Below, piece by piece: positions 1-64,000 of a stretch of DNA of 64,000 nucleotides. Below the pieces are notes generated by a model, which worked only from the letters and a program-made list of their open reading frames with translations, did no database searches and had not been told where the DNA came from. Source of the stretch: a virus (Duplodnaviria > Caudoviricetes). How positions within the stretch are numbered: the first letter of the stretch is position 1; the number at the start of each line of letters is the position of its first letter. The DNA lies in IMG/VR virus record IMGVR_UViG_3300028045_000012, positions 1,558 through 65,557 of that record; one strand, 5' to 3'. The translations under genes and the position numbers were made by a program.

Positions 1-113
1 ATAATTTATAAAGGAAAGTATTTTTTATCATCCTTATTGCATTTTCTGTTGTTAATTTACACATTTTTTTTGTTTCCATTTTATTATTTTTTTTATAAGT
101 TTTTATTTTTGAA

Positions 114-1973
114 TTAAATTATTTCACAACCATCAGCACCACAAGCAATTTCACCAGAAAGATTAGTATTATCCTGAGTTTCAATTATTTTAGTTAAATC
201 AACGTTTTTAAGTGTAGACATCATTTTATTAAATGTTTCTTCATTGGAATCTTCAAACGGTGGTTGAACATATGACCCACCATCATAAGGTAATACTGAC
301 AAACCATTATAATGTTTTCTATTTTCCCACATCCATTCACCCGTAAGAACCCAATCATCTTCTTTTATTGATATTGTCGCAGACACATTATGTGTATTTT
401 GACCACTTCTATGACCATTTTTTATCCATTCTTGAGAAACCTTTTTAACTCTTTTTAATAAATCAAACGATGATTCAGTTCTAAGAATAGATCCGTATGG
501 TGATTTTTGTGGTATAGATATTACCGCAGTATCGTGTGGTCTAAAAATCTCATCTTCCACCAATTCCGGGTGAAAATTATTTAAATATGTGTAAATTGAT
601 TCATTTTTCCCTACTCTCAATCTTCTAACATAAAAATCATTATGCCATGCATGTATACCAGAAGACGTACCTAATACTAATGAAGATGTACCTGAAGGTT
701 TAACAGTAGTTGTCCTTGCCGCCTTTTTAATACCAATTAATTTTGATACTCTTTCGTTTTCTACTTTAACTACTTTAGCCGCAGATTTCATATCATAACC
801 TAAAACAACACCCGAACCAATTCCTGTCATACCTACACCAATTAAAGCATCTTTTTCTGTAGTTCTTTTCCACACATCTCTTAAATAATGGAAATCAGTA
901 TATCCGGCTTGTAATGTACCGATAAAAGATGCACCTCTTACCCTTTCTTCAAAATCTTCTTGTGATTCAATATCTGAAGCATTTACTTCACATAAATTAC
1001 AGAACTGGTATGGTCTTAATGCTATTTCACAACAGGGATTTGTTCCCCAATCCTTATCATTCGAAAAATAAATACCTGGTTCACCTGCCCCACTTATTTC
1101 TATTCTTTTCCATAGATTTAGAAAGAATTCTTTTGTAACTTTATGTCTAAGTAATAATGCTGAATTATTTGCTCTACCTCTTTGTGGGTTAAGTTCCCAC
1201 CAACTACCTGTTTTTGATGATATCATTTCATCATCATCGGCAGAAAAAAGACTAATTAATGCTGCCCTTCGAATACCACCTGCTAATACTGCATCTGCAA
1301 TATAACAAATAATATCATATACTTCTATGGGTTCAAGTTTATCACCATCTTCTTTATTATTTAAAACTTTACTGATATTATGAATACAATCTTTTAATGG
1401 TTGTGGTCCAGGTGCTTTACCACCAGAAGTAACTAATAATGCACCTTTTTGTCTTACGTCAGAATAATCAAATACTGGTGTGGAAGATTTAACACCAAAA
1501 TAAGATTCCACTAACACTTTTATTGCATCTGACCAACCTTCAATAGAGTCACCAATTAAATATCTTCGTTTTCTTTTAGGGTTAGGTCTTTTAATGTCAG
1601 GTAAATTTTCTACATGGTGTTTTTGAACTGAAAACCCAACGCCAGTACCCCCAAGTAACAAAAACATAGTTTCTGAAAACGCATCTACATGATCAATTGG
1701 GAGATATGCACAATTATATACCCTATTAGGTGAAATTTCTATTGGTTTACCACCAAATTGTAAACTTCTCATAGATGGTAATATTTTTTTATTATAAACC
1801 ATCTTATACACCTCTTCTATTTCATCCTTCATATTAGGATATTTTTTTTGGTGCATATTTTTATTTCTTGTTACTAATTCATACCACGTTTCTCTTCTAT
1901 TTTTTAATGGTAAAAATTTTGCATATTTCATATAAACTGTAATGTCAGATAAAATTTTATTTGATAACTCCAT
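114..1973 (-). CDS. nrdJ: Class II (adenosylcobalamin-dependent) ribonucleotide reductase
   Basis: ILPSMRSL, YNC, GGIRRAA, GTNPCCEI active-site loop, TVKPSGT, C-terminal CGADGC cysteine pair; no nrdB-like gene seen in the window. Confidence 0.93.
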   Translation of the reverse strand: MELSNKILSDITVYMKYAKFLPLKNRRETWYELVTRNKNMHQKKYPNMKDEIEEVYKMVYNKKILPSMRSLQFGGKPIEISPNRVYNCAYLPIDHVDAFSETMFLLLGGTGVGFSVQKHHVENLPDIKRPNPKRKRRYLIGDSIEGWSDAIKVLVESYFGVKSSTPVFDYSDVRQKGALLVTSGGKAPGPQPLKDCIHNISKVLNNKEDGDKLEPIEVYDIICYIADAVLAGGIRRAALISLFSADDDEMISSKTGSWWELNPQRGRANNSALLLRHKVTKEFFLNLWKRIEISGAGEPGIYFSNDKDWGTNPCCEIALRPYQFCNLCEVNASDIESQEDFEERVRGASFIGTLQAGYTDFHYLRDVWKRTTEKDALIGVGMTGIGSGVVLGYDMKSAAKVVKVENERVSKLIGIKKAARTTTVKPSGTSSLVLGTSSGIHAWHNDFYVRRLRVGKNESIYTYLNNFHPELVEDEIFRPHDTAVISIPQKSPYGSILRTESSFDLLKRVKKVSQEWIKNGHRSGQNTHNVSATISIKEDDWVLTGEWMWENRKHYNGLSVLPYDGGSYVQPPFEDSNEETFNKMMSTLKNVDLTKIIETQDNTNLSGEIACGADGCEII

Positions 1974-2044
1974 TTATTTATTATTTTTGTATTTTTATTA
2001 TTTTTATTATTTTAATGTAACACTTTTAAAGAAAATAACAATAG

Positions 2045-3424
2045 TTAACTAAGATTATTTCTACTTTTTTTAATTGTTTCTTCAATAAACTTCGAATCCT
2101 TTCTTTTGTTATTGTGACCATGTTGTAAAAAACTTACATCTAAACTATTTGAACAGTCTATTACTAAGTTACCATTATTAAAGATAATATTTTCAAAAAC
2201 AACACCATCTGGACCAAATCTTGATTTCAATATTGCGATATTTGCAGTACCATCTTGTTTCTGTTCTAATGTTTTACCAACAGATAATATAAAATGACCA
2301 ATTTGACCCTTTTTAATAGACCCACCAATCATATTTGCCTCTACTAATTCTGCACCAATTGAACTTCTATTACCTTGTATCGCAGTCCACCCTGCAATAT
2401 CTAATTCAGAAATCATAGTTTCAAATTGTCTCATCACATTCCCTTCACCACTATATTCATTTTCAAACTTTTTTGATGGTTGAACACAATCAATATAATC
2501 CAAAAAGATAATATCTGGTTTAATGCCACTAGAAATTAATTTTCTAAGATATTGTTTAATATGTGGGATAGTTGTACCATCACTAGGCATTTTTTTAAGT
2601 ATTAAATGACCTTTATCTTTATATTTAGGTAAAAGTTGTTTAACCTCATCTCTTCTAGTATTTAATTCATTTAAATCAATACCAGTAAAACATGTTACGT
2701 GTTTTCTTTGAATAACTTTTGGGTTATCCTCAAAGAATATTTGTACAACATTTTTACCTCCTAAATAGGCATTATTTGCCAATCTGGTCATTAATGTAGT
2801 TTTACCAACACCAAAGGCGGCTAATATAACCCCAAGTTCACCTTTGGCAAGACCCCCACCCATTAAATTATCTATAGAAGTTAATCCTGTCCCAATAGGA
2901 CTCCTAAAATCATCTTCTAATACATCTTCAATTTTATGAAACACATCAATACCTTCATCTTTATCAGTACCAACAGATATTGCCTGTTTAATCATTTCTT
3001 CACATTCCTGGTATCTATCAAAGTCACCCGAATCTAATATTTTCTGAATTTTTTGTGTTGCCTTTTTAAGTTCTTGTTGTTTACAAAATTTAATAGAAGT
3101 GTCTTGGATATGTAAACAATCTTTATTATCTGTCTCCTGTATTTCCCTTAATAATTCTATCGCAGATTCTCTAGGTATTTCCCTTTTTACAACAATATTT
3201 ATATTATCTCTAATAGTAGAATAAGAAGGGATAGTATCATATTCTTCGTAATAATCTTTTACACCGGCAACAATAAGTCTCATGTATTCATTATCAAAAT
3301 AATTTGGATCTACAATAGAAATTATATTTTCTGAAAATTTATAATCTTCAATAATCTGTTTTAGAAGTTTTATTTGAAATGTATGCCCTAAATACCCTAA
3401 ATTTAACCCTTTTTTTTTCGCCAT
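2045..3424 (-). CDS. Replicative helicase, DnaB/T4 gp41-like
   Basis: Walker A AFGVGKT, Walker B IFLDYID, Q-G-N-R motif and KSRFG arginine finger. Confidence 0.92.
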   Translation of the reverse strand: MAKKKGLNLGYLGHTFQIKLLKQIIEDYKFSENIISIVDPNYFDNEYMRLIVAGVKDYYEEYDTIPSYSTIRDNINIVVKREIPRESAIELLREIQETDNKDCLHIQDTSIKFCKQQELKKATQKIQKILDSGDFDRYQECEEMIKQAISVGTDKDEGIDVFHKIEDVLEDDFRSPIGTGLTSIDNLMGGGLAKGELGVILAAFGVGKTTLMTRLANNAYLGGKNVVQIFFEDNPKVIQRKHVTCFTGIDLNELNTRRDEVKQLLPKYKDKGHLILKKMPSDGTTIPHIKQYLRKLISSGIKPDIIFLDYIDCVQPSKKFENEYSGEGNVMRQFETMISELDIAGWTAIQGNRSSIGAELVEANMIGGSIKKGQIGHFILSVGKTLEQKQDGTANIAILKSRFGPDGVVFENIIFNNGNLVIDCSNSLDVSFLQHGHNNKRKDSKFIEETIKKSRNNLS

Positions 3425-3428
3425 GATT

Positions 3429-3908
3429 TTACTTGTTTACTTTATTAATAAATATATCGGTTAAGTCATATTCTAGATATTCTTGACTATATTTTTTTTC
3501 ACTTAACGATTCCTGGAGTTTTTCTATGATTTTAGGGATAATTTTTCTTATGTCAACATCATATCTAACTTTAGGTGGGTAGTCATTACCAGAAAATATT
3601 TTAGAAGAAACAACTTTACCATTATACTTTATTTCGAATTTAAACATGTCCTCATTTTCATAAACATTTTCACAATTTAAATTATCGTTAGTGTTGTAAT
3701 AATTATGATACCTATATAGATATTCAAAACTTCTATTTTTAAAATACTTCCTTATAATTTCTACAATAGAATCAATAGTTTCCTTGATTTCATAACTATG
3801 TAAACTATCTTTATTAAAGTTATTAATAGGGAAGTTTCTACCAACTATAGGGTGATCATTTATTAAAAACATAAACTCAAATGGATATTTTTTATACGTC
3901 TTTTTCAT
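3429..3908 (-). CDS. Hypothetical protein in the replication operon
   Basis: 159-aa ORF packed tightly between exonuclease and helicase. Confidence 0.75.
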   Translation of the reverse strand: MKKTYKKYPFEFMFLINDHPIVGRNFPINNFNKDSLHSYEIKETIDSIVEIIRKYFKNRSFEYLYRYHNYYNTNDNLNCENVYENEDMFKFEIKYNGKVVSSKIFSGNDYPPKVRYDVDIRKIIPKIIEKLQESLSEKKYSQEYLEYDLTDIFINKVNK

Positions 3909-3909
3909 A

Positions 3910-4959
3910 TTAAAGAATGTTAGTTTTTTTGAAATATTTTTTTTCCTTTTTTATTATTGTTAAAAATGGTTTAAGATAATTAATGTAACCATCATTACCA
4001 CCATAAATAACACTCATTAAACCATCTTCTATCATCATATTTATCACATTCTTAGTACTCCTACCTTCAGGATCTATTGATGAACAAAATAACTCTTCTA
4101 ATTCATTTTTTGAGGTTTCCGTTAATAATGGTTTATGTAAATTAATTATTTTTTCATTAATCTCATAAATCTTATCTTTTTGTGTACCAATAGTAACTTT
4201 ATTAAGGATATTGTCAAGTGTTTTTAACCTCTTTTTCCTATCACTTTGTATATCTTCAATCTTATTAAAGATATAATCTAAAGTCAAAGTTTTTTCTCTT
4301 ATTTCAGGGAAAAACTTTAAAATAGTTTTATTACTAACTCCTTTAATACCTTTAATATTATCACTATTATCACCAGAAATAATTTTTATTAACTTTAGAT
4401 TGGATGGGTGGTGGTTAAAATGTTTAACATAGTTACCCAGGGTAATAACCTTTTTAAGATTTATTACGTAAACACTTACCTTTTCAGATATCAATTGACA
4501 TATATCTCTATCATTGGAGATAATCACCACCTCTTCGTCTACATCTTTATTATTAACATAAAAACCAATACTGTCATCTGCCTCAATTATATCATCTTTG
4601 TATTGTCTAATAAAGAGTTCTTCACAATATAACATTACTCTTTCTTTCTGAATATATAAATCTACCTCAGATGGTGGGTTCTCTATGTAAAAATCTTTAT
4701 CTCTATTTTTTTTGTAGTCTTGATATATTTCATGTCTTAACCTACCACTAAATATACCATCCCAAAAAACATAAACTCTATCAAATTTATATTCATTTAA
4801 GACTTTCCTTATCATAGTTAAGAATTGAAAAATTCCACCTATATGGTTACCTTTATAATATACATTCTTGGCACCATAATAGGCGGTTTTAATCAATGAA
4901 TCACCATCCACTACAAGAGTTTTACTTTGTGAAGAAACTTTTCTTTTTGGGGTTTTCAA
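3910..4959 (-). CDS. 5'-3' exonuclease / flap endonuclease (T4 RNase H-like)
   Basis: VDGDS, VFWDG, EADD, SNDRD and GDNSDNIKGIKG helix-3-turn-helix motifs; TTG start. Confidence 0.92.
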   Translation of the reverse strand: MKTPKRKVSSQSKTLVVDGDSLIKTAYYGAKNVYYKGNHIGGIFQFLTMIRKVLNEYKFDRVYVFWDGIFSGRLRHEIYQDYKKNRDKDFYIENPPSEVDLYIQKERVMLYCEELFIRQYKDDIIEADDSIGFYVNNKDVDEEVVIISNDRDICQLISEKVSVYVINLKKVITLGNYVKHFNHHPSNLKLIKIISGDNSDNIKGIKGVSNKTILKFFPEIREKTLTLDYIFNKIEDIQSDRKKRLKTLDNILNKVTIGTQKDKIYEINEKIINLHKPLLTETSKNELEELFCSSIDPEGRSTKNVINMMIEDGLMSVIYGGNDGYINYLKPFLTIIKKEKKYFKKTNIL

Positions 4960-4989
4960 ACTACAAACTTTACAAGGTTAATTAATAAC

Positions 4990-6042
4990 CTAGTCGATAT
5001 AATCGACAGGTGTTTCAACAATAACAGTATCTTCAATAATAGTGAATGAATCGTCTACACCAACACTATCGAATATCTCTGCCCAATATTCTTTGTATTC
5101 TGCCTTATAGTTGTCTATAGCCTTTTTATCATCTTCTATAAACCCATGCGTTGTGGCTAAAACTCTACAATCTGCATACCCTAAACCATTCATATGGTTT
5201 TTATGGATACCGACTTTAGTTCTTATCGCAAAGTTAACTTTTCTACCTTTATTAGAGGCAGATAATTTAGAAATACCCGCACTTTTTTGGTTGCCAAACA
5301 AAAATACTAATGCACATGATAAATATATTGATTGACCACCTTTTGGTTGTATCTTAGGTCTACCAAAGGAGTTTTCAGGGATCTCTACCCAGGGTTGGTT
5401 AACAAAAATCATAGTATTTGTATAAGGAGAACTTTCCTTCCTAGAAGATGTGATTCTTTGTGATAAACCCATACCCCATTTTTCGGAAATAACCCTTGCG
5501 GTATGTTGATTACCACCTTTACCATCGAAACTCATTTTACATGGGATAGTACCAACAGAATCCCAAAGAAATAATACATCATGTGGCAACTCACCATCTT
5601 TTTGTGCATTTAAAATTTCACTAACATATTCAAACGCTTGTTCAATATAATCAAACCCTAATTTGTATAATAGAAATCCATCCCAATATGCAGTAACTTC
5701 ACCCGTTTCTTCATCAACCTCTTCAACATATTCAGTTTTTAAACCCATTTGTTTTGCGTGTTCAAAACTAAATTTCTGTTCAGTTATAATAAAAACAGGT
5801 AAAATACCTTTTTTTTGTGCATCAACCGCACTTTTTATTAGTGCAGTTGTTTTTCCTGTATCCGAATGTCCTAAATACATGTTTACCTGACCCATTGCTG
5901 GACCTGGTAAACCTGTAGCCTTTTGAAAGGCTTCCCCTAAATCAAAATACTTTTGTTCTTTATATTTCTCAGAAGAAGAAAATCTCTTTCTAATAGCAGA
6001 AAAATCAGTTTTTTTCTTTTTTATCGGTTTTCTTTTAGCCAT
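4990..6042 (-). CDS. RecA/UvsX-like recombinase
   Basis: Walker A GHSDTGKT, Walker B FLWDS, IFVNQ, PKGG. Confidence 0.88.
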   Translation of the reverse strand: MAKRKPIKKKKTDFSAIRKRFSSSEKYKEQKYFDLGEAFQKATGLPGPAMGQVNMYLGHSDTGKTTALIKSAVDAQKKGILPVFIITEQKFSFEHAKQMGLKTEYVEEVDEETGEVTAYWDGFLLYKLGFDYIEQAFEYVSEILNAQKDGELPHDVLFLWDSVGTIPCKMSFDGKGGNQHTARVISEKWGMGLSQRITSSRKESSPYTNTMIFVNQPWVEIPENSFGRPKIQPKGGQSIYLSCALVFLFGNQKSAGISKLSASNKGRKVNFAIRTKVGIHKNHMNGLGYADCRVLATTHGFIEDDKKAIDNYKAEYKEYWAEIFDSVGVDDSFTIIEDTVIVETPVDYID

Positions 6043-6045
6043 AAT

Positions 6046-6918
6046 TTAAAATGGTAGTTCTTCATCGTTATCTAAATTGGTTTCTTTATTCGCATCACTA
6101 CTTATATCAAGGTTAGTATCTGCACCATTACTCATAAGATTAATTTCATCTTCCAATGATGCCAATTCTTTTTCCTCTTTATCTTCTTCCGCCACATACT
6201 TACTTTGTTCACTATCCCAAACTGGGGTTTTATTAGTTGCGACAATATTTAAAAAGTTCATATCTTTTTTGGCATAAACGTCATTATGAGTTTCTTCATT
6301 ATTAAACCATTCATCTGCCTTTTCTTTATCAGAAGTTAATATAGAAACATCATCTGGCATTATTGAACTAACTACTGTCCACCCATTACTATCACGATTA
6401 CTTGTAATAATAATATCTCTTCCTTCCCTTGGATCTGAAATATCACCTTTTTGTTGAAAAAGTGGGATTAATTTATCCATAATACCATCACCATTTTTAT
6501 GTTTAAATCTCCAAAATTTTACCCCATGATCTTCGTTGTCCCGGTCAATACCTTTAACAACATAAAATTTTCTTGCAAAAAAACCTTTGGCAAGTTTTTT
6601 TGCCTTTTCACTCCCATCTTGGTATAAGGCATCTTTGGCTTCACATAATGGACATTCAGAACCATCATTTAAATGGTTACAGTAAATTTTAGGCCATTTA
6701 CCATTCACTTCTTTTTCGTGGTAAAAAACCTCTTCAAAAGGTGAACTACCATCTTTGGCAGGTAAAATTCTAAATTTTTTAGTTTGTGTTTTCACACCTT
6801 TTTGTAACTTTTCCGTAAAGTATTTTTTTAATCTATCCTCATTTGAAATTTTTTTGGTAGACTTTTCTTGTGTGTTCTTCTCATATTGAGAAAGAATCGA
6901 ATCTAAAGTTTTACTCAT
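6046..6918 (-). CDS. Single-stranded DNA-binding protein, T4 gp32-like
   Basis: FRILP, C..H...CPLC zinc site, GVKFW, DPREGRD, acidic tail ending DEELPF; adjacent to recombinase. Confidence 0.87.
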   Translation of the reverse strand: MSKTLDSILSQYEKNTQEKSTKKISNEDRLKKYFTEKLQKGVKTQTKKFRILPAKDGSSPFEEVFYHEKEVNGKWPKIYCNHLNDGSECPLCEAKDALYQDGSEKAKKLAKGFFARKFYVVKGIDRDNEDHGVKFWRFKHKNGDGIMDKLIPLFQQKGDISDPREGRDIIITSNRDSNGWTVVSSIMPDDVSILTSDKEKADEWFNNEETHNDVYAKKDMNFLNIVATNKTPVWDSEQSKYVAEEDKEEKELASLEDEINLMSNGADTNLDISSDANKETNLDNDEELPF

Positions 6919-6949
6919 TTTTTAAGTTTTTTAAAATTAATAATATCTA

Positions 6950-6978
6950 AGTATAATAACAAATTTTCAAAAAGTCAA
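6950..6978 (-). promoter_or_regulatory. Sigma70-type promoter for the SSB-recombinase-helicase-RNR operon
   Basis: Minus strand TTGACT-N17-TATACT just upstream of the SSB start. Confidence 0.75.
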
Positions 6979-6979
6979 T

Positions 6980-7008
6980 AAAAAAACCCACAAATTTTGT
7001 GGGTTTTT
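6980..7008 (-). terminator. Intrinsic terminator, potentially bidirectional
   Basis: AAAAACCCACAAA-T-TTTGTGGGTTTTT perfect hairpin flanked by A/T tracts. Confidence 0.8.
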
Positions 7009-7034
7009 CATATGAAAAAATAAATAAAAAAATA

Positions 7035-7778
7035 TTATTTATTAAAAGAATCTTTTATTTCTCTATCATTAAAATTTTCTATATCACTTTGTCTAAGTAT
7101 ATATTCTTCTTCCTCTTCACCACCACCAATATCATACCCTTCTTTTTCTTCCCAATATTCTGGTAGACTTACGTTGTATGGAAATGAATCCATTGACCTC
7201 ATTTCTAATTTTTCTAAAGGTGTGGGGTTTCTTTTCTCAAATTCTTTTTCTAAGTCATCAATCTTAACGATTAAATCATCCATACTGGAAACTTGACTTT
7301 CTAAGTCCCCGAATTTAGATAATAGACTATCCATCTTAGTACTAACGTGATCTACAGAATTTTTTGTTTCTTCAGTCTTATCAACTATATCAGTAACATC
7401 AACTTCAACGGTGTCACCCTCAGGTTCTATCGCAAATTCATCTTCTATACCAACGTCACCACCCATACCTAAAAATGGGTCATCTAAAACATCATCTTCT
7501 ACGGGAAGTTCATCACCCATATCTGGTAGTGGTTCTTCACCACCTTCGGCACCTAAACCTTCTAAGTCTCCGAATGGATTATCACCACCTTCAGGGGTTT
7601 CCCCTTCCATGTCTATAGGTTCTTCTTCATCACCTGGGGGGTCTTGTTCAGTTATCATATCATCTAATAATAATTCACCATTTAAATCATCATCATCTTT
7701 TTTTTCTGAATAGAAGTTATATTCTAAAAGTTGTTTATGTCTTTTTAACTCTTCTAATAAATTTTTTTTATTTCTCAT
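7035..7778 (-). CDS. Acidic, low-complexity and coiled-coil protein, possible prohead core/scaffold or internal head protein
   Basis: Leader MRNKKNLLEELKRHKQLLE, D/E/G/P-rich middle, heptad coiled coil. Confidence 0.55.
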   Translation of the reverse strand: MRNKKNLLEELKRHKQLLEYNFYSEKKDDDDLNGELLLDDMITEQDPPGDEEEPIDMEGETPEGGDNPFGDLEGLGAEGGEEPLPDMGDELPVEDDVLDDPFLGMGGDVGIEDEFAIEPEGDTVEVDVTDIVDKTEETKNSVDHVSTKMDSLLSKFGDLESQVSSMDDLIVKIDDLEKEFEKRNPTPLEKLEMRSMDSFPYNVSLPEYWEEKEGYDIGGGEEEEEYILRQSDIENFNDREIKDSFNK

Positions 7779-7779
7779 A

Positions 7780-7962
7780 TTACATTAATAGTTGTCTACC
7801 ATCATTAGTTTTATAGATCTTATTTACTCTTTCTACAATTTCTTTACCATCATTTATTAAACATTCATCACCAATACATTCTTCTTTGTTAATCCCACCT
7901 AAGAAATCATTTAATTTATCATCTAATGTTTCTTTTTCTTTTTTACTATCTTTATTTTCCAT
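7780..7962 (-). CDS. Small conserved-looking late protein
   Basis: 60-aa ORF preceded by TATTTAT motif and abutting the next gene. Confidence 0.7.
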   Translation of the reverse strand: MENKDSKKEKETLDDKLNDFLGGINKEECIGDECLINDGKEIVERVNKIYKTNDGRQLLM

Positions 7963-7991
7963 AATTTTATTTATATATAAATATAATAATT

Positions 7992-8393
7992 TTAAGAAAA
8001 ATTCCTTTTTATGTCTAATATTTTTAATTCTTTTGAAAAAATAATTATAAAATTATTTTGATAATCATCCCAATTTATATTGAAATCTGAATAATTAACA
8101 TTTCCGGATTGTACATCATATAAACTTTCTATTAATTTATTTAATGCGTTTATAGTATAAAAACATTCACCTTTTTTATGTACTATTATTGTTGGTGGGA
8201 AAAAAGAATTTATATCTACTTTTTGGTCTTCATCTAATTTTAACCTAAAAGTTAATATAACTTTATTAGGTTCACCATAATCGTATTCAAAAATGTTTTT
8301 TATGTGGATATCAAATCTTTTATTTAAATATTTCTTAAAAGATTCTATTTTGTCATTATAAACAAAAGATGCCAAAGTTATCATTCTACCCAT
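7992..8393 (-). CDS. Hypothetical protein
   Basis: 133-aa ORF overlapping the upstream stop. Confidence 0.7.
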   Translation of the reverse strand: MGRMITLASFVYNDKIESFKKYLNKRFDIHIKNIFEYDYGEPNKVILTFRLKLDEDQKVDINSFFPPTIIVHKKGECFYTINALNKLIESLYDVQSGNVNYSDFNINWDDYQNNFIIIFSKELKILDIKRNFS

Positions 8394-8988
8394 TTAATTC
8401 GATATTAACAACATAAGGGATTAATCTTTTTTTATCTTTTATTTTTATTACAAAATCCCTTCTATTATTAAATATCTCATTATCTACAAAAACATTATTT
8501 TTTAATTTATGTATTTTAGATATTACTTTTTCTTTTTTACCTTCAAAAAATTCTAATATATTTAAATCTACCCCAAAAATTATATTTTCACAAAAAATAT
8601 ATATCATACCATTTTTATCCAAATATGTTATTGGAGATTCCAATGATAATATTTTTTTTATAATCCTATAATTAATTCTTTTTTTACCATAAAGAATATC
8701 TAAATAAACATAAGGAATGTTTTCACCAAAATTAGTGAAACAATATTCTTTAAAATTTTCTATGTCTTCATCGTACTCTACTTTTCTCTCTTTCTTATTA
8801 AAAGTCCAAAAAATCCTGGAATTTATTTTTTTATGTAAAATTGATACTGTATTACCATATATAGTTTTAACTTTTTTCCACCCTATTATTAAAGTAGGTA
8901 AAGTTTCATCTATCCCTTCTAAAGTAGGACAAATTTTAAAATTTTCTATATCTAAATTTTGTTTTGTTATTATATTTCCTATATACAT
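8386..8988 (-). CDS. Hypothetical protein
   Basis: 200-aa ORF; TTGATA-N17-TAATAT upstream (8995-9023). Confidence 0.7.
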   Translation of the reverse strand: MYIGNIITKQNLDIENFKICPTLEGIDETLPTLIIGWKKVKTIYGNTVSILHKKINSRIFWTFNKKERKVEYDEDIENFKEYCFTNFGENIPYVYLDILYGKKRINYRIIKKILSLESPITYLDKNGMIYIFCENIIFGVDLNILEFFEGKKEKVISKIHKLKNNVFVDNEIFNNRRDFVIKIKDKKRLIPYVVNIELNG

Positions 8989-9047
8989 AATACAATATTA
9001 TAAAAAAAATAATGCCTTATCAAATATTAATAAGATTAAATTATTAA

Positions 9048-10046
9048 TTAAGGGTTAAAATAATTAATTAATGGGACATTAGAATCGTCTTTTTTGTATG
9101 TAAATGTGTTTAAAACTTTCTCAAAAACTTCAAAAGATTTTTGAATGGTTTTACCATCGGTATTTAATTGTTGACATATTTCCACAGTTTTTGATAAAAC
9201 CGCCCCGTTCCCATCTGACTTACTTACATAATCAAAACAACTCATATCTACACTATCCTTGATTTCTTTCCATACCTTTATCGAATTTGTAAATAAACTA
9301 TCTTGAGAAGATGTTATTTGATCAGGTTTACTTAAACCATTAATCACTAAATCTTTATATTGTTTTCTACCTATAATATATAAATACCCTCTAGGTCTAT
9401 ACCTATATTCGTCACCATCTAAAATATTAAAATATTTATCCTGGGATAAATTATGATTATCATTTGGTGTAAATGATAAATCATCTGATGTACTTGTACT
9501 TGAAGAAAATATTGGTTGTATTGTTAAATATTCCTCTACAGGGGTGTCTGTTACAATAGAGTTTGTTTCTTTTGTAGATGCAGTATAAATAGGTAATACA
9601 TTATCACTACGTGTAATATCCCCATAATAAAGGTTATTATTGGTATTACTAATTTTATTAGGTACTTCACCTACTATATTCCAAGGTAATTCCTTTTCTA
9701 CTAAATTATTTGACTGTACTAAAACATTTGTTAAAAACATAGTAACTTGACTATTTGTAGTTAATTCTTGATTTTTCATGACTTCTTTTAAATTTGTTAG
9801 TTTTAAAGTCTCACTAACACCAAGACTTTTAAAATTAACCTCAGTAAAATTATTATCAAAATCAAAGTCTTTATCAGGATCATTAACGCCAATACTAAAA
9901 ATAGGGTTACCACTTTTTAAATTAGTAAACACAATTTTTGGTATTTCACTACTTTCATTTAAATCTATATCTAAACTAGTTGTTATATCTTCTATTGGTG
10001 GTGTTATAAATTTAGATTGTCTTAATCCTTGAAAACTTGTTGTCAT
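9048..10046 (-). CDS. Probable C-terminal part of the large baseplate hub protein, with a degenerate GH19 lysozyme-like domain
   Basis: DGDEYRYRPRGYLYIIGRKQY resembles GH19 GDGYxYRGRGxIQLTGRxNY; frame continues upstream as TNVNHSISPNH-M into the end of 10070..14398. Confidence 0.6.
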   Translation of the reverse strand: MTTSFQGLRQSKFITPPIEDITTSLDIDLNESSEIPKIVFTNLKSGNPIFSIGVNDPDKDFDFDNNFTEVNFKSLGVSETLKLTNLKEVMKNQELTTNSQVTMFLTNVLVQSNNLVEKELPWNIVGEVPNKISNTNNNLYYGDITRSDNVLPIYTASTKETNSIVTDTPVEEYLTIQPIFSSSTSTSDDLSFTPNDNHNLSQDKYFNILDGDEYRYRPRGYLYIIGRKQYKDLVINGLSKPDQITSSQDSLFTNSIKVWKEIKDSVDMSCFDYVSKSDGNGAVLSKTVEICQQLNTDGKTIQKSFEVFEKVLNTFTYKKDDSNVPLINYFNP

Positions 10047-10069
10047 ATGATTAGGTGAAATACTATGAT

Positions 10070-13000
10070 TTACATTAGTATAAGATACGCCCCATTAAAA
10101 AATGGTACATTTTGTAAATCAAAATACATTAATGGTTGTATATTCATACATCCTAAAGATTCCACTTGACAAGTATATGATCTTGTTTTAAACAACCTTA
10201 ATAAATTCGTACCCTGGTAAGTTCTTTGGGTACTCCCTCTTTTATCAACTAAGTCTGATAATGTTCTAAAATATTCGGCAGTTTCTTTATGTTCCTGTTG
10301 ATTTAATGAAACACTTTTAAATATTGTTTGGTTTTGGGCACCAAAGGCAACCCTAAAGGCAACTAAAGAAAAATTACTATTTGTTATATCTTTTACTGGG
10401 TTACTATCATCAACCATGTCTGGTGGTATTAGACTACCATTTTTAAATGTGAATCCATCATCTTTAAAATAATAATTATTTCTTTCTCCAATATCTAAAA
10501 CTTGTGAATTACCACCTGCGTATATACAACAATAAATTGGTGCAGAAGAAACATTACTCTCTATTGTTGTTTGTGGTTTAAATATTTTAGATACTTCTTC
10601 TACATCTTTATAATTTATATAGTTTGGTAAAATTTGTAATAGAAAATTACTATCTCTTAATAATTTACTCATGAAAAAATATAAACTAACATTTAAATCA
10701 CTACCTAAACTTAAAAAACTTTTTAAATTGAAAACTGCCTTTGAACCTATATCATTCCAACCTCTATCAATAAATTTAAAATAATCTATTAAGTCTCTTC
10801 CTTGTCCACCACATATATTAAATGGTTTTTCTGTATCTGAAATCCATTTATCATTTATATTTTTAAAATAATTATAAAGTTGTAATTTTATCTTTAAATT
10901 ATTTTTTTCTTTTTTTTCTTCATTTTGACTATTAGAATTAGTATTAACAGTCTCTGTTTCACTATTTAGTACACTATATAACCCTCCAATATATTTATTG
11001 ATATCATCAAAAGTTATAGATAAATTATTATTCTCTTTTGTGGGGTTAAAAATATTAGGGTCTAATATAATAAAATCAGTAGTGTCTTTAACCTGGTCTA
11101 ATATTATTTTTTTTGACGATTGTATTTTTTTTTCATCAACACCTTCACTAATTATAAATAAATTACCTTCAAAAATACCTGTAAAATCTTTATTAAAATT
11201 TCCACTAACCCAATTTTTAAATTGATTAATAAACTCTATTTTAACACTTTTAGGTAATGATGTTAAATTATCTTCAATAGAAATATCATTATTTCCAGTT
11301 AAATACCCAAATTTAGTAAAATATTTGTTTTTATCTGTTCTAAAACTATCATAAGAAACTCCGTTAAATGTACCAAAATTTATACTCCCAGTTACATTTT
11401 CTTCTAATCTCCATAATAAACCACCAATATAATAAACATATAAACTAGGTAGTTTTACTATTCTGGAATTATTAAAATTATTACCCTCAAATACTGGATC
11501 AATAAATCCAGTTTTAAATATTTCAAAAGGTAATGTACTTAAACATAGAAGACCTCTTGATAAATTACTTGGTTGGTTTCTATAAAATAAACCTTTAACC
11601 AAATTTTCTTCGTATTCAGTTGTACCAATAGTCTTAAATTCAGTTTTATTAATATGTGGTTCTATTGACTCATACGTTAAATTTTTTAATATATCCAAAG
11701 ATAATTTAGTATTATCTTTTAATAATGTATTACTCACAGAATCTTTAAATACATTAATTAAATTATTAGTAACAATATTATTAGTAGAATCATATTCAGT
11801 AGAAATTTTATCACTTGTAGAACCCGGACTATTTTTTTTGTTACTGTACACATCACTATCTATTATTGATTGTAATAAATTTTTAGTATTTGTGGTTACA
11901 CCTTTATTGTTAAACAAGACATAATCATTACTTTCATTATCATAATCCCCACCTATTTTTACACCATCAAAATCAAAAGAGTTATCTTTTAATGTAATAT
12001 AAGTATTACTAATATTAATACTTTTATTAAATTTAATATCAGATAAAATCTTACCTATTTCAGTGTTGTTACTACTATCTGTAAAAACTTTTAAAATATT
12101 TTCTATTAATAACCTAGTTTGATTACCAATAACAATATTATCAACCATTAACCCATCAAGTTTACCATAACTATTTAATTTACTAATAAAGGGATCTTTA
12201 AATCTTGAATAATTCTTTAATAACATTAATCTTGTTATTATTGTTTTATATAATTCATTTTTTATAGTATCTTTATCGTTTCCTACATTAAAATTAATAA
12301 AAGGGTTAATATCATAATCTATTGGGTTTATTGGGAACCAATTATCACTATCCAAACCATTCCTTAAAATACTCGCCCTTGTAATTTCCCTTAAGTTTTC
12401 TTTTTTATTAACTAATTTGTCAAAAACATTTTCAACAAAATCATATTCTGGGAAAACACTTCTATTAACATTATTAACCTCACCTATATAAATTTCTTCT
12501 TCAGAAGAATTTCCATTTTCTATATAAATTGATGGCCACGCCACACCTTTAGTAGAAGTACTATTATTTATTTTTTCTTGTATAGAGTTTGGTATATCTG
12601 TACTATAATTTTTTAAAATATTACCCCTGTCTTTTATAATTCCTTCTTCTTCTGATTTTACAGTTATATCAGAAATTGTTTCAATCATTGCCTGTGTATT
12701 ATTGGCCAATATTTCAAAACAAGATTTTATTGTTGGATTAAACCCAGTCTCTTTTTTAAAATTTTCTACTAATTCTACATTGATTTCTTCTTCAACTTTC
12801 TCCCTTTGTTTTTTTATCGTAGATTCTAAATCTTTTATTGAGTCTTCAACTAAAACTCTTTGTTCTCTAAAATCTACTACCATAACAACTGTTTCAGGAG
12901 TAAAATTATCATTATAATATTCTTTAGTATTTATTGTATTTTTAAAATTCTCAATTGAGAAATTTTTATTAACATCACCATCATCATAATTTTTTGTTAA

Positions 13001-14398
13001 CGATAATACATCGTCATTACTACTAAATTTAGTTAAAATATTTACTAAAGAAGACCTATCGTCTGTTATTATTTTTTTATTTTCTTTAGTAACAACAAAA
13101 CCTTCCCAATTATCTTCATCGTTTGTATTTTTAAATGATAATATTAACTGATTGTCTTTAGAAGTTTTTATTGGTTTACTACTATTAGTCTTTTTATCTT
13201 TTGCCGAAGTTAGACTATTATCATTAGTTTTAGTAAACCGATCATCTGATGAAATATATTTATTATATTGATTTATTATAACATTTAATGTTGAAATATA
13301 AGTTTTAAAATTACTTTGATTTATAGTTTTTATTAGTAAGTAATCTCTTATAGATTGATAATTAACCCTTGGTTTTAAAATATTATCATTAATACTAGAA
13401 CTAACTATTTTTGTTTTATCGTTAGGTATCTTTAAATAATTTTTTTGTGTATCATCCGGATTATTTTGACCTCCAACATCTTTTTCTATTGGTGACCCAA
13501 TAAATGTTCTTATTTGTTTTAATAACGAAAGTTTACCATTTAAATCTTTTAATACGTTAAAGGAATCTGATTTTGATTTAATAACTTGACTCTCTATCTG
13601 TAATTTAGAAATCTTCACTAAAAAATCATCCAATTTTAGTGTATTAATAGTAGTAGAATTATTTGTATTAGAGTTATTATTTCCTTTATTAAAAATATTT
13701 TGTAATTTTTCAAATCCTGTATCAGTATTTACAACACCAATTACATTCCCTAAAACCATATCATTTAATATCGCCTGTTGGTAACCTAAAAAATTGGCAG
13801 ATATATCAAAATTACCAGTAGTGTTATCAAAACTAGATGTCCAATTTACCATATGTAAACAATAATCTACTTTTTGCCCATAATAACCTTTTACTGATAA
13901 TCTAAAAATAGGATATGGTAATTTGAAAAATACGGCATATGGTGATTTTATATCACCATTACTTGGTAAGTTATCAAACAACGCAGAACCTCTTACATCT
14001 GTAAATGTTATATCTACGGTAGGTACTAAACTGGCGTTATATTTAATATCTATACTTTTGATACCAAACCCCTCTAAAATACCACTACTTTGTGAATTTG
14101 AAAAATTACCAATATTTGACCAATTTGTTGTGGAATATGTTTTTTGTAGTTTTGGATCTATCTTTCCATCACTATTATATCTTATTTCTGTTGATATAAA
14201 ATTAACCTCATCTTCCACACCAAAAACACTAAATTGGTCATTACCTTGTTTGTCTGCACCTTGATATGTTGTTCTGTTTCTAGGATAGGCAGAAAATTTT
14301 ACATATATAAACATGTCCTCAGGTGGTATTACCTCCAGGTTAGGTGGGTTAGGATCAACAATAAAAATATTTCCTACGTTTTCTACATTATCAGCCAT
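10070..14398 (-). CDS. Large baseplate hub-like structural protein (N-terminal part, frameshifted)
   Basis: 1442 aa in the baseplate cluster; ends in late-control/gp27-type SYTCQVESLGCMNIQPLMYFDLQNVPFFNGAYLI. Confidence 0.6.
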   Translation of the reverse strand: MADNVENVGNIFIVDPNPPNLEVIPPEDMFIYVKFSAYPRNRTTYQGADKQGNDQFSVFGVEDEVNFISTEIRYNSDGKIDPKLQKTYSTTNWSNIGNFSNSQSSGILEGFGIKSIDIKYNASLVPTVDITFTDVRGSALFDNLPSNGDIKSPYAVFFKLPYPIFRLSVKGYYGQKVDYCLHMVNWTSSFDNTTGNFDISANFLGYQQAILNDMVLGNVIGVVNTDTGFEKLQNIFNKGNNNSNTNNSTTINTLKLDDFLVKISKLQIESQVIKSKSDSFNVLKDLNGKLSLLKQIRTFIGSPIEKDVGGQNNPDDTQKNYLKIPNDKTKIVSSSINDNILKPRVNYQSIRDYLLIKTINQSNFKTYISTLNVIINQYNKYISSDDRFTKTNDNSLTSAKDKKTNSSKPIKTSKDNQLILSFKNTNDEDNWEGFVVTKENKKIITDDRSSLVNILTKFSSNDDVLSLTKNYDDGDVNKNFSIENFKNTINTKEYYNDNFTPETVVMVVDFREQRVLVEDSIKDLESTIKKQREKVEEEINVELVENFKKETGFNPTIKSCFEILANNTQAMIETISDITVKSEEEGIIKDRGNILKNYSTDIPNSIQEKINNSTSTKGVAWPSIYIENGNSSEEEIYIGEVNNVNRSVFPEYDFVENVFDKLVNKKENLREITRASILRNGLDSDNWFPINPIDYDINPFINFNVGNDKDTIKNELYKTIITRLMLLKNYSRFKDPFISKLNSYGKLDGLMVDNIVIGNQTRLLIENILKVFTDSSNNTEIGKILSDIKFNKSINISNTYITLKDNSFDFDGVKIGGDYDNESNDYVLFNNKGVTTNTKNLLQSIIDSDVYSNKKNSPGSTSDKISTEYDSTNNIVTNNLINVFKDSVSNTLLKDNTKLSLDILKNLTYESIEPHINKTEFKTIGTTEYEENLVKGLFYRNQPSNLSRGLLCLSTLPFEIFKTGFIDPVFEGNNFNNSRIVKLPSLYVYYIGGLLWRLEENVTGSINFGTFNGVSYDSFRTDKNKYFTKFGYLTGNNDISIEDNLTSLPKSVKIEFINQFKNWVSGNFNKDFTGIFEGNLFIISEGVDEKKIQSSKKIILDQVKDTTDFIILDPNIFNPTKENNNLSITFDDINKYIGGLYSVLNSETETVNTNSNSQNEEKKEKNNLKIKLQLYNYFKNINDKWISDTEKPFNICGGQGRDLIDYFKFIDRGWNDIGSKAVFNLKSFLSLGSDLNVSLYFFMSKLLRDSNFLLQILPNYINYKDVEEVSKIFKPQTTIESNVSSAPIYCCIYAGGNSQVLDIGERNNYYFKDDGFTFKNGSLIPPDMVDDSNPVKDITNSNFSLVAFRVAFGAQNQTIFKSVSLNQQEHKETAEYFRTLSDLVDKRGSTQRTYQGTNLLRLFKTRSYTCQVESLGCMNIQPLMYFDLQNVPFFNGAYLILM

Positions 14399-14711
14399 AT
14401 AAAGTTAAATATTTATCTACTTGATTTATATATTGTTGTAAACTATCTTTAAATGGGAATGGTATCCTAATTATTTCATTGTTAGGTATATTTTCTTCTA
14501 CCCCACCATATTGTGGATTGGCCAACAATATTAACCATCCATGAAAAGGGTTATCATAATAAAGTTGACTAAACTTATCTAATCTACTTATTTGTGATTT
14601 ATAAACAACTGTCTTATCCGTATCTTTTGGTTCTATCTTAATAAAAGGTAATGGTTTGTATGTACCATCAACCTTAAAATTTTGATACCTATCATAATAT
14701 TCTTTTCCCAT
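14391..14711 (-). CDS. Baseplate wedge gp53/LysM-like protein
   Basis: RLDKFSQLYYDNPFHGWLILLANP...IIRIP pattern typical of gp53/tail X LysM-like proteins. Confidence 0.75.
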   Translation of the reverse strand: MGKEYYDRYQNFKVDGTYKPLPFIKIEPKDTDKTVVYKSQISRLDKFSQLYYDNPFHGWLILLANPQYGGVEENIPNNEIIRIPFPFKDSLQQYINQVDKYLTLYG

Positions 14712-14718
14712 AATAATT

Positions 14719-17700
14719 TTATTCTAAACCGTTTTCTGTGATAGTAAATGTTTTTACTGTTTTTGTTTTTTTCTTATTTTTAGATAAAAACCCTATTACT
14801 TTTATTTTATCACTATTATCTTTCTTGTAAACGTTTAAATCTTTTTTTGCCGTTTTTAATTCTTGTTTTGCCGTTTTTAACTCTTTTATTAATGAAGGTG
14901 ATGGTCCAACTGTTAATTGACTTTGTAATAAATCTACTTTTGTTTGTGCAGTATAAATACTTGTTGTATAGTCACCAAGTTTAGTAGGATTTGCAACCCC
15001 AGGCAAGGTAGTCCAGTCCACCTTCACTTCTTCCTCACTCACCTCTTCTACTTCCTCCTTATTTATTTTATATGATAATTTATTTTCACTATTGGCCTTG
15101 CCACCAATAATTATTTCCCCAGGGAGTTTCTCATCTTTTGTTTTAATAACTATCTCAGTAGTTCCTTTAGAAACTATTTCAATAACATTTTTACCATCAC
15201 CATCAGTATTGTCACCATCTTCAGAATCCACTTCTTGGTTTATAGGTATTTCATTTTTTAAATCATCAACTAATTTATCTGTCGCATTTTCACCTAATAT
15301 ATTTCTTTTTACTTCACTTAATTTAATCCCTTCTTTAATTTCACCATCTACAATAGTATCTGCCCTTGGGTCATACATTTCAGTATTTGCATAATAGTTA
15401 AATGATACTGCATTTTGTAACCTATTAATAGGTCCAGATAATGATTGACCACCAATTAAATCAATAGTTAAAGATACTGTGGCAATCATTGGTTGTACAC
15501 CAATACCTTCAGGGTTTAAATCAAATGATGGTCCATCGTAAGTTATATTCAGACTATTTATCGCAACTTTAGTATGGAAAAAATCACCTATTCTAATTAT
15601 ACATATAGGTGGTCTACCAAAAGATAAATTTTGTGGTTGTACATTATCACCACTATTATTTATACTTGGTCCTTGTCTCATACATTGATTTAAAAATGTT
15701 AATCTCGTATTAAACCCTTCTGGTGTTGTACTATGAAACCCAGGGTGAAAATATCTTATCTTTTCAGAAATAGTATTAAAATAATTTGGATAATTATTAT
15801 CAATAAAATCAAAATACGCCCCTTCGTCAATAATTAAATTATCAATTAATTTAACAACTTGTGGGTTATATTCAGGATCGGAGTTTTCAACATCTTTAGG
15901 TTTTACGGCCACATCTTCTTCAACAGAGTTCTCAGATTTTATAGATACCCTGGTAATATCACCTAATACACCTTTCCCTGTTATTTTTGGTGATATTTTT
16001 TTTACATCAACACCTTCACCACTTAAAATACTTAATATGTTATTATAAACTTCTTTTGCATATTTTTTTGAAGTTTTTTTATTTTGTGTAGGTGTTCTAT
16101 CTATTGCGTATTTTTCACTTAAAATACCATCACACTTAATAAGAACTTTTTTACCATTATCTATTAATTCCTTAACAAATGGTAATATATCATTAGTAAC
16201 AATGGTTATTAATTCAGATTCTTCGTATCTGTCACCACCATCTTTAGGACACATACCACTAACTTCTGTCCAATCACAATTAGGGACATTAACAGTAAAC
16301 TCTATATCTTTTTCCAATAGTTTTTTTTCTGTTATAGAAATTTTTTGAGTTTTATCACCTTGTAATAATTTTTCAATTTCATCTCTACTTGTTTGAGATA
16401 CTGAACATTCTAAATTATCTAAAAATTCTGTTGGTGATACAGTACCTGCGTTAAATCTTTCTATCAAATTACTATCTTTACCTCTATAACAATTAATAAC
16501 TCTAGGATGATCCACTAAAATTTTAAAATTAATACTACCGGATCTTTTTGAATTATTATGAGTATATAAGGGTTCTGATCTACCTATAAATTCTGTGGAA
16601 GTCCAATTCGCACTGGTATTTTCATCAAATGTTAATTCATAAGGTGGAAACCACATTATTCTACCTTTATTTTTACTTAAGAAATCACCTGGACCAATTT
16701 CATTTTTAGGTAAATCTGCCAAATTATCTGCCCACGCCAAATTTTCTATTGAAAACATAAACTTTTTTAAAGTAGTATCAGAATCTTGAAGTGTTGGATG
16801 ATATTTTGGTATACCATTTTCATTTAAAACACTTAATGATGCCTTACCATTTGTTACAGAAAAACCTTTTAAATCAGTAACGTCAGGTGAACTAAACAAA
16901 CCACTTTTCCTTATCGCATTAGAATAATTATATTTATCAGTTACTGTCCATACTCTTGAATAATCCCCTGTTTTTCCAGGGTTATCACTTTTACCAATAC
17001 CACTACCTCTACTTATTAATTTATTAAGTTTTTTATCTTTAAAGAATTTCTTTGTTTGGTTAATAAAAACTTCAGTTTCATAATTATCAACAAGTTCTTT
17101 AGTTTTGGATAATAATGTTTTTGTATTAAATGAAGTAGATTGACTACCACCCCAAATATATTTTTCATCAATTGTTGTTGTACCATTTTCAGTACTTTCC
17201 CCCGAATCATCATTAAAATCTTTTTCACTAAATGTTTTGGTAATTACTGAACCTCTATTAGTGTTTTTCTCACTTCCAATATAATATCTAGAATTTGTAC
17301 CTTCATTACTTGTACCTTGAAATCTTCTATCTTCATATAATGGACGATATGTATTTCTTTTTAATGAATTTAAAATAAAGGAAACTTGAGTTTCACTAGT
17401 TTTTTCTAATAAACTATTAACTCTTAATTCTGTTGATAAAGATTTTTCAACCCCTTCTACATTATCAACTATATTTGATGTATTACCATATTCATTCCAA
17501 CCAACTGAAGAAATTGGTAGATCATTAAAAAATAGTTCATTTCCACTTAATTTATTCAGATAACTATTTACACCACCATCTTCACCTAAAGGTAATGTTA
17601 TATTACCAACACTAGGTGTATCACTATTTGCCTGATTCCTAACATAAGTTATTTTTTCATTTATTCCTTTTTCAAGTTCTTGTCCACCTATTAACCCTAA

Positions 17701-18192
17701 TGATGTTTCTCTACTAAAATTTAAAGATTTATAACCTTCAATTATATTGAAAGGATATTGTCCTGAAACATTTTTACCTTTACCAATTAAAAAAAATTGT
17801 TCTGGATTATAAGATGTTGGATATATACCCCTTTCCTTAACTCCAAATACTTTAGGTAATGGAAACCCTAAGTTTAGTGGTATTGTTAACTCATATGTGG
17901 TATATTTGTCGTCTTGTGGCGAATATCTATTTAAATTAACATTCTGTGTAGATCTATAGAATGTTCCTAAGGGAAACATTTTTTCTTCTTCGTTATAATG
18001 GATTGGAATGTTTTCACTAGTTACTCCATTAACAGGTATATTGATTACTTTACCAATATCTTCTAATTTGGATACTAATCCAGATTGTGTTAATGTTTCA
18101 TTTACAGGTGGAGGGAGATTTCTACCTAATAAACTTTTCCTAAATTCTTTAGTTGAATAAATACCCTTGTTATAATTTAATATTCCGGCCAT
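14719..18192 (-). CDS. Baseplate / tail-tube initiator-type structural protein
   Basis: FPPYELTF..ANW...FIGRSEPLYT..RSGSINF and PPICIIRIGDFFHTKVAINSLNITY segments; lies between tape measure and gp53-like genes. Confidence 0.6.
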   Translation of the reverse strand: MAGILNYNKGIYSTKEFRKSLLGRNLPPPVNETLTQSGLVSKLEDIGKVINIPVNGVTSENIPIHYNEEEKMFPLGTFYRSTQNVNLNRYSPQDDKYTTYELTIPLNLGFPLPKVFGVKERGIYPTSYNPEQFFLIGKGKNVSGQYPFNIIEGYKSLNFSRETSLGLIGGQELEKGINEKITYVRNQANSDTPSVGNITLPLGEDGGVNSYLNKLSGNELFFNDLPISSVGWNEYGNTSNIVDNVEGVEKSLSTELRVNSLLEKTSETQVSFILNSLKRNTYRPLYEDRRFQGTSNEGTNSRYYIGSEKNTNRGSVITKTFSEKDFNDDSGESTENGTTTIDEKYIWGGSQSTSFNTKTLLSKTKELVDNYETEVFINQTKKFFKDKKLNKLISRGSGIGKSDNPGKTGDYSRVWTVTDKYNYSNAIRKSGLFSSPDVTDLKGFSVTNGKASLSVLNENGIPKYHPTLQDSDTTLKKFMFSIENLAWADNLADLPKNEIGPGDFLSKNKGRIMWFPPYELTFDENTSANWTSTEFIGRSEPLYTHNNSKRSGSINFKILVDHPRVINCYRGKDSNLIERFNAGTVSPTEFLDNLECSVSQTSRDEIEKLLQGDKTQKISITEKKLLEKDIEFTVNVPNCDWTEVSGMCPKDGGDRYEESELITIVTNDILPFVKELIDNGKKVLIKCDGILSEKYAIDRTPTQNKKTSKKYAKEVYNNILSILSGEGVDVKKISPKITGKGVLGDITRVSIKSENSVEEDVAVKPKDVENSDPEYNPQVVKLIDNLIIDEGAYFDFIDNNYPNYFNTISEKIRYFHPGFHSTTPEGFNTRLTFLNQCMRQGPSINNSGDNVQPQNLSFGRPPICIIRIGDFFHTKVAINSLNITYDGPSFDLNPEGIGVQPMIATVSLTIDLIGGQSLSGPINRLQNAVSFNYYANTEMYDPRADTIVDGEIKEGIKLSEVKRNILGENATDKLVDDLKNEIPINQEVDSEDGDNTDGDGKNVIEIVSKGTTEIVIKTKDEKLPGEIIIGGKANSENKLSYKINKEEVEEVSEEEVKVDWTTLPGVANPTKLGDYTTSIYTAQTKVDLLQSQLTVGPSPSLIKELKTAKQELKTAKKDLNVYKKDNSDKIKVIGFLSKNKKKTKTVKTFTITENGLE

Positions 18193-18340
18193 ACATAATA
18201 TTTTTCTTATTATATAAATATAAGACCATTAAAATTTAAGGAAATTAATATATAGTTATAGTAGTTTTATATTATTTTTTTTACTTATTTAATGTAAAAA
18301 TTATTATATATTCTATTATATATTATATATATATAGTTAT

Positions 18341-18369
18341 ATAGTAATAAATTTTTTTTACAAAGTCAA
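18341..18369 (-). promoter_or_regulatory. Sigma70-type promoter in an AT-rich intergenic region
   Basis: Minus strand TTGACT-N17-TACTAT. Confidence 0.55.
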
Positions 18370-18440
18370 GGGTATAGACAATATTTTTTTATTTATTTTA
18401 AAGTTTCTATATATCCTAATCATTTGAAGTGTCTTTAAAA

Positions 18441-20393
18441 TTATAAATTATCAATAAATTGTTTACCAGACGGTACACCACCATCCCTAAATGTACCATT
18501 TAAATGTGAAATAATCATTTTTTGTATCATTGGTTGTAATTTATTCATATCAACATTTCCTAATACTCCATTATCTGATTTAACTTGAATAGTACCATTT
18601 ATTTTAATATCACCAAATTCCATTTTATTTGGTATATTTATCCCAGGAATATTTGTTGTTTTATCTATTAATTTATCTAATGGTCCACCCTTTTTTGCCC
18701 CAATAATATCGTCCTGATTGTTGAAATTTACTTTAGTCCCATCATTCCTTACTATAAAATCGTTTGACTTTTTTATTTTTAGGTCTTCACCTGCATCAGT
18801 ACGTGTAGTACCTTCTTGATTAATTGTATTAGTATTTATTGAATCAGTAAAAAGGTCCTCAAATTTAATATCCGAAAGACCACTATTTATAATGTTATCT
18901 AGGTTTGAAAGTTTTTCCTCAAATATCTTACCCGTTGAAATACCTAAATTTTCTGCCAGTTTCGTATATTTAGTTTTTAAATCTCCAAGTACAGTATTTT
19001 CTAATAACCCACCAATTGATGAAACAACCTTTGCAACACCATCTATTGATGTGTTAATTGTTGGTCTACTTATATCCTCTATAAGTTCATATAAATTATT
19101 ATTAGCAGTTAAACCCGCTTTTATAGATTCTTCAAGATTACTAAGAATTTCATTAGTTGTCATAGAATTTCTCGCAATGTCCATTATAGCATCATCAGCA
19201 TCTTTTGGTGCTGCTAAAATTTCAGCAGCATCCTCCATCCCAACATCTTCTAATTCTAAAGGTGGACCTTTTGCCATATCAATAACCCAATTACCCTCTT
19301 CATTCAATCTCGCTAAACTAGCAATACCTTCTCTCATATCTTCATCAATGATATTACTACTAACTTTCATTTTAATATCTTTTATTTTTGAAGATTGTCG
19401 AGCCATATCAATTAATGAATCCACATTTACACCTAATTGGTCACCAGCAGCCTTTAGTTGCATTTTTACTTCAGCAGGGAACTCATACTCACCTGTTTCA
19501 GAGTTAAACTGAATCATATTTTCAGTCATATCTTGAAGTTTTTTTGCAAGTTCTTCTGGTTTATTTCTTGCTAAATACATTGTTTCGAAAGGGTCCCCAA
19601 ATGCTTTTGCGATATCACCACCTAATAATTGTAAATTTGCTGCGGCTTCAATTGCGGCTTCAGGTTGATAAAATTTATCTGACATGCCTAACATTTCAGA
19701 AACATCAATCCTCATTTTAACGGCTAATTTAGCCATTTCTGTCATACCTTTTACTCCATTAGAAAAAGACATTCTGGACATCTTACCAAAATTATTAGAC
19801 AATGATTTTGCAACTTTACTTGCATTTAAACCTAATTTTTGACTTTCTATTGTTAAATTTTCTAAAAATTTAAAGGATTTTTCGGAATTTATACCCATTA
19901 ATTCCATTCTCTCAGTCATTTCAGTTACATTTTCAGTTCCAAGACCTAAAGATTTACTAATTAAACCTATATTTTTCACTTCATTTGGGTTCATAATTCT
20001 AGCCCTACCTGAAGAATCAGAAAATTCAGACATAATAGTTTTCACTTCACTTGCCTCAAAACCAAATTTAGCCAATTCTGAATATGCAGAATTAAAAGAT
20101 TTAGTAAATTGATGACTTCTTTTTGTTGATAACCCTATATTTATAGCGGTTTTTTTAGACTCTAATGCTAATTTTTCTGCGTATTTATATTGTTCATTAA
20201 TGTTTAAGGCAAATTCCGCAGATTTTATTACGACATTACCTAATGTTTTAGATAAGTCACCTAATAAGTTATCACTTTCACCTATACCACTTGATGCCTT
20301 ATCCATATTTTTAGATAAGGAATCAATTTTTTTAGATAAAGATTCAATTCTAATTTCTAATTTCTCAATTCTTTCCTCTGGTGTAGGTGCCAT
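18441..20393 (-). CDS. Tape measure-like protein
   Basis: 650 aa, helical, rich in A/M/K/E; EAAIEAAANLQLLGG; C-terminal NDFIVR...DDIIGAKKGGPL; upstream of baseplate genes, downstream of chaperone pair. Confidence 0.7.
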   Translation of the reverse strand: MAPTPEERIEKLEIRIESLSKKIDSLSKNMDKASSGIGESDNLLGDLSKTLGNVVIKSAEFALNINEQYKYAEKLALESKKTAINIGLSTKRSHQFTKSFNSAYSELAKFGFEASEVKTIMSEFSDSSGRARIMNPNEVKNIGLISKSLGLGTENVTEMTERMELMGINSEKSFKFLENLTIESQKLGLNASKVAKSLSNNFGKMSRMSFSNGVKGMTEMAKLAVKMRIDVSEMLGMSDKFYQPEAAIEAAANLQLLGGDIAKAFGDPFETMYLARNKPEELAKKLQDMTENMIQFNSETGEYEFPAEVKMQLKAAGDQLGVNVDSLIDMARQSSKIKDIKMKVSSNIIDEDMREGIASLARLNEEGNWVIDMAKGPPLELEDVGMEDAAEILAAPKDADDAIMDIARNSMTTNEILSNLEESIKAGLTANNNLYELIEDISRPTINTSIDGVAKVVSSIGGLLENTVLGDLKTKYTKLAENLGISTGKIFEEKLSNLDNIINSGLSDIKFEDLFTDSINTNTINQEGTTRTDAGEDLKIKKSNDFIVRNDGTKVNFNNQDDIIGAKKGGPLDKLIDKTTNIPGINIPNKMEFGDIKINGTIQVKSDNGVLGNVDMNKLQPMIQKMIISHLNGTFRDGGVPSGKQFIDNL

Positions 20394-20539
20394 TATTTAT
20401 TATCTTTTTTTAAATCTTTTTTTAAATCTTTTATTTCTTTTTTTAATAAAAGAAATTCTTCTTGTAAGAATGTTATGTTAATATTATCTTTAATGTTCTC
20501 AATATCATTAACAACAACTTTAATAAGTTTTTTAAACAT
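20393..20539 (-). CDS. Small coiled-coil protein, 48 aa (not in ORF track)
   Basis: MFKKLIKVVVNDIENIKDNINITFLQEEFLLLKKEIKDLKKDLKKDNK; fills the gap, TAATG coupling to the tape measure start. Confidence 0.55.
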   Translation of the reverse strand: MFKKLIKVVVNDIENIKDNINITFLQEEFLLLKKEIKDLKKDLKKDNK

Positions 20540-20540
20540 A

Positions 20541-21044
20541 TTACATGATTTTTTTTATTTCAAATTTTATGTCAAAATCGCCACTAGATCTACTCATTAT
20601 ACCACTTTTCACATCGAAATTTTTATTATAAAATAATTCTACAGTACCTTTTTGTGATTCATAAGTGTTTATTGTTCTATAATAAAGTTTTAAACCGATA
20701 TTGTCATCCCATTCGTCAATGTTTAGAATCATATAATTGTTCGTCAATTTTAAAATGTTAAAATAAGTTTTACCTTTTAATGTTAAATTAATTTTTTCAC
20801 TATATGCACGTACCGATAATTTTTTTTCATCAATAAAATCTATTAGTATTTCATCATATTTTAGTTGGACATCATCACTATTGATATCTATTAAATTATT
20901 TAGTTTTAATTCTAAATCAGTTATTTTTACATCTAAATCATCAATTTCTAAATCTATATTACCCTTCCCTTCAGATATAATTTGTAGGTGTTTAACGTAT
21001 AATAAAATTTCTTTAACAATTATATTATGTTGTGTTATATTCAT
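20541..21044 (-). CDS. Hypothetical late protein
   Basis: 167 aa; TATTTAT motif at 21059-21065. Confidence 0.7.
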   Translation of the reverse strand: MNITQHNIIVKEILLYVKHLQIISEGKGNIDLEIDDLDVKITDLELKLNNLIDINSDDVQLKYDEILIDFIDEKKLSVRAYSEKINLTLKGKTYFNILKLTNNYMILNIDEWDDNIGLKLYYRTINTYESQKGTVELFYNKNFDVKSGIMSRSSGDFDIKFEIKKIM

Positions 21045-21083
21045 TTATTTTTTTATATATAAATATAATAAAAAATATATTTA

Positions 21084-21228
21084 TTATTCTTTTGGTAATA
21101 ACGTTCTAATAAAATATTTACGTATATATGTTGGCATTATTAAAATATCAGAATAAGTTATCCCATTTCTTGTTAAAAATAAGATTTCTTTTAATAAATA
21201 TTGTTGATGATTAGATGTCAGGCCAAAA
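21084..21228 (-). CDS. gp51-like C-terminal extension of the tail/baseplate assembly chaperone, probably reached by frameshift
   Basis: FGLTSNHQQYLLKEILFLTRNGITYSDILIMPTYIRKYFI resembles gp51/GT-type extensions; overlaps the upstream stop in the +1 frame; no convincing own start. Confidence 0.6.
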
Positions 21229-21984
21229 TATATTTTTATTGATTCTAAGAAAGGTTTCAACCGACTCACCCCCAAGAGTCGTAGCCGTTGTTTTAAAATT
21301 AAGACCTGGTTCTATATCTACGATATACTTATTAAGTGAACGGATATCTAATATTGGTAAACTTTTTAACGTATTAGATATTTTAATTTTATCTGTTTCA
21401 CCTTCAATTTCCATTATAGATCTCTCTAATTTTAATGTTGTTTTAGTTGAAATTTCATTTTTATTACGTTCCATTAATTGTTTATCTAAAATATCTATTT
21501 CGGATTCATCTTTACCGTTTAATAGTCTAAATTTTATATTTCTTTTAGATTTTGGTAATAAGAAATCAAATAAATTATTTTCATCTGGTTTTATTGTTAA
21601 TTTTTTTTGTTCTAAAGTAGATAAATCAACTTCTCCTTCTACAATTTTTCTACTTATTGGGTCTATTACTGGTTGCATATATTTCTCACCAAATGCGGTA
21701 ATCCTTAAAAATATTATTATTGCCATTCTATCACCTTCTAACAAAAGATTATGATCAAAACCTAAATCTTTTACTTTTCTTTCTAATAATACATCTAATA
21801 GTTTACCACTATTTAATATATTAGGTGATGTTAAAATATTTTCATCATACGCAGTTAAAAATTCAACTTTAACTTTTGATTTTTTATTAGGGTATAATAA
21901 ACCTTGTGATGGTAATTCTAATATATCATAAGGTACTCTATATTCTTCTGGTACATAATTCGGGTCTATAAAACTTTTTTCCAT
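21211..21984 (-). CDS. T4 gp26-like baseplate hub assembly / tail assembly chaperone
   Basis: ELPSQGLLY, LTAYDENIL, GDRMAIIIFLRITAFG, LPKSKRNIKFRLL, ends FWPDI. Confidence 0.8.
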   Translation of the reverse strand: MEKSFIDPNYVPEEYRVPYDILELPSQGLLYPNKKSKVKVEFLTAYDENILTSPNILNSGKLLDVLLERKVKDLGFDHNLLLEGDRMAIIIFLRITAFGEKYMQPVIDPISRKIVEGEVDLSTLEQKKLTIKPDENNLFDFLLPKSKRNIKFRLLNGKDESEIDILDKQLMERNKNEISTKTTLKLERSIMEIEGETDKIKISNTLKSLPILDIRSLNKYIVDIEPGLNFKTTATTLGGESVETFLRINKNIFWPDI

Positions 21985-22022
21985 TTTTAAAACTTTTTTA
22001 TTTTTTTTTATTTTATTTATTA

Positions 22023-24095
22023 TTATGTAGAAATGGGGATTAAACTATGTGAAATAGTAATCATTGGGTTATCAATCACTTCTACAGGATCTATACTGTA
22101 TGCCATTTCATCATCTTTTACTTGAGTAGGATCCCCTTGTTCTTTTTTATTATCAAAGTTTTGTTGGTGTTTATTATCATTTTTTGTACAATGTATTTCC
22201 ACAAGTTCTTTGTATTTTTCCGTATCTCTTTTAAATTTATTTATTTTTTCATTAGTAAATGGGTTTTCCAAAGGAGTCTGATTAAAGGCCATATCCATTA
22301 TTTTGAGTAACCTTTTTGATTTATTTTCTATAAAAAATTCATTTAAAGTATCAATATCAGTTAATAAGGTTGTATATTTGTCATCACATAATATCTTCAT
22401 ATTAGGGTTTTCCTTTTTCAACTCTGTTATAATAGTATTAAATTCTTTTTTTTCTACAAGGGCACTAAACTTATCTATGTTACCTTTAATGTCATTAACC
22501 AGTGTATTACAAATACATTTTTCTGGTTTTTTGTCTTTACAATTTATTTTTTTACAAGCCAAGTCTAATCCAAAGACACCACCTTCCCATACACCTGATA
22601 AGAATTTCTGAATAATGGATAGATAATCCTCTATCCTTAAAAAAACCTTAATAGGGTTTATTAAGGGGAATTTTTTTTCGTTATATAACTCATCTTCTTT
22701 GTATTGAATTATATTTGCGAATATATAACTATATATAAGAGCCTCCCTTCCAAGTTTTGTACCCTCTCCAAGAAGTCTCAACCCACCTTCTAATGAGTTA
22801 AGTTCTACACCATTTCTTAATTTTTTCCAAAGTTCTCTATTTAAAAACAAAGAATGGTACTTACCACCATCCGGTATCTTGTCTAGCAACCCTTTAGGAT
22901 TTCCAATAGATGTTGACAATACTTTTTTTAACATTTTAAGGGGTATATTGATTAATACATAAGAAGTCTTAGGGAATAAACTTCTAGGTACTGTAGAAAT
23001 ATATTTAAGTATACCTATTTCATTTTCATTTGTTACTTTACCAACAACTTTACTATATTCTTTCGGAAGATTTTTTGTTTCTTCAAGGTCAAATTTTAAT
23101 TTTCCTGTTGTTTCATCTATTTTTACAACCCATTTTTCTATACTATCTACTAGTTTTATTTTTTTACCCTCTTTAACTAATAAAATACCACCATTATTAA
23201 TTAAGTTATCATATATTGTATCATAATTAACACCCTTACTTGTTTTAGTAAAATCTTTATTTAAGTTTGTGAATAAGGGTTTTATTTTTTTTGCGATTTC
23301 TTCTTTATTAGCCTTTATATAAAAAGGTTCACTTGTTTTTACAATAAAATTATTAATTAATTTAGGGGTAACCTTTAATCCTTCCTTATTAAGTGTTTTA
23401 TGTTTAAAATGGTGTTTAAAAATATTTTCAATTTCTTTTTTTTGTTTTTCAATAAATTCGGGTCTTAAACCAGAGGTATCATCAAGTTTATTGTAATGTT
23501 TAATTAAATCTTCTGTGTATGCATTTTTTTTAAAATTATCAGATATTAAATTAAATAAAGGTGGATTACCTTTATATAATGTTATATATAATTTATAACC
23601 ATCAGGACTAAGTTTCTTTATTTCATCAAAATCTATATCGTAACTATCAACTTTTCTTTTAACAAATTTTCTTGGTTGTTCAAGTATAATTTCCATTAAT
23701 GATTGAAACTCTTCAATTTGTTTTTTAGTAGCCTGTTTCCATAACCGATTTCCATCTGTTTTTAATGCATTCACAAAATCTTGACTTTTTAAAACTGTTA
23801 ACAAATCTTCTGGATTATCAATTTTATATTTGTCTATTCCTAGTTTTTTTGTTGCCTTTCTATTTTTAAAAAAATTACTTAATTTAGTAGTTTTAGTTTT
23901 ACCAAGTGCCTTAATAAACTTCTTAATAGGTTGTTCCATTAATAAGTTATTGGGTAAAAATTGTGATAAAAATTCCCATTCTAAAACTAAATTATTTTTT
24001 TCTTCGTTTTTATCTACTAAATTACCATAAAGTCTTTCATTATTAAATAATGATTTCATTCTATTAATTTCTTCGTTTATGTTTTTATATTTCAT
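22023..24095 (-). CDS. Large leader-bearing hypothetical protein (putative head-packaged)
   Basis: N-terminus INEEINRMKSLFNNERLYGNL shared with 26398..27432. Confidence 0.6.
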   Translation of the reverse strand: MKYKNINEEINRMKSLFNNERLYGNLVDKNEEKNNLVLEWEFLSQFLPNNLLMEQPIKKFIKALGKTKTTKLSNFFKNRKATKKLGIDKYKIDNPEDLLTVLKSQDFVNALKTDGNRLWKQATKKQIEEFQSLMEIILEQPRKFVKRKVDSYDIDFDEIKKLSPDGYKLYITLYKGNPPLFNLISDNFKKNAYTEDLIKHYNKLDDTSGLRPEFIEKQKKEIENIFKHHFKHKTLNKEGLKVTPKLINNFIVKTSEPFYIKANKEEIAKKIKPLFTNLNKDFTKTSKGVNYDTIYDNLINNGGILLVKEGKKIKLVDSIEKWVVKIDETTGKLKFDLEETKNLPKEYSKVVGKVTNENEIGILKYISTVPRSLFPKTSYVLINIPLKMLKKVLSTSIGNPKGLLDKIPDGGKYHSLFLNRELWKKLRNGVELNSLEGGLRLLGEGTKLGREALIYSYIFANIIQYKEDELYNEKKFPLINPIKVFLRIEDYLSIIQKFLSGVWEGGVFGLDLACKKINCKDKKPEKCICNTLVNDIKGNIDKFSALVEKKEFNTIITELKKENPNMKILCDDKYTTLLTDIDTLNEFFIENKSKRLLKIMDMAFNQTPLENPFTNEKINKFKRDTEKYKELVEIHCTKNDNKHQQNFDNKKEQGDPTQVKDDEMAYSIDPVEVIDNPMITISHSLIPIST

Positions 24096-24126
24096 TATAA
24101 TTATATTATTAATTTTATTATTGAGG

Positions 24127-24777
24127 TCATAACCCTATTAATTTCGTTATATCATTTAAACCTACATTTCCTTTAGTTTTCGTATTAAATGTTGTTTTAT
24201 CTAAAAAGAAATCCAAAAAATTACTATATTTAACACATGTATTAGAGTCATTATCAAAAGTAAAACATGCCTTACTACTTGAGTTTTTAATCACATCTTT
24301 ATCTTTATTTATTAAACTATTATTCTCTTTATAACCTTTATATTTCATAGAATTTAATGTAAGGGTATTACCATCACATTGATATTTACCAACATAAAGC
24401 AATTTATCGTCCTTATTAGTTGGGGATGTTAAGTATGTATACACATATTGGTTGTCAGAATAAAAAGTGAAATGGTATTTAGGTACACCATCTTGTAGTT
24501 TGTTACTTTTAATTAATAAATAACATACTGTTTCGTTTTTATAAAAATCAATGGTGATATTTTTTGTATTCGCACCACTACTAATTAAAATATTATTCAC
24601 ACATTTTATAGTTTCATTAGTTAAACAGTTACTACTAACGTTTTGTGGTGAATAAACAGTATACTTTCTATCTCTTAAGTCCTCTGCACACTTATCTGAA
24701 TCAGGTCCACATTGTTCATTAATATTCATTAATGATTTTATTTTTTTTATTTCTTCAAGGAATAATTTTTTTTTCAT
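24127..24777 (-). CDS. Leader-bearing Cys-containing hypothetical protein
   Basis: MKKKLFLEEIKKIKSLMNINEQ leader followed by a Cys-rich domain. Confidence 0.6.
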   Translation of the reverse strand: MKKKLFLEEIKKIKSLMNINEQCGPDSDKCAEDLRDRKYTVYSPQNVSSNCLTNETIKCVNNILISSGANTKNITIDFYKNETVCYLLIKSNKLQDGVPKYHFTFYSDNQYVYTYLTSPTNKDDKLLYVGKYQCDGNTLTLNSMKYKGYKENNSLINKDKDVIKNSSSKACFTFDNDSNTCVKYSNFLDFFLDKTTFNTKTKGNVGLNDITKLIGL

Positions 24778-24801
24778 TGTTTTTAATATCTTATAATTTT
24801 T

Positions 24802-26256
24802 TTAATACATCATTGTATCACCGTACCTATTGTAGTTAAATGTATCTTTTTTATTATTATTATAAACTTTTTTCGCATAGGGACTTTCTGCGTTTTTTAG
24901 ACATTCTTCTTTCTCTTCTTTTAGTGATTCTATATAAAATTCAGGTTCTACCTTTTGTATTGATTTAATAAATATTTCCCAATATTGTTCTAAAGTTTTT
25001 TGACCTAGTGTACCATTTTTTAATGTTTTACACATATCTAATTTAGTTATATCACTAATTACATTCCCTTCATCATCAAGTAATTTTTTAAAAATCAAAC
25101 CCTTTTTATAACATTCTTTAATCGCATTTATTGATGGGCAATCTAGGATTGGGTTACCATCTACACCTATACAATCCTCATTTCCAAAAATGACCATGTA
25201 ATTTTCAAGTATCTGTTCACCATGTTTTTCTATAATTTCTAATAGAACTTCATCTTCAATTTCATCCTTATCGAATAAACTCATTATGGAAGATACTATT
25301 TTTGTTGCAACTTGTATTGTTATACCTAAACCAAGAAAAGCCGCACCCTGCCACTTTATTGTATTAATTGATTTAGGAATTTCATATTTACTTATGTATT
25401 TAAAATCTTTCACAAATCGTCCCGCAGAATTAAAATGTTTTTTTATAACATTAAGAAAATTATAATTATTATCTTCTAAAAGTTTAATAAATCTAGGTGT
25501 CTGTATTACTTGATAAAAATATTTTTTATCTATACCTCTACTCATTATAATTTTATTTAATACCTCATCATAGTTTTTAACTTTTTTACTTGTTTCTCTT
25601 ATGGTATCAAAATATTTTTTTAATTCTTTAGCGTCTTTAGGTTTTAAATTTTTTGAGTGTTTAGCTATTATCTTTTTCCATACTTCTTGTGGTAATTGAT
25701 TTATATTTTTCCCTACAGTTTTATGTACTTCTTTAATAATATTATCACCTGCTTTTAAAACATTTTTATTTAACTTTTTAAGTGCATTTATTTCAGTAAA
25801 TCCTGGTATAACACCTAATCCAGAAAATAAGGATGAAAGACCATATTTCCCAGCCTCACCCCATTTACCTTGTGTAAGGGCACCAATCCCTTTAACCCCA
25901 TAAGATACAAAATTAACAAAATCTAATATACTTGATGCCGCAGTACCAAAAACCGGTACAAAACTTACAGCTATAGATATGTTTTCTATCATACAATTCC
26001 AAAAATCTTTTTCTTCCCACACATCTTTATCCCAACAATTAAAACCACTAGCTAATTCTGTTAAAAAAGATAAATTAATGTCAGGCCCCCATACCATTTC
26101 ATTATAATTTTTAATATCAATAGTGCTATAGGGGTCACCACCCATAGCCTTAATATTTCTATCTCTAATACCATATACAATATCTGCAATATGATCAGGT
26201 TTCCCTTGTTCTAAAAACAATCTATTATATTGTGATTCAGTTATTATTATTCTCAT
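24802..26256 (-). CDS. Leader-bearing protein with hydrophobic pre-toxin-like helical hairpin
   Basis: MRIIITESQYNRLFLEQ leader; IAVSFVPVFGTAASSILDFVNFVSY..GLGVIPG; second hydrophobic stretch GAAFLGLGITIQVA. Confidence 0.55.
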   Translation of the reverse strand: MRIIITESQYNRLFLEQGKPDHIADIVYGIRDRNIKAMGGDPYSTIDIKNYNEMVWGPDINLSFLTELASGFNCWDKDVWEEKDFWNCMIENISIAVSFVPVFGTAASSILDFVNFVSYGVKGIGALTQGKWGEAGKYGLSSLFSGLGVIPGFTEINALKKLNKNVLKAGDNIIKEVHKTVGKNINQLPQEVWKKIIAKHSKNLKPKDAKELKKYFDTIRETSKKVKNYDEVLNKIIMSRGIDKKYFYQVIQTPRFIKLLEDNNYNFLNVIKKHFNSAGRFVKDFKYISKYEIPKSINTIKWQGAAFLGLGITIQVATKIVSSIMSLFDKDEIEDEVLLEIIEKHGEQILENYMVIFGNEDCIGVDGNPILDCPSINAIKECYKKGLIFKKLLDDEGNVISDITKLDMCKTLKNGTLGQKTLEQYWEIFIKSIQKVEPEFYIESLKEEKEECLKNAESPYAKKVYNNNKKDTFNYNRYGDTMMY

Positions 26257-26398
26257 TTTTCATCTTTTTTGTTTCTTCCATATACATATTAACTTCATCT
26301 TTTAAAATATCAATACTTTCTTTATCGTTAATATCATAAATGTCAATAATTTTTATTATTTCATATATTCTATCTGTTATTTCGTCTATTCTATCCAT
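26237..26398 (-). CDS. Small acidic protein, 53 aa (not in ORF track)
   Basis: MDRIDEITDRIYEIIKIIDIYDINDKESIDILKDEVNMYMEETKKMKNENNNN; TAATG coupling to the upstream stop. Confidence 0.55.
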   Translation of the reverse strand: MDRIDEITDRIYEIIKIIDIYDINDKESIDILKDEVNMYMEETKKMKNENNNN

Positions 26399-27432
26399 TA
26401 CACACAACCTTTATAAACAAAATCTTTATCTTGATTAGTATTGGGATAATAATCATTAAGTATTCTACATCTAGTTCTACATTTTTTTGAACAATATTCT
26501 TTCATCATGTTTTCAAAATCACCTTTATATTTTTTATTTAAATTTTTAAGTAAAGAGTTACTAGTATTTGATATTGACATAATTATAGCATACTCTCTTA
26601 TTGTCATTTCTTTATTACCTATAATTTTTTTTATTTTTGGTATATGATATAATAATACTGCTTTATTTTGTACTTCTTTATTTTCATTAGAAGATAAAAA
26701 CTTTTTCATATTTTTTTTCCATTCTTCATCTTCTAATTCTTTACCATTATAAACTTTTATAGTGTTTATCATTTCTTCTTCCGATTTACCAAAATATTTT
26801 TCAGTATCCATTGCTTTATATAAATGCGATAAACCACCTTTAGCAAAATCTAATATACCTACACGAGTTATATTATGTAATTTATTTGTTAAAGTTTCAT
26901 ATTTTTTTGATTTACCCATATTTGATATTATTTTATTTGTTATATCTATAATAATATCATCTGTTAATGGCACTACATTTTTATGTTTAATATTTTTTTT
27001 ATCTTTTTTTTCTTTAACTAATTCTAGTGATGTTTCAATACCAACAATACCATCAACTTTTATGTTTCTATCACTTTGAAATTCTTTTACAATATTTTCC
27101 ATTTTATTGTCAAAACTCTCACTTAAATCAATATCATAACCATATTCTTTAAGATAGTTTTTTATTTCTTTAACACCATAACCTTCATCCCCCTTTTTAA
27201 AAACTTCAGAATTATTATTATTATCTATAATTTTTTTTATTGTTTTAGTGTTAGGTGTTAGATATGAAGTGTTATGTGGTTCTGTAGTAACAACATTATT
27301 ATTTGATACTGTATCACCACCATCATCCCAGGTATATGTTTGTTCACTTAAGTTACCATATAACCTTTCTTCGGTAAATAACGATTTCATCCTGTTTAGT
27401 TCTTCATTTAAATTTTTTGGTATTTTTTTCAT
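26398..27432 (-). CDS. Leader-bearing peptidoglycan-binding protein, possible virion lysin
   Basis: PG_binding_1-like FKKGDEGYGVKEIK...VKEFQSDRNIKVDGIVGIET; start moved to MKKIPKNLNEELNRMKSLF. Confidence 0.7.
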   Translation of the reverse strand: MKKIPKNLNEELNRMKSLFTEERLYGNLSEQTYTWDDGGDTVSNNNVVTTEPHNTSYLTPNTKTIKKIIDNNNNSEVFKKGDEGYGVKEIKNYLKEYGYDIDLSESFDNKMENIVKEFQSDRNIKVDGIVGIETSLELVKEKKDKKNIKHKNVVPLTDDIIIDITNKIISNMGKSKKYETLTNKLHNITRVGILDFAKGGLSHLYKAMDTEKYFGKSEEEMINTIKVYNGKELEDEEWKKNMKKFLSSNENKEVQNKAVLLYHIPKIKKIIGNKEMTIREYAIIMSISNTSNSLLKNLNKKYKGDFENMMKEYCSKKCRTRCRILNDYYPNTNQDKDFVYKGCV

Positions 27433-27526
27433 TTTACAAATACTAAATATTATTATTAGTGGTATTAAAAATATCATATTGTATTATACAATTTTATTAC
27501 CTATATATAAATATTACCTATTACAT

Positions 27527-27566
27527 AAAAAATCCCTTCTACATATTAATACATAGAAAGGATTTA
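27527..27566 (-). terminator. Probable terminator after the tail tube gene
   Basis: Imperfect stem AAATCC(C)TTCTA...TAGAA(A)GGATTT followed by a T tract on the minus strand. Confidence 0.45.
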
Positions 27567-27590
27567 TTTATTTATATTTTTATTCTTATC

Positions 27591-28079
27591 TTAAAATACG
27601 TTTATCGCCCTATCAAACCTAAGTGTCGCAGTAATATCCGCCAAATCTGAAGAACTATAATCTAAACCACCAAAATCAACGTCATTAAGTTGTGTACTTT
27701 GTAATATCCATTTTTGAACAACAACACCTGTTGGGTCTAACATTTCTAACTCAACGTCTTTTTTATACCCTGCGGCATACCCTTGTCTCCCAGTAACACT
27801 TTCTGAATGTAATCTAACCCATTCCATTAAGGCCTGAGTCGCAGAAGGTCCAATTGGATCTCTAAATGTCACAGAAATAGGGTCCCACCTAAATCTACCT
27901 ATTACATAAGTTTCAGTATTTAAAAATGGTATTGTAACTTCATCACTTGAATATTTTGGTCTACTTGTTGTCGATACCCACCATTCTTGTATACCTAACT
28001 CATCTGGGAATCTTAAGATAAACCTATTCTTTCTTAACGGTTCATAAGGAACAGGCATTCGCATTAATAAATCTGCCAT
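27591..28079 (-). CDS. Tail tube protein (gp19-like)
   Basis: YEPLRKNRF, WDPISVTFRD, GYAAGYKKD, LDPTGVVVQKW, DFGGLDYSS. Confidence 0.9.
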   Translation of the reverse strand: MADLLMRMPVPYEPLRKNRFILRFPDELGIQEWWVSTTSRPKYSSDEVTIPFLNTETYVIGRFRWDPISVTFRDPIGPSATQALMEWVRLHSESVTGRQGYAAGYKKDVELEMLDPTGVVVQKWILQSTQLNDVDFGGLDYSSSDLADITATLRFDRAINVF

Positions 28080-28269
28080 TTTTTAATTTTTTTTATATTT
28101 ATTATTGTATTTGATAAGTTTTTTCATTACCTTTATTAATAAATATCATAAAATTTAAAAAATATGGATTATAAAAATTTTTTTTTAACTAATAATGGTT
28201 CAGGAAATAAAACAAAAGAAAAATATATAAAAAAAATGATTGTGGTAATTTAGTTTATTACATTAATTT

Positions 28270-28773
28270 TTAATAAGGTGGTACATCCACTAAGAATTGT
28301 TTAACATCAGATGATATTTTTTCTACATCATCAAAATTAATCTTAACACTCATACTAGTGCCGAAATCATCAGGAATAACTTCATAACCTTTTTTATTCC
28401 ACCATTCTTTAACTTCTTCAAAATAAACTTTCCTTTCTTCTTTGTCATCGTAACTTGAAAAATCATATGATATTTCCTCAACATCATTTGGGTTATATGC
28501 CCTTATAAACATCATATAAGTAGATATATGGGAGAGATTATCATCCTGGTACATAGTTTGTGCCAGTCCCCAATTTAATGATTGGTTAGGTATATCACTA
28601 TCAATATCTTTAAAATCTTGTATATAAGGTTTATTTATATTTTTTAACCTATTATATAGTTTTTTCCATCTAGGATTGTTTTTTCCTTTTTCTTCATCTT
28701 TAGATTCACCTAATATTCTCATATTACTTTCTAAAATTAAATTTCTTTTTGTTTCCCAAGGTCTTCTTATCAT
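28270..28773 (-). CDS. Leader-bearing hypothetical protein
   Basis: MIRRPWETKRNLILESNMRILGESK leader shared with the next gene. Confidence 0.7.
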   Translation of the reverse strand: MIRRPWETKRNLILESNMRILGESKDEEKGKNNPRWKKLYNRLKNINKPYIQDFKDIDSDIPNQSLNWGLAQTMYQDDNLSHISTYMMFIRAYNPNDVEEISYDFSSYDDKEERKVYFEEVKEWWNKKGYEVIPDDFGTSMSVKINFDDVEKISSDVKQFLVDVPPY

Positions 28774-29256
28774 TTTTTTTATTTTTCACTTTCTTTACAT
28801 TTACTCACATCAATTTCAGGATCAACTTTAAAATATTTAGTGACACCCTCTTCTTCATTTACTAATTCAATTTCTTGAATATTTTGAAAACTATCATCTA
28901 TTTCATCAACAATTCTTTTAATCCAATCTTCTATTTTTGGATAAAAAGTATTATCGTCTTTTATTTCTTTGTTTAAATCGTGCATAACTTTTCTTTCGTA
29001 TGCCTTTGCCGCCGCAGGGTCATCATCATCCCAAGTATCCTGGTATGGACAGAAAAATTTTGCGTATTCTGATTCTTCATCTGCATAAAAAACTAAATTA
29101 TCAGATTCTTTCCACCACTCTTCTATAGTTTTACAAAAATTAACGGCAAGGTCGAAATCACTTTGTTCTTTAGATTCACCTAATATTCTCTTATTACTTT
29201 CTAAAATTAAATTTCTTTTTGTTTCCCAAGGCCTTCTTATCATTTTTTTTATTTTT
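28697..29256. repeat. 90-bp direct repeat (28697-28786 / 29167-29256) covering the translation start and leader of two genes
   Basis: Two mismatches by eye; downstream coding sequences unrelated. Confidence 0.9.
28779..29243 (-). CDS. Leader-bearing acidic hypothetical protein
   Basis: MIRRPWETKRNLILESNKRILGESK leader. Confidence 0.7.
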   Translation of the reverse strand: MIRRPWETKRNLILESNKRILGESKEQSDFDLAVNFCKTIEEWWKESDNLVFYADEESEYAKFFCPYQDTWDDDDPAAAKAYERKVMHDLNKEIKDDNTFYPKIEDWIKRIVDEIDDSFQNIQEIELVNEEEGVTKYFKVDPEIDVSKCKESEK

Positions 29257-29260
29257 ATTT

Positions 29261-29692
29261 TTAGTCGTTATCTCGTTCTGATTGCGATTCAGTTTCTTTT
29301 GCAACAGTATTTAATTTCTCCATAATTCTATTATTTACATCTAAAACATACTCATAGGCTTTTATACCTTCTTCAAGGTTTGTATCTAATACTTCCCAAT
29401 CAACACTTTGCATTTTAGATGTATAAATTTCTTTTAAAATTCGTTGAAATTCCTTTTTAGTTTCTATTAATTCTTCATTTATTTCGTTAATTGCACCACT
29501 TAGTTGGTATGCGTATTTAGTTACATTATATCCTTCCCCAGAGATTAAACCTTTAATACCTTGAATTTTAGAACCAATTTTGTTTCTAAAGAATTTTTTA
29601 ATACCTTCATCTAAGTTTTCTGAGGTATTTATAATTCTTTTTAAATCAGATTCATTTAATACAATTACTTTACCATTTTTTTTAATTTTCAT
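29261..29692 (-). CDS. Leader-bearing helical protein
   Basis: MKIKKNGKVIVLNESDLKRII leader; TATTTAT motif at 29707-29713. Confidence 0.7.
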   Translation of the reverse strand: MKIKKNGKVIVLNESDLKRIINTSENLDEGIKKFFRNKIGSKIQGIKGLISGEGYNVTKYAYQLSGAINEINEELIETKKEFQRILKEIYTSKMQSVDWEVLDTNLEEGIKAYEYVLDVNNRIMEKLNTVAKETESQSERDND

Positions 29693-29791
29693 TTTTCTAT
29701 TTTATTATAAATATATTATATTTTATTTTTTCCATAATTTTATCTTTTTTATCCTTTAATAAAAAAATAGGATAAATCCTAGTGTTGATAT

Positions 29792-29969
29792 AGTACCTTT
29801 AATGGGTACCTATACTGTTTTATATATTATATATAATTATTAATATAATAGTATAAGTACCCAAATTGGGTACATAGTAGTACTTAAGTACCTTTAATGG
29901 GTACCTATACTGTTTTATATATTATATATAATTATTAATATAATAGTATAAGTACCCAATTTGGGTACA
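29792..29969. repeat. Two 83-bp direct repeats (29792-29874, 29887-29969) bounded by GTAC-N9-GTAC palindromes
   Basis: One mismatch between copies; GTACCTTTAATGGGTAC and GTACCCAA(A/T)TTGGGTAC flank an almost pure A/T core. Confidence 0.95.
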
Positions 29970-29975
29970 CAGAGG

Positions 29976-30533
29976 TTATCTATTATCTCTTATAACACCA
30001 TAAGAATCTTGATAATATATCAGATTACCCTTGTCATCATATTCCCATTCCCACCAATCACCATCAGAATCTACAGAATATATCACATTACCCTTATCAT
30101 CATAATCCTTATTCCTCCAAAAACCATCAGAATTTCCTTGATATAACATATTACCATTATCATCATATTCCCATTTCATCCAAAAACCAGAAGAATCTTC
30201 TTGATATATCACATTACCATTATTATCACGTTCCCATTTTTTCCATGTATCATCAATAAATTCATGGTATACATAATTTCTATTTTTATCGTAGATTCCT
30301 GTTCCACTATAATAGTTACCTAAACTAAGAGTAATACCTTCACCAAATATATTTTTTAATATATATAATTGATCATCCTCATCAGTTATATCCCAAAATC
30401 CTCCATTATTTTTTTCATACATATTACTAAAATATGGTATTTCAATAATGGAAGATATCTTATCCAAGAATCTATAATATTTATCAGATTTATTTATTTC
30501 TTCCCTAAGTATTCGTTTAATTAATTTTTTCAT
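29976..30533 (-). CDS. Leader-bearing 21-aa (YD-like) repeat protein, paralogue 1
   Basis: MKKLIKRILREE leader; about 5 units of YDDxGNxIYxEDSxGxWxxxE; ends IRDNR. Confidence 0.85.
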   Translation of the reverse strand: MKKLIKRILREEINKSDKYYRFLDKISSIIEIPYFSNMYEKNNGGFWDITDEDDQLYILKNIFGEGITLSLGNYYSGTGIYDKNRNYVYHEFIDDTWKKWERDNNGNVIYQEDSSGFWMKWEYDDNGNMLYQGNSDGFWRNKDYDDKGNVIYSVDSDGDWWEWEYDDKGNLIYYQDSYGVIRDNR

Positions 30534-31167
30534 AATTTTTATCTATTATCTATTATCTATTATATCACCTTCAGAAGTTTCATAATATATTCTATTACCC
30601 TTATCATCATATTTTTGTATCTCCCACCAACCATCAGAATCTTCCCAATATATTCTATTACCCTTATCATCATTTTCCCTTTTCTCCCAATAACCATTAG
30701 AATCTTCATGATATATCAGATTACCATTATCATCATATTCAAATCTACTCCAAAAATCATTAGAATTTTCAAAATATATTTCATTTCCATTTTCATCATA
30801 TTCTTTTTTTACCCAATAACCATCAGAATTTTCATAATATATTTCATTTCCATTTTCATCATATTCTCTTTTTGCCCAATAACCATTAGAATTTTCCCAA
30901 TATACCCTATTGTCATTTTCATCATAAATATCACCTACTTTGTAGACATAGCTAAAAGAGTGACCTTCACCAAATATATTTTTTAATATATATAATTGAT
31001 CATCCTCATCAGTTATATCCCAAAATCCTCCATTATTTTTTTCATACATATTACTAAAATATGGTATTTCAATAATAGAAGATATCTTATCCAAGAATCT
31101 ATAATATTTATCAGATTTATTTATTTCTTCCCTAAGTATTTTACGTATTAATTTTTTCATAATTTTT
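30336..31167. repeat. About 205-bp near-identical duplication of the 5' ends of paralogues 1 and 2 (30336-30540 / 30963-31167)
   Basis: First 66 aa almost identical; DNA nearly identical. Confidence 0.9.
30546..31160 (-). CDS. Leader-bearing 21-aa repeat protein, paralogue 2
   Basis: 6 repeat units; ends IIDNR. Confidence 0.85.
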   Translation of the reverse strand: MKKLIRKILREEINKSDKYYRFLDKISSIIEIPYFSNMYEKNNGGFWDITDEDDQLYILKNIFGEGHSFSYVYKVGDIYDENDNRVYWENSNGYWAKREYDENGNEIYYENSDGYWVKKEYDENGNEIYFENSNDFWSRFEYDDNGNLIYHEDSNGYWEKRENDDKGNRIYWEDSDGWWEIQKYDDKGNRIYYETSEGDIIDNR

Positions 31168-31637
31168 TATCTTCTATCATCAATATAACCATCAGATTCT
31201 TCAAAATATATTACATTACCTTTATCATTATATTCCCTTTTCACCCAATAACCAGAAGAATCTTCATAATATATTATATTACCCTTATCATCATTTTCCC
31301 TTTTCTCCCAATAACCATTAGAACGTTTAAAATATATCAGATTACCATTATCATCATATTCCCATTTCACCCAATAACCATTATCATCTTCATCATATAC
31401 CCTTTTATCGTTATTATCATTGTAGATATATCTCCTGAGTTCTTCATAAAAGTAGATATCATAACCATATATCTTCTTCATTATATATAACTGATCGTCC
31501 TTATCATATATGGTTAATCCTTCCATTGATTTAAAATAAGGTAAATCAACATGATCAGATATTATATCTAATCTACGATAATGTTTTTCAGATTTATTTA
31601 TTTCTTCCCTTAATATTTTACGTATTAATTTTTTCAT
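31167..31637 (-). CDS. Leader-bearing 21-aa repeat protein, paralogue 3
   Basis: About 4 units; N-domain shared with 51061..51576; TATTTAT motif at 31651-31657. Confidence 0.85.
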   Translation of the reverse strand: MKKLIRKILREEINKSEKHYRRLDIISDHVDLPYFKSMEGLTIYDKDDQLYIMKKIYGYDIYFYEELRRYIYNDNNDKRVYDEDDNGYWVKWEYDDNGNLIYFKRSNGYWEKRENDDKGNIIYYEDSSGYWVKREYNDKGNVIYFEESDGYIDDRR

Positions 31638-31664
31638 ATACTTTTATTATATAAATATTATTAA

Positions 31665-31699
31665 AAATAAAAAACCCCCCTAAATATTTTAGGAGGGTT
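31665..31699 (-). terminator. Intrinsic terminator after the tail sheath gene
   Basis: Minus strand AACCCTCCTAAA-ATA-TTTAGGGGGGTT followed by a T tract. Confidence 0.75.
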
Positions 31700-31728
31700 A
31701 AATATACAAATTATTTTAATAAATTTTA

Positions 31729-34575
31729 TTAAATATCATCAAAACTTGCCCCTGTATTTGTAATATTAAACTCAATTGAAATGAATTCCAAAGACCTTGT
31801 TGGTTTTATGAAAATCCTACCATTAAGTTCGTTTCTATCAATTGATTCAGGTGTATCATCCAATACAACTCTAAAATCAGTTAATCCTCTCTCCTTTCTA
31901 ATATTATCTAAAATTGGATTAACTAAACTTAAGAACTGATTTCTAACAACATCATCATTTTGTTCAAATAATAATCTGATGGATACTGCGGAAATAAGTT
32001 TTCTTGCCTGTAATAATAATCTTCTGACATTAATTCTATTAAGTGCAGTTTCTTTTACTTGTAAAGTTTTATTACCAAATATAACCACACCAACATCTGA
32101 AAATGTTGCCATTGGATTAATTCTACCCTCATATAAATCATCTCTATCCGCCAATTTAAGTTTAACTCTTGCCTTAATTGCGTTTGTAACACCTCTATTT
32201 AATCCTGCCGAGGCAAACCAAGGAAATGCGATGTTATCCGTTAATGCGATGTTTCTAACAACTTCTAACGTAGGTGGTAACCATACGTATCTGTTGTTTT
32301 CTGTATCATTCATCTGTAACCAAGGCCAATACGTTGCCGAATAATTAGAATCAATTGCCGAATCCTCAATTATATCAATTGCCTCGCCAACTGTTAAGGC
32401 AACACCATCATCATCAGTATCAGGTGTATTAATAATGTAAAGTGAATCCGCCCTATCAACTTCAACCATATCAACTGCGTTTTCTATTAATCCAGGTTGG
32501 TCCCTTAAATCTAAACCTGGTGTTGCGAATACATTTATATTTACTGCCTCAGGATTATTATACGTGTATATACCATTTAGGAATGCGTAATAATCAGAAT
32601 TAATTCCATCATCACCTTCACTAGTAACATAATTTGAGAAAACACCTGTCGAGTTTAATCCTAAAGACCCCAAAGTACCAGTTTTAGTATATGTGTCTTT
32701 ATTAGTTCTCTCAGTCCTATATTCATCCCATCCATCCCATCCACCAAAAGGTGCAAATGTGAATTTTCTTGCCGCCAATTTATCATATGGTCCGCCAACT
32801 ATACTAGAGTTTGAAGTGAATGCGGATACACCAACTTGTAATGTCGGTACATAACTATTAACACCTAATTCTACTTTTGCCCCATTTGCGTTAACATCTA
32901 AATGGAAACCATCCGTTTTACCAGTATATGCACCATTATTAACTGCGTTTAATCCTTTATAATCAAAGAAATCTTGGTCAACACCTATAGAACTATTTAA
33001 ACCTAAATATGTTTTTCTTAATTTAGATGTGTTAAAATCAGTGTATTGTGTTTTATATTCTATCTTAGGTGGTAATGCGGTACTATCACCAATATAAGTT
33101 CTATTTAAAACACCTTCAAAACCCGCAGGGAAATGGTTAGGTAAGTCAGGATCATTTTGATCGTATAACTCAACCATTATATATTTACTCCTTAATGGAT
33201 ATTCCCCATCACTAGTACCAATTTTTCTTGCGATAAACCCAGTTGATGTACTATCTAAAGAAAGTGAAGAATATTTTTCAACTACTGAAAGATTTGTGTC
33301 AGTATCATTAAACTTCCTTATTAATAAATCAAATGTTTTTTCATCAGGTTTAACATTAATAATTGAAAATTTAACATCCTCATTTGCCGAATTACCATCA
33401 GAAATAGTTATAAATCTAAATAATCTTTGTAATGTTGCCCCGGCACCTACACCTTTTAATTCAGAAAGAACCCAAGGCGATGCGGCAGATTTCCATATTT
33501 CTTTATAATTATTTAAATTATTTGTTATTGTAGAACCAATATTTACAAATGTAGTATCTAAACCTCTTACTTTTTCCGCAGATATTAAATCCTCTAATAC
33601 ATTACTATAAAGTTCTTCAACCCACAATTCTGTTTCTTTATCTTGTGTTGAACTCCCAAATACTCTAGGTAAAAAATTCTTTTTAGTTTTATCTAAAGAT
33701 ACATCATATGTAAATGATGAACCATTACTTGAAGTACCTGTTACACTAAAAGATTTTTTTGCATCACTTTTAATGTTTGTTATATTAGACATACCGGTAT
33801 CAGTTGATCCTGTTACATCGTATACTAAATCTTCAGAACCACCATAAGTACCCCTTGACCTAAGTGTTGCGATAACACTACCATCAATGTCTGTATAACA
33901 AGTCGCACTATAGTTAACAACTGTACCCGATGTTACACCCGTTACAAATAAACCTGAAGTACCTTGTTCTATTACTTCCATATCGAAAGTCGCCCCACTA
34001 AAATCACAATTAGTTTTAACATATTTTTGTGATGTAAGTGAAATTGTATCTCCCGTTACTTTTAAACCTAAAGATGTAAATAAATCACTTATTTGGTCAT
34101 CATTATATAATGCCTCTAAATTAGAGTTTGACCAATCTAAAGTAACTGGTGTCCCCCCTGTTGATGCGGTATATGTTAATAAAGGGTTAACACTATCAGT
34201 TCCCGTAGTTCCTACCGTAGAAGGATCTTCGGAAGAATCTAATGTAATACACCAGGCGTTTCCTGCGTCATATCCTGATAACCCCAATACTCTACTTACA
34301 TAAAGTTGATTAGTTTGAGTTAAAAAAGATTTCGCAATGTAATTTAATTCAAATTTTTGGTAACCCGTACCTTTGAATTTTTCTGGATTTAAAGTTCCAA
34401 AATAACTTGTAAATTCATCATAGTTTGAAATAAAAACGGGTTCAAACGCAGGACCCTTTGGTGTTTCACCTAATAACCCTAATGTTGTAACCCCTACTTG
34501 TCTTGTCACAAATGTTAAATCCTTTTCAGATGTAAACACACCAGGACTAACAAAAATTCTATCTGTTGATGCCAT
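31729..34575 (-). CDS. Contractile tail sheath protein (gp18-like)
   Basis: FVSPGVFTSEKD, KGPAFEP, ATYWPW, PWFASAGLNRG, GNKTLQ, RINVRRLL, LFEQND, KPTRSLEFI. Confidence 0.95.
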   Translation of the reverse strand: MASTDRIFVSPGVFTSEKDLTFVTRQVGVTTLGLLGETPKGPAFEPVFISNYDEFTSYFGTLNPEKFKGTGYQKFELNYIAKSFLTQTNQLYVSRVLGLSGYDAGNAWCITLDSSEDPSTVGTTGTDSVNPLLTYTASTGGTPVTLDWSNSNLEALYNDDQISDLFTSLGLKVTGDTISLTSQKYVKTNCDFSGATFDMEVIEQGTSGLFVTGVTSGTVVNYSATCYTDIDGSVIATLRSRGTYGGSEDLVYDVTGSTDTGMSNITNIKSDAKKSFSVTGTSSNGSSFTYDVSLDKTKKNFLPRVFGSSTQDKETELWVEELYSNVLEDLISAEKVRGLDTTFVNIGSTITNNLNNYKEIWKSAASPWVLSELKGVGAGATLQRLFRFITISDGNSANEDVKFSIINVKPDEKTFDLLIRKFNDTDTNLSVVEKYSSLSLDSTSTGFIARKIGTSDGEYPLRSKYIMVELYDQNDPDLPNHFPAGFEGVLNRTYIGDSTALPPKIEYKTQYTDFNTSKLRKTYLGLNSSIGVDQDFFDYKGLNAVNNGAYTGKTDGFHLDVNANGAKVELGVNSYVPTLQVGVSAFTSNSSIVGGPYDKLAARKFTFAPFGGWDGWDEYRTERTNKDTYTKTGTLGSLGLNSTGVFSNYVTSEGDDGINSDYYAFLNGIYTYNNPEAVNINVFATPGLDLRDQPGLIENAVDMVEVDRADSLYIINTPDTDDDGVALTVGEAIDIIEDSAIDSNYSATYWPWLQMNDTENNRYVWLPPTLEVVRNIALTDNIAFPWFASAGLNRGVTNAIKARVKLKLADRDDLYEGRINPMATFSDVGVVIFGNKTLQVKETALNRINVRRLLLQARKLISAVSIRLLFEQNDDVVRNQFLSLVNPILDNIRKERGLTDFRVVLDDTPESIDRNELNGRIFIKPTRSLEFISIEFNITNTGASFDDI

Positions 34576-34671
34576 TAATTATTTATTTTTAGTTAATATT
34601 ATTATTTTCTTTTTATATAAATATATCGTATTTCTTAAAAAAATTTTATTTTAATATAATTAAATAAAAAT

Positions 34672-34702
34672 AGTATGTTTTTTTTATTACTTTTATCATA
34701 CT
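34672..34702. promoter_or_regulatory. Possible operator for the small RHH gene
   Basis: AGTATG-N19-CATACT inverted repeat between a TATAAT (34655-34660) and the ATG at 34715. Confidence 0.35.
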
Positions 34703-34714
34703 TATTTAAAAAAG

Positions 34715-34867
34715 ATGATGAAAAGAGATAAAAATTTGAAGATAACATCACAAACACATAAAATTCTAAAAGATTATTGTGAAGAAAATGGTTTGAAAAT
34801 GTTTGCGTTTGTTGAAAAGATTATTAAAAAAACATGTCTAAAACCAAAAGATATTTACGGAGAATGA
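34715..34867 (+). CDS. Ribbon-helix-helix DNA-binding protein, 50 aa (not in ORF track)
   Basis: MMKRDKNLKITSQTHKILKDYCEENGLKMFAFVEKIIKKTCLKPKDIYGE: beta-strand KNLKI, helix, G turn, helix. Confidence 0.7.
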   Translation: MMKRDKNLKITSQTHKILKDYCEENGLKMFAFVEKIIKKTCLKPKDIYGE

Positions 34868-35779
34868 TCACCAATCTACTAATGTGTTTGTTGCAGATTT
34901 AAACCCAAAATTATATAATTTTCTTAATTTTGTGGGGTTTGTATCGTATAATTCTTTTATGATATAAGGTATAAATATTTGTTTATTTTTTATTGTTCTT
35001 TTTTCCCTACCAGATATTAATTCTAATAAGTATTTTTCTTCTATTTCATCTTTTTTACTTATTTCTATTGCATCTATATCAGTAAGTCTTGTAAATACAC
35101 TTATCATATTATGATCTGACCAATCACTATCTAATATATGTTCATAATTTTGTGGTCTTGCGAAAACTGAAATGACTTCTGTTATATTTGAAATGTTTTC
35201 TAACATCCAAGGTGATAATATATGGTTCCTAACACCACCATCATATAAAATCATATTTTTAAAATGTACCCCCTCAACTGCCAATGGTATACTCGCAGAG
35301 GCGTTAATTAATAGTAAAAAATCATCATAACTATATTTTTTATCTTTAATGTTTATTATGAATCTACTACCAGTTTTAAAATCTACTGAACCAATCCATA
35401 CATTGGGGAACTCACCTTCTTGATACCTTATAAAATCTTCCTTAGATACTATTCTACTAATAGTTAATGGTAGATTATTTTGAGTGCCAAAAGAAGATCT
35501 CCCAAATAACGCCCTAAACTTAGCAGTAATACTTATTTTGTTTTTTTTATTAATAGGGATACTATCAAATATATCGTCAATGGTAAATATTTGTGTGAAT
35601 TCTCTAAGTATATCCCATTTACGTAAGGCAATTGGTATACCTAAAATACCCCCAGAACTTATACCACTAATGTCTGTAGGTCTATAACCTAAAACATTAA
35701 ATATATAATCACATGCACCGGCAAGACCAGAGATCTTTGTTCCTGCCCCTGATAAGTTAAGTATTTTTCTATTTTCCAA
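34868..35779 (-). CDS. Patatin-like phospholipase
   Basis: LSGAGTK Gly loop, GISSG (GxSxG) nucleophile, ASASIP, YDGG catalytic Asp. Confidence 0.9.
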   Translation of the reverse strand: MENRKILNLSGAGTKISGLAGACDYIFNVLGYRPTDISGISSGGILGIPIALRKWDILREFTQIFTIDDIFDSIPINKKNKISITAKFRALFGRSSFGTQNNLPLTISRIVSKEDFIRYQEGEFPNVWIGSVDFKTGSRFIINIKDKKYSYDDFLLLINASASIPLAVEGVHFKNMILYDGGVRNHILSPWMLENISNITEVISVFARPQNYEHILDSDWSDHNMISVFTRLTDIDAIEISKKDEIEEKYLLELISGREKRTIKNKQIFIPYIIKELYDTNPTKLRKLYNFGFKSATNTLVDW

Positions 35780-35822
35780 TTATAATTGTTTTATAATATA
35801 AAACGAAAAATGTATAAAAATG

Positions 35823-36080
35823 TTAATATAAATCATATATATCGTCATACCAAATCTTTTTACCCATTTCCTTTTGATATTCTTTTAACAAAATTAACAC
35901 ATTTTTGTAGGGTTCGTGTTCTAATTTTGTTTTACCTTTTTCATCATACCATTTAGTGAATTCCATAGGTGAGATAAAAAGCCTAAGTAAATTACTGTTT
36001 TCATCATTTAAATAAACATGGTATATTCCATGTTTACATATTCTGTAGCGTAAAATTTCTAAGTTTTCATAGTTTACCAT
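35823..36080 (-). CDS. Hypothetical protein
   Basis: 85-aa ORF. Confidence 0.6.
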   Translation of the reverse strand: MVNYENLEILRYRICKHGIYHVYLNDENSNLLRLFISPMEFTKWYDEKGKTKLEHEPYKNVLILLKEYQKEMGKKIWYDDIYDLY

Positions 36081-36185
36081 AGTTAAAGTTTTTATTTATT
36101 TTGTGTAATACTTTCTATATCGTTAACCGTATTTAATTTCTCTAAACTAAATGTTAATGAATATTTCCATTTATAATTTCCATAT

Positions 36186-36887
36186 TTATTTCTTTATATA
36201 TAAAAATTGTTTCTCACCACCGAACAATAAAACCTTTTCTACCATATTATGTTTATTAGCGTTGTTTATTATTAATTGTCTGCATTCCCCTAACTTATGA
36301 ACAAGTTTTGCACCATTAATCATATGTTCATGAAATACTGAACCCACTTTCATTCCTTTAAAAACCTTATTATACATATTATCAATATCCTCTAATTTTT
36401 TAAAGGGTTGGTAGGTTAGGATTAAATCATAACTAGATAAATCACATTCCATAACATCTTTTGATCCAATACTTAATTTATTATCAACCCAAAATTGTGA
36501 TAAGTGTTTAGTAATTAATTTTAATAATTCTTCATTATGGTCAACACCATAAAAATCACCTTTTATTTCGTAATTTTTAAATTGTAAGTTTAAATTATAT
36601 AATGTAGTACACAGACCACACCCTAAATCAATAACCTTCATATTATTTTTTAATATCCCACTATTCCATAATGATTCCACCATCCCATAATATTTACGTT
36701 GTACCCCCTCAATATACTCAAAATTGATATCTGATTTTTCCACAAGTAACTTATCTGGATTTATTGCATCAGCGATTATAGAATATTTTTTTACTGTGGC
36801 ATTAAGATGGTCACCCCAATATATGTGGTCAACCATAGAACTTGTGCTAACGCTTCGGGAATTCTCCGATGTGACTATTGTTTCCAT
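36186..36887 (-). CDS. Class I SAM-dependent methyltransferase
   Basis: VIDLGCG motif I, FYGVD motif II, YDLI, MKVGS. Confidence 0.8.
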   Translation of the reverse strand: METIVTSENSRSVSTSSMVDHIYWGDHLNATVKKYSIIADAINPDKLLVEKSDINFEYIEGVQRKYYGMVESLWNSGILKNNMKVIDLGCGLCTTLYNLNLQFKNYEIKGDFYGVDHNEELLKLITKHLSQFWVDNKLSIGSKDVMECDLSSYDLILTYQPFKKLEDIDNMYNKVFKGMKVGSVFHEHMINGAKLVHKLGECRQLIINNANKHNMVEKVLLFGGEKQFLYIKK

Positions 36888-37003
36888 TTAATTTCTTTTA
36901 TTTATAATAAAAATAATAAGAGTTTTCAAAGAATAAATAGTTAAATTAAAAAAGACATCTATGGTGACTACTTAAATTAATCACCCTAATTTACTAATAG
37001 ATG

Positions 37004-37216
37004 TTAAATACTTTTCCACCACGCTGTAATATTGGCATAATTAAATCCTTTATTTAACTCTATTAGTCGTTGAAGTACTTCATCAGAAGTGAGGTACTGC
37101 TCAACATATACTTCATCTTTGAAACTGGTAATAGAAATCGTTAAATTAACCTTATCTATACCAACTTCTTGTATAGTAACCACTTTTGTGGTGTCTTTTA
37201 TTAATGCGTATTTCAT
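37004..37216 (-). CDS. Hypothetical protein
   Basis: 70-aa ORF downstream of the fibre cluster. Confidence 0.55.
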   Translation of the reverse strand: MKYALIKDTTKVVTIQEVGIDKVNLTISITSFKDEVYVEQYLTSDEVLQRLIELNKGFNYANITAWWKSI

Positions 37217-37236
37217 CTTATTATATTTTATTTATA

Positions 37237-38562
37237 TTATTCTTCATACCCATTTAAAATGCCAACTATTTCGTTAGTTCCAGATACCGTATCAACATAC
37301 ACACCAGTATCAAATTCTAAAGGTTCTGTAAATGTGTGACTATTAACAAGTGAAGCGGTAACTTTATTACCAGGGTCTGCTAACACCATTGGATATATTA
37401 TAGGTGTTGCCCCAACAAGAGTATCAACCAAGTTCACCCTAGCAGAAGAGACTGCACTATTCTCAATAAAAATAACCAAATCAGTTATAAATAATGTTTT
37501 ACCCGCAGTAACGGTATGTATCAAAGTGTCAGTGTTACTGATATCTATAACTATTTTGACAGGAACTCTACCAGGTAATTGAGATGGTCTAGCACCACTT
37601 ACTACATGTAAGTTATGATATGTACCATCGTCATTAGTTGTTTCAGCAACATTTACATTTTTAAACGTGGAACCTACTTCACCAGCAATAACATTTCTAC
37701 CTAAGTTAGCTACCATAGCTGGAGATATGAACGCATCAAGACCTAATAATTGACCACTTAAAGCCTTAGTTAATAATTTAGTTTCATAAAATAGTTGTGT
37801 TGTTGTACCAGTACCAGTATTTTCAAAACTGTAGTGAACATAAGGTGTAAATGCTGGTGCCGCATAGAGTTGAAACCCATTGGATGAACTATAAGGTACT
37901 GAAAGATATCTTTCCACCCCATTAGCACCAACAGTAGTTCCACTACAATCTGAAGTAGAACAAAATTTAAACCCTAAAGTACCATCTTGGTCTGAAATGA
38001 TATGTGTTTGTACTTGTGTGTATCCTTGAGCATCTATCACATCAGAACTAAAGGTAATACCAGTTGCGATATTATCAGTTGTTTGAAACGCAACACCATC
38101 AATCTTAGCATTAGTGAATGAACCACTAGGGTTAGTACCAACTTGAATACTTCTACCCAATTCAGTCACCATTGCTGGTGCTATAAATGCATCAGTCGTT
38201 AATAGTTGTGGACTTATTGCTGTCGTTAAAATCTTTGTGGTGTAATAAAAATCCGTTTGAGTGACTACCCCATTATTCGTAAATTTGTATTCAATAAAGT
38301 TTCCAAAGGCTGGTGCTGCAAAGAATTGGTATCCATTTGCAGCCACATAAGGGATTGATAAACTCCTAACAACATCAGTAAGTCCAACATCAGAACAAAA
38401 TGAAATATCTATTGTACCATCGTGTGATGCTAATACCTCTGTTTGTACTTGAGAATAACCATTCACATTAACCGTTGTAGATGTAAAGGTTGCCCCACTT
38501 GCTAATGGTGTTGTTGTTACAAATGCCGTAACTTCAGCATCTAAAGGTGGTGTATAACTCAT
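37237..38562 (-). CDS. Beta-rich virion protein with two tandem homologous domains
   Basis: GYSQVQT..DGT..FCS..LSIPY..AAPAF..DAFIAPAMV repeated twice. Confidence 0.6.
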   Translation of the reverse strand: MSYTPPLDAEVTAFVTTTPLASGATFTSTTVNVNGYSQVQTEVLASHDGTIDISFCSDVGLTDVVRSLSIPYVAANGYQFFAAPAFGNFIEYKFTNNGVVTQTDFYYTTKILTTAISPQLLTTDAFIAPAMVTELGRSIQVGTNPSGSFTNAKIDGVAFQTTDNIATGITFSSDVIDAQGYTQVQTHIISDQDGTLGFKFCSTSDCSGTTVGANGVERYLSVPYSSSNGFQLYAAPAFTPYVHYSFENTGTGTTTQLFYETKLLTKALSGQLLGLDAFISPAMVANLGRNVIAGEVGSTFKNVNVAETTNDDGTYHNLHVVSGARPSQLPGRVPVKIVIDISNTDTLIHTVTAGKTLFITDLVIFIENSAVSSARVNLVDTLVGATPIIYPMVLADPGNKVTASLVNSHTFTEPLEFDTGVYVDTVSGTNEIVGILNGYEE

Positions 38563-38590
38563 TTTATTTAATTTTTAATTTATTTTTTTA

Positions 38591-40651
38591 TTATATAATT
38601 ATCCAGTTTGAACCATCCGATTGAACCGTTCTACTTACATATTGTCTTTTAATATCAATGGTTGTCGAACCATTGATTGTCTGACCTAAAGTACCTTTTA
38701 ATGTTATTACCCCCGTACCACTATTCACAAGTGTATAAGGTGTTCCTTGGATACCTATCGCTGTTGGTAGATTTACTATGAATGTCCCACTAGTACAGTT
38801 TATGGTTTCATCAACTGCTGAAAAAGTGTCTGTGGATGTTATATTTCTTAAAGTAGTGGGTGTACTAGCAATACCTGTAAGGTTACTACCATCCCCATAT
38901 AATGTTCCACCAGAAATTGTTGTTGCTGATATTATACCATTAACCGTTAACCCAGTCATAGTATTAATTGTCACTGGGAATGTATCACCCACATTGTCAG
39001 ATATGGTTAATGTATTCGCATCGTCATATGTGAATCCTGTAATATAGGTGTTCATTCCAGATGGAATTGTGACATCTAATTTAATCTGATTTGTTGTTGG
39101 ATTTGAAAGTGTAACATTTGTGCCACCAGTTAACAATAATACGTCAGTACCATCATTTCTTGTTAATGTGGCTTGATTACTTGTAAATGTTGTTCCCGAT
39201 GTATAAGTATCCTCAAAAGGTAATGTATGTGGAACCCCTTCAGAGTTTTTGTATAATAACCCTATTGTCGCTGAATTTGTGTTATCAGTTGCTGGTATTG
39301 AAACAGTACCACCAGTAACGTATGTATCTAAACTTTCTATTATAGTAGTTAAGTTAGTACCACCACTAAGTATTGTAGTTGCATCTAAAGTTCCATTAAC
39401 TGTTAACCCACTCATTTGATTAATGGTAGTACTAAGTGAACCACCATTATCATCAGTTATAGTTAAAGTGTTGTTATTATTATATGTGAATCCTGTTGTG
39501 GTAATACCCACATCAGTTTTAACAACTTCTTGTGGTGTATCATTACCGTTACCAACCCATAAATAATCGGATGTTAAATTAGGTAAACCAGCGGTACGTG
39601 CGGTGTTAAATATAAATATTTGACCATTTGTAGTACCAACATTTAATATCTTAGCAACTCTTTGTATTTGAGTGTCTGAACCAGATGGTCTATTTTTTGT
39701 TAAACCACCATCAGATTTTGCAACATACAATACATCATTAACTTCCCAAGTTTCACTAAATGGGTTCAGTATGGTTGAACCACTTGTCGTATCCACACCA
39801 GATATTTTACCGAAGGTAACAATTGGGTAAACACCAGCGTTATCAAAATCTTCAGCAGTAAAACCAATTACTGGCATTGTAGAACCAGTTGTTGCGTTTG
39901 TTAGTTCAACTTCATGCAAATCACTGTCAAACCCAACAATATAAACTGGACACCCCTTATCAATAGTCCCAGCAGAACCTTTTTTACCCCATATTGTGAC
40001 ATCACCTAGATTACCATATTCTTCACCAGAAACCCACTGATTGGATACAGTATCAAAATATAATAATTCACCTTGATATGTGGCATCTGGGGTTGTGGGT
40101 ATGCTTGTTGTTACATCGTCTAAGTCGTTTAAAGTTAATCCCGTATAAGTGGTTGCGGATAAAGTATCTACAATCAAAGTACCATTAACCGTTAACCCTG
40201 TAACTGTATTAAATGAAGAATTTAAATCAACTCCATCATTTCTACTTATTGTAAATGTATTGGCGTTGTTGTATGTAAACCCTGTAATGAAGGTATTCAT
40301 AGATGGTGGTAAAGATACATCTATTTTTATTTGATTTGAAGATGGGTTAGAAAGTGTTACATTTGTTCCACCACTTAATTTAAATATATCTGTGGAATCG
40401 TTTCTTGTTAATATGGCTTCATTACTTGTAAATGTTGTACCAGTAACAAAAACATCAGTACTACCAGTAATACCACTTACTGGTCTATACTCTACCACAC
40501 CTGTAGAATTATTTCTTACAAGTATATCTGTTGCTAAACTATTAAGTGTTGGGGTTGTTGTAATATTAATGGTTTGTGCAGATAATACACCATTAACTTT
40601 AGAATCTCCTTCAGAGATAAACCCCTTTTTTATTTTAAATTCATTTCCCAT
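38591..40651 (-). CDS. Tail fibre / spike-like protein
   Basis: MGNEFKIKKG start; T/G/S-rich; repeated (F/Y)(V/I)TG.TY modules; C-terminal VNLPTAIG...SDGSNWIII. Confidence 0.7.
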   Translation of the reverse strand: MGNEFKIKKGFISEGDSKVNGVLSAQTINITTTPTLNSLATDILVRNNSTGVVEYRPVSGITGSTDVFVTGTTFTSNEAILTRNDSTDIFKLSGGTNVTLSNPSSNQIKIDVSLPPSMNTFITGFTYNNANTFTISRNDGVDLNSSFNTVTGLTVNGTLIVDTLSATTYTGLTLNDLDDVTTSIPTTPDATYQGELLYFDTVSNQWVSGEEYGNLGDVTIWGKKGSAGTIDKGCPVYIVGFDSDLHEVELTNATTGSTMPVIGFTAEDFDNAGVYPIVTFGKISGVDTTSGSTILNPFSETWEVNDVLYVAKSDGGLTKNRPSGSDTQIQRVAKILNVGTTNGQIFIFNTARTAGLPNLTSDYLWVGNGNDTPQEVVKTDVGITTTGFTYNNNNTLTITDDNGGSLSTTINQMSGLTVNGTLDATTILSGGTNLTTIIESLDTYVTGGTVSIPATDNTNSATIGLLYKNSEGVPHTLPFEDTYTSGTTFTSNQATLTRNDGTDVLLLTGGTNVTLSNPTTNQIKLDVTIPSGMNTYITGFTYDDANTLTISDNVGDTFPVTINTMTGLTVNGIISATTISGGTLYGDGSNLTGIASTPTTLRNITSTDTFSAVDETINCTSGTFIVNLPTAIGIQGTPYTLVNSGTGVITLKGTLGQTINGSTTIDIKRQYVSRTVQSDGSNWIII

Positions 40652-40708
40652 AACTTTTCACTGTCCAAGTTTATGTTTATTATTCTATTTATTAATAAAT
40701 ATGTGGTT

Positions 40709-40969
40709 TTATAATTTTAAGTCTTCAAACCAATCTTCTCCAATTATTTGTAGCATTTCTTTTTCTTCATTTGTTAATTCATTCATAATAATATCATTAT
40801 AATCATCTTTTTGAATTACTTTAAGAGCATAGTTATCAACATTAGGGTGTTTAATTGGTTCTCCATATTGTTGAGCAGTATATTTTACACTAGAAGAATT
40901 TAATGCATTATGCAATCTTACGGAAATATCTATAAGTATGTTTTCATCTGTATTTACTAAAGCTATCAT
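40709..40969 (-). CDS. Small hypothetical protein in the fibre cluster
   Basis: 86-aa ORF abutting a LamG-like gene. Confidence 0.6.
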   Translation of the reverse strand: MIALVNTDENILIDISVRLHNALNSSSVKYTAQQYGEPIKHPNVDNYALKVIQKDDYNDIIMNELTNEEKEMLQIIGEDWFEDLKL

Positions 40970-40971
40970 AT

Positions 40972-41700
40972 TTATATTCCGTATTTATTTGTTAAGTAGT
41001 TAGTTACAGTGGCAACTTCTGATGTAGATAATACTTTATCATAAACTATAAACTCACAAATGTTACCTATCATTGTTCCATTTAAAAGACCAACTTGGTC
41101 ACCTAAAATATGTTCTACATAAACAGTCCAATCTTCAACGTGGGCTTTATTTGCAAAAACTGTAGAAGAATCTACATAATAATCTATATCTGTTGCACTT
41201 TTATTAATACCTATAAAATGCGGTAGATTGTCTTGTGCTATTAATGTTTGTGTTTTTCCCATAAATTGGTCATAAAATACAATGTTATTTCCAAATACCC
41301 CTATTCTTTCAGAGTACAAAGCCATAAAAGGAGGAAAACTTCCATCAGTAGAAGCCCAATATGCACCACCATTTGTAAGGTTTGGTGGTGGTGCTGTTTG
41401 TTGGCCAACTACCCATACACTACCCTCATCAATAGAAAAAATAACTTGTGCTAATAATTCTAAAAAGGTTGTTCCATCTACAAAAACTCCAGGTAATCCA
41501 TTAATTAGACTTGCTTTATATTCGGGTTGTCTAATTGCAGTTGCTTGAACAAAATGATTATTATTACCACTTTGGTCTTGCCATTGATAAACGGCATCAC
41601 CATCTACAGGGTTTCCACCATTAACCCCAACATCCCCCTTTAACCATACCGTTAAATTTATTTCTGGAAATGAAAATCTTGGTCCTACTACTCCACTCAT
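40972..41700 (-). CDS. LamG/concanavalin A-like virion protein
   Basis: VWLKGD, WQDQSGNNNH, GNICEFIVYDKVLS, YLTNKYGI. Confidence 0.8.
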   Translation of the reverse strand: MSGVVGPRFSFPEINLTVWLKGDVGVNGGNPVDGDAVYQWQDQSGNNNHFVQATAIRQPEYKASLINGLPGVFVDGTTFLELLAQVIFSIDEGSVWVVGQQTAPPPNLTNGGAYWASTDGSFPPFMALYSERIGVFGNNIVFYDQFMGKTQTLIAQDNLPHFIGINKSATDIDYYVDSSTVFANKAHVEDWTVYVEHILGDQVGLLNGTMIGNICEFIVYDKVLSTSEVATVTNYLTNKYGI

Positions 41701-41703
41701 AAT

Positions 41704-41964
41704 TTAAGGTATTATATCATCTGATTGCCATTCTGGTGTTGACATCAACGCAACCATTTCATCATAATTATAAGGACCTTCAGTTGTTGTAAGTGTTAAA
41801 ACTGAAGGTGGAGTATCACCCTCCCATTTAACAAAAGTTTTTGTTAAATCAATAGATTTTCTAACGGTATTTATTGAAGTTTCTAAGACCTCATTAAAAT
41901 TTATTTTTTCCAATTCAGATACATTAAATATCATGAATGTTCTATGGTCATAAATGTGTGACAT
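41704..41964 (-). CDS. Small phage structural/accessory protein
   Basis: INFNEVLETS..VRKS..KTFVKWEG..GPY..EW pattern typical of small genes beside LamG fibres. Confidence 0.65.
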   Translation of the reverse strand: MSHIYDHRTFMIFNVSELEKINFNEVLETSINTVRKSIDLTKTFVKWEGDTPPSVLTLTTTEGPYNYDEMVALMSTPEWQSDDIIP

Positions 41965-41996
41965 AATTTTTTATTTATTAATAAATATAAATATTT

Positions 41997-42794
41997 TTAT
42001 TTAAATCTAGATTTCATTGTGTTATAATTTTGTAATACTTCTTCTTGTGTAAGAACTCTATCATAAACTAATGTTTGATAAATAGTTCCAGGAAAGGGGG
42101 AGGTAGGTATTGTCCCAGCTGCACCTATGTATCCATTAAGTGCAATTTTTGAAGTTGATGGTATAAATGTATTTGTTAAGGTACCAAAGGTTAGAACCAA
42201 CACGTTACTTTGCAATTTACCATCTATATAAAATGTTGGTCTATCTAACCCATCATTGGTGTTTATAGACCCATCAAAACAAACAGTTAAATTATGCAAT
42301 TTATTTACCTCTATAACATCACCATCACTTCTTACCAAACGCACTTGAGGTAAACTACCTATAAGTCCAGGAATAGTATAATGTGTAGATTCTATTCTTA
42401 CACCCCCATATGCGCCACCTCTATTTCTACAATTTAAATAAAGTTGCCGTTGATTTTCAACAGATGGTGCAAGTTTAGTAAAAAACATACGGTTCTCATC
42501 CTCTACCAATGAAATAAATTTTACCCAAGTTTGAACTGTATAAGTAGGACTTGTCCCAGCTATTACACCATTTAGTATATCTCCTAAATCTATTGTATCA
42601 TCTATACCATCAAATGATAAACCACCACCCCTATCTGACACATAAGATGTACCATTAATTAAATCACCATTATAATCGTTAATGGTCAAATCATTAATGG
42701 TGGTACTACTATTAAATAATGAATTTGGATTTGCACCATCATAATATAAAACCAAACCATCAGTAACTATTTTTGGTGAATACCTAAATGCCAT
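41997..42794 (-). CDS. LamG/concanavalin A-like virion protein
   Basis: PKIVTDGLVLYYDGAN, FDGIDD, VYDRVLTQEEVLQNYN..KSRF. Confidence 0.85.
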   Translation of the reverse strand: MAFRYSPKIVTDGLVLYYDGANPNSLFNSSTTINDLTINDYNGDLINGTSYVSDRGGGLSFDGIDDTIDLGDILNGVIAGTSPTYTVQTWVKFISLVEDENRMFFTKLAPSVENQRQLYLNCRNRGGAYGGVRIESTHYTIPGLIGSLPQVRLVRSDGDVIEVNKLHNLTVCFDGSINTNDGLDRPTFYIDGKLQSNVLVLTFGTLTNTFIPSTSKIALNGYIGAAGTIPTSPFPGTIYQTLVYDRVLTQEEVLQNYNTMKSRFK

Positions 42795-42795
42795 A

Positions 42796-45700
42796 TTATA
42801 TACTTCTTACTATTGTTTTTATTGTATAAGTTCCAGTGACTGCGGATACTGCTAAAATTGTACTACTACCAGATACCGAAACATTAAAGGTCACACCATT
42901 TGTACTACTACCAATATCATTTGTTGTAACCTCATTAAATTCTGCCGTTGTTCCACTCCATATTGACATAATATTACCAGACCTTGCACCACCATTACCC
43001 ACAAGTGTATAATCAAAAAATGCCCCCGTATATGCCGAAGTTGGTATTGAATAAATATTTGTTACCCCACTATTGGCGGTTGTTCTAACTGTCGTATTTA
43101 GAGATGGTGCCAAATATGTACCCATTAAGATTCTATCATCAGAAAATACTTCAAATATTGGTAAACCAGATATATTATTAACCGCAAATAAGGAACCTAT
43201 AAGGCTATCCGTAACCGTAAATAATTCACCACTTGAACCTTCAATTTTGAATATTGGATTTGTTGACCCCGAACCAATTAATGTTAGTATAGTATCAGTA
43301 TTGGCTGAAAGTACCGCAGAAGTACCTGTTAATCCCTTTACATTTGTATCACCAGTAACAACTAAGTTACCATTAACAGTAAACCCAGTTACACTATTAA
43401 TTGTTGCCGTTAAATCTGATTCACCTTCATTTCTTTCAAGTGTAAATGTATTCGCATCATTATATGTGAATCCAGTTACATATGTATTTGTGGTTGAAAT
43501 AGAACTTAAACTAATATTATAATTATTACCATCATTTCTATCAAATGTGATTAATTTAGTCCCATTATTATATGTTCCACCACTTGTAAATGTATCTTCA
43601 AATGGTAACGTTCTAGGGGTACCATCAGAATCTTTATAAAATAAACCTATAGTACCACTATTAGTATTATCTGTTGCCGAAATAGAAACAGTACCACCAG
43701 TTACATAAGTGTTAGTTAATCCAGTTATATTAAGGCTAACCGCATCATTTCTATCAAGGGTTATAATATTTGTAGAATCACTATATGTCCCACCTGTTAC
43801 AAATGTATTAGTGTCTGTTGGGATAGTAACATCAATTTTTATTTGATTTGAAGATGGGTTAGAAAGAGTTACATTTGTCCCACCAGATAATTTAAATATT
43901 TCAGACCCATCATTTCTTGTTAATGTACCCTCATTACTTGTAAATGTTGTTCCAGTAACAAATGTATCGGTAACCCCAGTTACATTAAATGTGTCACCAC
44001 TATTATTATTAAATGTTATAATATCTGTATTGGTATTATACGTACCACCTGTTACAAATGTATTTTCAGATGATGGCACTGCAACATCAATTTTTTGTAC
44101 ATTACCAACTTGAGTGATTGTTGTATTTGAACCACCAGATATTGTATTAAATATTAGAGTTGTTCCAGATTTCCCACTAAATATTTCATTGCCACCACCT
44201 AAGTTTATACCATTTTCTACCTTAGTGTTAAGTATTGTTTGTGTATTACCAGTATATGTGTTAAATAAAGATAGATTAGTTTTACCACTTAAAACGGGGG
44301 TTAAATCAACAGTTAATGTTGGTTCACTTTGGTTTCTTTCAAGTTCTATAATATCACCATTAAGTGTTGAGGCAGTAAGAAATGTATCGGTAAACCCTGT
44401 TAAAAACCCACATACATCAAAAGTAGTTCCACTATTAGTGATGAACGTAACACAACCATTAGAAGGGTTATATGTACCACCAGTTACATTTATATCGTTA
44501 TCAGAAAATAAAGATGAAGAATTAGATACTGTAAATGTACCACCACTATTATTTGTAAAATTAAGAGTTGATGTCGAAACATCTGCATTTCCACTAACCA
44601 CATAGGTATCTGCGGATAGTGAAGATAAGTTTACGTTAATTATATTCCCATCATTCCTTGTTGATGATAATACATATGATGAATTATTAAAAGTTTGACC
44701 AGTTAAAAATGTATTAGTAATACCTGTTATATTGAAAGAACCATTTTGTCTATCTAATGTTAATGTATCTGTTGAATCATTAAATGTACCACCAGTCACA
44801 TAGTTATCTACTGTAGAAATACCCGTTAAATTAGAACCATCACCATAAAAAGTAGTCGCAGATAATGAACCATTAACAGTAAGACCTGTAAAGTCATTAA
44901 TAAATGTACTAATATCAGATAAATTATTATTTCTTTTTAAGGATAATAAATTATTAGTAAATGTTGATCCGGTTACAAAACTATTAGTGTTATCTAATAA
45001 TTCTGATACATTAACAGTAAACGGTGAAAACCCACTATTACCTGAAAAATCAATAGATGTAGTACCACTAACATAAGTCCCACCCGTAACAAAAGTATTT
45101 GAGATCCCTGATATATTTACATTACCACCATCATTTCTAATTAACGATAATGTGTCTGTAGAATCATTGAATGTTCCACCAGTGACAAATGTGTTGGTAT
45201 CAGGTGGTATTGAAACATCAATTCTTTGTACATTACCAACTTGAGTGATTGTTGTATTAGATCCTCCTGATATTGTTCTAAATATTAGAGTTGTTCCAGA
45301 TTTCCCACTAAATATTTCATTTGAACCGCCAACATTTAAACCATTTTCAACTTTAGTGGTAAGGGTGTTTTGTAGGTTGGTAACACCTGAAATTGGGATA
45401 TTAAATAATCCAATACCATCACCATTAAAAGTGTTTGCCGATAAAATACCATTAATTGTAAGACCAGTAAAATTATTTATAGTTGTGTTTAATATTAAAC
45501 CATCATTTCTAATGATACTTAAAATGTTGGCATCATTATATGTAAACCCAGTAACTGTAGTAGTGGCACCACTAATGATACTACTTACAGTTCTATATTC
45601 TACTAACCCAGTTGAATTGTTTCTTACTAAAACTTGTTCTAAACCACTATTTTCAGTTATTGAACTAAAAGTTAAACCACTTAAAATAATTAAATTATCA

Positions 45701-45939
45701 TTAACATTAATTGGTGAACAACCATATATATTAGAAGTATATATACCTGTACACGCAGAAAGGGTTGTTGCGACAATATTATTAGTGTTTAGTAAATTAC
45801 TATGTATTGTTAGTGTATTACCAGTACAATTATATATATTGTTAGTATAAAATCCAGTACAGGCACTAAGGATATCAAAAGTATCACTACTCTGTACTAT
45901 ATAATTTTTTCTTATGTTTGAGTTATCACAACTACTCAT
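42796..45939 (-). CDS. Long tail fibre-like protein with repeated modules
   Basis: 1047 aa; many TFVTGGT(F/Y)...L.RND modules; C-terminal EGSSGELFTVTDSLIGSLFAVNNISGLP. Confidence 0.75.
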   Translation of the reverse strand: MSSCDNSNIRKNYIVQSSDTFDILSACTGFYTNNIYNCTGNTLTIHSNLLNTNNIVATTLSACTGIYTSNIYGCSPINVNDNLIILSGLTFSSITENSGLEQVLVRNNSTGLVEYRTVSSIISGATTTVTGFTYNDANILSIIRNDGLILNTTINNFTGLTINGILSANTFNGDGIGLFNIPISGVTNLQNTLTTKVENGLNVGGSNEIFSGKSGTTLIFRTISGGSNTTITQVGNVQRIDVSIPPDTNTFVTGGTFNDSTDTLSLIRNDGGNVNISGISNTFVTGGTYVSGTTSIDFSGNSGFSPFTVNVSELLDNTNSFVTGSTFTNNLLSLKRNNNLSDISTFINDFTGLTVNGSLSATTFYGDGSNLTGISTVDNYVTGGTFNDSTDTLTLDRQNGSFNITGITNTFLTGQTFNNSSYVLSSTRNDGNIINVNLSSLSADTYVVSGNADVSTSTLNFTNNSGGTFTVSNSSSLFSDNDINVTGGTYNPSNGCVTFITNSGTTFDVCGFLTGFTDTFLTASTLNGDIIELERNQSEPTLTVDLTPVLSGKTNLSLFNTYTGNTQTILNTKVENGINLGGGNEIFSGKSGTTLIFNTISGGSNTTITQVGNVQKIDVAVPSSENTFVTGGTYNTNTDIITFNNNSGDTFNVTGVTDTFVTGTTFTSNEGTLTRNDGSEIFKLSGGTNVTLSNPSSNQIKIDVTIPTDTNTFVTGGTYSDSTNIITLDRNDAVSLNITGLTNTYVTGGTVSISATDNTNSGTIGLFYKDSDGTPRTLPFEDTFTSGGTYNNGTKLITFDRNDGNNYNISLSSISTTNTYVTGFTYNDANTFTLERNEGESDLTATINSVTGFTVNGNLVVTGDTNVKGLTGTSAVLSANTDTILTLIGSGSTNPIFKIEGSSGELFTVTDSLIGSLFAVNNISGLPIFEVFSDDRILMGTYLAPSLNTTVRTTANSGVTNIYSIPTSAYTGAFFDYTLVGNGGARSGNIMSIWSGTTAEFNEVTTNDIGSSTNGVTFNVSVSGSSTILAVSAVTGTYTIKTIVRSI

Positions 45940-46967
45940 ATTATAATACCACTTATTTGAATTTCTGACGATAAATTAACATTAGTTTTATTAACTTTAA
46001 TATATAATTCATCACCGTTATTAACTGTAAATGGTAAAGTAACTGTAGTACCATTTATTTTAAATATATGGGAAACACTATTACTACTATTAATAGTGGA
46101 ATATGTTGCATTTATTTCAATAGGTATCTTCACATTACTTACACCATTATTAAATATAACACTTATACAAATACCCTTATTTTGGTCATCTACATTAACC
46201 TGATATGTTGCCCTATATAGTTCTTCACTTATTTCATAAAAATTAATACCTCTACTAATTGCCGGGGTTATAATAAAATCATCTTCATCTAATAAATAAC
46301 CTAACATTTTTATTGTAAACAATTGTACATAATATTTTCTTTCATCAATATTAGATATCACACTTTCGTCACCAATACTATCTAAAATCAATGGTATTGG
46401 GTGGCCATTCACTCTTATATATTTTTCTAAAGATGAAAATGAAGTTAACATTTTTCTATTAATTTTATTTAAATCTCTCATTCTGTTACAAAAAAGTCTT
46501 ACTTCATAAATAATGTCAACGGAAACTGGTTGTGGTATTTTATAAATATCGTAACCATTTCTATTACCATCCCATGTAGGGATTTTCATATATGTAAATG
46601 TTGGTCTACCTGGTATATTAAAACTACCTGCATAATTTGTACCTTGTTGGGCATCAGGTTTTCTAACTATAGTAATAAAAGGTATTTTTATATTTTTATC
46701 TATATCAGAATACTCCCATGTTTTTGAAAATTCCGCCCACCTTTGGGCACTTAAAAAAATAACAGGAACTTTTTCTCCTGCCAATGATAGGTCAACGTCA
46801 TTTTCCACGAAATTTATTAATTCACCATCCATATCTTCATGTAAGATACCTTTTGGTAAATATGTACCTTTGTTGGCAATGTCATCCAAGATACTTTGTC
46901 GTTGTTCAAACCCTTGTTTATGGGGTGTGATATTTAAATTTTTCCTATAATTTTTTGGTAAACCCAT
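45936..46967 (-). CDS. Tail terminator / completion protein (gp15-like)
   Basis: KVPVIF..QRW, IPFITIVR, PQPVSVDIIYEV; adjacent to neck gene. Confidence 0.65.
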   Translation of the reverse strand: MGLPKNYRKNLNITPHKQGFEQRQSILDDIANKGTYLPKGILHEDMDGELINFVENDVDLSLAGEKVPVIFLSAQRWAEFSKTWEYSDIDKNIKIPFITIVRKPDAQQGTNYAGSFNIPGRPTFTYMKIPTWDGNRNGYDIYKIPQPVSVDIIYEVRLFCNRMRDLNKINRKMLTSFSSLEKYIRVNGHPIPLILDSIGDESVISNIDERKYYVQLFTIKMLGYLLDEDDFIITPAISRGINFYEISEELYRATYQVNVDDQNKGICISVIFNNGVSNVKIPIEINATYSTINSSNSVSHIFKINGTTVTLPFTVNNGDELYIKVNKTNVNLSSEIQISGIII

Positions 46968-46969
46968 AG

Positions 46970-47491
46970 TTAATATCCGTTAAATTCATCTAAATCAGTA
47001 GGGGTACATGTTATTGTTCTATAAAATCCTTTATAACCACCAATAGTATGTGCGTTATCAGAAAATATTTTCCCATTATTTGTTACTGTATAATATTTTA
47101 TTTCATGTTCATTTTCATTATAACCAATATAGTCACCATAGTTAATATCCACCTCTAATTCATTTAAAGTATCCTGGTAAACACCTAAAGTAATATTACC
47201 ACTTTCTAAATACCTTAAAGAACCTTCAGTATTATAATTTTTATTAGTTGGTGAGGCCAAATTAAAACTCACAGGTATTTCTACTGGTGGTTTAAATCTT
47301 ATACCATTTTTAATAGTTTCACCATATATATCATCTTCTGTAGTTTCAACTCTATCAACTTGAAATAATATTACTTTTATATTTATATCGCCTTCTAACC
47401 ATTCTCTACCGAATTCAATTTCAAGGTTGAAATCATCTTGTGAAAAAAATTTGTTTAGTCTTTCTATTGGTACTATTTTTTTATTAGACAT
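46970..47491 (-). CDS. Head closure / neck protein (gp14-like)
   Basis: DDIYGE, FKPPVEI, INYGDYI, YYTV. Confidence 0.6.
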   Translation of the reverse strand: MSNKKIVPIERLNKFFSQDDFNLEIEFGREWLEGDINIKVILFQVDRVETTEDDIYGETIKNGIRFKPPVEIPVSFNLASPTNKNYNTEGSLRYLESGNITLGVYQDTLNELEVDINYGDYIGYNENEHEIKYYTVTNNGKIFSDNAHTIGGYKGFYRTITCTPTDLDEFNGY

Positions 47492-47546
47492 AATCTTTTA
47501 TAGATAAATATTTCTTTTTAAGAAAAAAATTGTTATTATTATAATT

Positions 47547-50450
47547 ATGTTAGATTTAAAAGATATTAATAATTTAAATAGTGAAACTTTATTAGAAAGT
47601 TATAAAGGTAAAAACCCTTACATAGTTTACATGAAAAAAAAATTATGTGAGGATAAGAAATATATTTTAACTAATAATCAATTAAGTTATGTAAGAAAAT
47701 ATTATAATTTTGAACCTAAAGAACTTAATAAAGTAATAGAATTAACAAATTATTTTAGTGAAGAACTAAAAGAAAAATACAAATTAAAATCCCCACCTAA
47801 AAAAATATTAATAGAAACATTATTGGCAGAATCTGATAAGGCAATGCATGTTTTATGTAAATTTTATCAAAACCAAAAAGGTGTTAAATTAGTATGGATC
47901 CCAAAAACACAATTATTAGATGACATATATTATGAGGAAATCAATGTAGATGTAGATTTTGACTATTATCAAAGAATAGATAAAAGAGGTTGGAAGGCAT
48001 TTAAACATCAAGAAGAAGGGATTAAATTTTTATTGAAAAATAAAAAGTGTATTTTGGCCGATGATATGGGACTTGGGAAATGTTTAGAGGTTGATGAATT
48101 GGTGTACACACCAAATGGTTTAATAAGGATTGGTGACATTAAAATAGGTGATTATGTAATTGGGTCTAATGGTAAAAAAACTAAAGTACTTAGTGTATAC
48201 CCACAAAAAAATAAGAAAAAAATATTTAAAATAACTTTTAATGATGGTTATAGTCTATTAGTTACTGAAGATCATTTATGGGATGTTATGAGTTGTAACA
48301 ACTCAAATAATAGAAATAATGGTAGAAATAAAAGACATTTATTGTTAACCACAAAACAAATGTTAGATGGTAATGGTGAAGTAGAGATTAAAGGTAGTGG
48401 TTCTAATAAAAATAGAGTTTATAAAGTAAAAACATATTATAAACAAAAAAATGGTACATTAAAATGGCAAATACCGTTACTAAGTGAACCTATTCATTTT
48501 GAAAATAAGAAAAAATTATTAATAGATCCTTATTTATTAGGAGTTTGTCTTGGCGATGGACATATAAAAGAAAAATCTGTAAGACTTGAAGTTCATAAAG
48601 ATGATTTTGAAGAAATTTTTAAAGGACAAATAATAAAAGAGAATAAGTCAAAACCTAATACAAGGAGATGTACTATTAAGGTAGGTGAATCAATTAAAAA
48701 ATTAAAATTAAATAATAGTAGATCATATAATAAATTTATACCTAATGTTTATAAATATTCTTCTATTAAAAATAGGTTGTCTATACTTCAAGGTCTGATG
48801 GATACAGATGGACATTGTTGTAAACCAATAGATGGTAATTTTCGTGGTACAAAATTCTGTTCTATTTCTGAAAAACTAGTTGATGATGTTGCAGAAATTG
48901 TACATAGTTTAGGTGGTATAGTGAAAAAAAATAGTTGGATACCTACATATACGTATAAAAATGAAAAGAAAAAAGGTAAGAGGGCGTATTCTTTATACAT
49001 TAAATTACCTGATGGAATGAATCCTTTTAGACTGAAAAGAAAGTCTAATTTATATAATTCTCCTAAAAAATATAAAGTTGGTAGATATATAAAAAGTATT
49101 GATTATGTAAGAGAAGGTGATTCTGTATGTATCTCTGTTGATTCTGATGATCACTTATTTGTTGCAAAACATGGTATAGTTACACATAACACATACCAGT
49201 CAATAACTGCATCATTAGAAAGTGATGCGAATAGAATATTAGTAGTTTGTCCTTCATCATTAAAAATAAATTGGATGAGAGAAATAGAAAATTTCACTGA
49301 TGATGTGTCAATAATAAATGGATCACATTGGGACCCTTCCCGGTTTACTATAATAAATTATGAAATATTAAAAAAATTCCATACAATAAAAGAAAAAAAT
49401 AAAGAATATGAGGACTGGGAACTTAGGAGAGAGATTGTTGAATATAATCCAGATATAATAATATTAGACGAGGCACATTATGTTAAAAACCATAAAAGTA
49501 ATAGGGGTAAAATAATAATAGATATCGTGAAAAATTATGGTACTGAGAAGGTATGGTTGTTAACTGGGACACCTATTGCAAATAGACCTATGGATTACTA
49601 TAACCTTTTATCAATTATAGATTCACCTGTTACAAATAATTGGGTACATTTTGCAAAAACATATTGTGAAGGTAAAAGGTTTAGAAAAGGTAAAAAATAT
49701 ATATGGGTAACTAAGGGGGCATCTAATCTTGAGGAATTGTCTGCAAAAACAAGAAAAACTATATTACGTAGGAAAAAGGAAGATGTGTTAGATTTACCTG
49801 AAAAATTAGTAACACCAGTTTATTTAGAACTTAAAAATGTTGACCAATATAAAAGTGTGTGGGATGATTATCTATTAAAACGTAAAGAAGAAGGGAAAAG
49901 GGGGAATCCTGCAAGGGATTTAGTAGAAATGACTTTATTGCGAACATTTATTTCTATGGAAACTGTACCGTATTCAATAGAAAAGGCAGAAGAGGCTTTA
50001 GAATTAGGTAAAAAAGTTATAATATTTTGTAATTTTAATGATGAAATGGATGCATTTATAACTCATTTTGGTGATAAATCTGTTTGTGTAAGGGGTGGAA
50101 TGAGTAATAAACAAAAACAAATTTCTGTTGATAAATTTCAAGAAGATAAAAATTGTATGGTTTTTATTGGTCAAATAAAGGCTGCGGGTGTTGGTTTAAC
50201 ACTAACAGAGGGTGAAATTGTTATTATGAATTCTTTAGATTGGGTTCCTGGTACACATGAACAGGCAGAAGATAGGGCATATAGGATAGGACAAAACAAA
50301 ACTGTTAATATTTATTATATGTTAATAGATAAAACTATTGACACATTGATTTGGAAAATTTTACAAAATAAAAAGAAAATCATTGGAACTATAATAGGTG
50401 AAGATGAAATTATAACAGAATTTATAAATGAAACAAAAAATGAAAGTTAA
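47547..50450 (+). CDS. SNF2-family helicase containing an intein
   Basis: LADDMGLGK|T, CPSSL, DEAH, LTGTP, GVGLTL, QAEDRAYRIGQ. Confidence 0.93.
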   Translation: MLDLKDINNLNSETLLESYKGKNPYIVYMKKKLCEDKKYILTNNQLSYVRKYYNFEPKELNKVIELTNYFSEELKEKYKLKSPPKKILIETLLAESDKAMHVLCKFYQNQKGVKLVWIPKTQLLDDIYYEEINVDVDFDYYQRIDKRGWKAFKHQEEGIKFLLKNKKCILADDMGLGKCLEVDELVYTPNGLIRIGDIKIGDYVIGSNGKKTKVLSVYPQKNKKKIFKITFNDGYSLLVTEDHLWDVMSCNNSNNRNNGRNKRHLLLTTKQMLDGNGEVEIKGSGSNKNRVYKVKTYYKQKNGTLKWQIPLLSEPIHFENKKKLLIDPYLLGVCLGDGHIKEKSVRLEVHKDDFEEIFKGQIIKENKSKPNTRRCTIKVGESIKKLKLNNSRSYNKFIPNVYKYSSIKNRLSILQGLMDTDGHCCKPIDGNFRGTKFCSISEKLVDDVAEIVHSLGGIVKKNSWIPTYTYKNEKKKGKRAYSLYIKLPDGMNPFRLKRKSNLYNSPKKYKVGRYIKSIDYVREGDSVCISVDSDDHLFVAKHGIVTHNTYQSITASLESDANRILVVCPSSLKINWMREIENFTDDVSIINGSHWDPSRFTIINYEILKKFHTIKEKNKEYEDWELRREIVEYNPDIIILDEAHYVKNHKSNRGKIIIDIVKNYGTEKVWLLTGTPIANRPMDYYNLLSIIDSPVTNNWVHFAKTYCEGKRFRKGKKYIWVTKGASNLEELSAKTRKTILRRKKEDVLDLPEKLVTPVYLELKNVDQYKSVWDDYLLKRKEEGKRGNPARDLVEMTLLRTFISMETVPYSIEKAEEALELGKKVIIFCNFNDEMDAFITHFGDKSVCVRGGMSNKQKQISVDKFQEDKNCMVFIGQIKAAGVGLTLTEGEIVIMNSLDWVPGTHEQAEDRAYRIGQNKTVNIYYMLIDKTIDTLIWKILQNKKKIIGTIIGEDEIITEFINETKNES
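48081..49190 (+). mobile_element. Intein (370 aa) with LAGLIDADG homing endonuclease
   Basis: Begins CLEVD after GLGK, ends VTHN before Thr; block B TEDH; LLGVCLGDG and LQGLMDTDG. Confidence 0.95.
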
Positions 50451-50697
50451 AGTATTTTCTATGAAGGGTTGTTCACATTGTGATGAATTAAAAAAACAGT
50501 TAAATGAAAATAAAATAAATTTCATTGAATTGGATGTTGATGAACATGAAGAGTTATATGAAAGTTTTTCAAAAAAAGTGGAGAATGAATTTTTACCTGC
50601 AATTATTATAGGTAAGACAGTATTTGTCCCTAATAAGTCATTTAAAACTATAACTGAGGCGGTGGGACATGTTAAAACTCACCTGTTGGGGCCTTAG
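50428..50697 (+). CDS. Glutaredoxin-like protein
   Basis: CSHC redox motif, LPAIII; true start may be 50440. Confidence 0.85.
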   Translation: MKQKMKVKVFSMKGCSHCDELKKQLNENKINFIELDVDEHEELYESFSKKVENEFLPAIIIGKTVFVPNKSFKTITEAVGHVKTHLLGP

Positions 50698-51034
50698 GAC
50701 CATCACCATTAAGGTTAAAATTTTGGTTATCTACATCATGTTTATCAATCATATTACCTAAAACATTAATGATATTATCAAATCTATCATCTTTTTTAGT
50801 GGAATACCCTAGTTGTCTACCACCATTACTTAAAAGAGATAATCTTACTTCATCTAAGACTTTTTTTATTTCATCATTTTCTACATATTGTAACGCAGAT
50901 TCAATATATCTTAAACCATTCACTAAACTTTCCATACCTTTATGTGATAATGAAATTGCGATTTCATCTTTAGATTTATTTTTACCTTCTTTTAAAATTT
51001 TTTTAAGTTGACTTTCTGTTATAATAATTTTCAT
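50672..51034 (-). CDS. Leader-bearing hypothetical protein
   Basis: MKIIITESQLKKILKE leader, like 24802..26256. Confidence 0.7.
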   Translation of the reverse strand: MKIIITESQLKKILKEGKNKSKDEIAISLSHKGMESLVNGLRYIESALQYVENDEIKKVLDEVRLSLLSNGGRQLGYSTKKDDRFDNIINVLGNMIDKHDVDNQNFNLNGDGPKAPTGEF

Positions 51035-51060
51035 ATTGTTTATTTTTTTTTTTGTAAGTA

Positions 51061-51576
51061 TTATCTATTATCATTTATATATCCTTCATCATAATTAAAC
51101 ATATTACCATTATTATCATACTCATATTTCCTCCAATAACCATCAGAATTTTCATAATATATCACACTATCCTTATTATTATATTCCCATTTCCACCATC
51201 TACCCCTAGAATTTTCAGAATTTATTCTATTACCCCTATCATCATAATCACCTTTCTCCCAAAACCCATCAGAATCTTCATAATATATTCTATTACCCTT
51301 ATCATCATATTCAAATTTCTCCCACCAACCACTAGAATTTTCTAGATATATCAGATAACCCTTATCATCATAGAAATATTCCCCATCAATACTTACATCA
51401 TTACCCAATATCTTTTTCATTATATATTCCTGATCACCCTTTTCATATATGGTTAAACCTTCCATTGATCTTAAATAAGGTAAATGAACATGGTCAGATA
51501 TTATATCTAATCTACGATAATGTCTATCAGATTTATCTATTTCCTCTCTTAATATTTTTTTTATTAATCTCTTCAT
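51061..51576 (-). CDS. Leader-bearing 21-aa repeat protein, paralogue 4
   Basis: MKRLIKKILREE; about 5 units; ends INDNR. Confidence 0.85.
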   Translation of the reverse strand: MKRLIKKILREEIDKSDRHYRRLDIISDHVHLPYLRSMEGLTIYEKGDQEYIMKKILGNDVSIDGEYFYDDKGYLIYLENSSGWWEKFEYDDKGNRIYYEDSDGFWEKGDYDDRGNRINSENSRGRWWKWEYNNKDSVIYYENSDGYWRKYEYDNNGNMFNYDEGYINDNR

Positions 51577-51582
51577 AATTTT

Positions 51583-52062
51583 TTATCTTCTATCCCATAT
51601 ATCACCATCAGAATCTTCAGTATATATCTTATTACCCCTATCATCATATTCCCATTTCCTCCAATAACCATAAGAATTTTCATTATATATCATATTATCC
51701 TTATCATCATATTTAAATCTACCCCAAAACCCATCAGAACGTTCATAATATATCATATCACCCTTATCATCGTAGATATATACCCTGAGTCCTGTTTTGA
51801 CAATAGATATATTACCATATATTTTACTTAATATATATTCCTGTTCTTCTTCAGTTAATTCAAGAACATTAAATATATTAAAATATGGTGGACCATATTC
51901 CTTAAAATAACCAAACAACAAATCTATTAAATCATAACCCTGACCTTCAGATAGATATTTAACCATTTCAATATTTTCATCTTGTCCAGAATTAAGAAGA
52001 TTAAATAAGTTATCTTTAAATTCTTTATGTTCCCTTAGTATTCGTTTAATTAATTTTTTCAT
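51583..52062 (-). CDS. Leader-bearing 21-aa repeat protein, paralogue 5
   Basis: MKKLIKRILREH; distinct N-domain; 3 units; TATTTAT motif at 52077-52083. Confidence 0.85.
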   Translation of the reverse strand: MKKLIKRILREHKEFKDNLFNLLNSGQDENIEMVKYLSEGQGYDLIDLLFGYFKEYGPPYFNIFNVLELTEEEQEYILSKIYGNISIVKTGLRVYIYDDKGDMIYYERSDGFWGRFKYDDKDNMIYNENSYGYWRKWEYDDRGNKIYTEDSDGDIWDRR

Positions 52063-52164
52063 AATTTGTATTCAATATAAATATAATTTTTATTAATTTC
52101 AAAAGAATATCTTTTTTTTTTTAAGTTTTCCTAATAATTAAATATTTATATATAAATATATATT

Positions 52165-53319
52165 ATGGCGAATTCTATTAATGATAATTTAAAAAAAGAA
52201 TTATTTACACAAATAAAACATAGGTTAGGGGCACCAATAAGAAAAATTGAATTAGATTGGGATCAAATGAATTCTTTATTGGAAACTTCCATAGAAGATT
52301 ATGCCCAAAGAGTACAAGATTGGTTAATAGAAAATCAATGGTCTTCATTATTAGGTAATAATGCAGATAAGTTAGATATTGCGTTTGCGTTAACAACAAG
52401 ATCTTTAGATTATGAAAGTAGATTTTCTTATGCCTATTCTAAACAAGTTGGTCTACAACAAAGAGGTCCCTGGGAAATGAAAAAAGACTATATAACAGTA
52501 ATTAAAGATCAACAAGTTTATCAGATACCTTCAGGTAGAGAAATTAATGAAATTCTTTGGATTACACCAAACTCAACTGATCATGCGTTATATTCTTTTG
52601 CAGGATTTGGTGATTATGGTTTTGGTGGTGGTTTCGGACAAGTACCCTTTGGTGGTGCAGGTCAAGGTGGGGGTTTAGGTAATGGTGGATTTTATGTCGC
52701 ACCAGCCTTTGATGTTTTATTAAGGGCATCTGACTTTAGCCTTAAATCGAAATTATTAAGAAGTGAATTAACATATAAAGTTACTGCGGGACCTAATGGT
52801 ACAAGATTATTACATCTTATGCCAATACCTGGTAGTGGGTTATCATTTGCCGGTGGTGGGTTAGTAGGTGGTGCTATTGGTTTGGCAGGTACTAAAGTTT
52901 GGTACCACTATTATGATACTTCAGACATGTCAGATGATGAAAAATTAAATTGTTTAAATGAAAATAAAGATATAATTAAATTACCAAATGAAGTACCCTT
53001 AACTAAATTAAGGTATTCAGATTTAAATGAACCGACAAGAATTTGGGTTAGAAGGTATCTCACTTCACTATTTAAAGAGGCATTAGGTAGAGTAAGAGGT
53101 AAATTTAGTGGTTCGTTAAAAGTCCCAGAGGCAGAATTAACTATGGATTACGATTCTTTATTGAGTGAAGGTAAAGAAGAACAATTAAAACTTTTGGAAC
53201 AATTAGATTTAAGATTAGAAAGGTTAAGTAACCTTAAACAATTGGAAAATAAGGCATTAGAGTCTGAAAACTTAAATAAATCTTTAAGTTATAGACCCCT
53301 TGGTCTTTTTGTCATATGA
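52165..53319 (+). CDS. Neck protein (gp13-like head-tail adaptor)
   Basis: RLGAPIRKIELD..Q, QQVYQIP, WVRRY..SLFKEALGRVRGKF, EGKEE. Confidence 0.8.
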   Translation: MANSINDNLKKELFTQIKHRLGAPIRKIELDWDQMNSLLETSIEDYAQRVQDWLIENQWSSLLGNNADKLDIAFALTTRSLDYESRFSYAYSKQVGLQQRGPWEMKKDYITVIKDQQVYQIPSGREINEILWITPNSTDHALYSFAGFGDYGFGGGFGQVPFGGAGQGGGLGNGGFYVAPAFDVLLRASDFSLKSKLLRSELTYKVTAGPNGTRLLHLMPIPGSGLSFAGGGLVGGAIGLAGTKVWYHYYDTSDMSDDEKLNCLNENKDIIKLPNEVPLTKLRYSDLNEPTRIWVRRYLTSLFKEALGRVRGKFSGSLKVPEAELTMDYDSLLSEGKEEQLKLLEQLDLRLERLSNLKQLENKALESENLNKSLSYRPLGLFVI

Positions 53320-56151
53320 AAATTCATCTTGGATATTATATTCTTCAAACATATAAGTAGGTGAAACCCCAATTTTATCCCAAAATTTTAATTCTTCATC
53401 TGTGATAGTTAAAAGTTCTTCAATTTTATCTTGATCACTTTCTTTATATGGTTGTCCAGATGTTAATTGTAATTCTTGTTTGGTGAAATAATTTCTGTCT
53501 AAAGGTGTGTTAATTAATAAATCATCTCTTACTGAATAATCAAAACAAACTAATAAGGGTTTTACTCTTTTATTAAAAGCGTCTAAATATCTTGGTACAT
53601 TATATTCTATAGACATTTCTGTTTCATTTTCTAATACATCTTTAGGTATTAATTTACAATTTAACCTAATTGTTGTTGTGTATGCATCATCAGGATATTT
53701 TCCATTACCACTAAAAAATTGGTCCATTTCTTTTTTATTATATTTACATTTTGTAACCCTTTGAACATCACCATGAGATTTTTTCGTTGATGTGTTAACA
53801 TAATGTATTGTGTCTCCTAAATCTACATTTAATTTCTCTTTAATTATTAGTTCCATATGTGCCTGTCTTGCCATTGCACCACCAGACTTATTTTTAGTTT
53901 TCATCTTTTTTTTATAATCATTTACACTTATTCTTACCCTTGATTTATTTGCAATTTTAGATAATGGTATTTCTAAGTTATAAATTTTTTCTACTGTTTC
54001 GTAATATTCATTCACAAAACTATGGCCATCACCATTTAATAATAGTTTAATACCTTTATCTATAAAATCTGATATATAGGTAGGCATTTTTTTTGATTTA
54101 ATAGAATTACCCACTAATTTAACTTCACCATTAATTAAATCTGCATAATTTTTTCTTGCAATATTAATAGTTGCCTCACAAATTTCATCAATATCTAACC
54201 CCATACGACCTCTCATATATTTATCATTGTATTCTCCGACTACTGCATTCATACCAGTATAAGTTTTTCCTTTTTTATTAAATCTATGAACACCATTAGA
54301 AGTATAAATAAACTTATTAATATCTAATGGGATGGAATAATTAAAACCATCGGTATCACCTACTAGTGGTTTAAATCCCTTAGAAATAAAAAATCTAATC
54401 ATATGTCTAAGATATTGTCTACCTGTACAAGTTATTTTTTCACCTATATCAGTATCACCCCAAGGATATACATGTGGTGCAGATATAGAACCAAACATAC
54501 CATTATTTAACATTTTTAAAGGTAATTGTTTTTTATCAAAAAAAGATGACTTAATAAAATCACCTTTAAGTGCGTATTCATTTTTTAATGCCTTATAATG
54601 GTCACGTTTATCATAATTATATGTTAATAACCCTTTCATCGCACCACTTACATCACACTCAGTAAAAACATCATGTGTTAATTGTATTGATGGGTATAAC
54701 CCTGCAAAATCAAACTTTACGACACCCACACTAAACCCAACCTCTAACAACCTAGATAACCCACCAATAAACCCTCTGGTTTTTTGAGTATGTGGTATTG
54801 CGATACCTAATTTATAATACCAACCTAACATTAGTAATTTCCAGGTGGCGGCAGTACCCATAGTAGATGTTCTCATAAAAGATGTGGGTATTATTTTTGA
54901 TAAAAGATAAGTTGCCTGATTAAAAATATCATCAACTTTCTCTGTTTCCCATAAGTCATCTATGAGGTATCTTTCTACTATATCTGAACCTTTTAGTTTA
55001 ATTGTGTTTTTAGGGACCACATCATCTATAATAACACCCCACTCACCATTTTCATCGTTTAACCAATAATCATTTAATTTGTCATTATATGTTTTACCTA
55101 TTTTATCACCAGGTATGTATACACGATTAGGTTTTGCCGCATTAGAATATTGTGTAATATATTTTAACCCTGCCTTTTTTATTGAGGAATTAATTGCCTG
55201 TGCCCTTCTAACTGCATGATAAACGTCCATTATGTTATATCCAAACATATGTGTTTGTTCATACCATTCCATCTCAGGTCCCATTTTCACAGTTCTTTTT
55301 TTTCTATAAAAAGAACTCTTACCTAAGGTTAAGGCAATTTTTTTAATATCTATTTTTAATTTTTGACATCTTACTACTATAAAATTCCAATCAAAATTTT
55401 CAGAATTATAACCTGATATAATTGCAGGTTTTAAGTAATCAATAAATAGAAAAAATTTCGTTATTATATCTATTTCTAATGTTTTTAATGTTTCTTCATC
55501 TTCTTGTTCATTGTTAACAGATAATACATGTTGAAACCCTTTGTTATCTTTTATCCCAATCTGGAAAATTCTATGTCTATGTGGGTCCAAACCAGTAGTT
55601 TCTAAATCAAAAGATAGTCTATGGACATCACTATATTCTTCCATACCTTTAAAAAGTCTTTTTCCTGTTTGTATTAAAAACTGTTCTGTAGGTGAAATTG
55701 TTAAAAAGAAATTTCTAAATTCTGGTGAATTTTTATCACTAGGGTCTATTAATTTATCAGAAAATGGGTCTAAACCCCCTTTTTTAAAAAAATTAATTAA
55801 ATCACCATATGTGCCTTTACAAGTTACTAAAAATTTGTAACCATTTTCTAACCTTAAAACTTCGTTATCATTCGCATCAACTGTTGAAAGTGGTATAAAT
55901 TTAACTTTATATTCTCTCATTTTAGTCTTAACTAGTCTTGTATTTCCATTATAAAATAAAGACATAGGGGGAGATTTCATCCATAAAAAAGGTTTTAACG
56001 AATGTTTTTCAATTCTTTTACCATTTTCCTGATCATGAATTATTAAACTAATTTTATTTTCTCGATAAGAAGACTCTACACCTACAATATATTTTTGTTT
56101 ATCATAACCTTCTAAATATTCTTTTATTTCTTCTATTATTGATGTGGACAT
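53284..56151 (-). CDS. Family B DNA polymerase with 3'-5' exonuclease
   Basis: DLETTG (Exo I), YNSENFD (Exo II), YLIDD (Exo III), FDFAGLYPS, KMLNNGMFG, GDTDG, KNY. Confidence 0.95.
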   Translation of the reverse strand: MSTSIIEEIKEYLEGYDKQKYIVGVESSYRENKISLIIHDQENGKRIEKHSLKPFLWMKSPPMSLFYNGNTRLVKTKMREYKVKFIPLSTVDANDNEVLRLENGYKFLVTCKGTYGDLINFFKKGGLDPFSDKLIDPSDKNSPEFRNFFLTISPTEQFLIQTGKRLFKGMEEYSDVHRLSFDLETTGLDPHRHRIFQIGIKDNKGFQHVLSVNNEQEDEETLKTLEIDIITKFFLFIDYLKPAIISGYNSENFDWNFIVVRCQKLKIDIKKIALTLGKSSFYRKKRTVKMGPEMEWYEQTHMFGYNIMDVYHAVRRAQAINSSIKKAGLKYITQYSNAAKPNRVYIPGDKIGKTYNDKLNDYWLNDENGEWGVIIDDVVPKNTIKLKGSDIVERYLIDDLWETEKVDDIFNQATYLLSKIIPTSFMRTSTMGTAATWKLLMLGWYYKLGIAIPHTQKTRGFIGGLSRLLEVGFSVGVVKFDFAGLYPSIQLTHDVFTECDVSGAMKGLLTYNYDKRDHYKALKNEYALKGDFIKSSFFDKKQLPLKMLNNGMFGSISAPHVYPWGDTDIGEKITCTGRQYLRHMIRFFISKGFKPLVGDTDGFNYSIPLDINKFIYTSNGVHRFNKKGKTYTGMNAVVGEYNDKYMRGRMGLDIDEICEATINIARKNYADLINGEVKLVGNSIKSKKMPTYISDFIDKGIKLLLNGDGHSFVNEYYETVEKIYNLEIPLSKIANKSRVRISVNDYKKKMKTKNKSGGAMARQAHMELIIKEKLNVDLGDTIHYVNTSTKKSHGDVQRVTKCKYNKKEMDQFFSGNGKYPDDAYTTTIRLNCKLIPKDVLENETEMSIEYNVPRYLDAFNKRVKPLLVCFDYSVRDDLLINTPLDRNYFTKQELQLTSGQPYKESDQDKIEELLTITDEELKFWDKIGVSPTYMFEEYNIQDEFSYDKKTKGSIT

Positions 56152-56183
56152 AATAATAATTTAATGTGTTAAAATTGGTTATA

Positions 56184-56212
56184 ATATTAGTAATAAAATT
56201 AATGAAAATCAA
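56184..56212 (-). promoter_or_regulatory. Sigma70-type promoter for the DNA polymerase
   Basis: Minus strand TTGATT-N17-TAATAT. Confidence 0.5.
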
Positions 56213-56577
56213 TTTTCTAACACATTAATAAATAATTCATCTCTTATTGGGGCAACAAGAGTTCCTGTACCATCTAGGAAGGTTATAGTAAAATATCCAG
56301 TATATCTTCCTGATTTTTTTGTTTGTTTTTCAGTAAATTGATATACAATATAATATGTTGACACTTCACTATCTTCACAATTATTTGATGTTTGTTTTTC
56401 TATTATTGCATCTGAACATGCAATTTTTTTTATTTTTGTTTCAATATCGTACATAGAAAAAGTAATAGTGGCATTTTGTATCTTTTCGTAAAACATACGA
56501 AAATCATTTCTACCATCATTAACTAATTCCATTTTAAGTTTAGGTAATGTACTATCTTTATTTATAAAAAATTCCAT
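56209..56577 (-). CDS. BppU-like Ig-fold structural protein
   Basis: FFINKDSTLP.L, ATITFSM, YQF...T...GRY.G.F.I.F...L..P. Confidence 0.6.
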   Translation of the reverse strand: MEFFINKDSTLPKLKMELVNDGRNDFRMFYEKIQNATITFSMYDIETKIKKIACSDAIIEKQTSNNCEDSEVSTYYIVYQFTEKQTKKSGRYTGYFTITFLDGTGTLVAPIRDELFINVLEN

Positions 56578-56591
56578 ATATATAAATACTC

Positions 56592-58217
56592 TTAATAACC
56601 AAATTTTAATTTATTTTTATCAAATTCATTTCTTATTGTTGTAATATCTAAACTACAACCATATAATTTAAATGTTGATACTGAACCTTCAAAAGAACCT
56701 GCGAAATTATTTTCTATTATTAGGTTATCATCTTTTATGTCTGGTCCATTAACTGTATTACTTTCTATTAAACCTTGTGTTCCACCACCCCAACTATAAT
56801 TAAAAGGAACACCTTCTTGTTTTTCTCTATATTCATCTAATTCTTTAAATATAAACTCATCAAAATCTTCCACACTCCATTTAAGATACCCATTAATATA
56901 TATAGTTAATAGACCTTTTCTACGTGGTACACCATTTAACTCACAACCAACATATTGTTCATATGGTTTAAAACGAACACTAATATGTAACCATTTATCT
57001 GTTGTGACCAAACCACTTAAACTATATGATTCATTAATTGTAACACCTGTTATATATTTCTCTGTGACAGTTACTGCGGTAGTAGTAGTCCCAGTACAAT
57101 TGCAATCAAGTATAGTTGTTGCGGTAACCGCAGAACATACACCACTATAACCAAGACTCCTATACCCTATACTTCCATCATCTTTTATTCTAAATCCTAA
57201 TGCGTTATTAACTATATCACCATCCCTATCTTTTTGTTGTGTTATTTCAGTTGTAATCCCTGTGAAACAACAACCCCCAGGTTGATACACCAAAAATGGG
57301 TTATTATTTAAAATTTCTTTACTTTCTTTTGGTGGTGGTAATGGGTAACCTGAAGTTGTAGTGTACCCTGTTTCACCACTAAATAAGTCCCAAAATTTAT
57401 TTTCTGATCTAGTACCCATATAAAAGAAAAACCCTTTATTGTCTGGATTTATAGAATTTAAAGTGTTCCCAGTACACCCACTAGAAGATTTGTTTAACCA
57501 AAATGTTGATGTCCAACCATCTAAACAAGATACATTTAACCCTCCTAATCTTTCAGGTAAAATTTGATAATTATAAGGTATAGGTTTCCCATCATTATAA
57601 TATTCATATGATATATTAGGGTCAATACCACATGTTTGTCCTGTTGTTCCGGAAGGTGGACACAGAAACCATTCTATTGGCCACGTAAACTTATTTTCAG
57701 TAATTTCTTTAAAATAAGTTTTATCAGATAATTTAAAAAATCCTTGATAAAATCCACCACATAATTTTGCGTACCTTCCTTCTGAAGAACCACTTAATAT
57801 ATTAATTGGGTATTCATATGTACAACCACTAACCCTTGTCATTGAAAATCTTGTGTCCCCAGAAGTTAAAACTAAAGTTGATCCCGTAAATGCAGATAAA
57901 AATGTTGAACCACTTGTTGAACCAGTACAATCATATAATATTAAACCATTGTCAATACCTGTAAGACCAATATCGTTTAAAGTGATTCCACTACCATTAA
58001 TTGTTGAACCCGACCATGTAGTTAAACTATATAATGTGTCTCCAGAATAAGAATTATCATTACTAATATCTATATCAACTAAAATACAATCAGTTAATAT
58101 TTCATCATTATCTTGTTCATCAGTACAATCATAACATAAAAATAAGTCCCAATAGTCACTATTAGATAACCTTATTTTATAACAATTATCGAAATTATGT
58201 TGATATATATTACTCAT
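56592..58217 (-). CDS. Cys-rich LamG-like structural protein
   Basis: WLHISVRF, IYINGYL, SWGGG, FAGSFEGSVSTFKLYGCSL. Confidence 0.6.
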   Translation of the reverse strand: MSNIYQHNFDNCYKIRLSNSDYWDLFLCYDCTDEQDNDEILTDCILVDIDISNDNSYSGDTLYSLTTWSGSTINGSGITLNDIGLTGIDNGLILYDCTGSTSGSTFLSAFTGSTLVLTSGDTRFSMTRVSGCTYEYPINILSGSSEGRYAKLCGGFYQGFFKLSDKTYFKEITENKFTWPIEWFLCPPSGTTGQTCGIDPNISYEYYNDGKPIPYNYQILPERLGGLNVSCLDGWTSTFWLNKSSSGCTGNTLNSINPDNKGFFFYMGTRSENKFWDLFSGETGYTTTSGYPLPPPKESKEILNNNPFLVYQPGGCCFTGITTEITQQKDRDGDIVNNALGFRIKDDGSIGYRSLGYSGVCSAVTATTILDCNCTGTTTTAVTVTEKYITGVTINESYSLSGLVTTDKWLHISVRFKPYEQYVGCELNGVPRRKGLLTIYINGYLKWSVEDFDEFIFKELDEYREKQEGVPFNYSWGGGTQGLIESNTVNGPDIKDDNLIIENNFAGSFEGSVSTFKLYGCSLDITTIRNEFDKNKLKFGY

Positions 58218-58223
58218 TTATTA

Positions 58224-58772
58224 TTAATATATTATTGAAAATACATCATTAATTGCGTTTTCTAATGTTGTTGTAATTGTTATTTCATTTACACTATTTA
58301 TTGCAGATAGATACCTATTAGAATAAATTTCTTGATGTTTTGTTAATGCGGATTGTATAAAATTAGTTAATTCTGTACTATCAATAAATGTTATACTTGC
58401 ACCATCATTACCAATAAATTCAAATGGGTAATTAAAACTATCTTTAAATAATAACATACTATTATAATAAGGAAAACTTGTTCTATTAATAGGGTAACTA
58501 TTATTACTTGATATAGGATATTCAAAAACTGTAGTTAAATTTCTTTCATCTTCTTTTTGTATTAATTCTATTTTACAATTTTTTGAAATCCTTAAAATTG
58601 ATTCTTCTACATTTGTTGTTAAATCATTTTCAAATGATTCATATCTTATTTCTTTTATGTCATCTACACCAATAAAAAATTTTGTGTTTTCTATTAAATA
58701 TTTACCTAAAAAATATGTGTTTTTTTGTAAATTTAAAATCGTGATGTTATAATTTTTTGAAATATATTCCAT
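58224..58772 (-). CDS. Possible tail fibre assembly protein
   Basis: Directly downstream of the long fibre; C-terminal helical pattern typical of fibre chaperones. Confidence 0.45.
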   Translation of the reverse strand: MEYISKNYNITILNLQKNTYFLGKYLIENTKFFIGVDDIKEIRYESFENDLTTNVEESILRISKNCKIELIQKEDERNLTTVFEYPISSNNSYPINRTSFPYYNSMLLFKDSFNYPFEFIGNDGASITFIDSTELTNFIQSALTKHQEIYSNRYLSAINSVNEITITTTLENAINDVFSIIY

Positions 58773-58779
58773 ATTTTTT

Positions 58780-61700
58780 TTATCTTACTTGTGTTAATTG
58801 AACTAATACACTACCCGTAAAACTAGGGTTAGATCCACTATTTTCTATTGCCTTACCTATTGTTCCAGCAGATGCAAAATTATTCGAAGTTGCTAAACCT
58901 GTGCTATTAGTTAATGGATAAACATTATTACCTATAGTTATTGCAGGACCATAATCTACATAATACTTTCCAAAGTGTGCAACAGATATATATGTTGATG
59001 TGCCAGATATTACATCACCAAATTCAACAACAACTCCACCTGTTACATTTCTATCTGCGGTAGAACCTGGATAACTAATGATAGGGAATTCAACACTACC
59101 TATAGTTGCTGGAGAAGATGTTATAAATACTATATGTCTAACATCTACACTTTGCACTAAAGTATCTTCCACTGCTACAAACATTCCATCTGAAATCCAT
59201 AACCCATAATCGCTTTTATATGTTTCAATAGTATTAGTTCTTAAATTAAAAATTTGAAAATTATTTGTTGGTGATGGGTAGGTACTATCTCTATCTACTT
59301 CATCATTAACGATACTATAACTACTACTCCCTGTTATTATATTATTATTACTATCTAACCCTAAATTTGTGAAAGAACCATTACTATTTAATGATGTTAT
59401 GTTTAAATTTGGTACATAAGTAGTATCATTAGTTGTCGCAGTTATTCCTTGACCACCTAAAATAACACTTCTACTAACATTTGTATCTATTACATTTAAA
59501 TTTCCACCTAATATGGCAGAAGAATTACCACTATTATTAATATTATTGTCAACACCACCTAATATTGCAGAATAATCACCATAAACACCACTAGTTGTAC
59601 CAGTAATAGTAAAATGTGTAAAAGCGGTACGTCCACTTGCAATAGTACCACTTCCACCACCATGTGAATTATCACCACTTGCAATTGTACTATTATTTTG
59701 GGCATGTGATCGACTACCACTCGCAATAGTACTACTACCTTCAGCGTGTGAGAAAACACCACTTGCAACACCACTTCCTTCTGCGTGTGAAAAATCATTA
59801 CTAGCTACTGAACCTTCTCCTTCAGCGTGTGACCCTGTACCACTTGCAGTTGTACCTTGACCTTCAGCATGTGAATGATCACCACTTGCAATAGTAACAT
59901 TACCTTCAGCGTGTGATGATATACCACTTGCAAGAGTTAACCAACCTTCAGCATGTGAATACGCAGTAGATGCCGTAGTACTAAAACCCTCTGAATGTGA
60001 AATTAATCCATTAGCAATAGTTAAGACTCCTTCAGCGTGACACCCTATTCCACTTGCAATTGTTCCTGCCCCTTCAACATGACAATAAATTCCACTGGCA
60101 GTTGTTCCACTACCTTCAGCATGTGAATAATTACCACTCGCAATTGTTAACTTACCTTCCGCATGTGAACCTTCGCCACTTGAAGTTGTACTAATACCTT
60201 CAGCGTGTGAACCTTCGCTACTTGCAATAGTTAAGTGACCTTCTGCGTGTGAATAATTAGTTGCAAAGGTTCCAACCCCTTCAGCATGTGAACCATTTCC
60301 AGCAGTTGTCCCGCTACCTTCAGCATGTGAATATAGTTCAGCAATAGTTAAGACTCCTTCAGCATGTGAAAAATATCCAGCAGTTGTTCCAACACCTTCA
60401 GAATGTGAATAAATTCCAGCAGTTGTTCCACTACCTTCAGAATGTGAAGTTTCACCAGAAGATATTGTTAAATATCCTTCCGCATGTGAATTTTCACCAG
60501 AAGAAATTGTTAGATATCCTTCCGCATGTGAATTAATACCACTCGCAATTGTTAAGAATCCTTCAGCATGTGAGTTAGGGGAATTTGCAAATGTTTGTCT
60601 ACCTTCTGCATGAGAATAAACAGTACTTGCAGTTGTTAAGAATCCTTCAGCGTGACAATATGCACCATTTGCAATAGTTAACCAACCTTCAGAATGTGAA
60701 CCACCACTTGCAATTGTTCCAACACCTTCAGCATGAGCATAAGCACCAGCAGTTGTCCCACTACCTTCTACATGTGAATAATCACCACTTGCAGTTGTGT
60801 TTTTACCTTCAGAATATGAACCTTCACCACTTGCAATTGTTGTGTTACCCTTAGAATGTGAATAATCACCACTTGCAATAGTTAACCAACCTTCAGAATG
60901 TGATGCTATACCACTTGCAATAGTTAAGACTCCTTCAGCATGAGAATATGATGTAGTAGCGGATGTTTGAAAACCTTCACTATGTGAACCTTGACCACTA
61001 GATAGTGTTATATACCCTTCAGAATGCGAAATAAGTCCACTTGCAATTGTTCCAACACCTTCCGCATGAGAATAATCACCACTTGCAATAGTAACATTAC
61101 CTTCAGAATGTGACACTAAACCACTTGCAGTTGTCCCACTACCTTCAGAATGTGAATTTTCACCAGAAGATATTGTTAAATACCCTTCAGAATGTGAATT
61201 TTCACCAGAAGATATTGTTAAATACCCTTCAGCGTGTGAACTTTGACCACTTGCAATAGTTAAGTGACCTTCTGCGTGTGAATAAAATCCGCTAGATAAT
61301 GTTTCTCTACCTTCTGCGTGTGATGAAATAGAAGTTGCAGATGTTGATAAACCTTCACTATGAGATCCACCACCACTTGCAATTGTTCCACTACCTTCAG
61401 CATGTGTATAATTACCACTTGCAGTTGTACTAGTACCTTCAGAATGCGAACCTTCGCCACTTGCAGTTGTACTAATACCTTCAGCGTGTGAACTTTGACC
61501 ACTTGCAATAGTTAACTGACCTTCTGCGTGTGAAATATCACCACTTGCAGTTGTAGTAAATCCTTCAGCGTGTGATGCTAAACCACTAGCAATTGTTAAA
61601 TAATTTTGTGAAAACGCCCCTAAATTACCACTTGCAGTTGTTTGCAAACCAAATGCAGATGCGGAAGAACCAGTTGCGGAAGAACCACTATATTGTATAT

Positions 61701-62610
61701 TATTATGTACTGTTATAGGAGAACAACCATATAAATTTGAAATATATAAATTAGTTATACAACTAGCAGATGTATTACCAGTAAATGTGTTACCTGATAA
61801 GGATGATAAATCTATAGGTGTTACAGAGGTATCATCATTTTTTTCTAATATTAAATTAAATCCGGTTAATGTACCACCAGTTACAAATGTATTAGTAGAT
61901 GCACTTGACATAACACTCCATTCTGCATCACCATTTTCAGAGACTTGTGTTAATACATAACCAATAGTCCCTAAAGATGCACCATTTGTAATTGATAATT
62001 TATTTGTTGTTAATCTACCATCTACAGTTGCATCTTCTTTTGAAGATATATAATCTAATGGGCCTTTATAGTCTAAAGTTCCCGCAGAAAAATTTTCTTG
62101 TGTTGCCGTTGTAAATCCACTATAAAGAGTTGTTGCGGTTGTTGTTGATATATCTGCAACATTAAAAAATGAATATGTTACACTATACCCAGTATATTGT
62201 GTACCAATATTATAATCACCTGTCATACCTGTTTGAGTTAAAGTCCAATAAGGTCCAACAATTTGTGTATTTGCACTAAAAATTGTTATAGGTAAAGTTA
62301 ATCCTGAAGTAGTTCCCGAAAATAAAGGGTTAGTCCATGTTGTTGCACTATACCCACTAAATAACACATTATAGTTAGGTGATAAAATATTTGACACATC
62401 AAATAATGTTGTACCAGTATTCCCACTAAAAACTGCATTTTCTGAAGATATAACACCTAAAGATACTGTTGTTGCAGTATTAACACCACTAGGGTATCCA
62501 CTAAAAGGTATACCCACTTCTATCTTACCATCAAAAGTGGCAGTTTCACCTGTTATAATTTTAGATTGTCTGGCTAAATCTAATAAGGTTGTAAATTTAT
62601 TTATAGGCAT
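58780..62610 (-). CDS. Tail fibre / adhesin with long SHAEG (YadA-head-like) repeat tract
   Basis: 1276 aa; roughly 50 units of SHAEGxxTxASGxx. Confidence 0.8.
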   Translation of the reverse strand: MPINKFTTLLDLARQSKIITGETATFDGKIEVGIPFSGYPSGVNTATTVSLGVISSENAVFSGNTGTTLFDVSNILSPNYNVLFSGYSATTWTNPLFSGTTSGLTLPITIFSANTQIVGPYWTLTQTGMTGDYNIGTQYTGYSVTYSFFNVADISTTTATTLYSGFTTATQENFSAGTLDYKGPLDYISSKEDATVDGRLTTNKLSITNGASLGTIGYVLTQVSENGDAEWSVMSSASTNTFVTGGTLTGFNLILEKNDDTSVTPIDLSSLSGNTFTGNTSASCITNLYISNLYGCSPITVHNNIQYSGSSATGSSASAFGLQTTASGNLGAFSQNYLTIASGLASHAEGFTTTASGDISHAEGQLTIASGQSSHAEGISTTASGEGSHSEGTSTTASGNYTHAEGSGTIASGGGSHSEGLSTSATSISSHAEGRETLSSGFYSHAEGHLTIASGQSSHAEGYLTISSGENSHSEGYLTISSGENSHSEGSGTTASGLVSHSEGNVTIASGDYSHAEGVGTIASGLISHSEGYITLSSGQGSHSEGFQTSATTSYSHAEGVLTIASGIASHSEGWLTIASGDYSHSKGNTTIASGEGSYSEGKNTTASGDYSHVEGSGTTAGAYAHAEGVGTIASGGSHSEGWLTIANGAYCHAEGFLTTASTVYSHAEGRQTFANSPNSHAEGFLTIASGINSHAEGYLTISSGENSHAEGYLTISSGETSHSEGSGTTAGIYSHSEGVGTTAGYFSHAEGVLTIAELYSHAEGSGTTAGNGSHAEGVGTFATNYSHAEGHLTIASSEGSHAEGISTTSSGEGSHAEGKLTIASGNYSHAEGSGTTASGIYCHVEGAGTIASGIGCHAEGVLTIANGLISHSEGFSTTASTAYSHAEGWLTLASGISSHAEGNVTIASGDHSHAEGQGTTASGTGSHAEGEGSVASNDFSHAEGSGVASGVFSHAEGSSTIASGSRSHAQNNSTIASGDNSHGGGSGTIASGRTAFTHFTITGTTSGVYGDYSAILGGVDNNINNSGNSSAILGGNLNVIDTNVSRSVILGGQGITATTNDTTYVPNLNITSLNSNGSFTNLGLDSNNNIITGSSSYSIVNDEVDRDSTYPSPTNNFQIFNLRTNTIETYKSDYGLWISDGMFVAVEDTLVQSVDVRHIVFITSSPATIGSVEFPIISYPGSTADRNVTGGVVVEFGDVISGTSTYISVAHFGKYYVDYGPAITIGNNVYPLTNSTGLATSNNFASAGTIGKAIENSGSNPSFTGSVLVQLTQVR
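59600..61690. repeat. 42-bp coding tandem repeat (SHAEG units)
   Basis: Recurrent CCTTC(A/T/C)G(C/A)(A/G)TGTGA and CCACTTGCA at 36-42 bp spacing. Confidence 0.9.
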
Positions 62611-62670
62611 ATTTCTATTTTAAAATAAATATTTGATATTCTACTATATTTATATAAAAAAACTTTTATT

Positions 62671-63525
62671 ATGAATAAAAAATTTAAAAAGTCTGATATT
62701 AATAAATATTTAAAAAGAAAAAAACTAAAAAAAGGGTTAATAAATGAATTAATAGATACAAATGGTTCATTAATTAAACAAAATAATAATTATAAACAAA
62801 GTGTAAATTTTATAAAATCAAAAAAAACTACTGATGATTTTGTTAGAAACTCTACACAAGGTCCAGAGGCATATTTTATATATGGTGGACCATATTATGG
62901 TGTAAATTACACATATATTGTTAATGAAGAAGATGACCCATTAGAGGGGAGTTTAGAAAAACACCCTTTATTTGATGAAGAGGATGAATTTTATGATGAA
63001 TTAAATGTTATACCTTCAAAGTATAGTAAAAAACCAGAGGAAAGAATGAGAAGGGATGCAAAAAAATTGGCAAAAAGTGAAATTTCAAAACATTATTATG
63101 ATTTAGGTGGTGATCCTTTTGACGACACGATCCCTAGTGAACATTGGCGTAAATATAGTTTACCTTATGATACAAAATTTAATGATTTTGAAATTAATGA
63201 GGGGAAAGAAAAAATGAAATCATTAGTAGATGAAATTATTAGAAATAAAAGAAATAATGTGGGTATGGTTAAAAGGAGAAATGAACAAGATATTATGGTA
63301 GATAAAGTAGAAATACCTGATATTAGTGAATTAAAAACTGTATATGAGAAACCTATGGTTATTAGAAAATTAAATGTTTTATTGGATATTATTACTAAAG
63401 AAAATATTAAAGGTGAAGAATTAACAATCTTATTAAATCATTTATTAGATAATGTTGATATTTATAGTATTAATGATGAAGGAAGAGAATTATTAGGTGA
63501 TAAAATTAAATATGAAGAAGAATAA
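62671..63525 (+). CDS. Hypothetical late protein
   Basis: 284 aa; TATTTAT at 62647-62653; several (I/L/V)-N-E motifs. Confidence 0.7.
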   Translation: MNKKFKKSDINKYLKRKKLKKGLINELIDTNGSLIKQNNNYKQSVNFIKSKKTTDDFVRNSTQGPEAYFIYGGPYYGVNYTYIVNEEDDPLEGSLEKHPLFDEEDEFYDELNVIPSKYSKKPEERMRRDAKKLAKSEISKHYYDLGGDPFDDTIPSEHWRKYSLPYDTKFNDFEINEGKEKMKSLVDEIIRNKRNNVGMVKRRNEQDIMVDKVEIPDISELKTVYEKPMVIRKLNVLLDIITKENIKGEELTILLNHLLDNVDIYSINDEGRELLGDKIKYEEE

Positions 63526-64000
63526 TAAAGGTGGAAATAGTGATTTACATGGTAAGAAATGGAAATGTCCAAATTATATTATGGATACGATAAAAGATGC
63601 GGTGAATAAATATGAAAAAAATGGTAAAAAGAAAAAAACACAAGGGTATAAGAGAGGGAAGGGTCTTATAGAGGATAATGAGATAGAATACAAACAGATG
63701 AAACGTATTAAAAACTGGTTTGATAAGTTTGAAGGTACACATAATGATATTGAATATAAACTTAATGGTGGAAAAACTATGCATAATTGGGTTGATTCAA
63801 CGTTAAATAAGGAGAGGTTGGCATTAGAGGGACCCAAGAAGGTAAAAAGTGAAACTGGTTTGGCAAATCAATTTCTTAAACAACATGATAAAGATAATAA
63901 TAAAATAAATAAAAATTCTTTGAAAATTAGGATACCTAGAATAAGTAAAGATGTTAGTGGTCAAATATGGAGAGGTAAACCTATTTATGAAGAAATAAAA
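63512..64000 (+). CDS. Hypothetical protein, truncated by the window end
   Basis: Open frame MKKNNKGGNSDLHGKKW...QMKRIKNWFD...YKLNGG running to the edge; overlaps the previous stop. Confidence 0.75.
   Translation, partial: MKKNNKGGNSDLHGKKWKCPNYIMDTIKDAVNKYEKNGKKKKTQGYKRGKGLIEDNEIEYKQMKRIKNWFDKFEGTHNDIEYKLNGGKTMHNWVDSTLNKERLALEGPKKVKSETGLANQFLKQHDKDNNKINKNSLKIRIPRISKDVSGQIWRGKPIYEEIK

What the first reader, a model, noticed from the sequence alone, without database searches (positions are those of the whole stretch)
6100..56151. Extreme avoidance of the trinucleotide AGC/GCT in core genes
Seen, by eye scan: no AGC or GCT on either strand in the 2.85-kb sheath gene despite many Ala codons, about one in the 2.9-kb polymerase and about one across 10070-18192. 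Ala is coded GCA/GCC/GCG, and codons before Ala tend to end in G or T (AAG GCA, GAG GCA, TTG GCA), which is against the AT bias. TGC/GCA is common, so this is not a general GC depletion. Accessory segments (19100-20200, 37237-39850, 40700-42600, 58800-61700) contain AGC/GCT freely, and the AGCT sites I saw are nearly all in such accessory genes. Inference: strand-symmetric DNA-level selection against a 3-bp motif, shorter than usual restriction sites. Possible causes are a host nuclease or base-modifying defence with very short specificity, several overlapping AGC-containing restriction sites, or a phage nuclease that cuts host DNA and spares its own.
Basis: partly seen in the sequence, partly recalled or inferred. 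Interest (0 to 1): 0.75.

Follow-up and report, generated by a model that had tools for sequence, protein, structure and literature searches.

The report
Marine phage purged of AGC motif
A large marine phage has removed almost every copy of the short DNA word AGC (and its complement GCT) from most of its genome by silent changes. This points to a host weapon or enzyme, not yet identified, that reads an unusually short DNA motif.

Summary
In about 46 kb of the 64-kb window AGC/GCT occurs 24 times, against 244 to 610 expected (O/E 0.04 to 0.10); the next-lowest trinucleotide is at 0.36. Within-gene synonymous shuffles of 38 genes give 33 observed against 195±10 (z = -16). Of the 24 survivors, 17 are AGCC/GGCT, so the avoided word is really AGCD/HGCT. 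The tolerance is strand-symmetric and intergenic DNA follows the same pattern, so the effect is at the DNA level. It is lineage-specific: the sheath gene has 0 sites, while 37 relatives carry 16 to 60. It is also reproducible in two independent contigs of the same lineage.

Sites sit in five blocks whose edges fall inside genes and include non-coding DNA. One block is a 42-nt tandem array. "Core versus accessory" is therefore better read as older versus newer DNA.

The whole clade shows variable 4-mer avoidance, which fits heavy restriction pressure. Just outside the window the phage carries a 5mC methyltransferase. Its closest homologues are Bacteroidota genes, 5 of 8 of them in LlaJI/McrBC-like restriction operons.

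Best reading (about 0.45): selection by a methylation-sensitive, short-motif DNA-targeting host defence. The agent itself is not identified.

The parts
1415..19103 (.). Site-poor block 1: DnaB-like helicase, 5'-3' exonuclease, UvsX-like recombinase, gp32-like protein and two giant ORFs of 1442 and 1157 aa
   Evidence: Only 3 AGCD sites (5636, 5897, 5995) plus AGCC/GGCT sites. It contains a 13,109-nt AGCD-free run, 5995-19103. Annotation.
20168..25629 (.). Site-poor block 2
   Evidence: AGCD sites only at 22885 and 24398. Six further sites are AGCC/GGCT.
26843..36046 (.). Site-poor block 3: tail tube-like ORFs, the sheath gene and a patatin-like ORF
   Evidence: AGCD sites only at 30950 (the single AGCT in the poor part) and 35522. 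Pfam hits.
31729..34575 (-). Tail sheath gene (948 aa) with no AGC or GCT
   Evidence: 0 of 53 GC dinucleotides lie in an AGCD context. 0 of 49 Ala codons follow an A-ending codon, and there are no GCT codons. All 37 aligned relatives have 16-60 AGC/GCT in this gene. Pfam Phage_sheath_1C.
42852..58866 (.). Site-poor block 4: 1047-aa ORF, SNF2 helicase, family-B DNA polymerase
   Evidence: AGCD sites only at 52873 and 53578. It contains a 10,022-nt AGCD-free run. Pfam hits.
61766..64000 (.). Site-poor block 5, which includes the N-terminal part of the 1276-aa repeat protein
   Evidence: 61766-62610 holds 17 GC dinucleotides with at most 1 AGCD, although it lies in the same gene as a site-rich block.
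135..1414 (.). Site-rich block A, inside the class II ribonucleotide reductase gene (114-1973, - strand)
   Evidence: 9-10 AGCD sites among 24 GC dinucleotides. The remaining 559 nt of the gene has 7 GC dinucleotides and no AGCD. The gene is syntenic in 5 relatives at 71-77% nucleotide identity.
19104..20167 (.). Site-rich block B, the middle of the 650-aa ORF 18441-20393
   Evidence: 16 AGCD and 8 AGCC among 36 GC dinucleotides. The flanks of the same ORF have 9 GC dinucleotides and no AGCD.
25630..26842 (.). Site-rich block C, spanning parts of ORFs 24802-26256 and 26398-27477 (the latter has a PG_binding_1 domain)
36047..42851 (.). Site-rich block D, 6.8 kb: a class I SAM methyltransferase-like ORF, two ORFs of unknown function, virion structural-like ORFs, a ConA-like lectin ORF and the intergenic DNA between them
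   Evidence: 50 AGCD among 115 GC dinucleotides. Intergenic DNA within 35780-42795 has 9 AGC/GCT among 14 GC dinucleotides. Annotation.
58867..61765 (.). Site-rich block E, the C-terminal three quarters of the 1276-aa ORF 58780-62610
   Evidence: 42 AGCD among 107 GC dinucleotides. PHROG 25468 matches 9 times.
59633..61599 (-). 42-nt (14-aa) tandem repeat array whose consensus unit contains CAGCA or CAGCG
   Evidence: Tandem Repeats Finder reports period 42, with about 8 plus about 37 copies. The array carries one AGCD per unit, so repeat amplification multiplies sites in block E.

Best explanation
This marine T4-like jumbo-phage lineage has been under long, per-site selection against the double-stranded word AGCD/HGCT (D = A, G or T). 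I think the most likely agent is a methylation-sensitive, restriction-type DNA-targeting defence of its hosts, which are probably marine Bacteroidota. The agent would have an unusually short, asymmetric recognition element with an AGC core.

Each site would carry a small, roughly additive cost. Sites were therefore removed one by one through synonymous changes: GCT became GCA, GCC or GCG, and an A-ending codon before Ala became a G-, C- or T-ending one. Only DNA that arrived or expanded later still carries sites. That DNA is five blocks brought in by recombination, one of which is also amplified as a tandem repeat.

Shown here: the depletion, its DNA-level symmetric character, its lineage specificity, its block structure, and the restriction-driven context of the clade.

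Inferred: that the agent is a nuclease, that it belongs to the host, and that the blocks are newer. A side hypothesis is that the phage's captured 5mC methyltransferase covers the tolerated subset (AGCC/GGCT and GGCC).
For: 1. Size and specificity of the depletion. O/E is 0.04-0.10 and z = -16 under synonymous shuffles. AGCA, AGCG and AGCT are all close to zero, while TGCA, TGCG, GGCA and GGCC are at or above expectation.

2. The effect is on DNA and is symmetric. Both AGC and GCT are missing from the coding strand. The tolerated forms are the complementary pair A|GCC and G|GCT. Intergenic DNA outside block D has 0 AGC/GCT among 10 GC dinucleotides. Inside block D it has 9 among 14.

3. Selection rather than mutation. 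In the sheath gene 0 of 49 Ala codons follow an A-ending codon, against 568 of 2022 in relatives. There are 0 GCT codons against 4-33 in relatives, and the Ala count is about the same. The changes are at flanking synonymous positions, not at the C or G of the motif.

4. Lineage-specific and graded. All 37 aligned relatives have 16-60 sites in the sheath gene. The AGCD share of GC dinucleotides falls as sheath identity to the window rises: Spearman rho = -0.48, p = 3e-8, over 121 unique genes that are not phylogenetically independent. The nearest relative has 9 of 49 and the window 0 of 53.

5. Reproducible. Two other contigs of the same lineage overlap the start of the record at 100% and 99.3% identity. 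They extend 3.3 and 10.3 kb beyond it, with 1 AGCD among 41 GC dinucleotides and 3 among 85.

6. Restriction context.
- Across 127 loci of at least 12 kb, 126 of them from this phage clade, 4-mer palindrome avoidance is strong and varies by lineage. CCGG, AGCT or GATC reach 0 in different lineages, and CGCG and GCGC are low everywhere.
- The closest group avoids AGCC (3 vs 43) and AGCT (8 vs 104) but enriches AGCG (74 vs 43).
- One relative with at least 4 PF00145 methyltransferase ORFs shows no AGCN avoidance.

7. Host link. The phage's 5mC methyltransferase is 64-75% identical over its full length to Bacteroidota genes (Mesonia, Flavobacterium, Fluviicola, Mucilaginibacter, Pedobacter). In 5 of 8 such loci it heads an operon with a McrB-like AAA_5 protein, and in 4 of them also a protein with weak RE_LlaJI similarity.

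8. Block history. Within single genes, the flanks of the rich blocks hold 42 GC dinucleotides with at most 1 AGCD. The rich blocks also differ in GATC (O/E 0.15 vs 0.52), GGCC (0.21 vs 1.10) and CCGG (0.31 vs 0.99).
Against: - No nuclease or other agent with this specificity was found or is known to me. The specificity of the methyltransferase and of the Bacteroidota operon is undetermined.
- At least 170 sites remain in this window. A classical efficient restriction enzyme would still destroy such a genome, so the per-site cost must be small or the pressure must be in the past.
- The donors of the rich blocks were not found. Pieces of block D match relatives at only 75-82% identity, the same as the core. 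The AGCD-bearing tiles in the RNR and UvsX genes are only slightly closer to relatives, at 86-88%. 'Newer import' is therefore inferred from block edges and k-mer signatures, not demonstrated.
- The phage's own methyltransferase gene is itself purged: 0 AGCD among 7 GC dinucleotides, against 8-19 among 25-39 in the bacterial homologues. Capturing it therefore did not relieve the selection, and its target need not be AGC-related.
- The sister group has a different tolerated fourth base (G rather than C). At least two specificities, or a second factor, are needed.
- The host is inferred from one gene only.
Confidence: 0.45

Rival explanations
1. Several separate restriction-modification systems in the host pool, each with its own AGC-containing 4-mer (AGCT of the AluI type, plus systems for AGCA/TGCT and AGCG/CGCT), together mimic avoidance of a trinucleotide.
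For: Relatives show AGCT-only avoidance: 0-3 AGCT sites (one strand) against 36-56 expected in L027, L038, L047, L052, L054 and L076 (the first count points the same way). Another group avoids AGCC plus AGCT. The pattern could therefore accumulate stepwise. The graded trend with relatedness fits accumulation. AGCT is also low in the rich blocks, 18 vs 87.
Against: It needs two further non-palindromic 4-bp specificities that happen to share the AGC core. AGCA, AGCG and AGCT are depleted to the same near-zero level. I know of no such 4-bp asymmetric enzymes (recalled). A search for the terms HGCT/AGCD found nothing relevant.
Confidence: 0.2
2. A host toxin that modifies single-stranded DNA and has a 3-4-base motif damages replicating phage DNA at AGCD. 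This could be a DarT-like ADP-ribosyltransferase or a cytosine deaminase. Sites are costly in proportion to their number and to how essential the gene is.
For: DarT2 modifies ssDNA at a four-base motif (TNTC) and DarTG defends against phages (PMC11543638, passages read). A per-site additive cost fits the tolerance of leftover blocks. Both strands become single-stranded during replication, so avoidance would be symmetric.
Against: No such motif is known for AGC. There is no excess of the deamination products: ACT/AGT O/E is 0.83 in the poor part. The changes are at flanking bases. The block edges inside genes argue against gene essentiality as the variable. No DarT- or deaminase-like gene was examined in any host.
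Confidence: 0.1
3. The phage avoids a CRISPR protospacer-adjacent motif. Removing the PAM from conserved DNA prevents both spacer acquisition and interference.
For: PAMs are 2-5 nt, asymmetric and act on either strand. They often exclude one base, as in TTTV or GTH (recalled). PAM depletion in phages is published (PMC4246573 and PMC12174588, abstracts read). The per-site benefit is small and additive.
Against: I know of no AGC-type PAM (recalled). In the two abstracts read PAM depletion is presented as a statistical difference between groups of phages; that it never approaches near-total loss is my impression, not a figure I read. The clade's other signatures are classical 4-mer palindromes.
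Confidence: 0.07
4. The phage itself encodes a short-motif nuclease or nickase that shreds host DNA, and it spares its own genome by lacking the sites. Chloroviruses use a comparable strategy but protect themselves by methylation.
For: Chloroviruses encode and package nucleases with 2-4 bp sites that degrade host DNA within minutes. Nt.CviPII cuts CCD, and relaxed CviJI cuts RGCY, YGCY and RGCR (PMC7019647 and PMC3017599, passages read). Phage HNH nickases have 3-7 bp sites, one with a GAGCAD core (PMC3592412, passages read). Putative host DNA is rich in AGCD, for example 100 sites among 208 GC dinucleotides in L273.
Against: No nuclease candidate appeared among the 48 window ORFs scanned with Pfam or the 7 ORFs of the 10-kb extension. 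The phage's own site-rich blocks would be cut. Only about 19% of the genome is in hand.
Confidence: 0.08
5. The phage's own 5mC methyltransferase methylates AGC-type sites, and deamination of 5mC erodes them. This would be the same process as CpG loss in vertebrates.
For: A lineage-specific PF00145 methyltransferase exists. It is absent from 5 other records of the clade (G001-G004 and G008), which are 39-93% complete.
Against: Deamination within A|GCN or GCT would change Ala to Val or Thr. The observed changes are synonymous and at the flanking base. ACT/AGT is not in excess. The depletion is far deeper than vertebrate CpG loss (recalled). The methyltransferase target is unknown.
Confidence: 0.03
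6. The pattern is a translational codon or codon-pair bias, or an assembly artefact.
For: Most of the lineage-specific signal sits at Ala codons (GCT, and A|GCN). A clade-wide G|C codon-junction bias exists.
Against: The symmetric exception (A|GCC and G|GCT tolerated), the GC|T junction at 1 vs 9.9, and the intergenic pattern do not fit translation. Blocks within one gene differ. Independent contigs and contigs from other runs carry the same sequence.
Confidence: 0.02

Closest known systems
Restriction-site avoidance in phage genomes (for example Rusinov et al. 2018, PMC6286503; I saw only the search listing and the start of the abstract)
   Same: A DNA word is removed from a phage genome by selection, symmetrically on both strands and differently in each lineage. 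The same clade shows textbook cases: CGCG, GCGC, CCGG, AGCT and GATC reach zero in different lineages.
   Different: Known cases concern the 4-6 bp, mostly palindromic sites of identified enzymes. Here the word is an asymmetric, degenerate 4-mer with a 3-base core, expected about 8 times per kb. No cognate enzyme is known.
Chlorovirus short-specificity nucleases: CviJI (RGCY, relaxed to RGCY/YGCY/RGCR), Nt.CviPII (CCD), Nt.CviQII (RAG) (PMC7019647 and PMC3017599, passages read)
   Same: They prove that nucleases with 2-3-base specificity and a 'not-C' type of degeneracy exist. CviJI has a GC core preceded by a purine. The sister phage group here avoids roughly the RGCY set.
   Different: They come from eukaryotic algal viruses and are paired with protective methylation rather than site loss. 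GGCN is not avoided here, so the pattern is not RGCN. No homologue was sought or found.
LlaJI/McrBC-like type II restriction systems (PMC1459862, abstract read)
   Same: The bacterial homologues of the phage's methyltransferase sit in operons made of a 5mC methyltransferase, a McrB-like GTPase and a second subunit with weak RE_LlaJI similarity. LlaJI recognises a short asymmetric site and restricts unmethylated DNA.
   Different: LlaJI has two methyltransferases and a 5-bp site, GACGC. The site of the Bacteroidota operon is unknown, and its link to AGCD is only a hypothesis.
PAM depletion in phages (PMC4246573 and PMC12174588, abstracts read)
   Same: A very short asymmetric motif is selected against on both strands, with a small additive benefit per site.
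   Different: The two abstracts read report depletion as a statistical difference between groups of phages for known PAMs (CC, or type I-C, I-E and II-A motifs). I recall no case approaching the near-total loss seen here. No AGC-type PAM is known to me.
DarT2 ssDNA ADP-ribosylation at a four-base motif (PMC11543638, passages read)
   Same: An anti-phage system that marks DNA at a 4-base motif. Its cost would scale with the number of sites.
   Different: The motif is TNTC, with thymidine as the target. I know of no report of motif avoidance in phages.

Membership tests
Classical restriction-site avoidance | The avoided word is depleted beyond what composition, dinucleotides and codon usage predict | tested here: met
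   O/E is 0.039 by composition and 0.10 by Markov-1. z = -16.1 under within-gene synonymous shuffles.
Classical restriction-site avoidance | The avoided word equals the recognition site of a known enzyme (typically a 4-6 bp palindrome) | tested here: not met
   AGCT alone does not explain it, because AGCA and AGCG are equally depleted. Literature searches found no AGCD/HGCT specificity. REBASE was not available.
Classical restriction-site avoidance | The host carries the cognate restriction system | not testable with these tools
   The host is unknown. The only link is a methyltransferase 64-75% identical to Bacteroidota genes.
Classical restriction-site avoidance | Avoidance differs between related phages according to lineage or host | tested here: met
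   0 sites against 16-60 in 37 relatives' sheath genes. Different AGCN subsets are avoided in different groups.
CRISPR PAM depletion | The motif matches the PAM of a CRISPR type present in the hosts, and spacers target the phage | not tested
CviJI-like (RGCY / relaxed RGCN+NGCY) pressure | All RGCN/NGCY words are depleted and only YGCR is spared | tested here: not met
   GGCA is 141 vs 36, GGCC 36 vs 13 and GGCG 38 vs 13, so these are enriched rather than depleted.
C-5 cytosine DNA methyltransferase (PF00145), for the gene just outside the window | Matches the family model over its cut-off, and the conserved motifs are visible | tested here: met
   The truncated copy scores 211.8 bits. The full-length identical protein P0001 (318 aa) matches TIGR00675 at 264 bits. 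FSGSGG, GPPCQGFS, ENV, QNRKR and GNSVP can be read directly in the sequence.
M.HaeIII-type (GGCC) specificity, for that methyltransferase | The target-recognition domain resembles that of M.HaeIII | tested here: not met
   Only residues 4-174 and 253-313 align to 1dct. The stretch of about 175-252 does not. GGCC is nevertheless the 4-mer most relaxed relative to the clade, 1.0 vs 0.33.
LlaJI/McrBC-like restriction operon, for the bacterial homologues | A 5mC methyltransferase followed by a McrB-like GTPase subunit and a nuclease subunit | tested here: inconclusive
   An AAA_5/McrB-like subunit is found in 5 of 8 loci and a second subunit in 4 of 8. The second subunit hits RE_LlaJI only at E = 2e-4, below the cut-off, in 1 of 2 proteins scanned. 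PADLOC calls the first subunit REase_II.

The most novel reading that the evidence does not exclude
Marine Bacteroidota may carry a widespread, undescribed anti-phage DNA-targeting system with an effective recognition element of only three to four bases: an AGC core whose fourth-base tolerance varies between host lineages (AGCD here, AGCH in the sister phage group). One candidate is a LlaJI/McrBC-like GTP-dependent complex. It would be weak enough per site that phages can live with some sites, yet strong enough over time to strip thousands of sites from a jumbo genome of about 345 kb. The phage's stolen 5mC methyltransferase would then patch the subset it can reach (AGCC/GGCC).
Probability: 0.3. 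Interest if true: 0.8.

Novelty: new variant of a known kind. Interest (0 to 1): 0.66.

Why it matters
Motif avoidance in a phage is a fossil record of what its hosts aim at it. A near-complete purge of a word that should occur about 8 times per kb implies a DNA-reading agent with shorter specificity than any bacterial restriction enzyme I know of. The agent could be a nuclease, a nickase or a base modifier.

The agent is directly testable. AGCD-free and AGCD-rich DNA can be compared in marine Flavobacteriia. The three-gene operon linked to the phage's methyltransferase can also be cloned.

The finding also shows two things about phage evolution. Jumbo phages can rewrite thousands of synonymous positions under defence pressure. 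Mosaic blocks can be told apart from older DNA by whether they have been purged.

Tried and rejected
- RNA-level cutting, for example a GCU-specific mRNA interferase (recalled). Rejected because AGC and GCT are both missing from the coding strand and intergenic DNA follows the same rule.
- tRNA genes as carriers of AGCT: there are none in the window.
- Foreign origin of the RNR and UvsX genes. Rejected because they are syntenic orthologues at 71-77% nucleotide identity in 5 relatives.
- Search for donors of the rich blocks.
  - blastn against 106 and then 266 loci gave no near-identical source.
  - The RNR protein scan gave at best 87% amino-acid identity.
- Search for a second lineage with the same purge.
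  - The best 80 of 324 IMG/VR sheath hits, the best 80 of 281 metagenome hits and 80 RNR loci were examined. None comes close.
  - The only other AGCD-free stretch is a 1599-aa multi-glycosyltransferase ORF in one group of relatives. Its origin is unexplained.
- Methyltransferase specificity could not be inferred.
  - PDB comparison aligns only the catalytic part.
  - NCBIfam and PADLOC give generic names.
  - The methyltransferases of relative G007 are only about 34% identical.
- The idea that capturing the methyltransferase relaxed selection and let site-rich DNA in. This is weakened because the methyltransferase gene is itself purged.
- Reads and contigs.
  - Only contigs were available. 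Short pieces identical to the window occur in two other runs, for both poor and rich parts.
  - A joint 36099->43567 appears in three runs and would skip block D. It has only 29 letters on one side at 90% likeness, which the tool flags as unreliable, so I do not count it.
  - Parts without cover are not evidence.
- L188's record was not held, so it was not searched for the methyltransferase.
- Literature.
  - Searches for trinucleotide avoidance in phages listed 15 of 41 papers, none by title or abstract about such a motif.
  - Searches for HGCT/AGCD gave 1 irrelevant paper.
  - I therefore found no prior report within that library.
  - Supplementary files, for example the nicking-site logos of PMC3592412, were not seen.

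Full report
**What the window is.** The window is bases 1558-65557 of a 65,557-base IMG/VR virus record, which CheckV estimates as 19% complete. That implies a genome of roughly 345 kb. G+C is 28% and nearly all genes lie on the minus strand.

It encodes a T4-like replication module:
- a class II ribonucleotide reductase
- a DnaB-like helicase
- a 5'-3' exonuclease
- a UvsX-like recombinase
- a gp32-like protein
- an SNF2 helicase
- a family-B DNA polymerase at 53284-56151

It also encodes a contractile-tail module with a 948-aa sheath and many ORFs without a family. The closest GenBank phages match the sheath at only about 27-38% identity. IMG/VR and metagenome contigs hold hundreds of relatives at 63-87%.

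- AGC plus GCT occur 194 times in the window, against about 476 expected from dinucleotides, and they are clustered.
- In 46.1 kb outside the clusters there are 24. O/E is 0.039 by composition and 0.10 by a first-order Markov model. The next-lowest trinucleotide class is at 0.36.
- Shuffling synonymous codons within each of 38 genes keeps the skewed codon usage and is therefore conservative. It gives 194.6 ± 10 against 33 observed (z = -16.1), the strongest outlier of 32 classes.
- The sheath gene has none (20.0 expected) and the polymerase has one (16.2 expected). Between 6638 and 19104 there is one.
O/E is far from 1 after correction, and AGCT alone does not explain it. On both-strand counts AGCA is 4 vs 99, AGCG 1 vs 36 and AGCT 2 vs 99.

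**Refinement of the motif.** Of the 24 survivors, 17 are AGCC/GGCT. The word under avoidance is therefore AGCD/HGCT. AGCC is depleted only two- to three-fold relative to relatives.

The exception is symmetric on the coding strand. Ala GCT codons survive when preceded by G. A-ending codons before Ala survive when the Ala codon is GCC.

**DNA level, not translation or RNA.**
- Both orientations are missing from the coding strand.
- In the 38 poor genes an A-ending codon precedes Ala 10 times against 135.9 expected. GCT makes up 15 of 338 Ala codons.
- The GC|T junction, which does not involve Ala, is 1 against 9.9. In four groups of relatives it is 0.4-0.9 of expectation.
- Intergenic DNA outside 35780-42795 (3,475 nt) has 10 GC dinucleotides and no AGC/GCT. 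Inside that span 14 GC dinucleotides give 9.

One caveat applies. The total absence of NAG|C and NNG|CT junctions belongs to a G|C codon-junction bias shared by the whole clade (O/E 0.3-0.47).

**Selection, not mutation pressure.** I aligned the sheath gene by codons against 37 relatives.
- The window has 0 of 49 Ala codons preceded by an A-ending codon, against 568 of 2022 in the relatives.
- It has 0 GCT codons, against 4-33 in the relatives.
- Its Ala count is similar, 49 against 50-66.

The motif was therefore destroyed at its outer, synonymous base. Deamination of the C would have changed Ala to Val or Thr. ACT/AGT is not in excess, with O/E 0.83.

**Lineage-specific, graded and reproducible.**
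- None of the relatives examined approaches the window. These were the best 80 of 324 IMG/VR sheath hits, 26 SNF2 loci, 80 RNR loci and the best 80 of 281 metagenome hits.
- Every one of the 37 aligned sheath genes has 16-60 sites.
- Across 121 unique sheath genes, the share of GC dinucleotides in an AGCD context falls as identity to the window rises: rho = -0.48, p = 3e-8. These genes are not phylogenetically independent. The nearest relative has 9 of 49 and the window 0 of 53.
- Two other IMG/VR contigs overlap the start of the record at 100% and 99.3% identity and continue 3.3 and 10.3 kb beyond it. They show 1 AGCD among 41 GC dinucleotides and 3 among 85.
- Word matches place the lineage in 22 listed runs of 19 coded studies, labelled seawater or marine. 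In two of the four runs laid, short contigs identical to the window cover both poor and rich parts.

**The exceptions are blocks, not gene classes.** Sites are confined to five blocks: 135-1414, 19104-20167, 25630-26842, 36047-42851 and 58867-61765.
- Four of the five begin or end inside a gene. The flanks within the same genes hold 42 GC dinucleotides with at most one AGCD.
- Block D carries its intergenic DNA with it.
- Block A lies inside the ribonucleotide reductase gene, which is syntenic in five large relatives at 71-77% nucleotide identity. 'Accessory' is therefore not the right description.
- The rich blocks also differ from the rest in other words. GATC O/E is 0.15 against 0.52, GGCC 0.21 against 1.10 and CCGG 0.31 against 0.99. 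CGCG and GCGC are about 0 in both.
- Block E is largely a 42-nt tandem array whose unit contains one AGCD, so amplification multiplies the sites there.

I read the blocks as DNA that entered or expanded after most of the purge. No donor was found, so this remains an inference.

**Context: a clade shaped by restriction.**
- I examined 127 loci of at least 12 kb, all but one (a distant hit) from this clade. CGCG and GCGC are low everywhere (median O/E 0.14 and 0.19). CCGG, AGCT or GATC drop to zero in different lineages.
- The group closest to the window avoids AGCC/GGCT (3 vs 43) and AGCT (8 vs 104), and partly AGCA (37 vs 104), but enriches AGCG (74 vs 43).
- Sister lineages therefore avoid different three-of-four subsets of AGCN.
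- One relative (G007) has at least four PF00145 methyltransferase ORFs and shows no AGCN avoidance.

**A methyltransferase and a host clue.** At the very start of the record, outside the window, lies a truncated C-5 cytosine methyltransferase gene. It is absent from five other records of the clade (G001-G004 and G008, 39-93% complete).
- An identical full-length protein of 318 aa exists.
- Its catalytic domain is closest to M.HaeIII, but the target-recognition stretch does not align.
- Its best homologues, 64-75% identical over the full length, are from Bacteroidota (Mesonia mobilis, Flavobacterium, Fluviicola, Mucilaginibacter, Pedobacter). Named database hits include Xanthomarina, Mariniflexile and Pseudalgibacter.
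- In 5 of 8 such bacterial loci the gene is followed by a McrB-like AAA_5 protein, and in 4 of them also by a roughly 556-aa protein with a weak RE_LlaJI hit. This is the architecture of the LlaJI type of restriction system.
- LlaJI restricts unmethylated DNA at a short asymmetric site and takes its specificity from the McrB-like subunit (PMC1459862, abstract).

This makes marine Bacteroidota the likely hosts and shows the phage has been exposed to such systems.

The phage copy of the gene is itself purged. It has 0 AGCD among 7 GC dinucleotides, against 8-19 among 25-39 in the bacterial homologues. Capture of the gene therefore did not end the selection, and its target remains unknown. GGCC is the 4-mer most relaxed relative to the clade, 1.0 against 0.33. 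Together with the tolerance of AGCC, this suggests the methyltransferase may cover RGCC-type sites, but does not show it.

**Mechanism.** I commit to selection by a methylation-sensitive, restriction-type agent of the hosts with an AGC-core recognition element, at a confidence of about 0.45. The cost must be small and additive per site, because blocks with about 170 sites are tolerated in this window.

Precedents for such short, 'not-one-base' specificities exist:
- Nt.CviPII (CCD), Nt.CviQII (RAG) and relaxed CviJI (PMC3017599 and PMC7019647, passages).
- Phage HNH nickases with 3-7 bp sites, one with a GAGCAD core (PMC3592412, passages).

The rivals are several overlapping systems (0.2), an ssDNA-modifying toxin such as a DarT-like enzyme (0.1; the DarT2 motif is four bases, PMC11543638), a phage-encoded nuclease (0.08), PAM avoidance (0.07), 5mC decay (0.03), and translation or artefact (0.02).

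**Novelty.** I found no report of avoidance of AGC/GCT or AGCD in the library searched. The phenomenon belongs to the known kind 'defence-motif avoidance'. It is an extreme and unusual variant, because the motif is asymmetric, degenerate and has a three-base core, and because the loss is near-total across a jumbo genome.

Supplementary files of papers were not seen.

Noticed in passing
L268:2-619 (- strand; record bases 2-619, just before window base 1); full length in L291:368-1321: A C-5 cytosine DNA methyltransferase, cut off by the end of the record. It is absent from five other records of the clade (39-93% complete). It is 64-75% identical to Bacteroidota genes that often head a McrB-like/LlaJI-like restriction operon. 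Its target is unknown.
   Followed up: yes
L268:623-1636 (- strand): A phage-encoded aspartate-ammonia ligase (AsnA; Pfam E = 8e-94) lies between the methyltransferase and the ribonucleotide reductase. It looks like an auxiliary metabolic gene.
   Followed up: no
window 47547-50450 (+): The SNF2-family helicase is 967 aa, with the SNF2 domain stretched over residues 154-769 and a weak Hint-module hit at 176-262. In many relatives the same 967 residues match across only about 1.8 kb of DNA. This suggests an intein-like insert that is present in some lineages and absent in others.
   Followed up: partly
whole window: CGCG is completely absent (0 against 13-35 expected) and GCGC has a single site. 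This holds in site-poor and site-rich blocks alike, and both words are low across the whole clade (median O/E 0.14 and 0.19).
   Followed up: partly
window ORFs and relatives' ORFs: There is a clade-wide bias against G at a codon's third position followed by C at the next codon's first position (O/E 0.3-0.47). It is strongest for AG|C and G|CT and is present even in AGC-rich relatives. The cause is unknown.
   Followed up: partly
L055:4864-9663 (- strand); homologous ORFs in L038, L039, L051, L052, L056, L206, L216, L223: A 1599-aa ORF with several glycosyltransferase domains and an FkbM methyltransferase domain lies next to the sheath gene in one group of relatives. It is the only other AGCD-free stretch found: 29-43 consecutive GC dinucleotides, with the same AGCC tolerance. 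Its neighbours are not AGCD-free, and it has no homologue in the window.
   Followed up: partly
L004, L006, L007, L008, L070, L085 (closest relatives): These phages avoid AGCC/GGCT and AGCT strongly and AGCA partly, but enrich AGCG and use GCG for Ala unusually often. The tolerated fourth base is therefore G, where the window tolerates C.
   Followed up: partly
window 59633-61599 (- strand gene 58780-62610): About 45 copies of a degenerate 42-nt (14-aa) tandem repeat make up most of a 1276-aa Ser/Ala-rich protein. PHROG 25468 matches 9 times. It is probably a fibre or surface protein.
   Followed up: partly
G007 (record of L134), 106.2-108.8 kb and 153.3-154.3 kb: A relative 76% complete carries at least four PF00145 methyltransferase ORFs, three of them in tandem. 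It shows no avoidance of AGCN words. This looks like the alternative strategy of methylating sites rather than purging them.
   Followed up: partly
window 34868-35779 (-): A patatin-like phospholipase ORF (Pfam E = 3e-10) sits directly upstream of the sheath gene.
   Followed up: no

Follow-up and report, generated by a model that had tools for sequence, protein, structure and literature searches.

Mosaic genes for small YD-repeat proteins with fast-changing positions in a marine phage: a candidate diversified binding scaffold

What are the short repeat proteins that recur in this phage genome, and what could the phage use them for? The window, that is, the whole stretch of 64,000 nucleotides that was analyzed, had been read from its letters alone as carrying three tandem repeat genes at 29976-31637 and two more at 51061-52062, and five open reading frames were found there, all on the minus strand. 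Paralogue 1 (29976-30533, 185 aa) and paralogue 2 (30546-31160, 204 aa) each carry a leader and an N-domain of type a, followed by 4 and 5 YD units, respectively, and a cap ending in DNR. Paralogue 3 (31167-31637, 156 aa) has the leader, a helical N-domain of type b, 3 YD units, and a cap ending in DRR. Paralogue 4 (51061-51576, 171 aa) joins the leader and a type b N-domain to 4 YD units and a shortened cap with the end DNR, and paralogue 5 (51583-52062, 159 aa) has the leader, a longer N-domain of type c, 2 YD units, and a cap with the end DRR. The three-gene operon opens with paralogue 3 and the second cluster with paralogue 5. Only 6 nt separate the stop of paralogue 3 from the start of paralogue 2, and the stop-start junctions of the window genes are near-identical. 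Directly downstream of the paralogue 1 stop lies a 95-bp tandem duplication (29792-29969; 1.9 copies, 98% matches) containing two GTACCCAAWTTGGGTAC palindromes. When the 65,557-base virus record was searched with paralogue 2, only the five YD genes were matched (E 1e-136 to 4e-17), and the paralogue count in this record stays at the five genes first noticed. The phage that carries them is a marine jumbo phage.

All five proteins follow one plan: a basic leader of 11 residues comes first, then a small helical cap domain, then 3-6 repeat units, each 21 residues long, and finally the end G-x-I-x-D-(N/R)-R. They lack a signal peptide. A D(N/D)R- or DRR-type cap had been proposed, and DNR or DRR were indeed the last residues before the stop codon in 5/5 proteins. 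Tandem Repeats Finder detected a 63-bp period in 5/5 genes (2.7-5.6 copies, 72-80% matches), with the array of paralogue 3 at 31185-31420. The earlier count of 3-6 copies was borne out by the 21-residue register, which gives 2-5 full units and a cap unit per gene (4, 5, 3, 4, and 2 full units in paralogues 1-5, each with one terminal cap unit). Position statistics were taken from 18 window units and from 309 ungapped units out of 125 family proteins. Both sets showed the fixed scaffold with variable positions that the sequence-only reading had described. Y1, D2, G5, N6, I8, Y9, E11, S13, G15, W17, K19, and E21 were near-invariant, while positions 18, 10, 7, 16, 20, 12, 14, and 3 were hypervariable, with entropies falling from 3.4 to 2.2 bits. 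Tyr, Trp, Phe, Arg, Lys, and Glu were enriched at these eight positions.

In large toxin containers and in teneurins, YD repeats are known to form the walls. A profile of 91 family members searched against the PDB returned 13 matches, all 13 of them Rhs, Tse5, Tse15, or teneurin-like chains (E 5.6e-14 to 5e-5). The curated repeat models gave a mixed picture: with TIGR01643 (YD_repeat_2x, cut-off 15.8), paralogue 1 scored 23.6 bits, paralogue 4 scored 12.9 bits, and the other three gave no match, and with Pfam PF05593 (RHS_repeat, cut-off 22), paralogue 1 scored 14.7 bits and the other four gave no match. The AlphaFold model of paralogue 2 (pLDDT 90.4, pTM 0.77) consists of four short helices followed by beta-strands across the repeats, 11 of them in a regular 21-residue register, with strands at unit positions 7-12 and 17-1'. 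Foldseek matched this model to Rhs shells with probability 1.0 and TMq up to 0.54; the best matches were RhsA (7q97) and Tse15 (8uxt), at TMq 0.53 and rmsd 3.2 over 128 columns, and engineered single-layer OspA sheets were also among the matches. By profile and predicted structure, then, the units are true YD repeats that form a beta-hairpin strip, as had been suspected from the letters, and the five proteins very probably belong to one YD strip family.

The likeness to the shells of Rhs, Tc-BC, and teneurin proteins (RhsA 7q97, Tse15 8uxt, RhsP 8h8a, and teneurin-2) extends to a homologous 21-residue unit, Y-D-x-x-G-N ... G ... Y-D, and to one beta-hairpin per unit in a continuous antiparallel sheet, which in the window proteins is predicted. 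Those shells have dozens of units, whereas the window proteins have 3-6 and lack the closed cocoon, plug, autoproteolytic core end, and toxin domain. An identity as Rhs toxins was rejected because a closed shell and a toxin domain are both missing; each protein has 156-204 aa and 3-6 units, and the chain ends right after the cap. RHS_core scored 14-21 bits in the window proteins against a cut-off of 2000, and Pfam and NCBIfam scans of the five proteins found neither the autoprotease motif of the core end nor a delivery domain (PAAR, VgrG, or TcB). To our knowledge, the combination of a helical N-cap and a hypervariable checkerboard has not been described for Rhs. MORN and MORN-variant proteins, which include expanded families in giant viruses and the YwqK-type immunity proteins, also build elongated single sheets from short beta-hairpin repeats and form multigene families in large viruses, as the window family does. 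BFVD matches from rank 6 onward were MORN proteins, though weak ones (TMq 0.2-0.3). In contrast to MORN proteins, however, the window proteins had no Pfam match to MORN or MORN_2 at E<=1 in any of the five, and the sequence profile led to YD repeats instead.

One part of the sequence-only reading fared less well. It had proposed a single variable face, and the strand register of the model does not support this as stated: by DSSP, positions 7, 18, and 20 lie on one face, 10 and 12 on the opposite face, and 3, 14, and 16 in turns. A register shift of one residue would place 10, 12, 16, 18, and 20 on the same face. Mutual information was divided between the two registers, with the pair 7-20 (z 8.2) fitting the DSSP register, the pair 10-20 (z 6.5) fitting the shifted one, and no signal for 10-18.

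Substitution rates at the unit positions were compared. Using 54 disjoint pairs drawn from 183 unique 63-nt units, pN/pS was 1.59 at the eight variable positions (1.56 against pooled pS, bootstrap 95% range 1.21-2.05) and 0.20 at the 13 skeleton positions; these are simple Nei-Gojobori counts that compare paralogous units, and in a genome of 28% GC codon bias can inflate the ratio. Thus, change at the variable positions outpaces that at synonymous sites and the skeleton is strongly constrained. One could suppose an inert role in filling the head or in assembly, as scaffold-like components of the core in which the variable positions are simply unconstrained. All five proteins are acidic (pI 4.4-5.0) and cysteine-free, T4 is reported to package about 1000 internal protein copies (PMC3012670), and pN/pS was near 1 in more distant unit pairs, which fits relaxed constraint. 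Against this, pN exceeded pS 2- to 3.8-fold at positions 7, 10, 12, 14, and 18 in the closest unit pairs, and the disjoint-pair range excludes 1. Moreover, Tyr, Trp, Arg, and Lys are favored at the variable positions, which is no random mix, and keeping diverged copies, from 5 to about 27 in a record, would be costly for a filler. We therefore consider inert filler very improbable. The rate pattern fits a diversified binding scaffold, and the YD strips are probably diversified binders.

The genes are also mosaics. Over codons 16-60 (N-domain type a), paralogues 1 and 2 are 98-100% identical in nucleotides. They share exact tracts of 114 nt and 63 nt in the N-domain, but their repeats are only 60-86% identical. 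The recurrence of a segment in paralogues 2 and 3 had been noticed before; this segment, NGYWEKRENDDKGN, is backed by an exact 47-nt DNA tract. A nearest-unit comparison supported shuffling of the units, since 19/22 units were closest to a unit of a different gene. Metagenomic chimeras extend this pattern: one (P0007) joins the N-domain of paralogue 4 to the last 83 residues of paralogue 2 at 100% identity, another (P0073) joins a different N-domain to the last 74 residues of paralogue 3, and a third (P0037) joins the N-domain of paralogue 5 to a longer repeat array (243 vs 159 aa). With exact tracts between paralogues and chimeras in metagenomes, the mosaicism, which had been attributed to recombination, is real. 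A diversity-generating retroelement was rejected as the source of variation in the window: scans of 44 window proteins with PHROGs and 36 with Pfam, covering about 19% of the genome, showed no reverse transcriptase. The stretch, or some part of it, was present in 20 runs from seawater or sediment (14 studies), with no RNA run listed. In 4/4 runs, contigs at >=85% likeness were short and fragmentary over the YD genes. Each run gave 357-587 matched pieces, of which 148-168 were partial, and many joints had sides of about 21-76 letters; such joints of partial contigs often stem from other organisms or repeats.

The family is, by sequence search, large and mainly viral. Among 2672 candidates, 1118 family proteins were found at E<=1e-3, 142 confirmed stretches in IMG/VR contain members, and 177 ORFs with at least 2 units occur across 60 loci. 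Five other virus records, some of them from jumbo phages, had 2, 10, 14, 20, and 27 matches, and the closest Atlas clusters were viral. A DNA search of the phage collection with positions 29700-34600 gave no match. In PHROGs, the only match was a weak one, between the N-terminal part of paralogues 1 and 2 and an unnamed family (E 0.007), and residues 1-76 of paralogue 2 had 15 matches at E<=1e-3 among 1.84 billion representatives. Two proteins matched in the N-domain search, P0121 and P0128, were unrelated long repeat proteins, and P0126 (4377 aa, 11 stretches) was set aside as presumably another of this kind. A literature search outside subscription journals turned up no paper on small YD-repeat families of phages, and among the matches listed for YD repeats and bacteriophages, all concerned Rhs, T6SS, or large toxins.

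If the strips bind something, where would they do so? The leader offers a clue. In paralogue 3 it is M-K-K-L-I-R-K-I-L-R-E, encoded by codons 1-11 (31605-31637, minus strand), and the equivalent 33-nt leaders of the other four genes lie on the same strand at 31128-31160, 30501-30533, 52030-52062, and 51544-51576. In the 91-sequence alignment, M1, K2, I5, I8, L9, and E11 were at least 90% conserved. Residues 1-10 of the paralogue 2 model had pLDDT below 50, and because of this low model confidence, the leader appears not to be packed on the domain. Related leaders also occur on other proteins. Three small genes downstream on the minus strand (29261-29692, 28779-29243, and 28270-28773, together spanning 28270-29692) have related leaders with (L/I)-x-E-S on bodies unrelated to the YD proteins, a related leader is also present on the gene at 24802-26256, and a small gene downstream of paralogue 4 (50672-51034, minus strand) carries the leader M-K-I-I-I-T-E-S-Q-L-K-K-I-L-K-E on an unrelated body. 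P0130 bridges the leader type of 29261-29692 and that of the YD genes, and at a related locus (L022), 5 or 6 adjacent genes that are unrelated carry a similar leader. (L/I)-x-E was found within the first 25 residues of 9/9 leader proteins and 10/40 other window proteins, a comparison that is not independent, as the nine include paralogues and the motif is common in the controls. Pfam at E<=0.1 returned only sub-threshold noise for the neighboring leader genes and for the genes of unknown function at L001, a related locus.

Judged by its sheath, tube, and UvsX-like genes, the phage is a distant T4-type myovirus, and the leaders resemble what is reported for T4. A 10-19-residue N-terminal targeting propeptide is given as the only common part of T4 internal proteins (PMC3012670), and the T4 prohead protease is stated to cut after L/I-X-E (PMC9026906). 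IPI* is described as being injected and inhibiting a restriction enzyme of the host, and T4-type phages are described as having diverse cargo sets (PMC9026906; PMC3012670). The window leaders, like those of IPI, IPII, IPIII, and Alt, are short N-terminal stretches with an L/I-X-E end on otherwise unrelated small proteins. The window phage differs from T4 in that its cargo would be a repeat scaffold in many shuffled copies. On this evidence, head loading and cleavage of the YD proteins is a tentative proposal, with odds somewhat short of even. A search with PF03420 (prohead protease) gave no match in the window record, in four related records, or in any control genome.

The surroundings of the genes are those of structural proteins. 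The YD genes sit between the sheath and tube genes, and a neck-like gene adjoins. At related loci, terminase and portal genes are flanked by six YD genes (L001), and the sheath gene once more has a YD gene after it (L005). A promoter-like motif, TATTTATATA, lies at 31648-31657 on the minus strand, 11-20 nt upstream of paralogue 3, and a terminator-like hairpin (31669-31698, minus strand; CCCTCC ... GGGGGG, then a T run) lies between the sheath gene stop and this motif. TATTTATATA had 12 matches against 3.3 expected, and 0/100 shuffles reached 12, although the shuffles were of the whole window and intergenic DNA is more AT-rich. Eight of the 12 matches were 2-48 nt upstream of a same-strand start. 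The sheath, lysin-like, and neck-like genes likewise have the motif upstream, and none of the six replication genes examined does. The T4 late -10 consensus was set aside, as it lay upstream of only 3/49 genes scanned.

This setting also brings to mind a protein on the virion surface, a decoration or adhesin comparable to Hoc-like and Ig-like domains, in which the strip would be fixed to the tail or capsid through its N-domain and its variable residues would bind glycans or the surfaces of hosts or particles. The sheath-tube location, the neck-like neighbor, and the late-type motif would suit such a role; going by the titles of the PDB matches, the YD repeats of Rhs and teneurin are extracellular, and the cell-envelope domain Cu_amine_oxidN1 is found on bacterial relatives. 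However, PHROGs and BFVD searches found no likeness to a known decoration or fiber protein, the same leader is present on many unrelated small proteins, leaderless relatives occur in non-structural regions, and the three N-domain types would require three anchoring sites. We regard a surface role as quite unlikely.

Relatives in which modules are strung together bear on the leader junction. In 46 multi-module relatives, [LIV]-x-E-[SNEKQ] precedes 130/131 internal N-domains, compared to 283/920 random windows, and the linker is mostly (L/I)-N-E-(S/N). The conserved module linker could also be a structural helix cap. We know of no multi-module polyprotein cargo in T4. Other relatives are fused to different domains. 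P0204, a single metagenomic cluster, joins YD units to MuF_C (86 bits), and P0164 joins a string of YD modules to an Acb1-like domain (26.8 bits, just below the cut-off of 27). HAD_SAK_1 and UDG-superfamily domains occur in further fusions or polyproteins with YD units. MuF proteins form part of the module for DNA packaging and have been proposed to be phage-delivered, according to PMC5576092. The MuF polymorphic toxins of temperate phages resemble the present case in having variable cargo on a head-associated carrier, but the window genes have no MuF domain and their cargo would be a binder-like repeat rather than a toxin domain.

Many relatives lack the leader altogether. These have C-terminal tails and lie in arrays of up to 15 genes, surrounded by RNA ligase, polynucleotide kinase, exonuclease, helicase-loader, RecT, and methyltransferase genes; in the cultured phage P8625 they are within the replication module. 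Since leaderless relatives sit amid replication and RNA-repair genes, packaging cannot be a property of the whole family. In most of the family, then, the scaffold works without head loading. The window proteins themselves might then be unpackaged binders, made in the cytoplasm of the infected cell and binding host or rival-phage proteins for takeover or anti-defense, with the common N-terminal codons serving as a recombination or translation cassette or as the first helix of the cap domain. The leaderless arrays and the P8625 genes agree with this, the Acb1-like, HAD_SAK_1, and UDG-superfamily fusions point to nucleic-acid and anti-defense biology, and near-identical stop-start junctions are expected of recombining cassettes. 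On the other hand, the window genes and their close relatives lie in sheath-tube or terminase-portal modules with a motif of structural genes upstream, protein-level conservation of the leader extends to unrelated bodies and its model confidence is low, and the Phi-x-E junction is retained inside polyproteins, where neither a start codon nor a promoter is needed. Hence, a purely cytoplasmic role seems rather unlikely for the five window proteins.

The reading that we prefer is head loading of a diversified strip. Three to six 21-residue beta-hairpins would make a single-layer beta-sheet strip, capped at one end by the helical domain and at the other by the G-x-I-x-D-(N/R)-R unit. In each unit, twelve positions would hold the strip together and eight exposed positions would be free to change. 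The genes would evolve by duplication and loss of units, gene conversion between paralogues, and swaps of whole N-domains, and through these processes a phage lineage would keep changing its set of binding proteins. The YD genes are apparently co-transcribed with structural genes. The amphipathic 11-residue leader, ending in I-L-x-E, may act like the capsid targeting sequence of T4 internal proteins, docking the protein in the prohead, where the prohead protease would cut after the Glu. Head packaging through the leader, which the sequence-only reading had put forward, gains indirect support from the leader common to unrelated genes, from the promoter-like motif that structural genes also have, from the Phi-x-E junctions of the polyproteins, and from the single MuF_C fusion. 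We put the probability of this chain, up to and including head loading, at a little under 0.4. Binding, loading, and cleavage are inferred, and so are injection and target: the acidic mature strips would exit with the DNA and bind host factors, probably defense proteins. An anti-defense target is, on its own, doubtful, and the fullest version, in which single strips or strings of up to nine modules are loaded into the head, cut after Phi-x-E, and injected with the DNA as a ready-made, recombining library of binders that disarms host defense proteins on entry, is unlikely to hold in its entirety.

In this family, the YD unit makes up a small strip that stands free and brings its own caps, in roughly 5-27 copies or matches per phage record, and more than a thousand sequence clusters of it are found in ocean and other viromes. 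The fastest change at eight exposed positions in shuffled genes resembles what is seen in engineered repeat binders and in the receptors of immune systems. Should the strips bind molecules of host defense or of surfaces, they would be a major unrecognized class of phage counter-defense or recognition proteins, and binder engineering would gain a natural scaffold of compact size. The Phi-x-E junctions, which occur at the leader and link polyprotein modules, may provide a handle on whether marine T4-type phages load large sets of cargo into their heads. If the strips are a head-loaded, injected library, phages would have in them, on a YD-hairpin scaffold, their counterpart to an antibody repertoire.

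The record that holds the window comprises 65,557 bases at 28% GC and is estimated to be 19% complete (CheckV). Its set of genes is typical of a jumbo myovirus, a distant member of the T4 type. Among them are genes for a tail sheath of 948 aa (31729-34575) and for a tail tube (27591-28079), and replication-type genes for a family-B DNA polymerase, a DnaB-like helicase, a UvsX-like recombinase, SSB and ribonucleotide reductase. The closest sheath proteins from cultured phages are only 27-38% identical, and part of the region is contained in 20 public runs from 14 studies, mostly of seawater. The sheath gene has a patatin-like phospholipase gene (34868-35779) shortly upstream. An SNF2-type helicase (47547-50450) carries an intein-like insert that starts with Cys-Leu-Glu and ends with Thr-His-Asn, followed by Thr; the insert explains the PHROG matches of this helicase to intein-bearing terminases and primases. 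A 1276-aa protein (58780-62610), mostly a 42-bp (14-residue) tandem repeat in ~37 copies, matches one unnamed PHROG over nine stretches.

Five YD-repeat ORFs, all on the minus strand, were confirmed in two tight operons with intergenic gaps of 6 and 12 nt: paralogues 1 to 3 (29976-30533, 30546-31160 and 31167-31637) and paralogues 4 and 5 (51061-51576 and 51583-52062). The record holds no further relatives. Tandem Repeats Finder detected a 63-bp period in each gene. All five proteins share the N-terminus M-K-(K/R)-L-I-(K/R)-(K/R)-I-L-R-E, contain 4, 5, 3, 4 and 2 full units (paralogues 1-5, 21-residue register) plus one terminal cap unit each, and end directly after D-N-R or D-R-R (5/5). A unit HMM made from the 18 window units and applied to 120 homologues as well as the five paralogues gave 686 domain matches, 309 of them full and ungapped. 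In this set, entropy was ≤1.2 bits at unit positions 1, 2, 5, 6, 8, 9, 11, 13, 15, 17, 19 and 21, and fell from 3.4 to 2.2 bits through positions 18, 10, 7, 16, 20, 12, 14 and 3, which are frequently Tyr, Phe, Trp, Arg, Lys or Glu. The ORFs, the repeat period and the entropy profile thus showed that the sequence-only reading had accurately described a 63-bp unit with a fixed scaffold, variable positions and a D-N-R/D-R-R cap. Directly after paralogue 1 is a 95-bp tandem duplication (29792-29969, 98% identical) containing two GTACCCAAWTTGGGTAC palindromes, which have no other occurrence in the window. Termination or recombination are possible roles of this duplication.

Curated models gave a borderline result on the identity of the repeat: TIGR01643 exceeded its cut-off in paralogue 1 alone (23.6 vs 15.8 bits), and Pfam RHS_repeat stayed below its own in the paralogues. 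The profile comparison was clear: a 91-sequence family alignment searched against the PDB gave 13 matches, all Rhs, Tse5, Tse15 or teneurin-like (E 5.6e-14 to 5e-5). An AlphaFold2 model from this alignment (pLDDT 90.4, pTM 0.77; residues 1-10 below 50) has helices at 2-12, 17-29, 34-37 and 52-63 and then beta-strands along the whole repeat array; 11 of these strands keep the regular 21-residue register. By Foldseek, the model resembles the shells of Rhs proteins (RhsA 7q97, E 2e-8; Tse15 8uxt, TMq 0.53, rmsd 3.2 over 128 columns), and further matches were engineered single-layer OspA sheets, teneurins and Tc BC components. We therefore conclude that the window units are YD hairpins making a short open strip, capped in the model by the helical domain at one end and a G-x-I-x-D-(N/R)-R unit at the other. 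The proteins are not Rhs proteins, since they have no closed shell, toxin or core-end motif; RHS_core scores were 14-21 bits vs a cut-off of 2000. MORN models did not match any of the five proteins, and MORN proteins of giant viruses were weak structural neighbours only (TMq 0.2-0.3).

The sequence-only reading had also proposed that the variable residues line one face, and this was not supported. The model strands are unit positions 7-12 and 17-1', with loops at 13-16 and 2-6. Assuming end-to-end pairing of the six-residue strands, face A consists of positions 8, 10, 12, 17, 19 and 21 and face B of 1, 7, 9, 11, 18 and 20. In this model register, variable residues would be spread over both faces (7, 18 and 20 vs 10 and 12) and both turns (3, 14 and 16), alternating with conserved residues in a checkerboard pattern. 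A register shift by one residue would bring 10, 12, 16, 18 and 20 together on one face. Mutual information among the variable positions in 798 unique units favoured neither strand register.

A recombination mosaic, another part of the earlier proposal, was borne out by exact DNA tracts between paralogues and by metagenomic chimeras. Paralogues 1 and 2 have exact tracts of 114 nt and 63 nt in the N-domain, where they are 98-100% identical per 15 codons, and are merely 60-86% identical across the repeats. Within the repeats, paralogues 2 and 3 share exact tracts of 47 nt and 30 nt; paralogues 2 and 4 share one of 35 nt. The nearest unit is located in another gene for 19 of the 22 units. Metagenomic proteins show this mosaic process between genomes as well. 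In P0007 a paralogue-4-type N-domain precedes 83 C-terminal residues that are 100% identical to the end of paralogue 2, and in P0073 a different N-domain precedes the final 74 residues of paralogue 3. P0082 differs from paralogue 3 by five changes, all within residues 1-22; P0037 has the paralogue 5 N-domain with a longer repeat array (243 vs 159 aa); and P0001 matches paralogue 2 except that one unit end has been replaced by that of the following unit.

For a per-position estimate of selection, 183 unique units of 63 nt were taken from 60 related loci together with the window. Among the closest unit pairs (109), pN at positions 7, 10, 12, 14 and 18 was 2.2- to 3.8-fold the mean pS, and the ratio at skeleton positions was mostly ≤0.4 (0.9 at position 6). 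With 54 disjoint pairs, pN/pS was 1.59 at the eight variable positions (1.56 against pooled pS, bootstrap 95% range 1.21-2.05) and 0.20 at the 13 skeleton positions. Both estimates are simple counts on paralogous units from an AT-rich genome, and the ratio drifts towards 1 in more distant pairs. With these caveats, the variable positions show an excess of amino-acid change and the skeleton shows constraint.

The family is large. A word-seeded search found 1118 proteins at E≤1e-3 out of 2672 candidates, mostly unnamed, with some auto-named "YD repeat-containing protein"; the closest ESM Atlas clusters are unnamed viral clusters or in part carry RHS_repeat. IMG/VR yielded 142 confirmed stretches, and the 60 loci retained contain 177 ORFs with at least two units; five other virus records gave 2, 10, 14, 20 and 27 matches. 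The window-type leader and N-domain are confined to close relatives, and the N-domain had 15 matches among 1.84 billion representatives, three of them discounted as unrelated long repeat proteins. These relatives lie directly after the sheath gene in one IMG/VR locus (L005) and around terminase and portal in another (L001). A far larger group has another layout: a ~20-residue N-terminal cap, the same units, a D-N-R-P-K cap and one of several 25-residue tails. Such leaderless arrays adjoin RNA ligase, polynucleotide kinase, exonuclease, helicase-loader, RecT and methyltransferase genes (132 neighbour proteins, 12 loci), and in the cultured Verrucomicrobia phage P8625 they lie within the replication module. 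Many leaderless proteins (loci L010, L015, L024, L036 and others) have a helix-turn-helix-like 25-residue tail, e.g. ...L-T-L-E-Q-I-A-A-K-L-G-I-x-V-x-Q-L-R-I-K-D; further ones carry two alternative tails, and the tails travel with the arrays.

The leader of the YD genes is common to unrelated small neighbours (29261-29692, 28779-29243, 28270-28773 and 50672-51034) and to a 484-aa product of unknown family (24802-26256). The start of the latter, I-I-I-T-E-S-Q, is also that of 50672-51034 and some YD relatives. Leader residues I8, L9 and E11 are ≥90% conserved in 91 sequences. (L/I)-x-E occurs within the first 25 residues of 9/9 small leader proteins, which are not independent of one another, vs 10/40 others. 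One protein (P0130) combines the leader type of 29261-29692 with the YD leader, and similar leaders stand on runs of unrelated genes in other phage loci. A second N-terminal motif, N-E-E-(I/L)-x-(R/K)-(M/I)-K-S-L, is found near the start of 22023-24095, 24127-24777 and 26398-27477, otherwise unrelated genes beside the tube gene, one with a peptidoglycan-binding domain.

The sheath gene is followed by a terminator-like hairpin and then by TATTTATATA, which precedes paralogue 3 by 11-20 nt. The window has 12 copies of this motif vs 3.3 expected (0/100 shuffles reach 12), for example at 18211, 21056, 27504, 31648, 34614, 52143, 56579 and 62647, and in 8 of the 12 cases a start codon on the same strand follows 2-48 nt downstream. 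The genes behind it are mostly structural-looking, including sheath, lysin-like and neck-like genes; none of six replication genes has it upstream, and paralogue 5 has a copy with one mismatch. TATTTATATA is a candidate late promoter in this phage lineage.

Longer forms were also sought: of 5472 candidates, 120 proteins passed E≤1e-5, and many of these consist of several complete modules in series (8 in the 1780-aa P0131, 9 in P0133). Outside the window, P0131, P0133, P0134, P0135, P0141 and P0148 each have 4-9 modules (N-domain, YD units, cap) in a single reading frame. At least two N-domain signatures were present in 46 of 250 fetched proteins, and in those 46, [LIV]-x-E-[SNEKQ] lies ≤40 residues before 130/131 internal N-domains, compared with 283/920 random windows. 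The linker between modules, nearly always N-x-(L/I)-N-E-(S/N), looks like a protease site. Fusions, each seen in one cluster and useful as leads only, join YD units to MuF_C (P0204, 86 bits), HAD_SAK_1 (P0195), a UDG-superfamily domain (P0182) and an Acb1-like 2H-phosphoesterase domain (26.8 bits vs a cut-off of 27), the last in the polyprotein P0164, whose linker is of the type just described.

The fold, YD homology, skeleton-plus-variable pattern, recombination and excess amino-acid change at variable positions are well supported, and for this reason a putative diversified binding scaffold is the most economical explanation. The unrelated internal proteins of T4 have just a 10-19-residue targeting propeptide in common, removed by the prohead protease after L/I-X-E, and one of these proteins is an injected restriction inhibitor (PMC9026906; PMC3012670). 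The window phage is T4-like in its common leader with an L/I-x-E end, the promoter-like motif found also at structural genes, the placement within late modules and the conserved junctions of the polyprotein relatives. On this analogy we favour head loading of the window YD proteins, in which the leader would direct the protein into the head as the T4 propeptide does. The odds are modest, since most of the family does without the leader. Multigene families of small phage YD-repeat proteins were not found described in the non-subscription literature searched. In these viruses, a known repeat is used as a free-standing, capped, hypervariable mini-scaffold.
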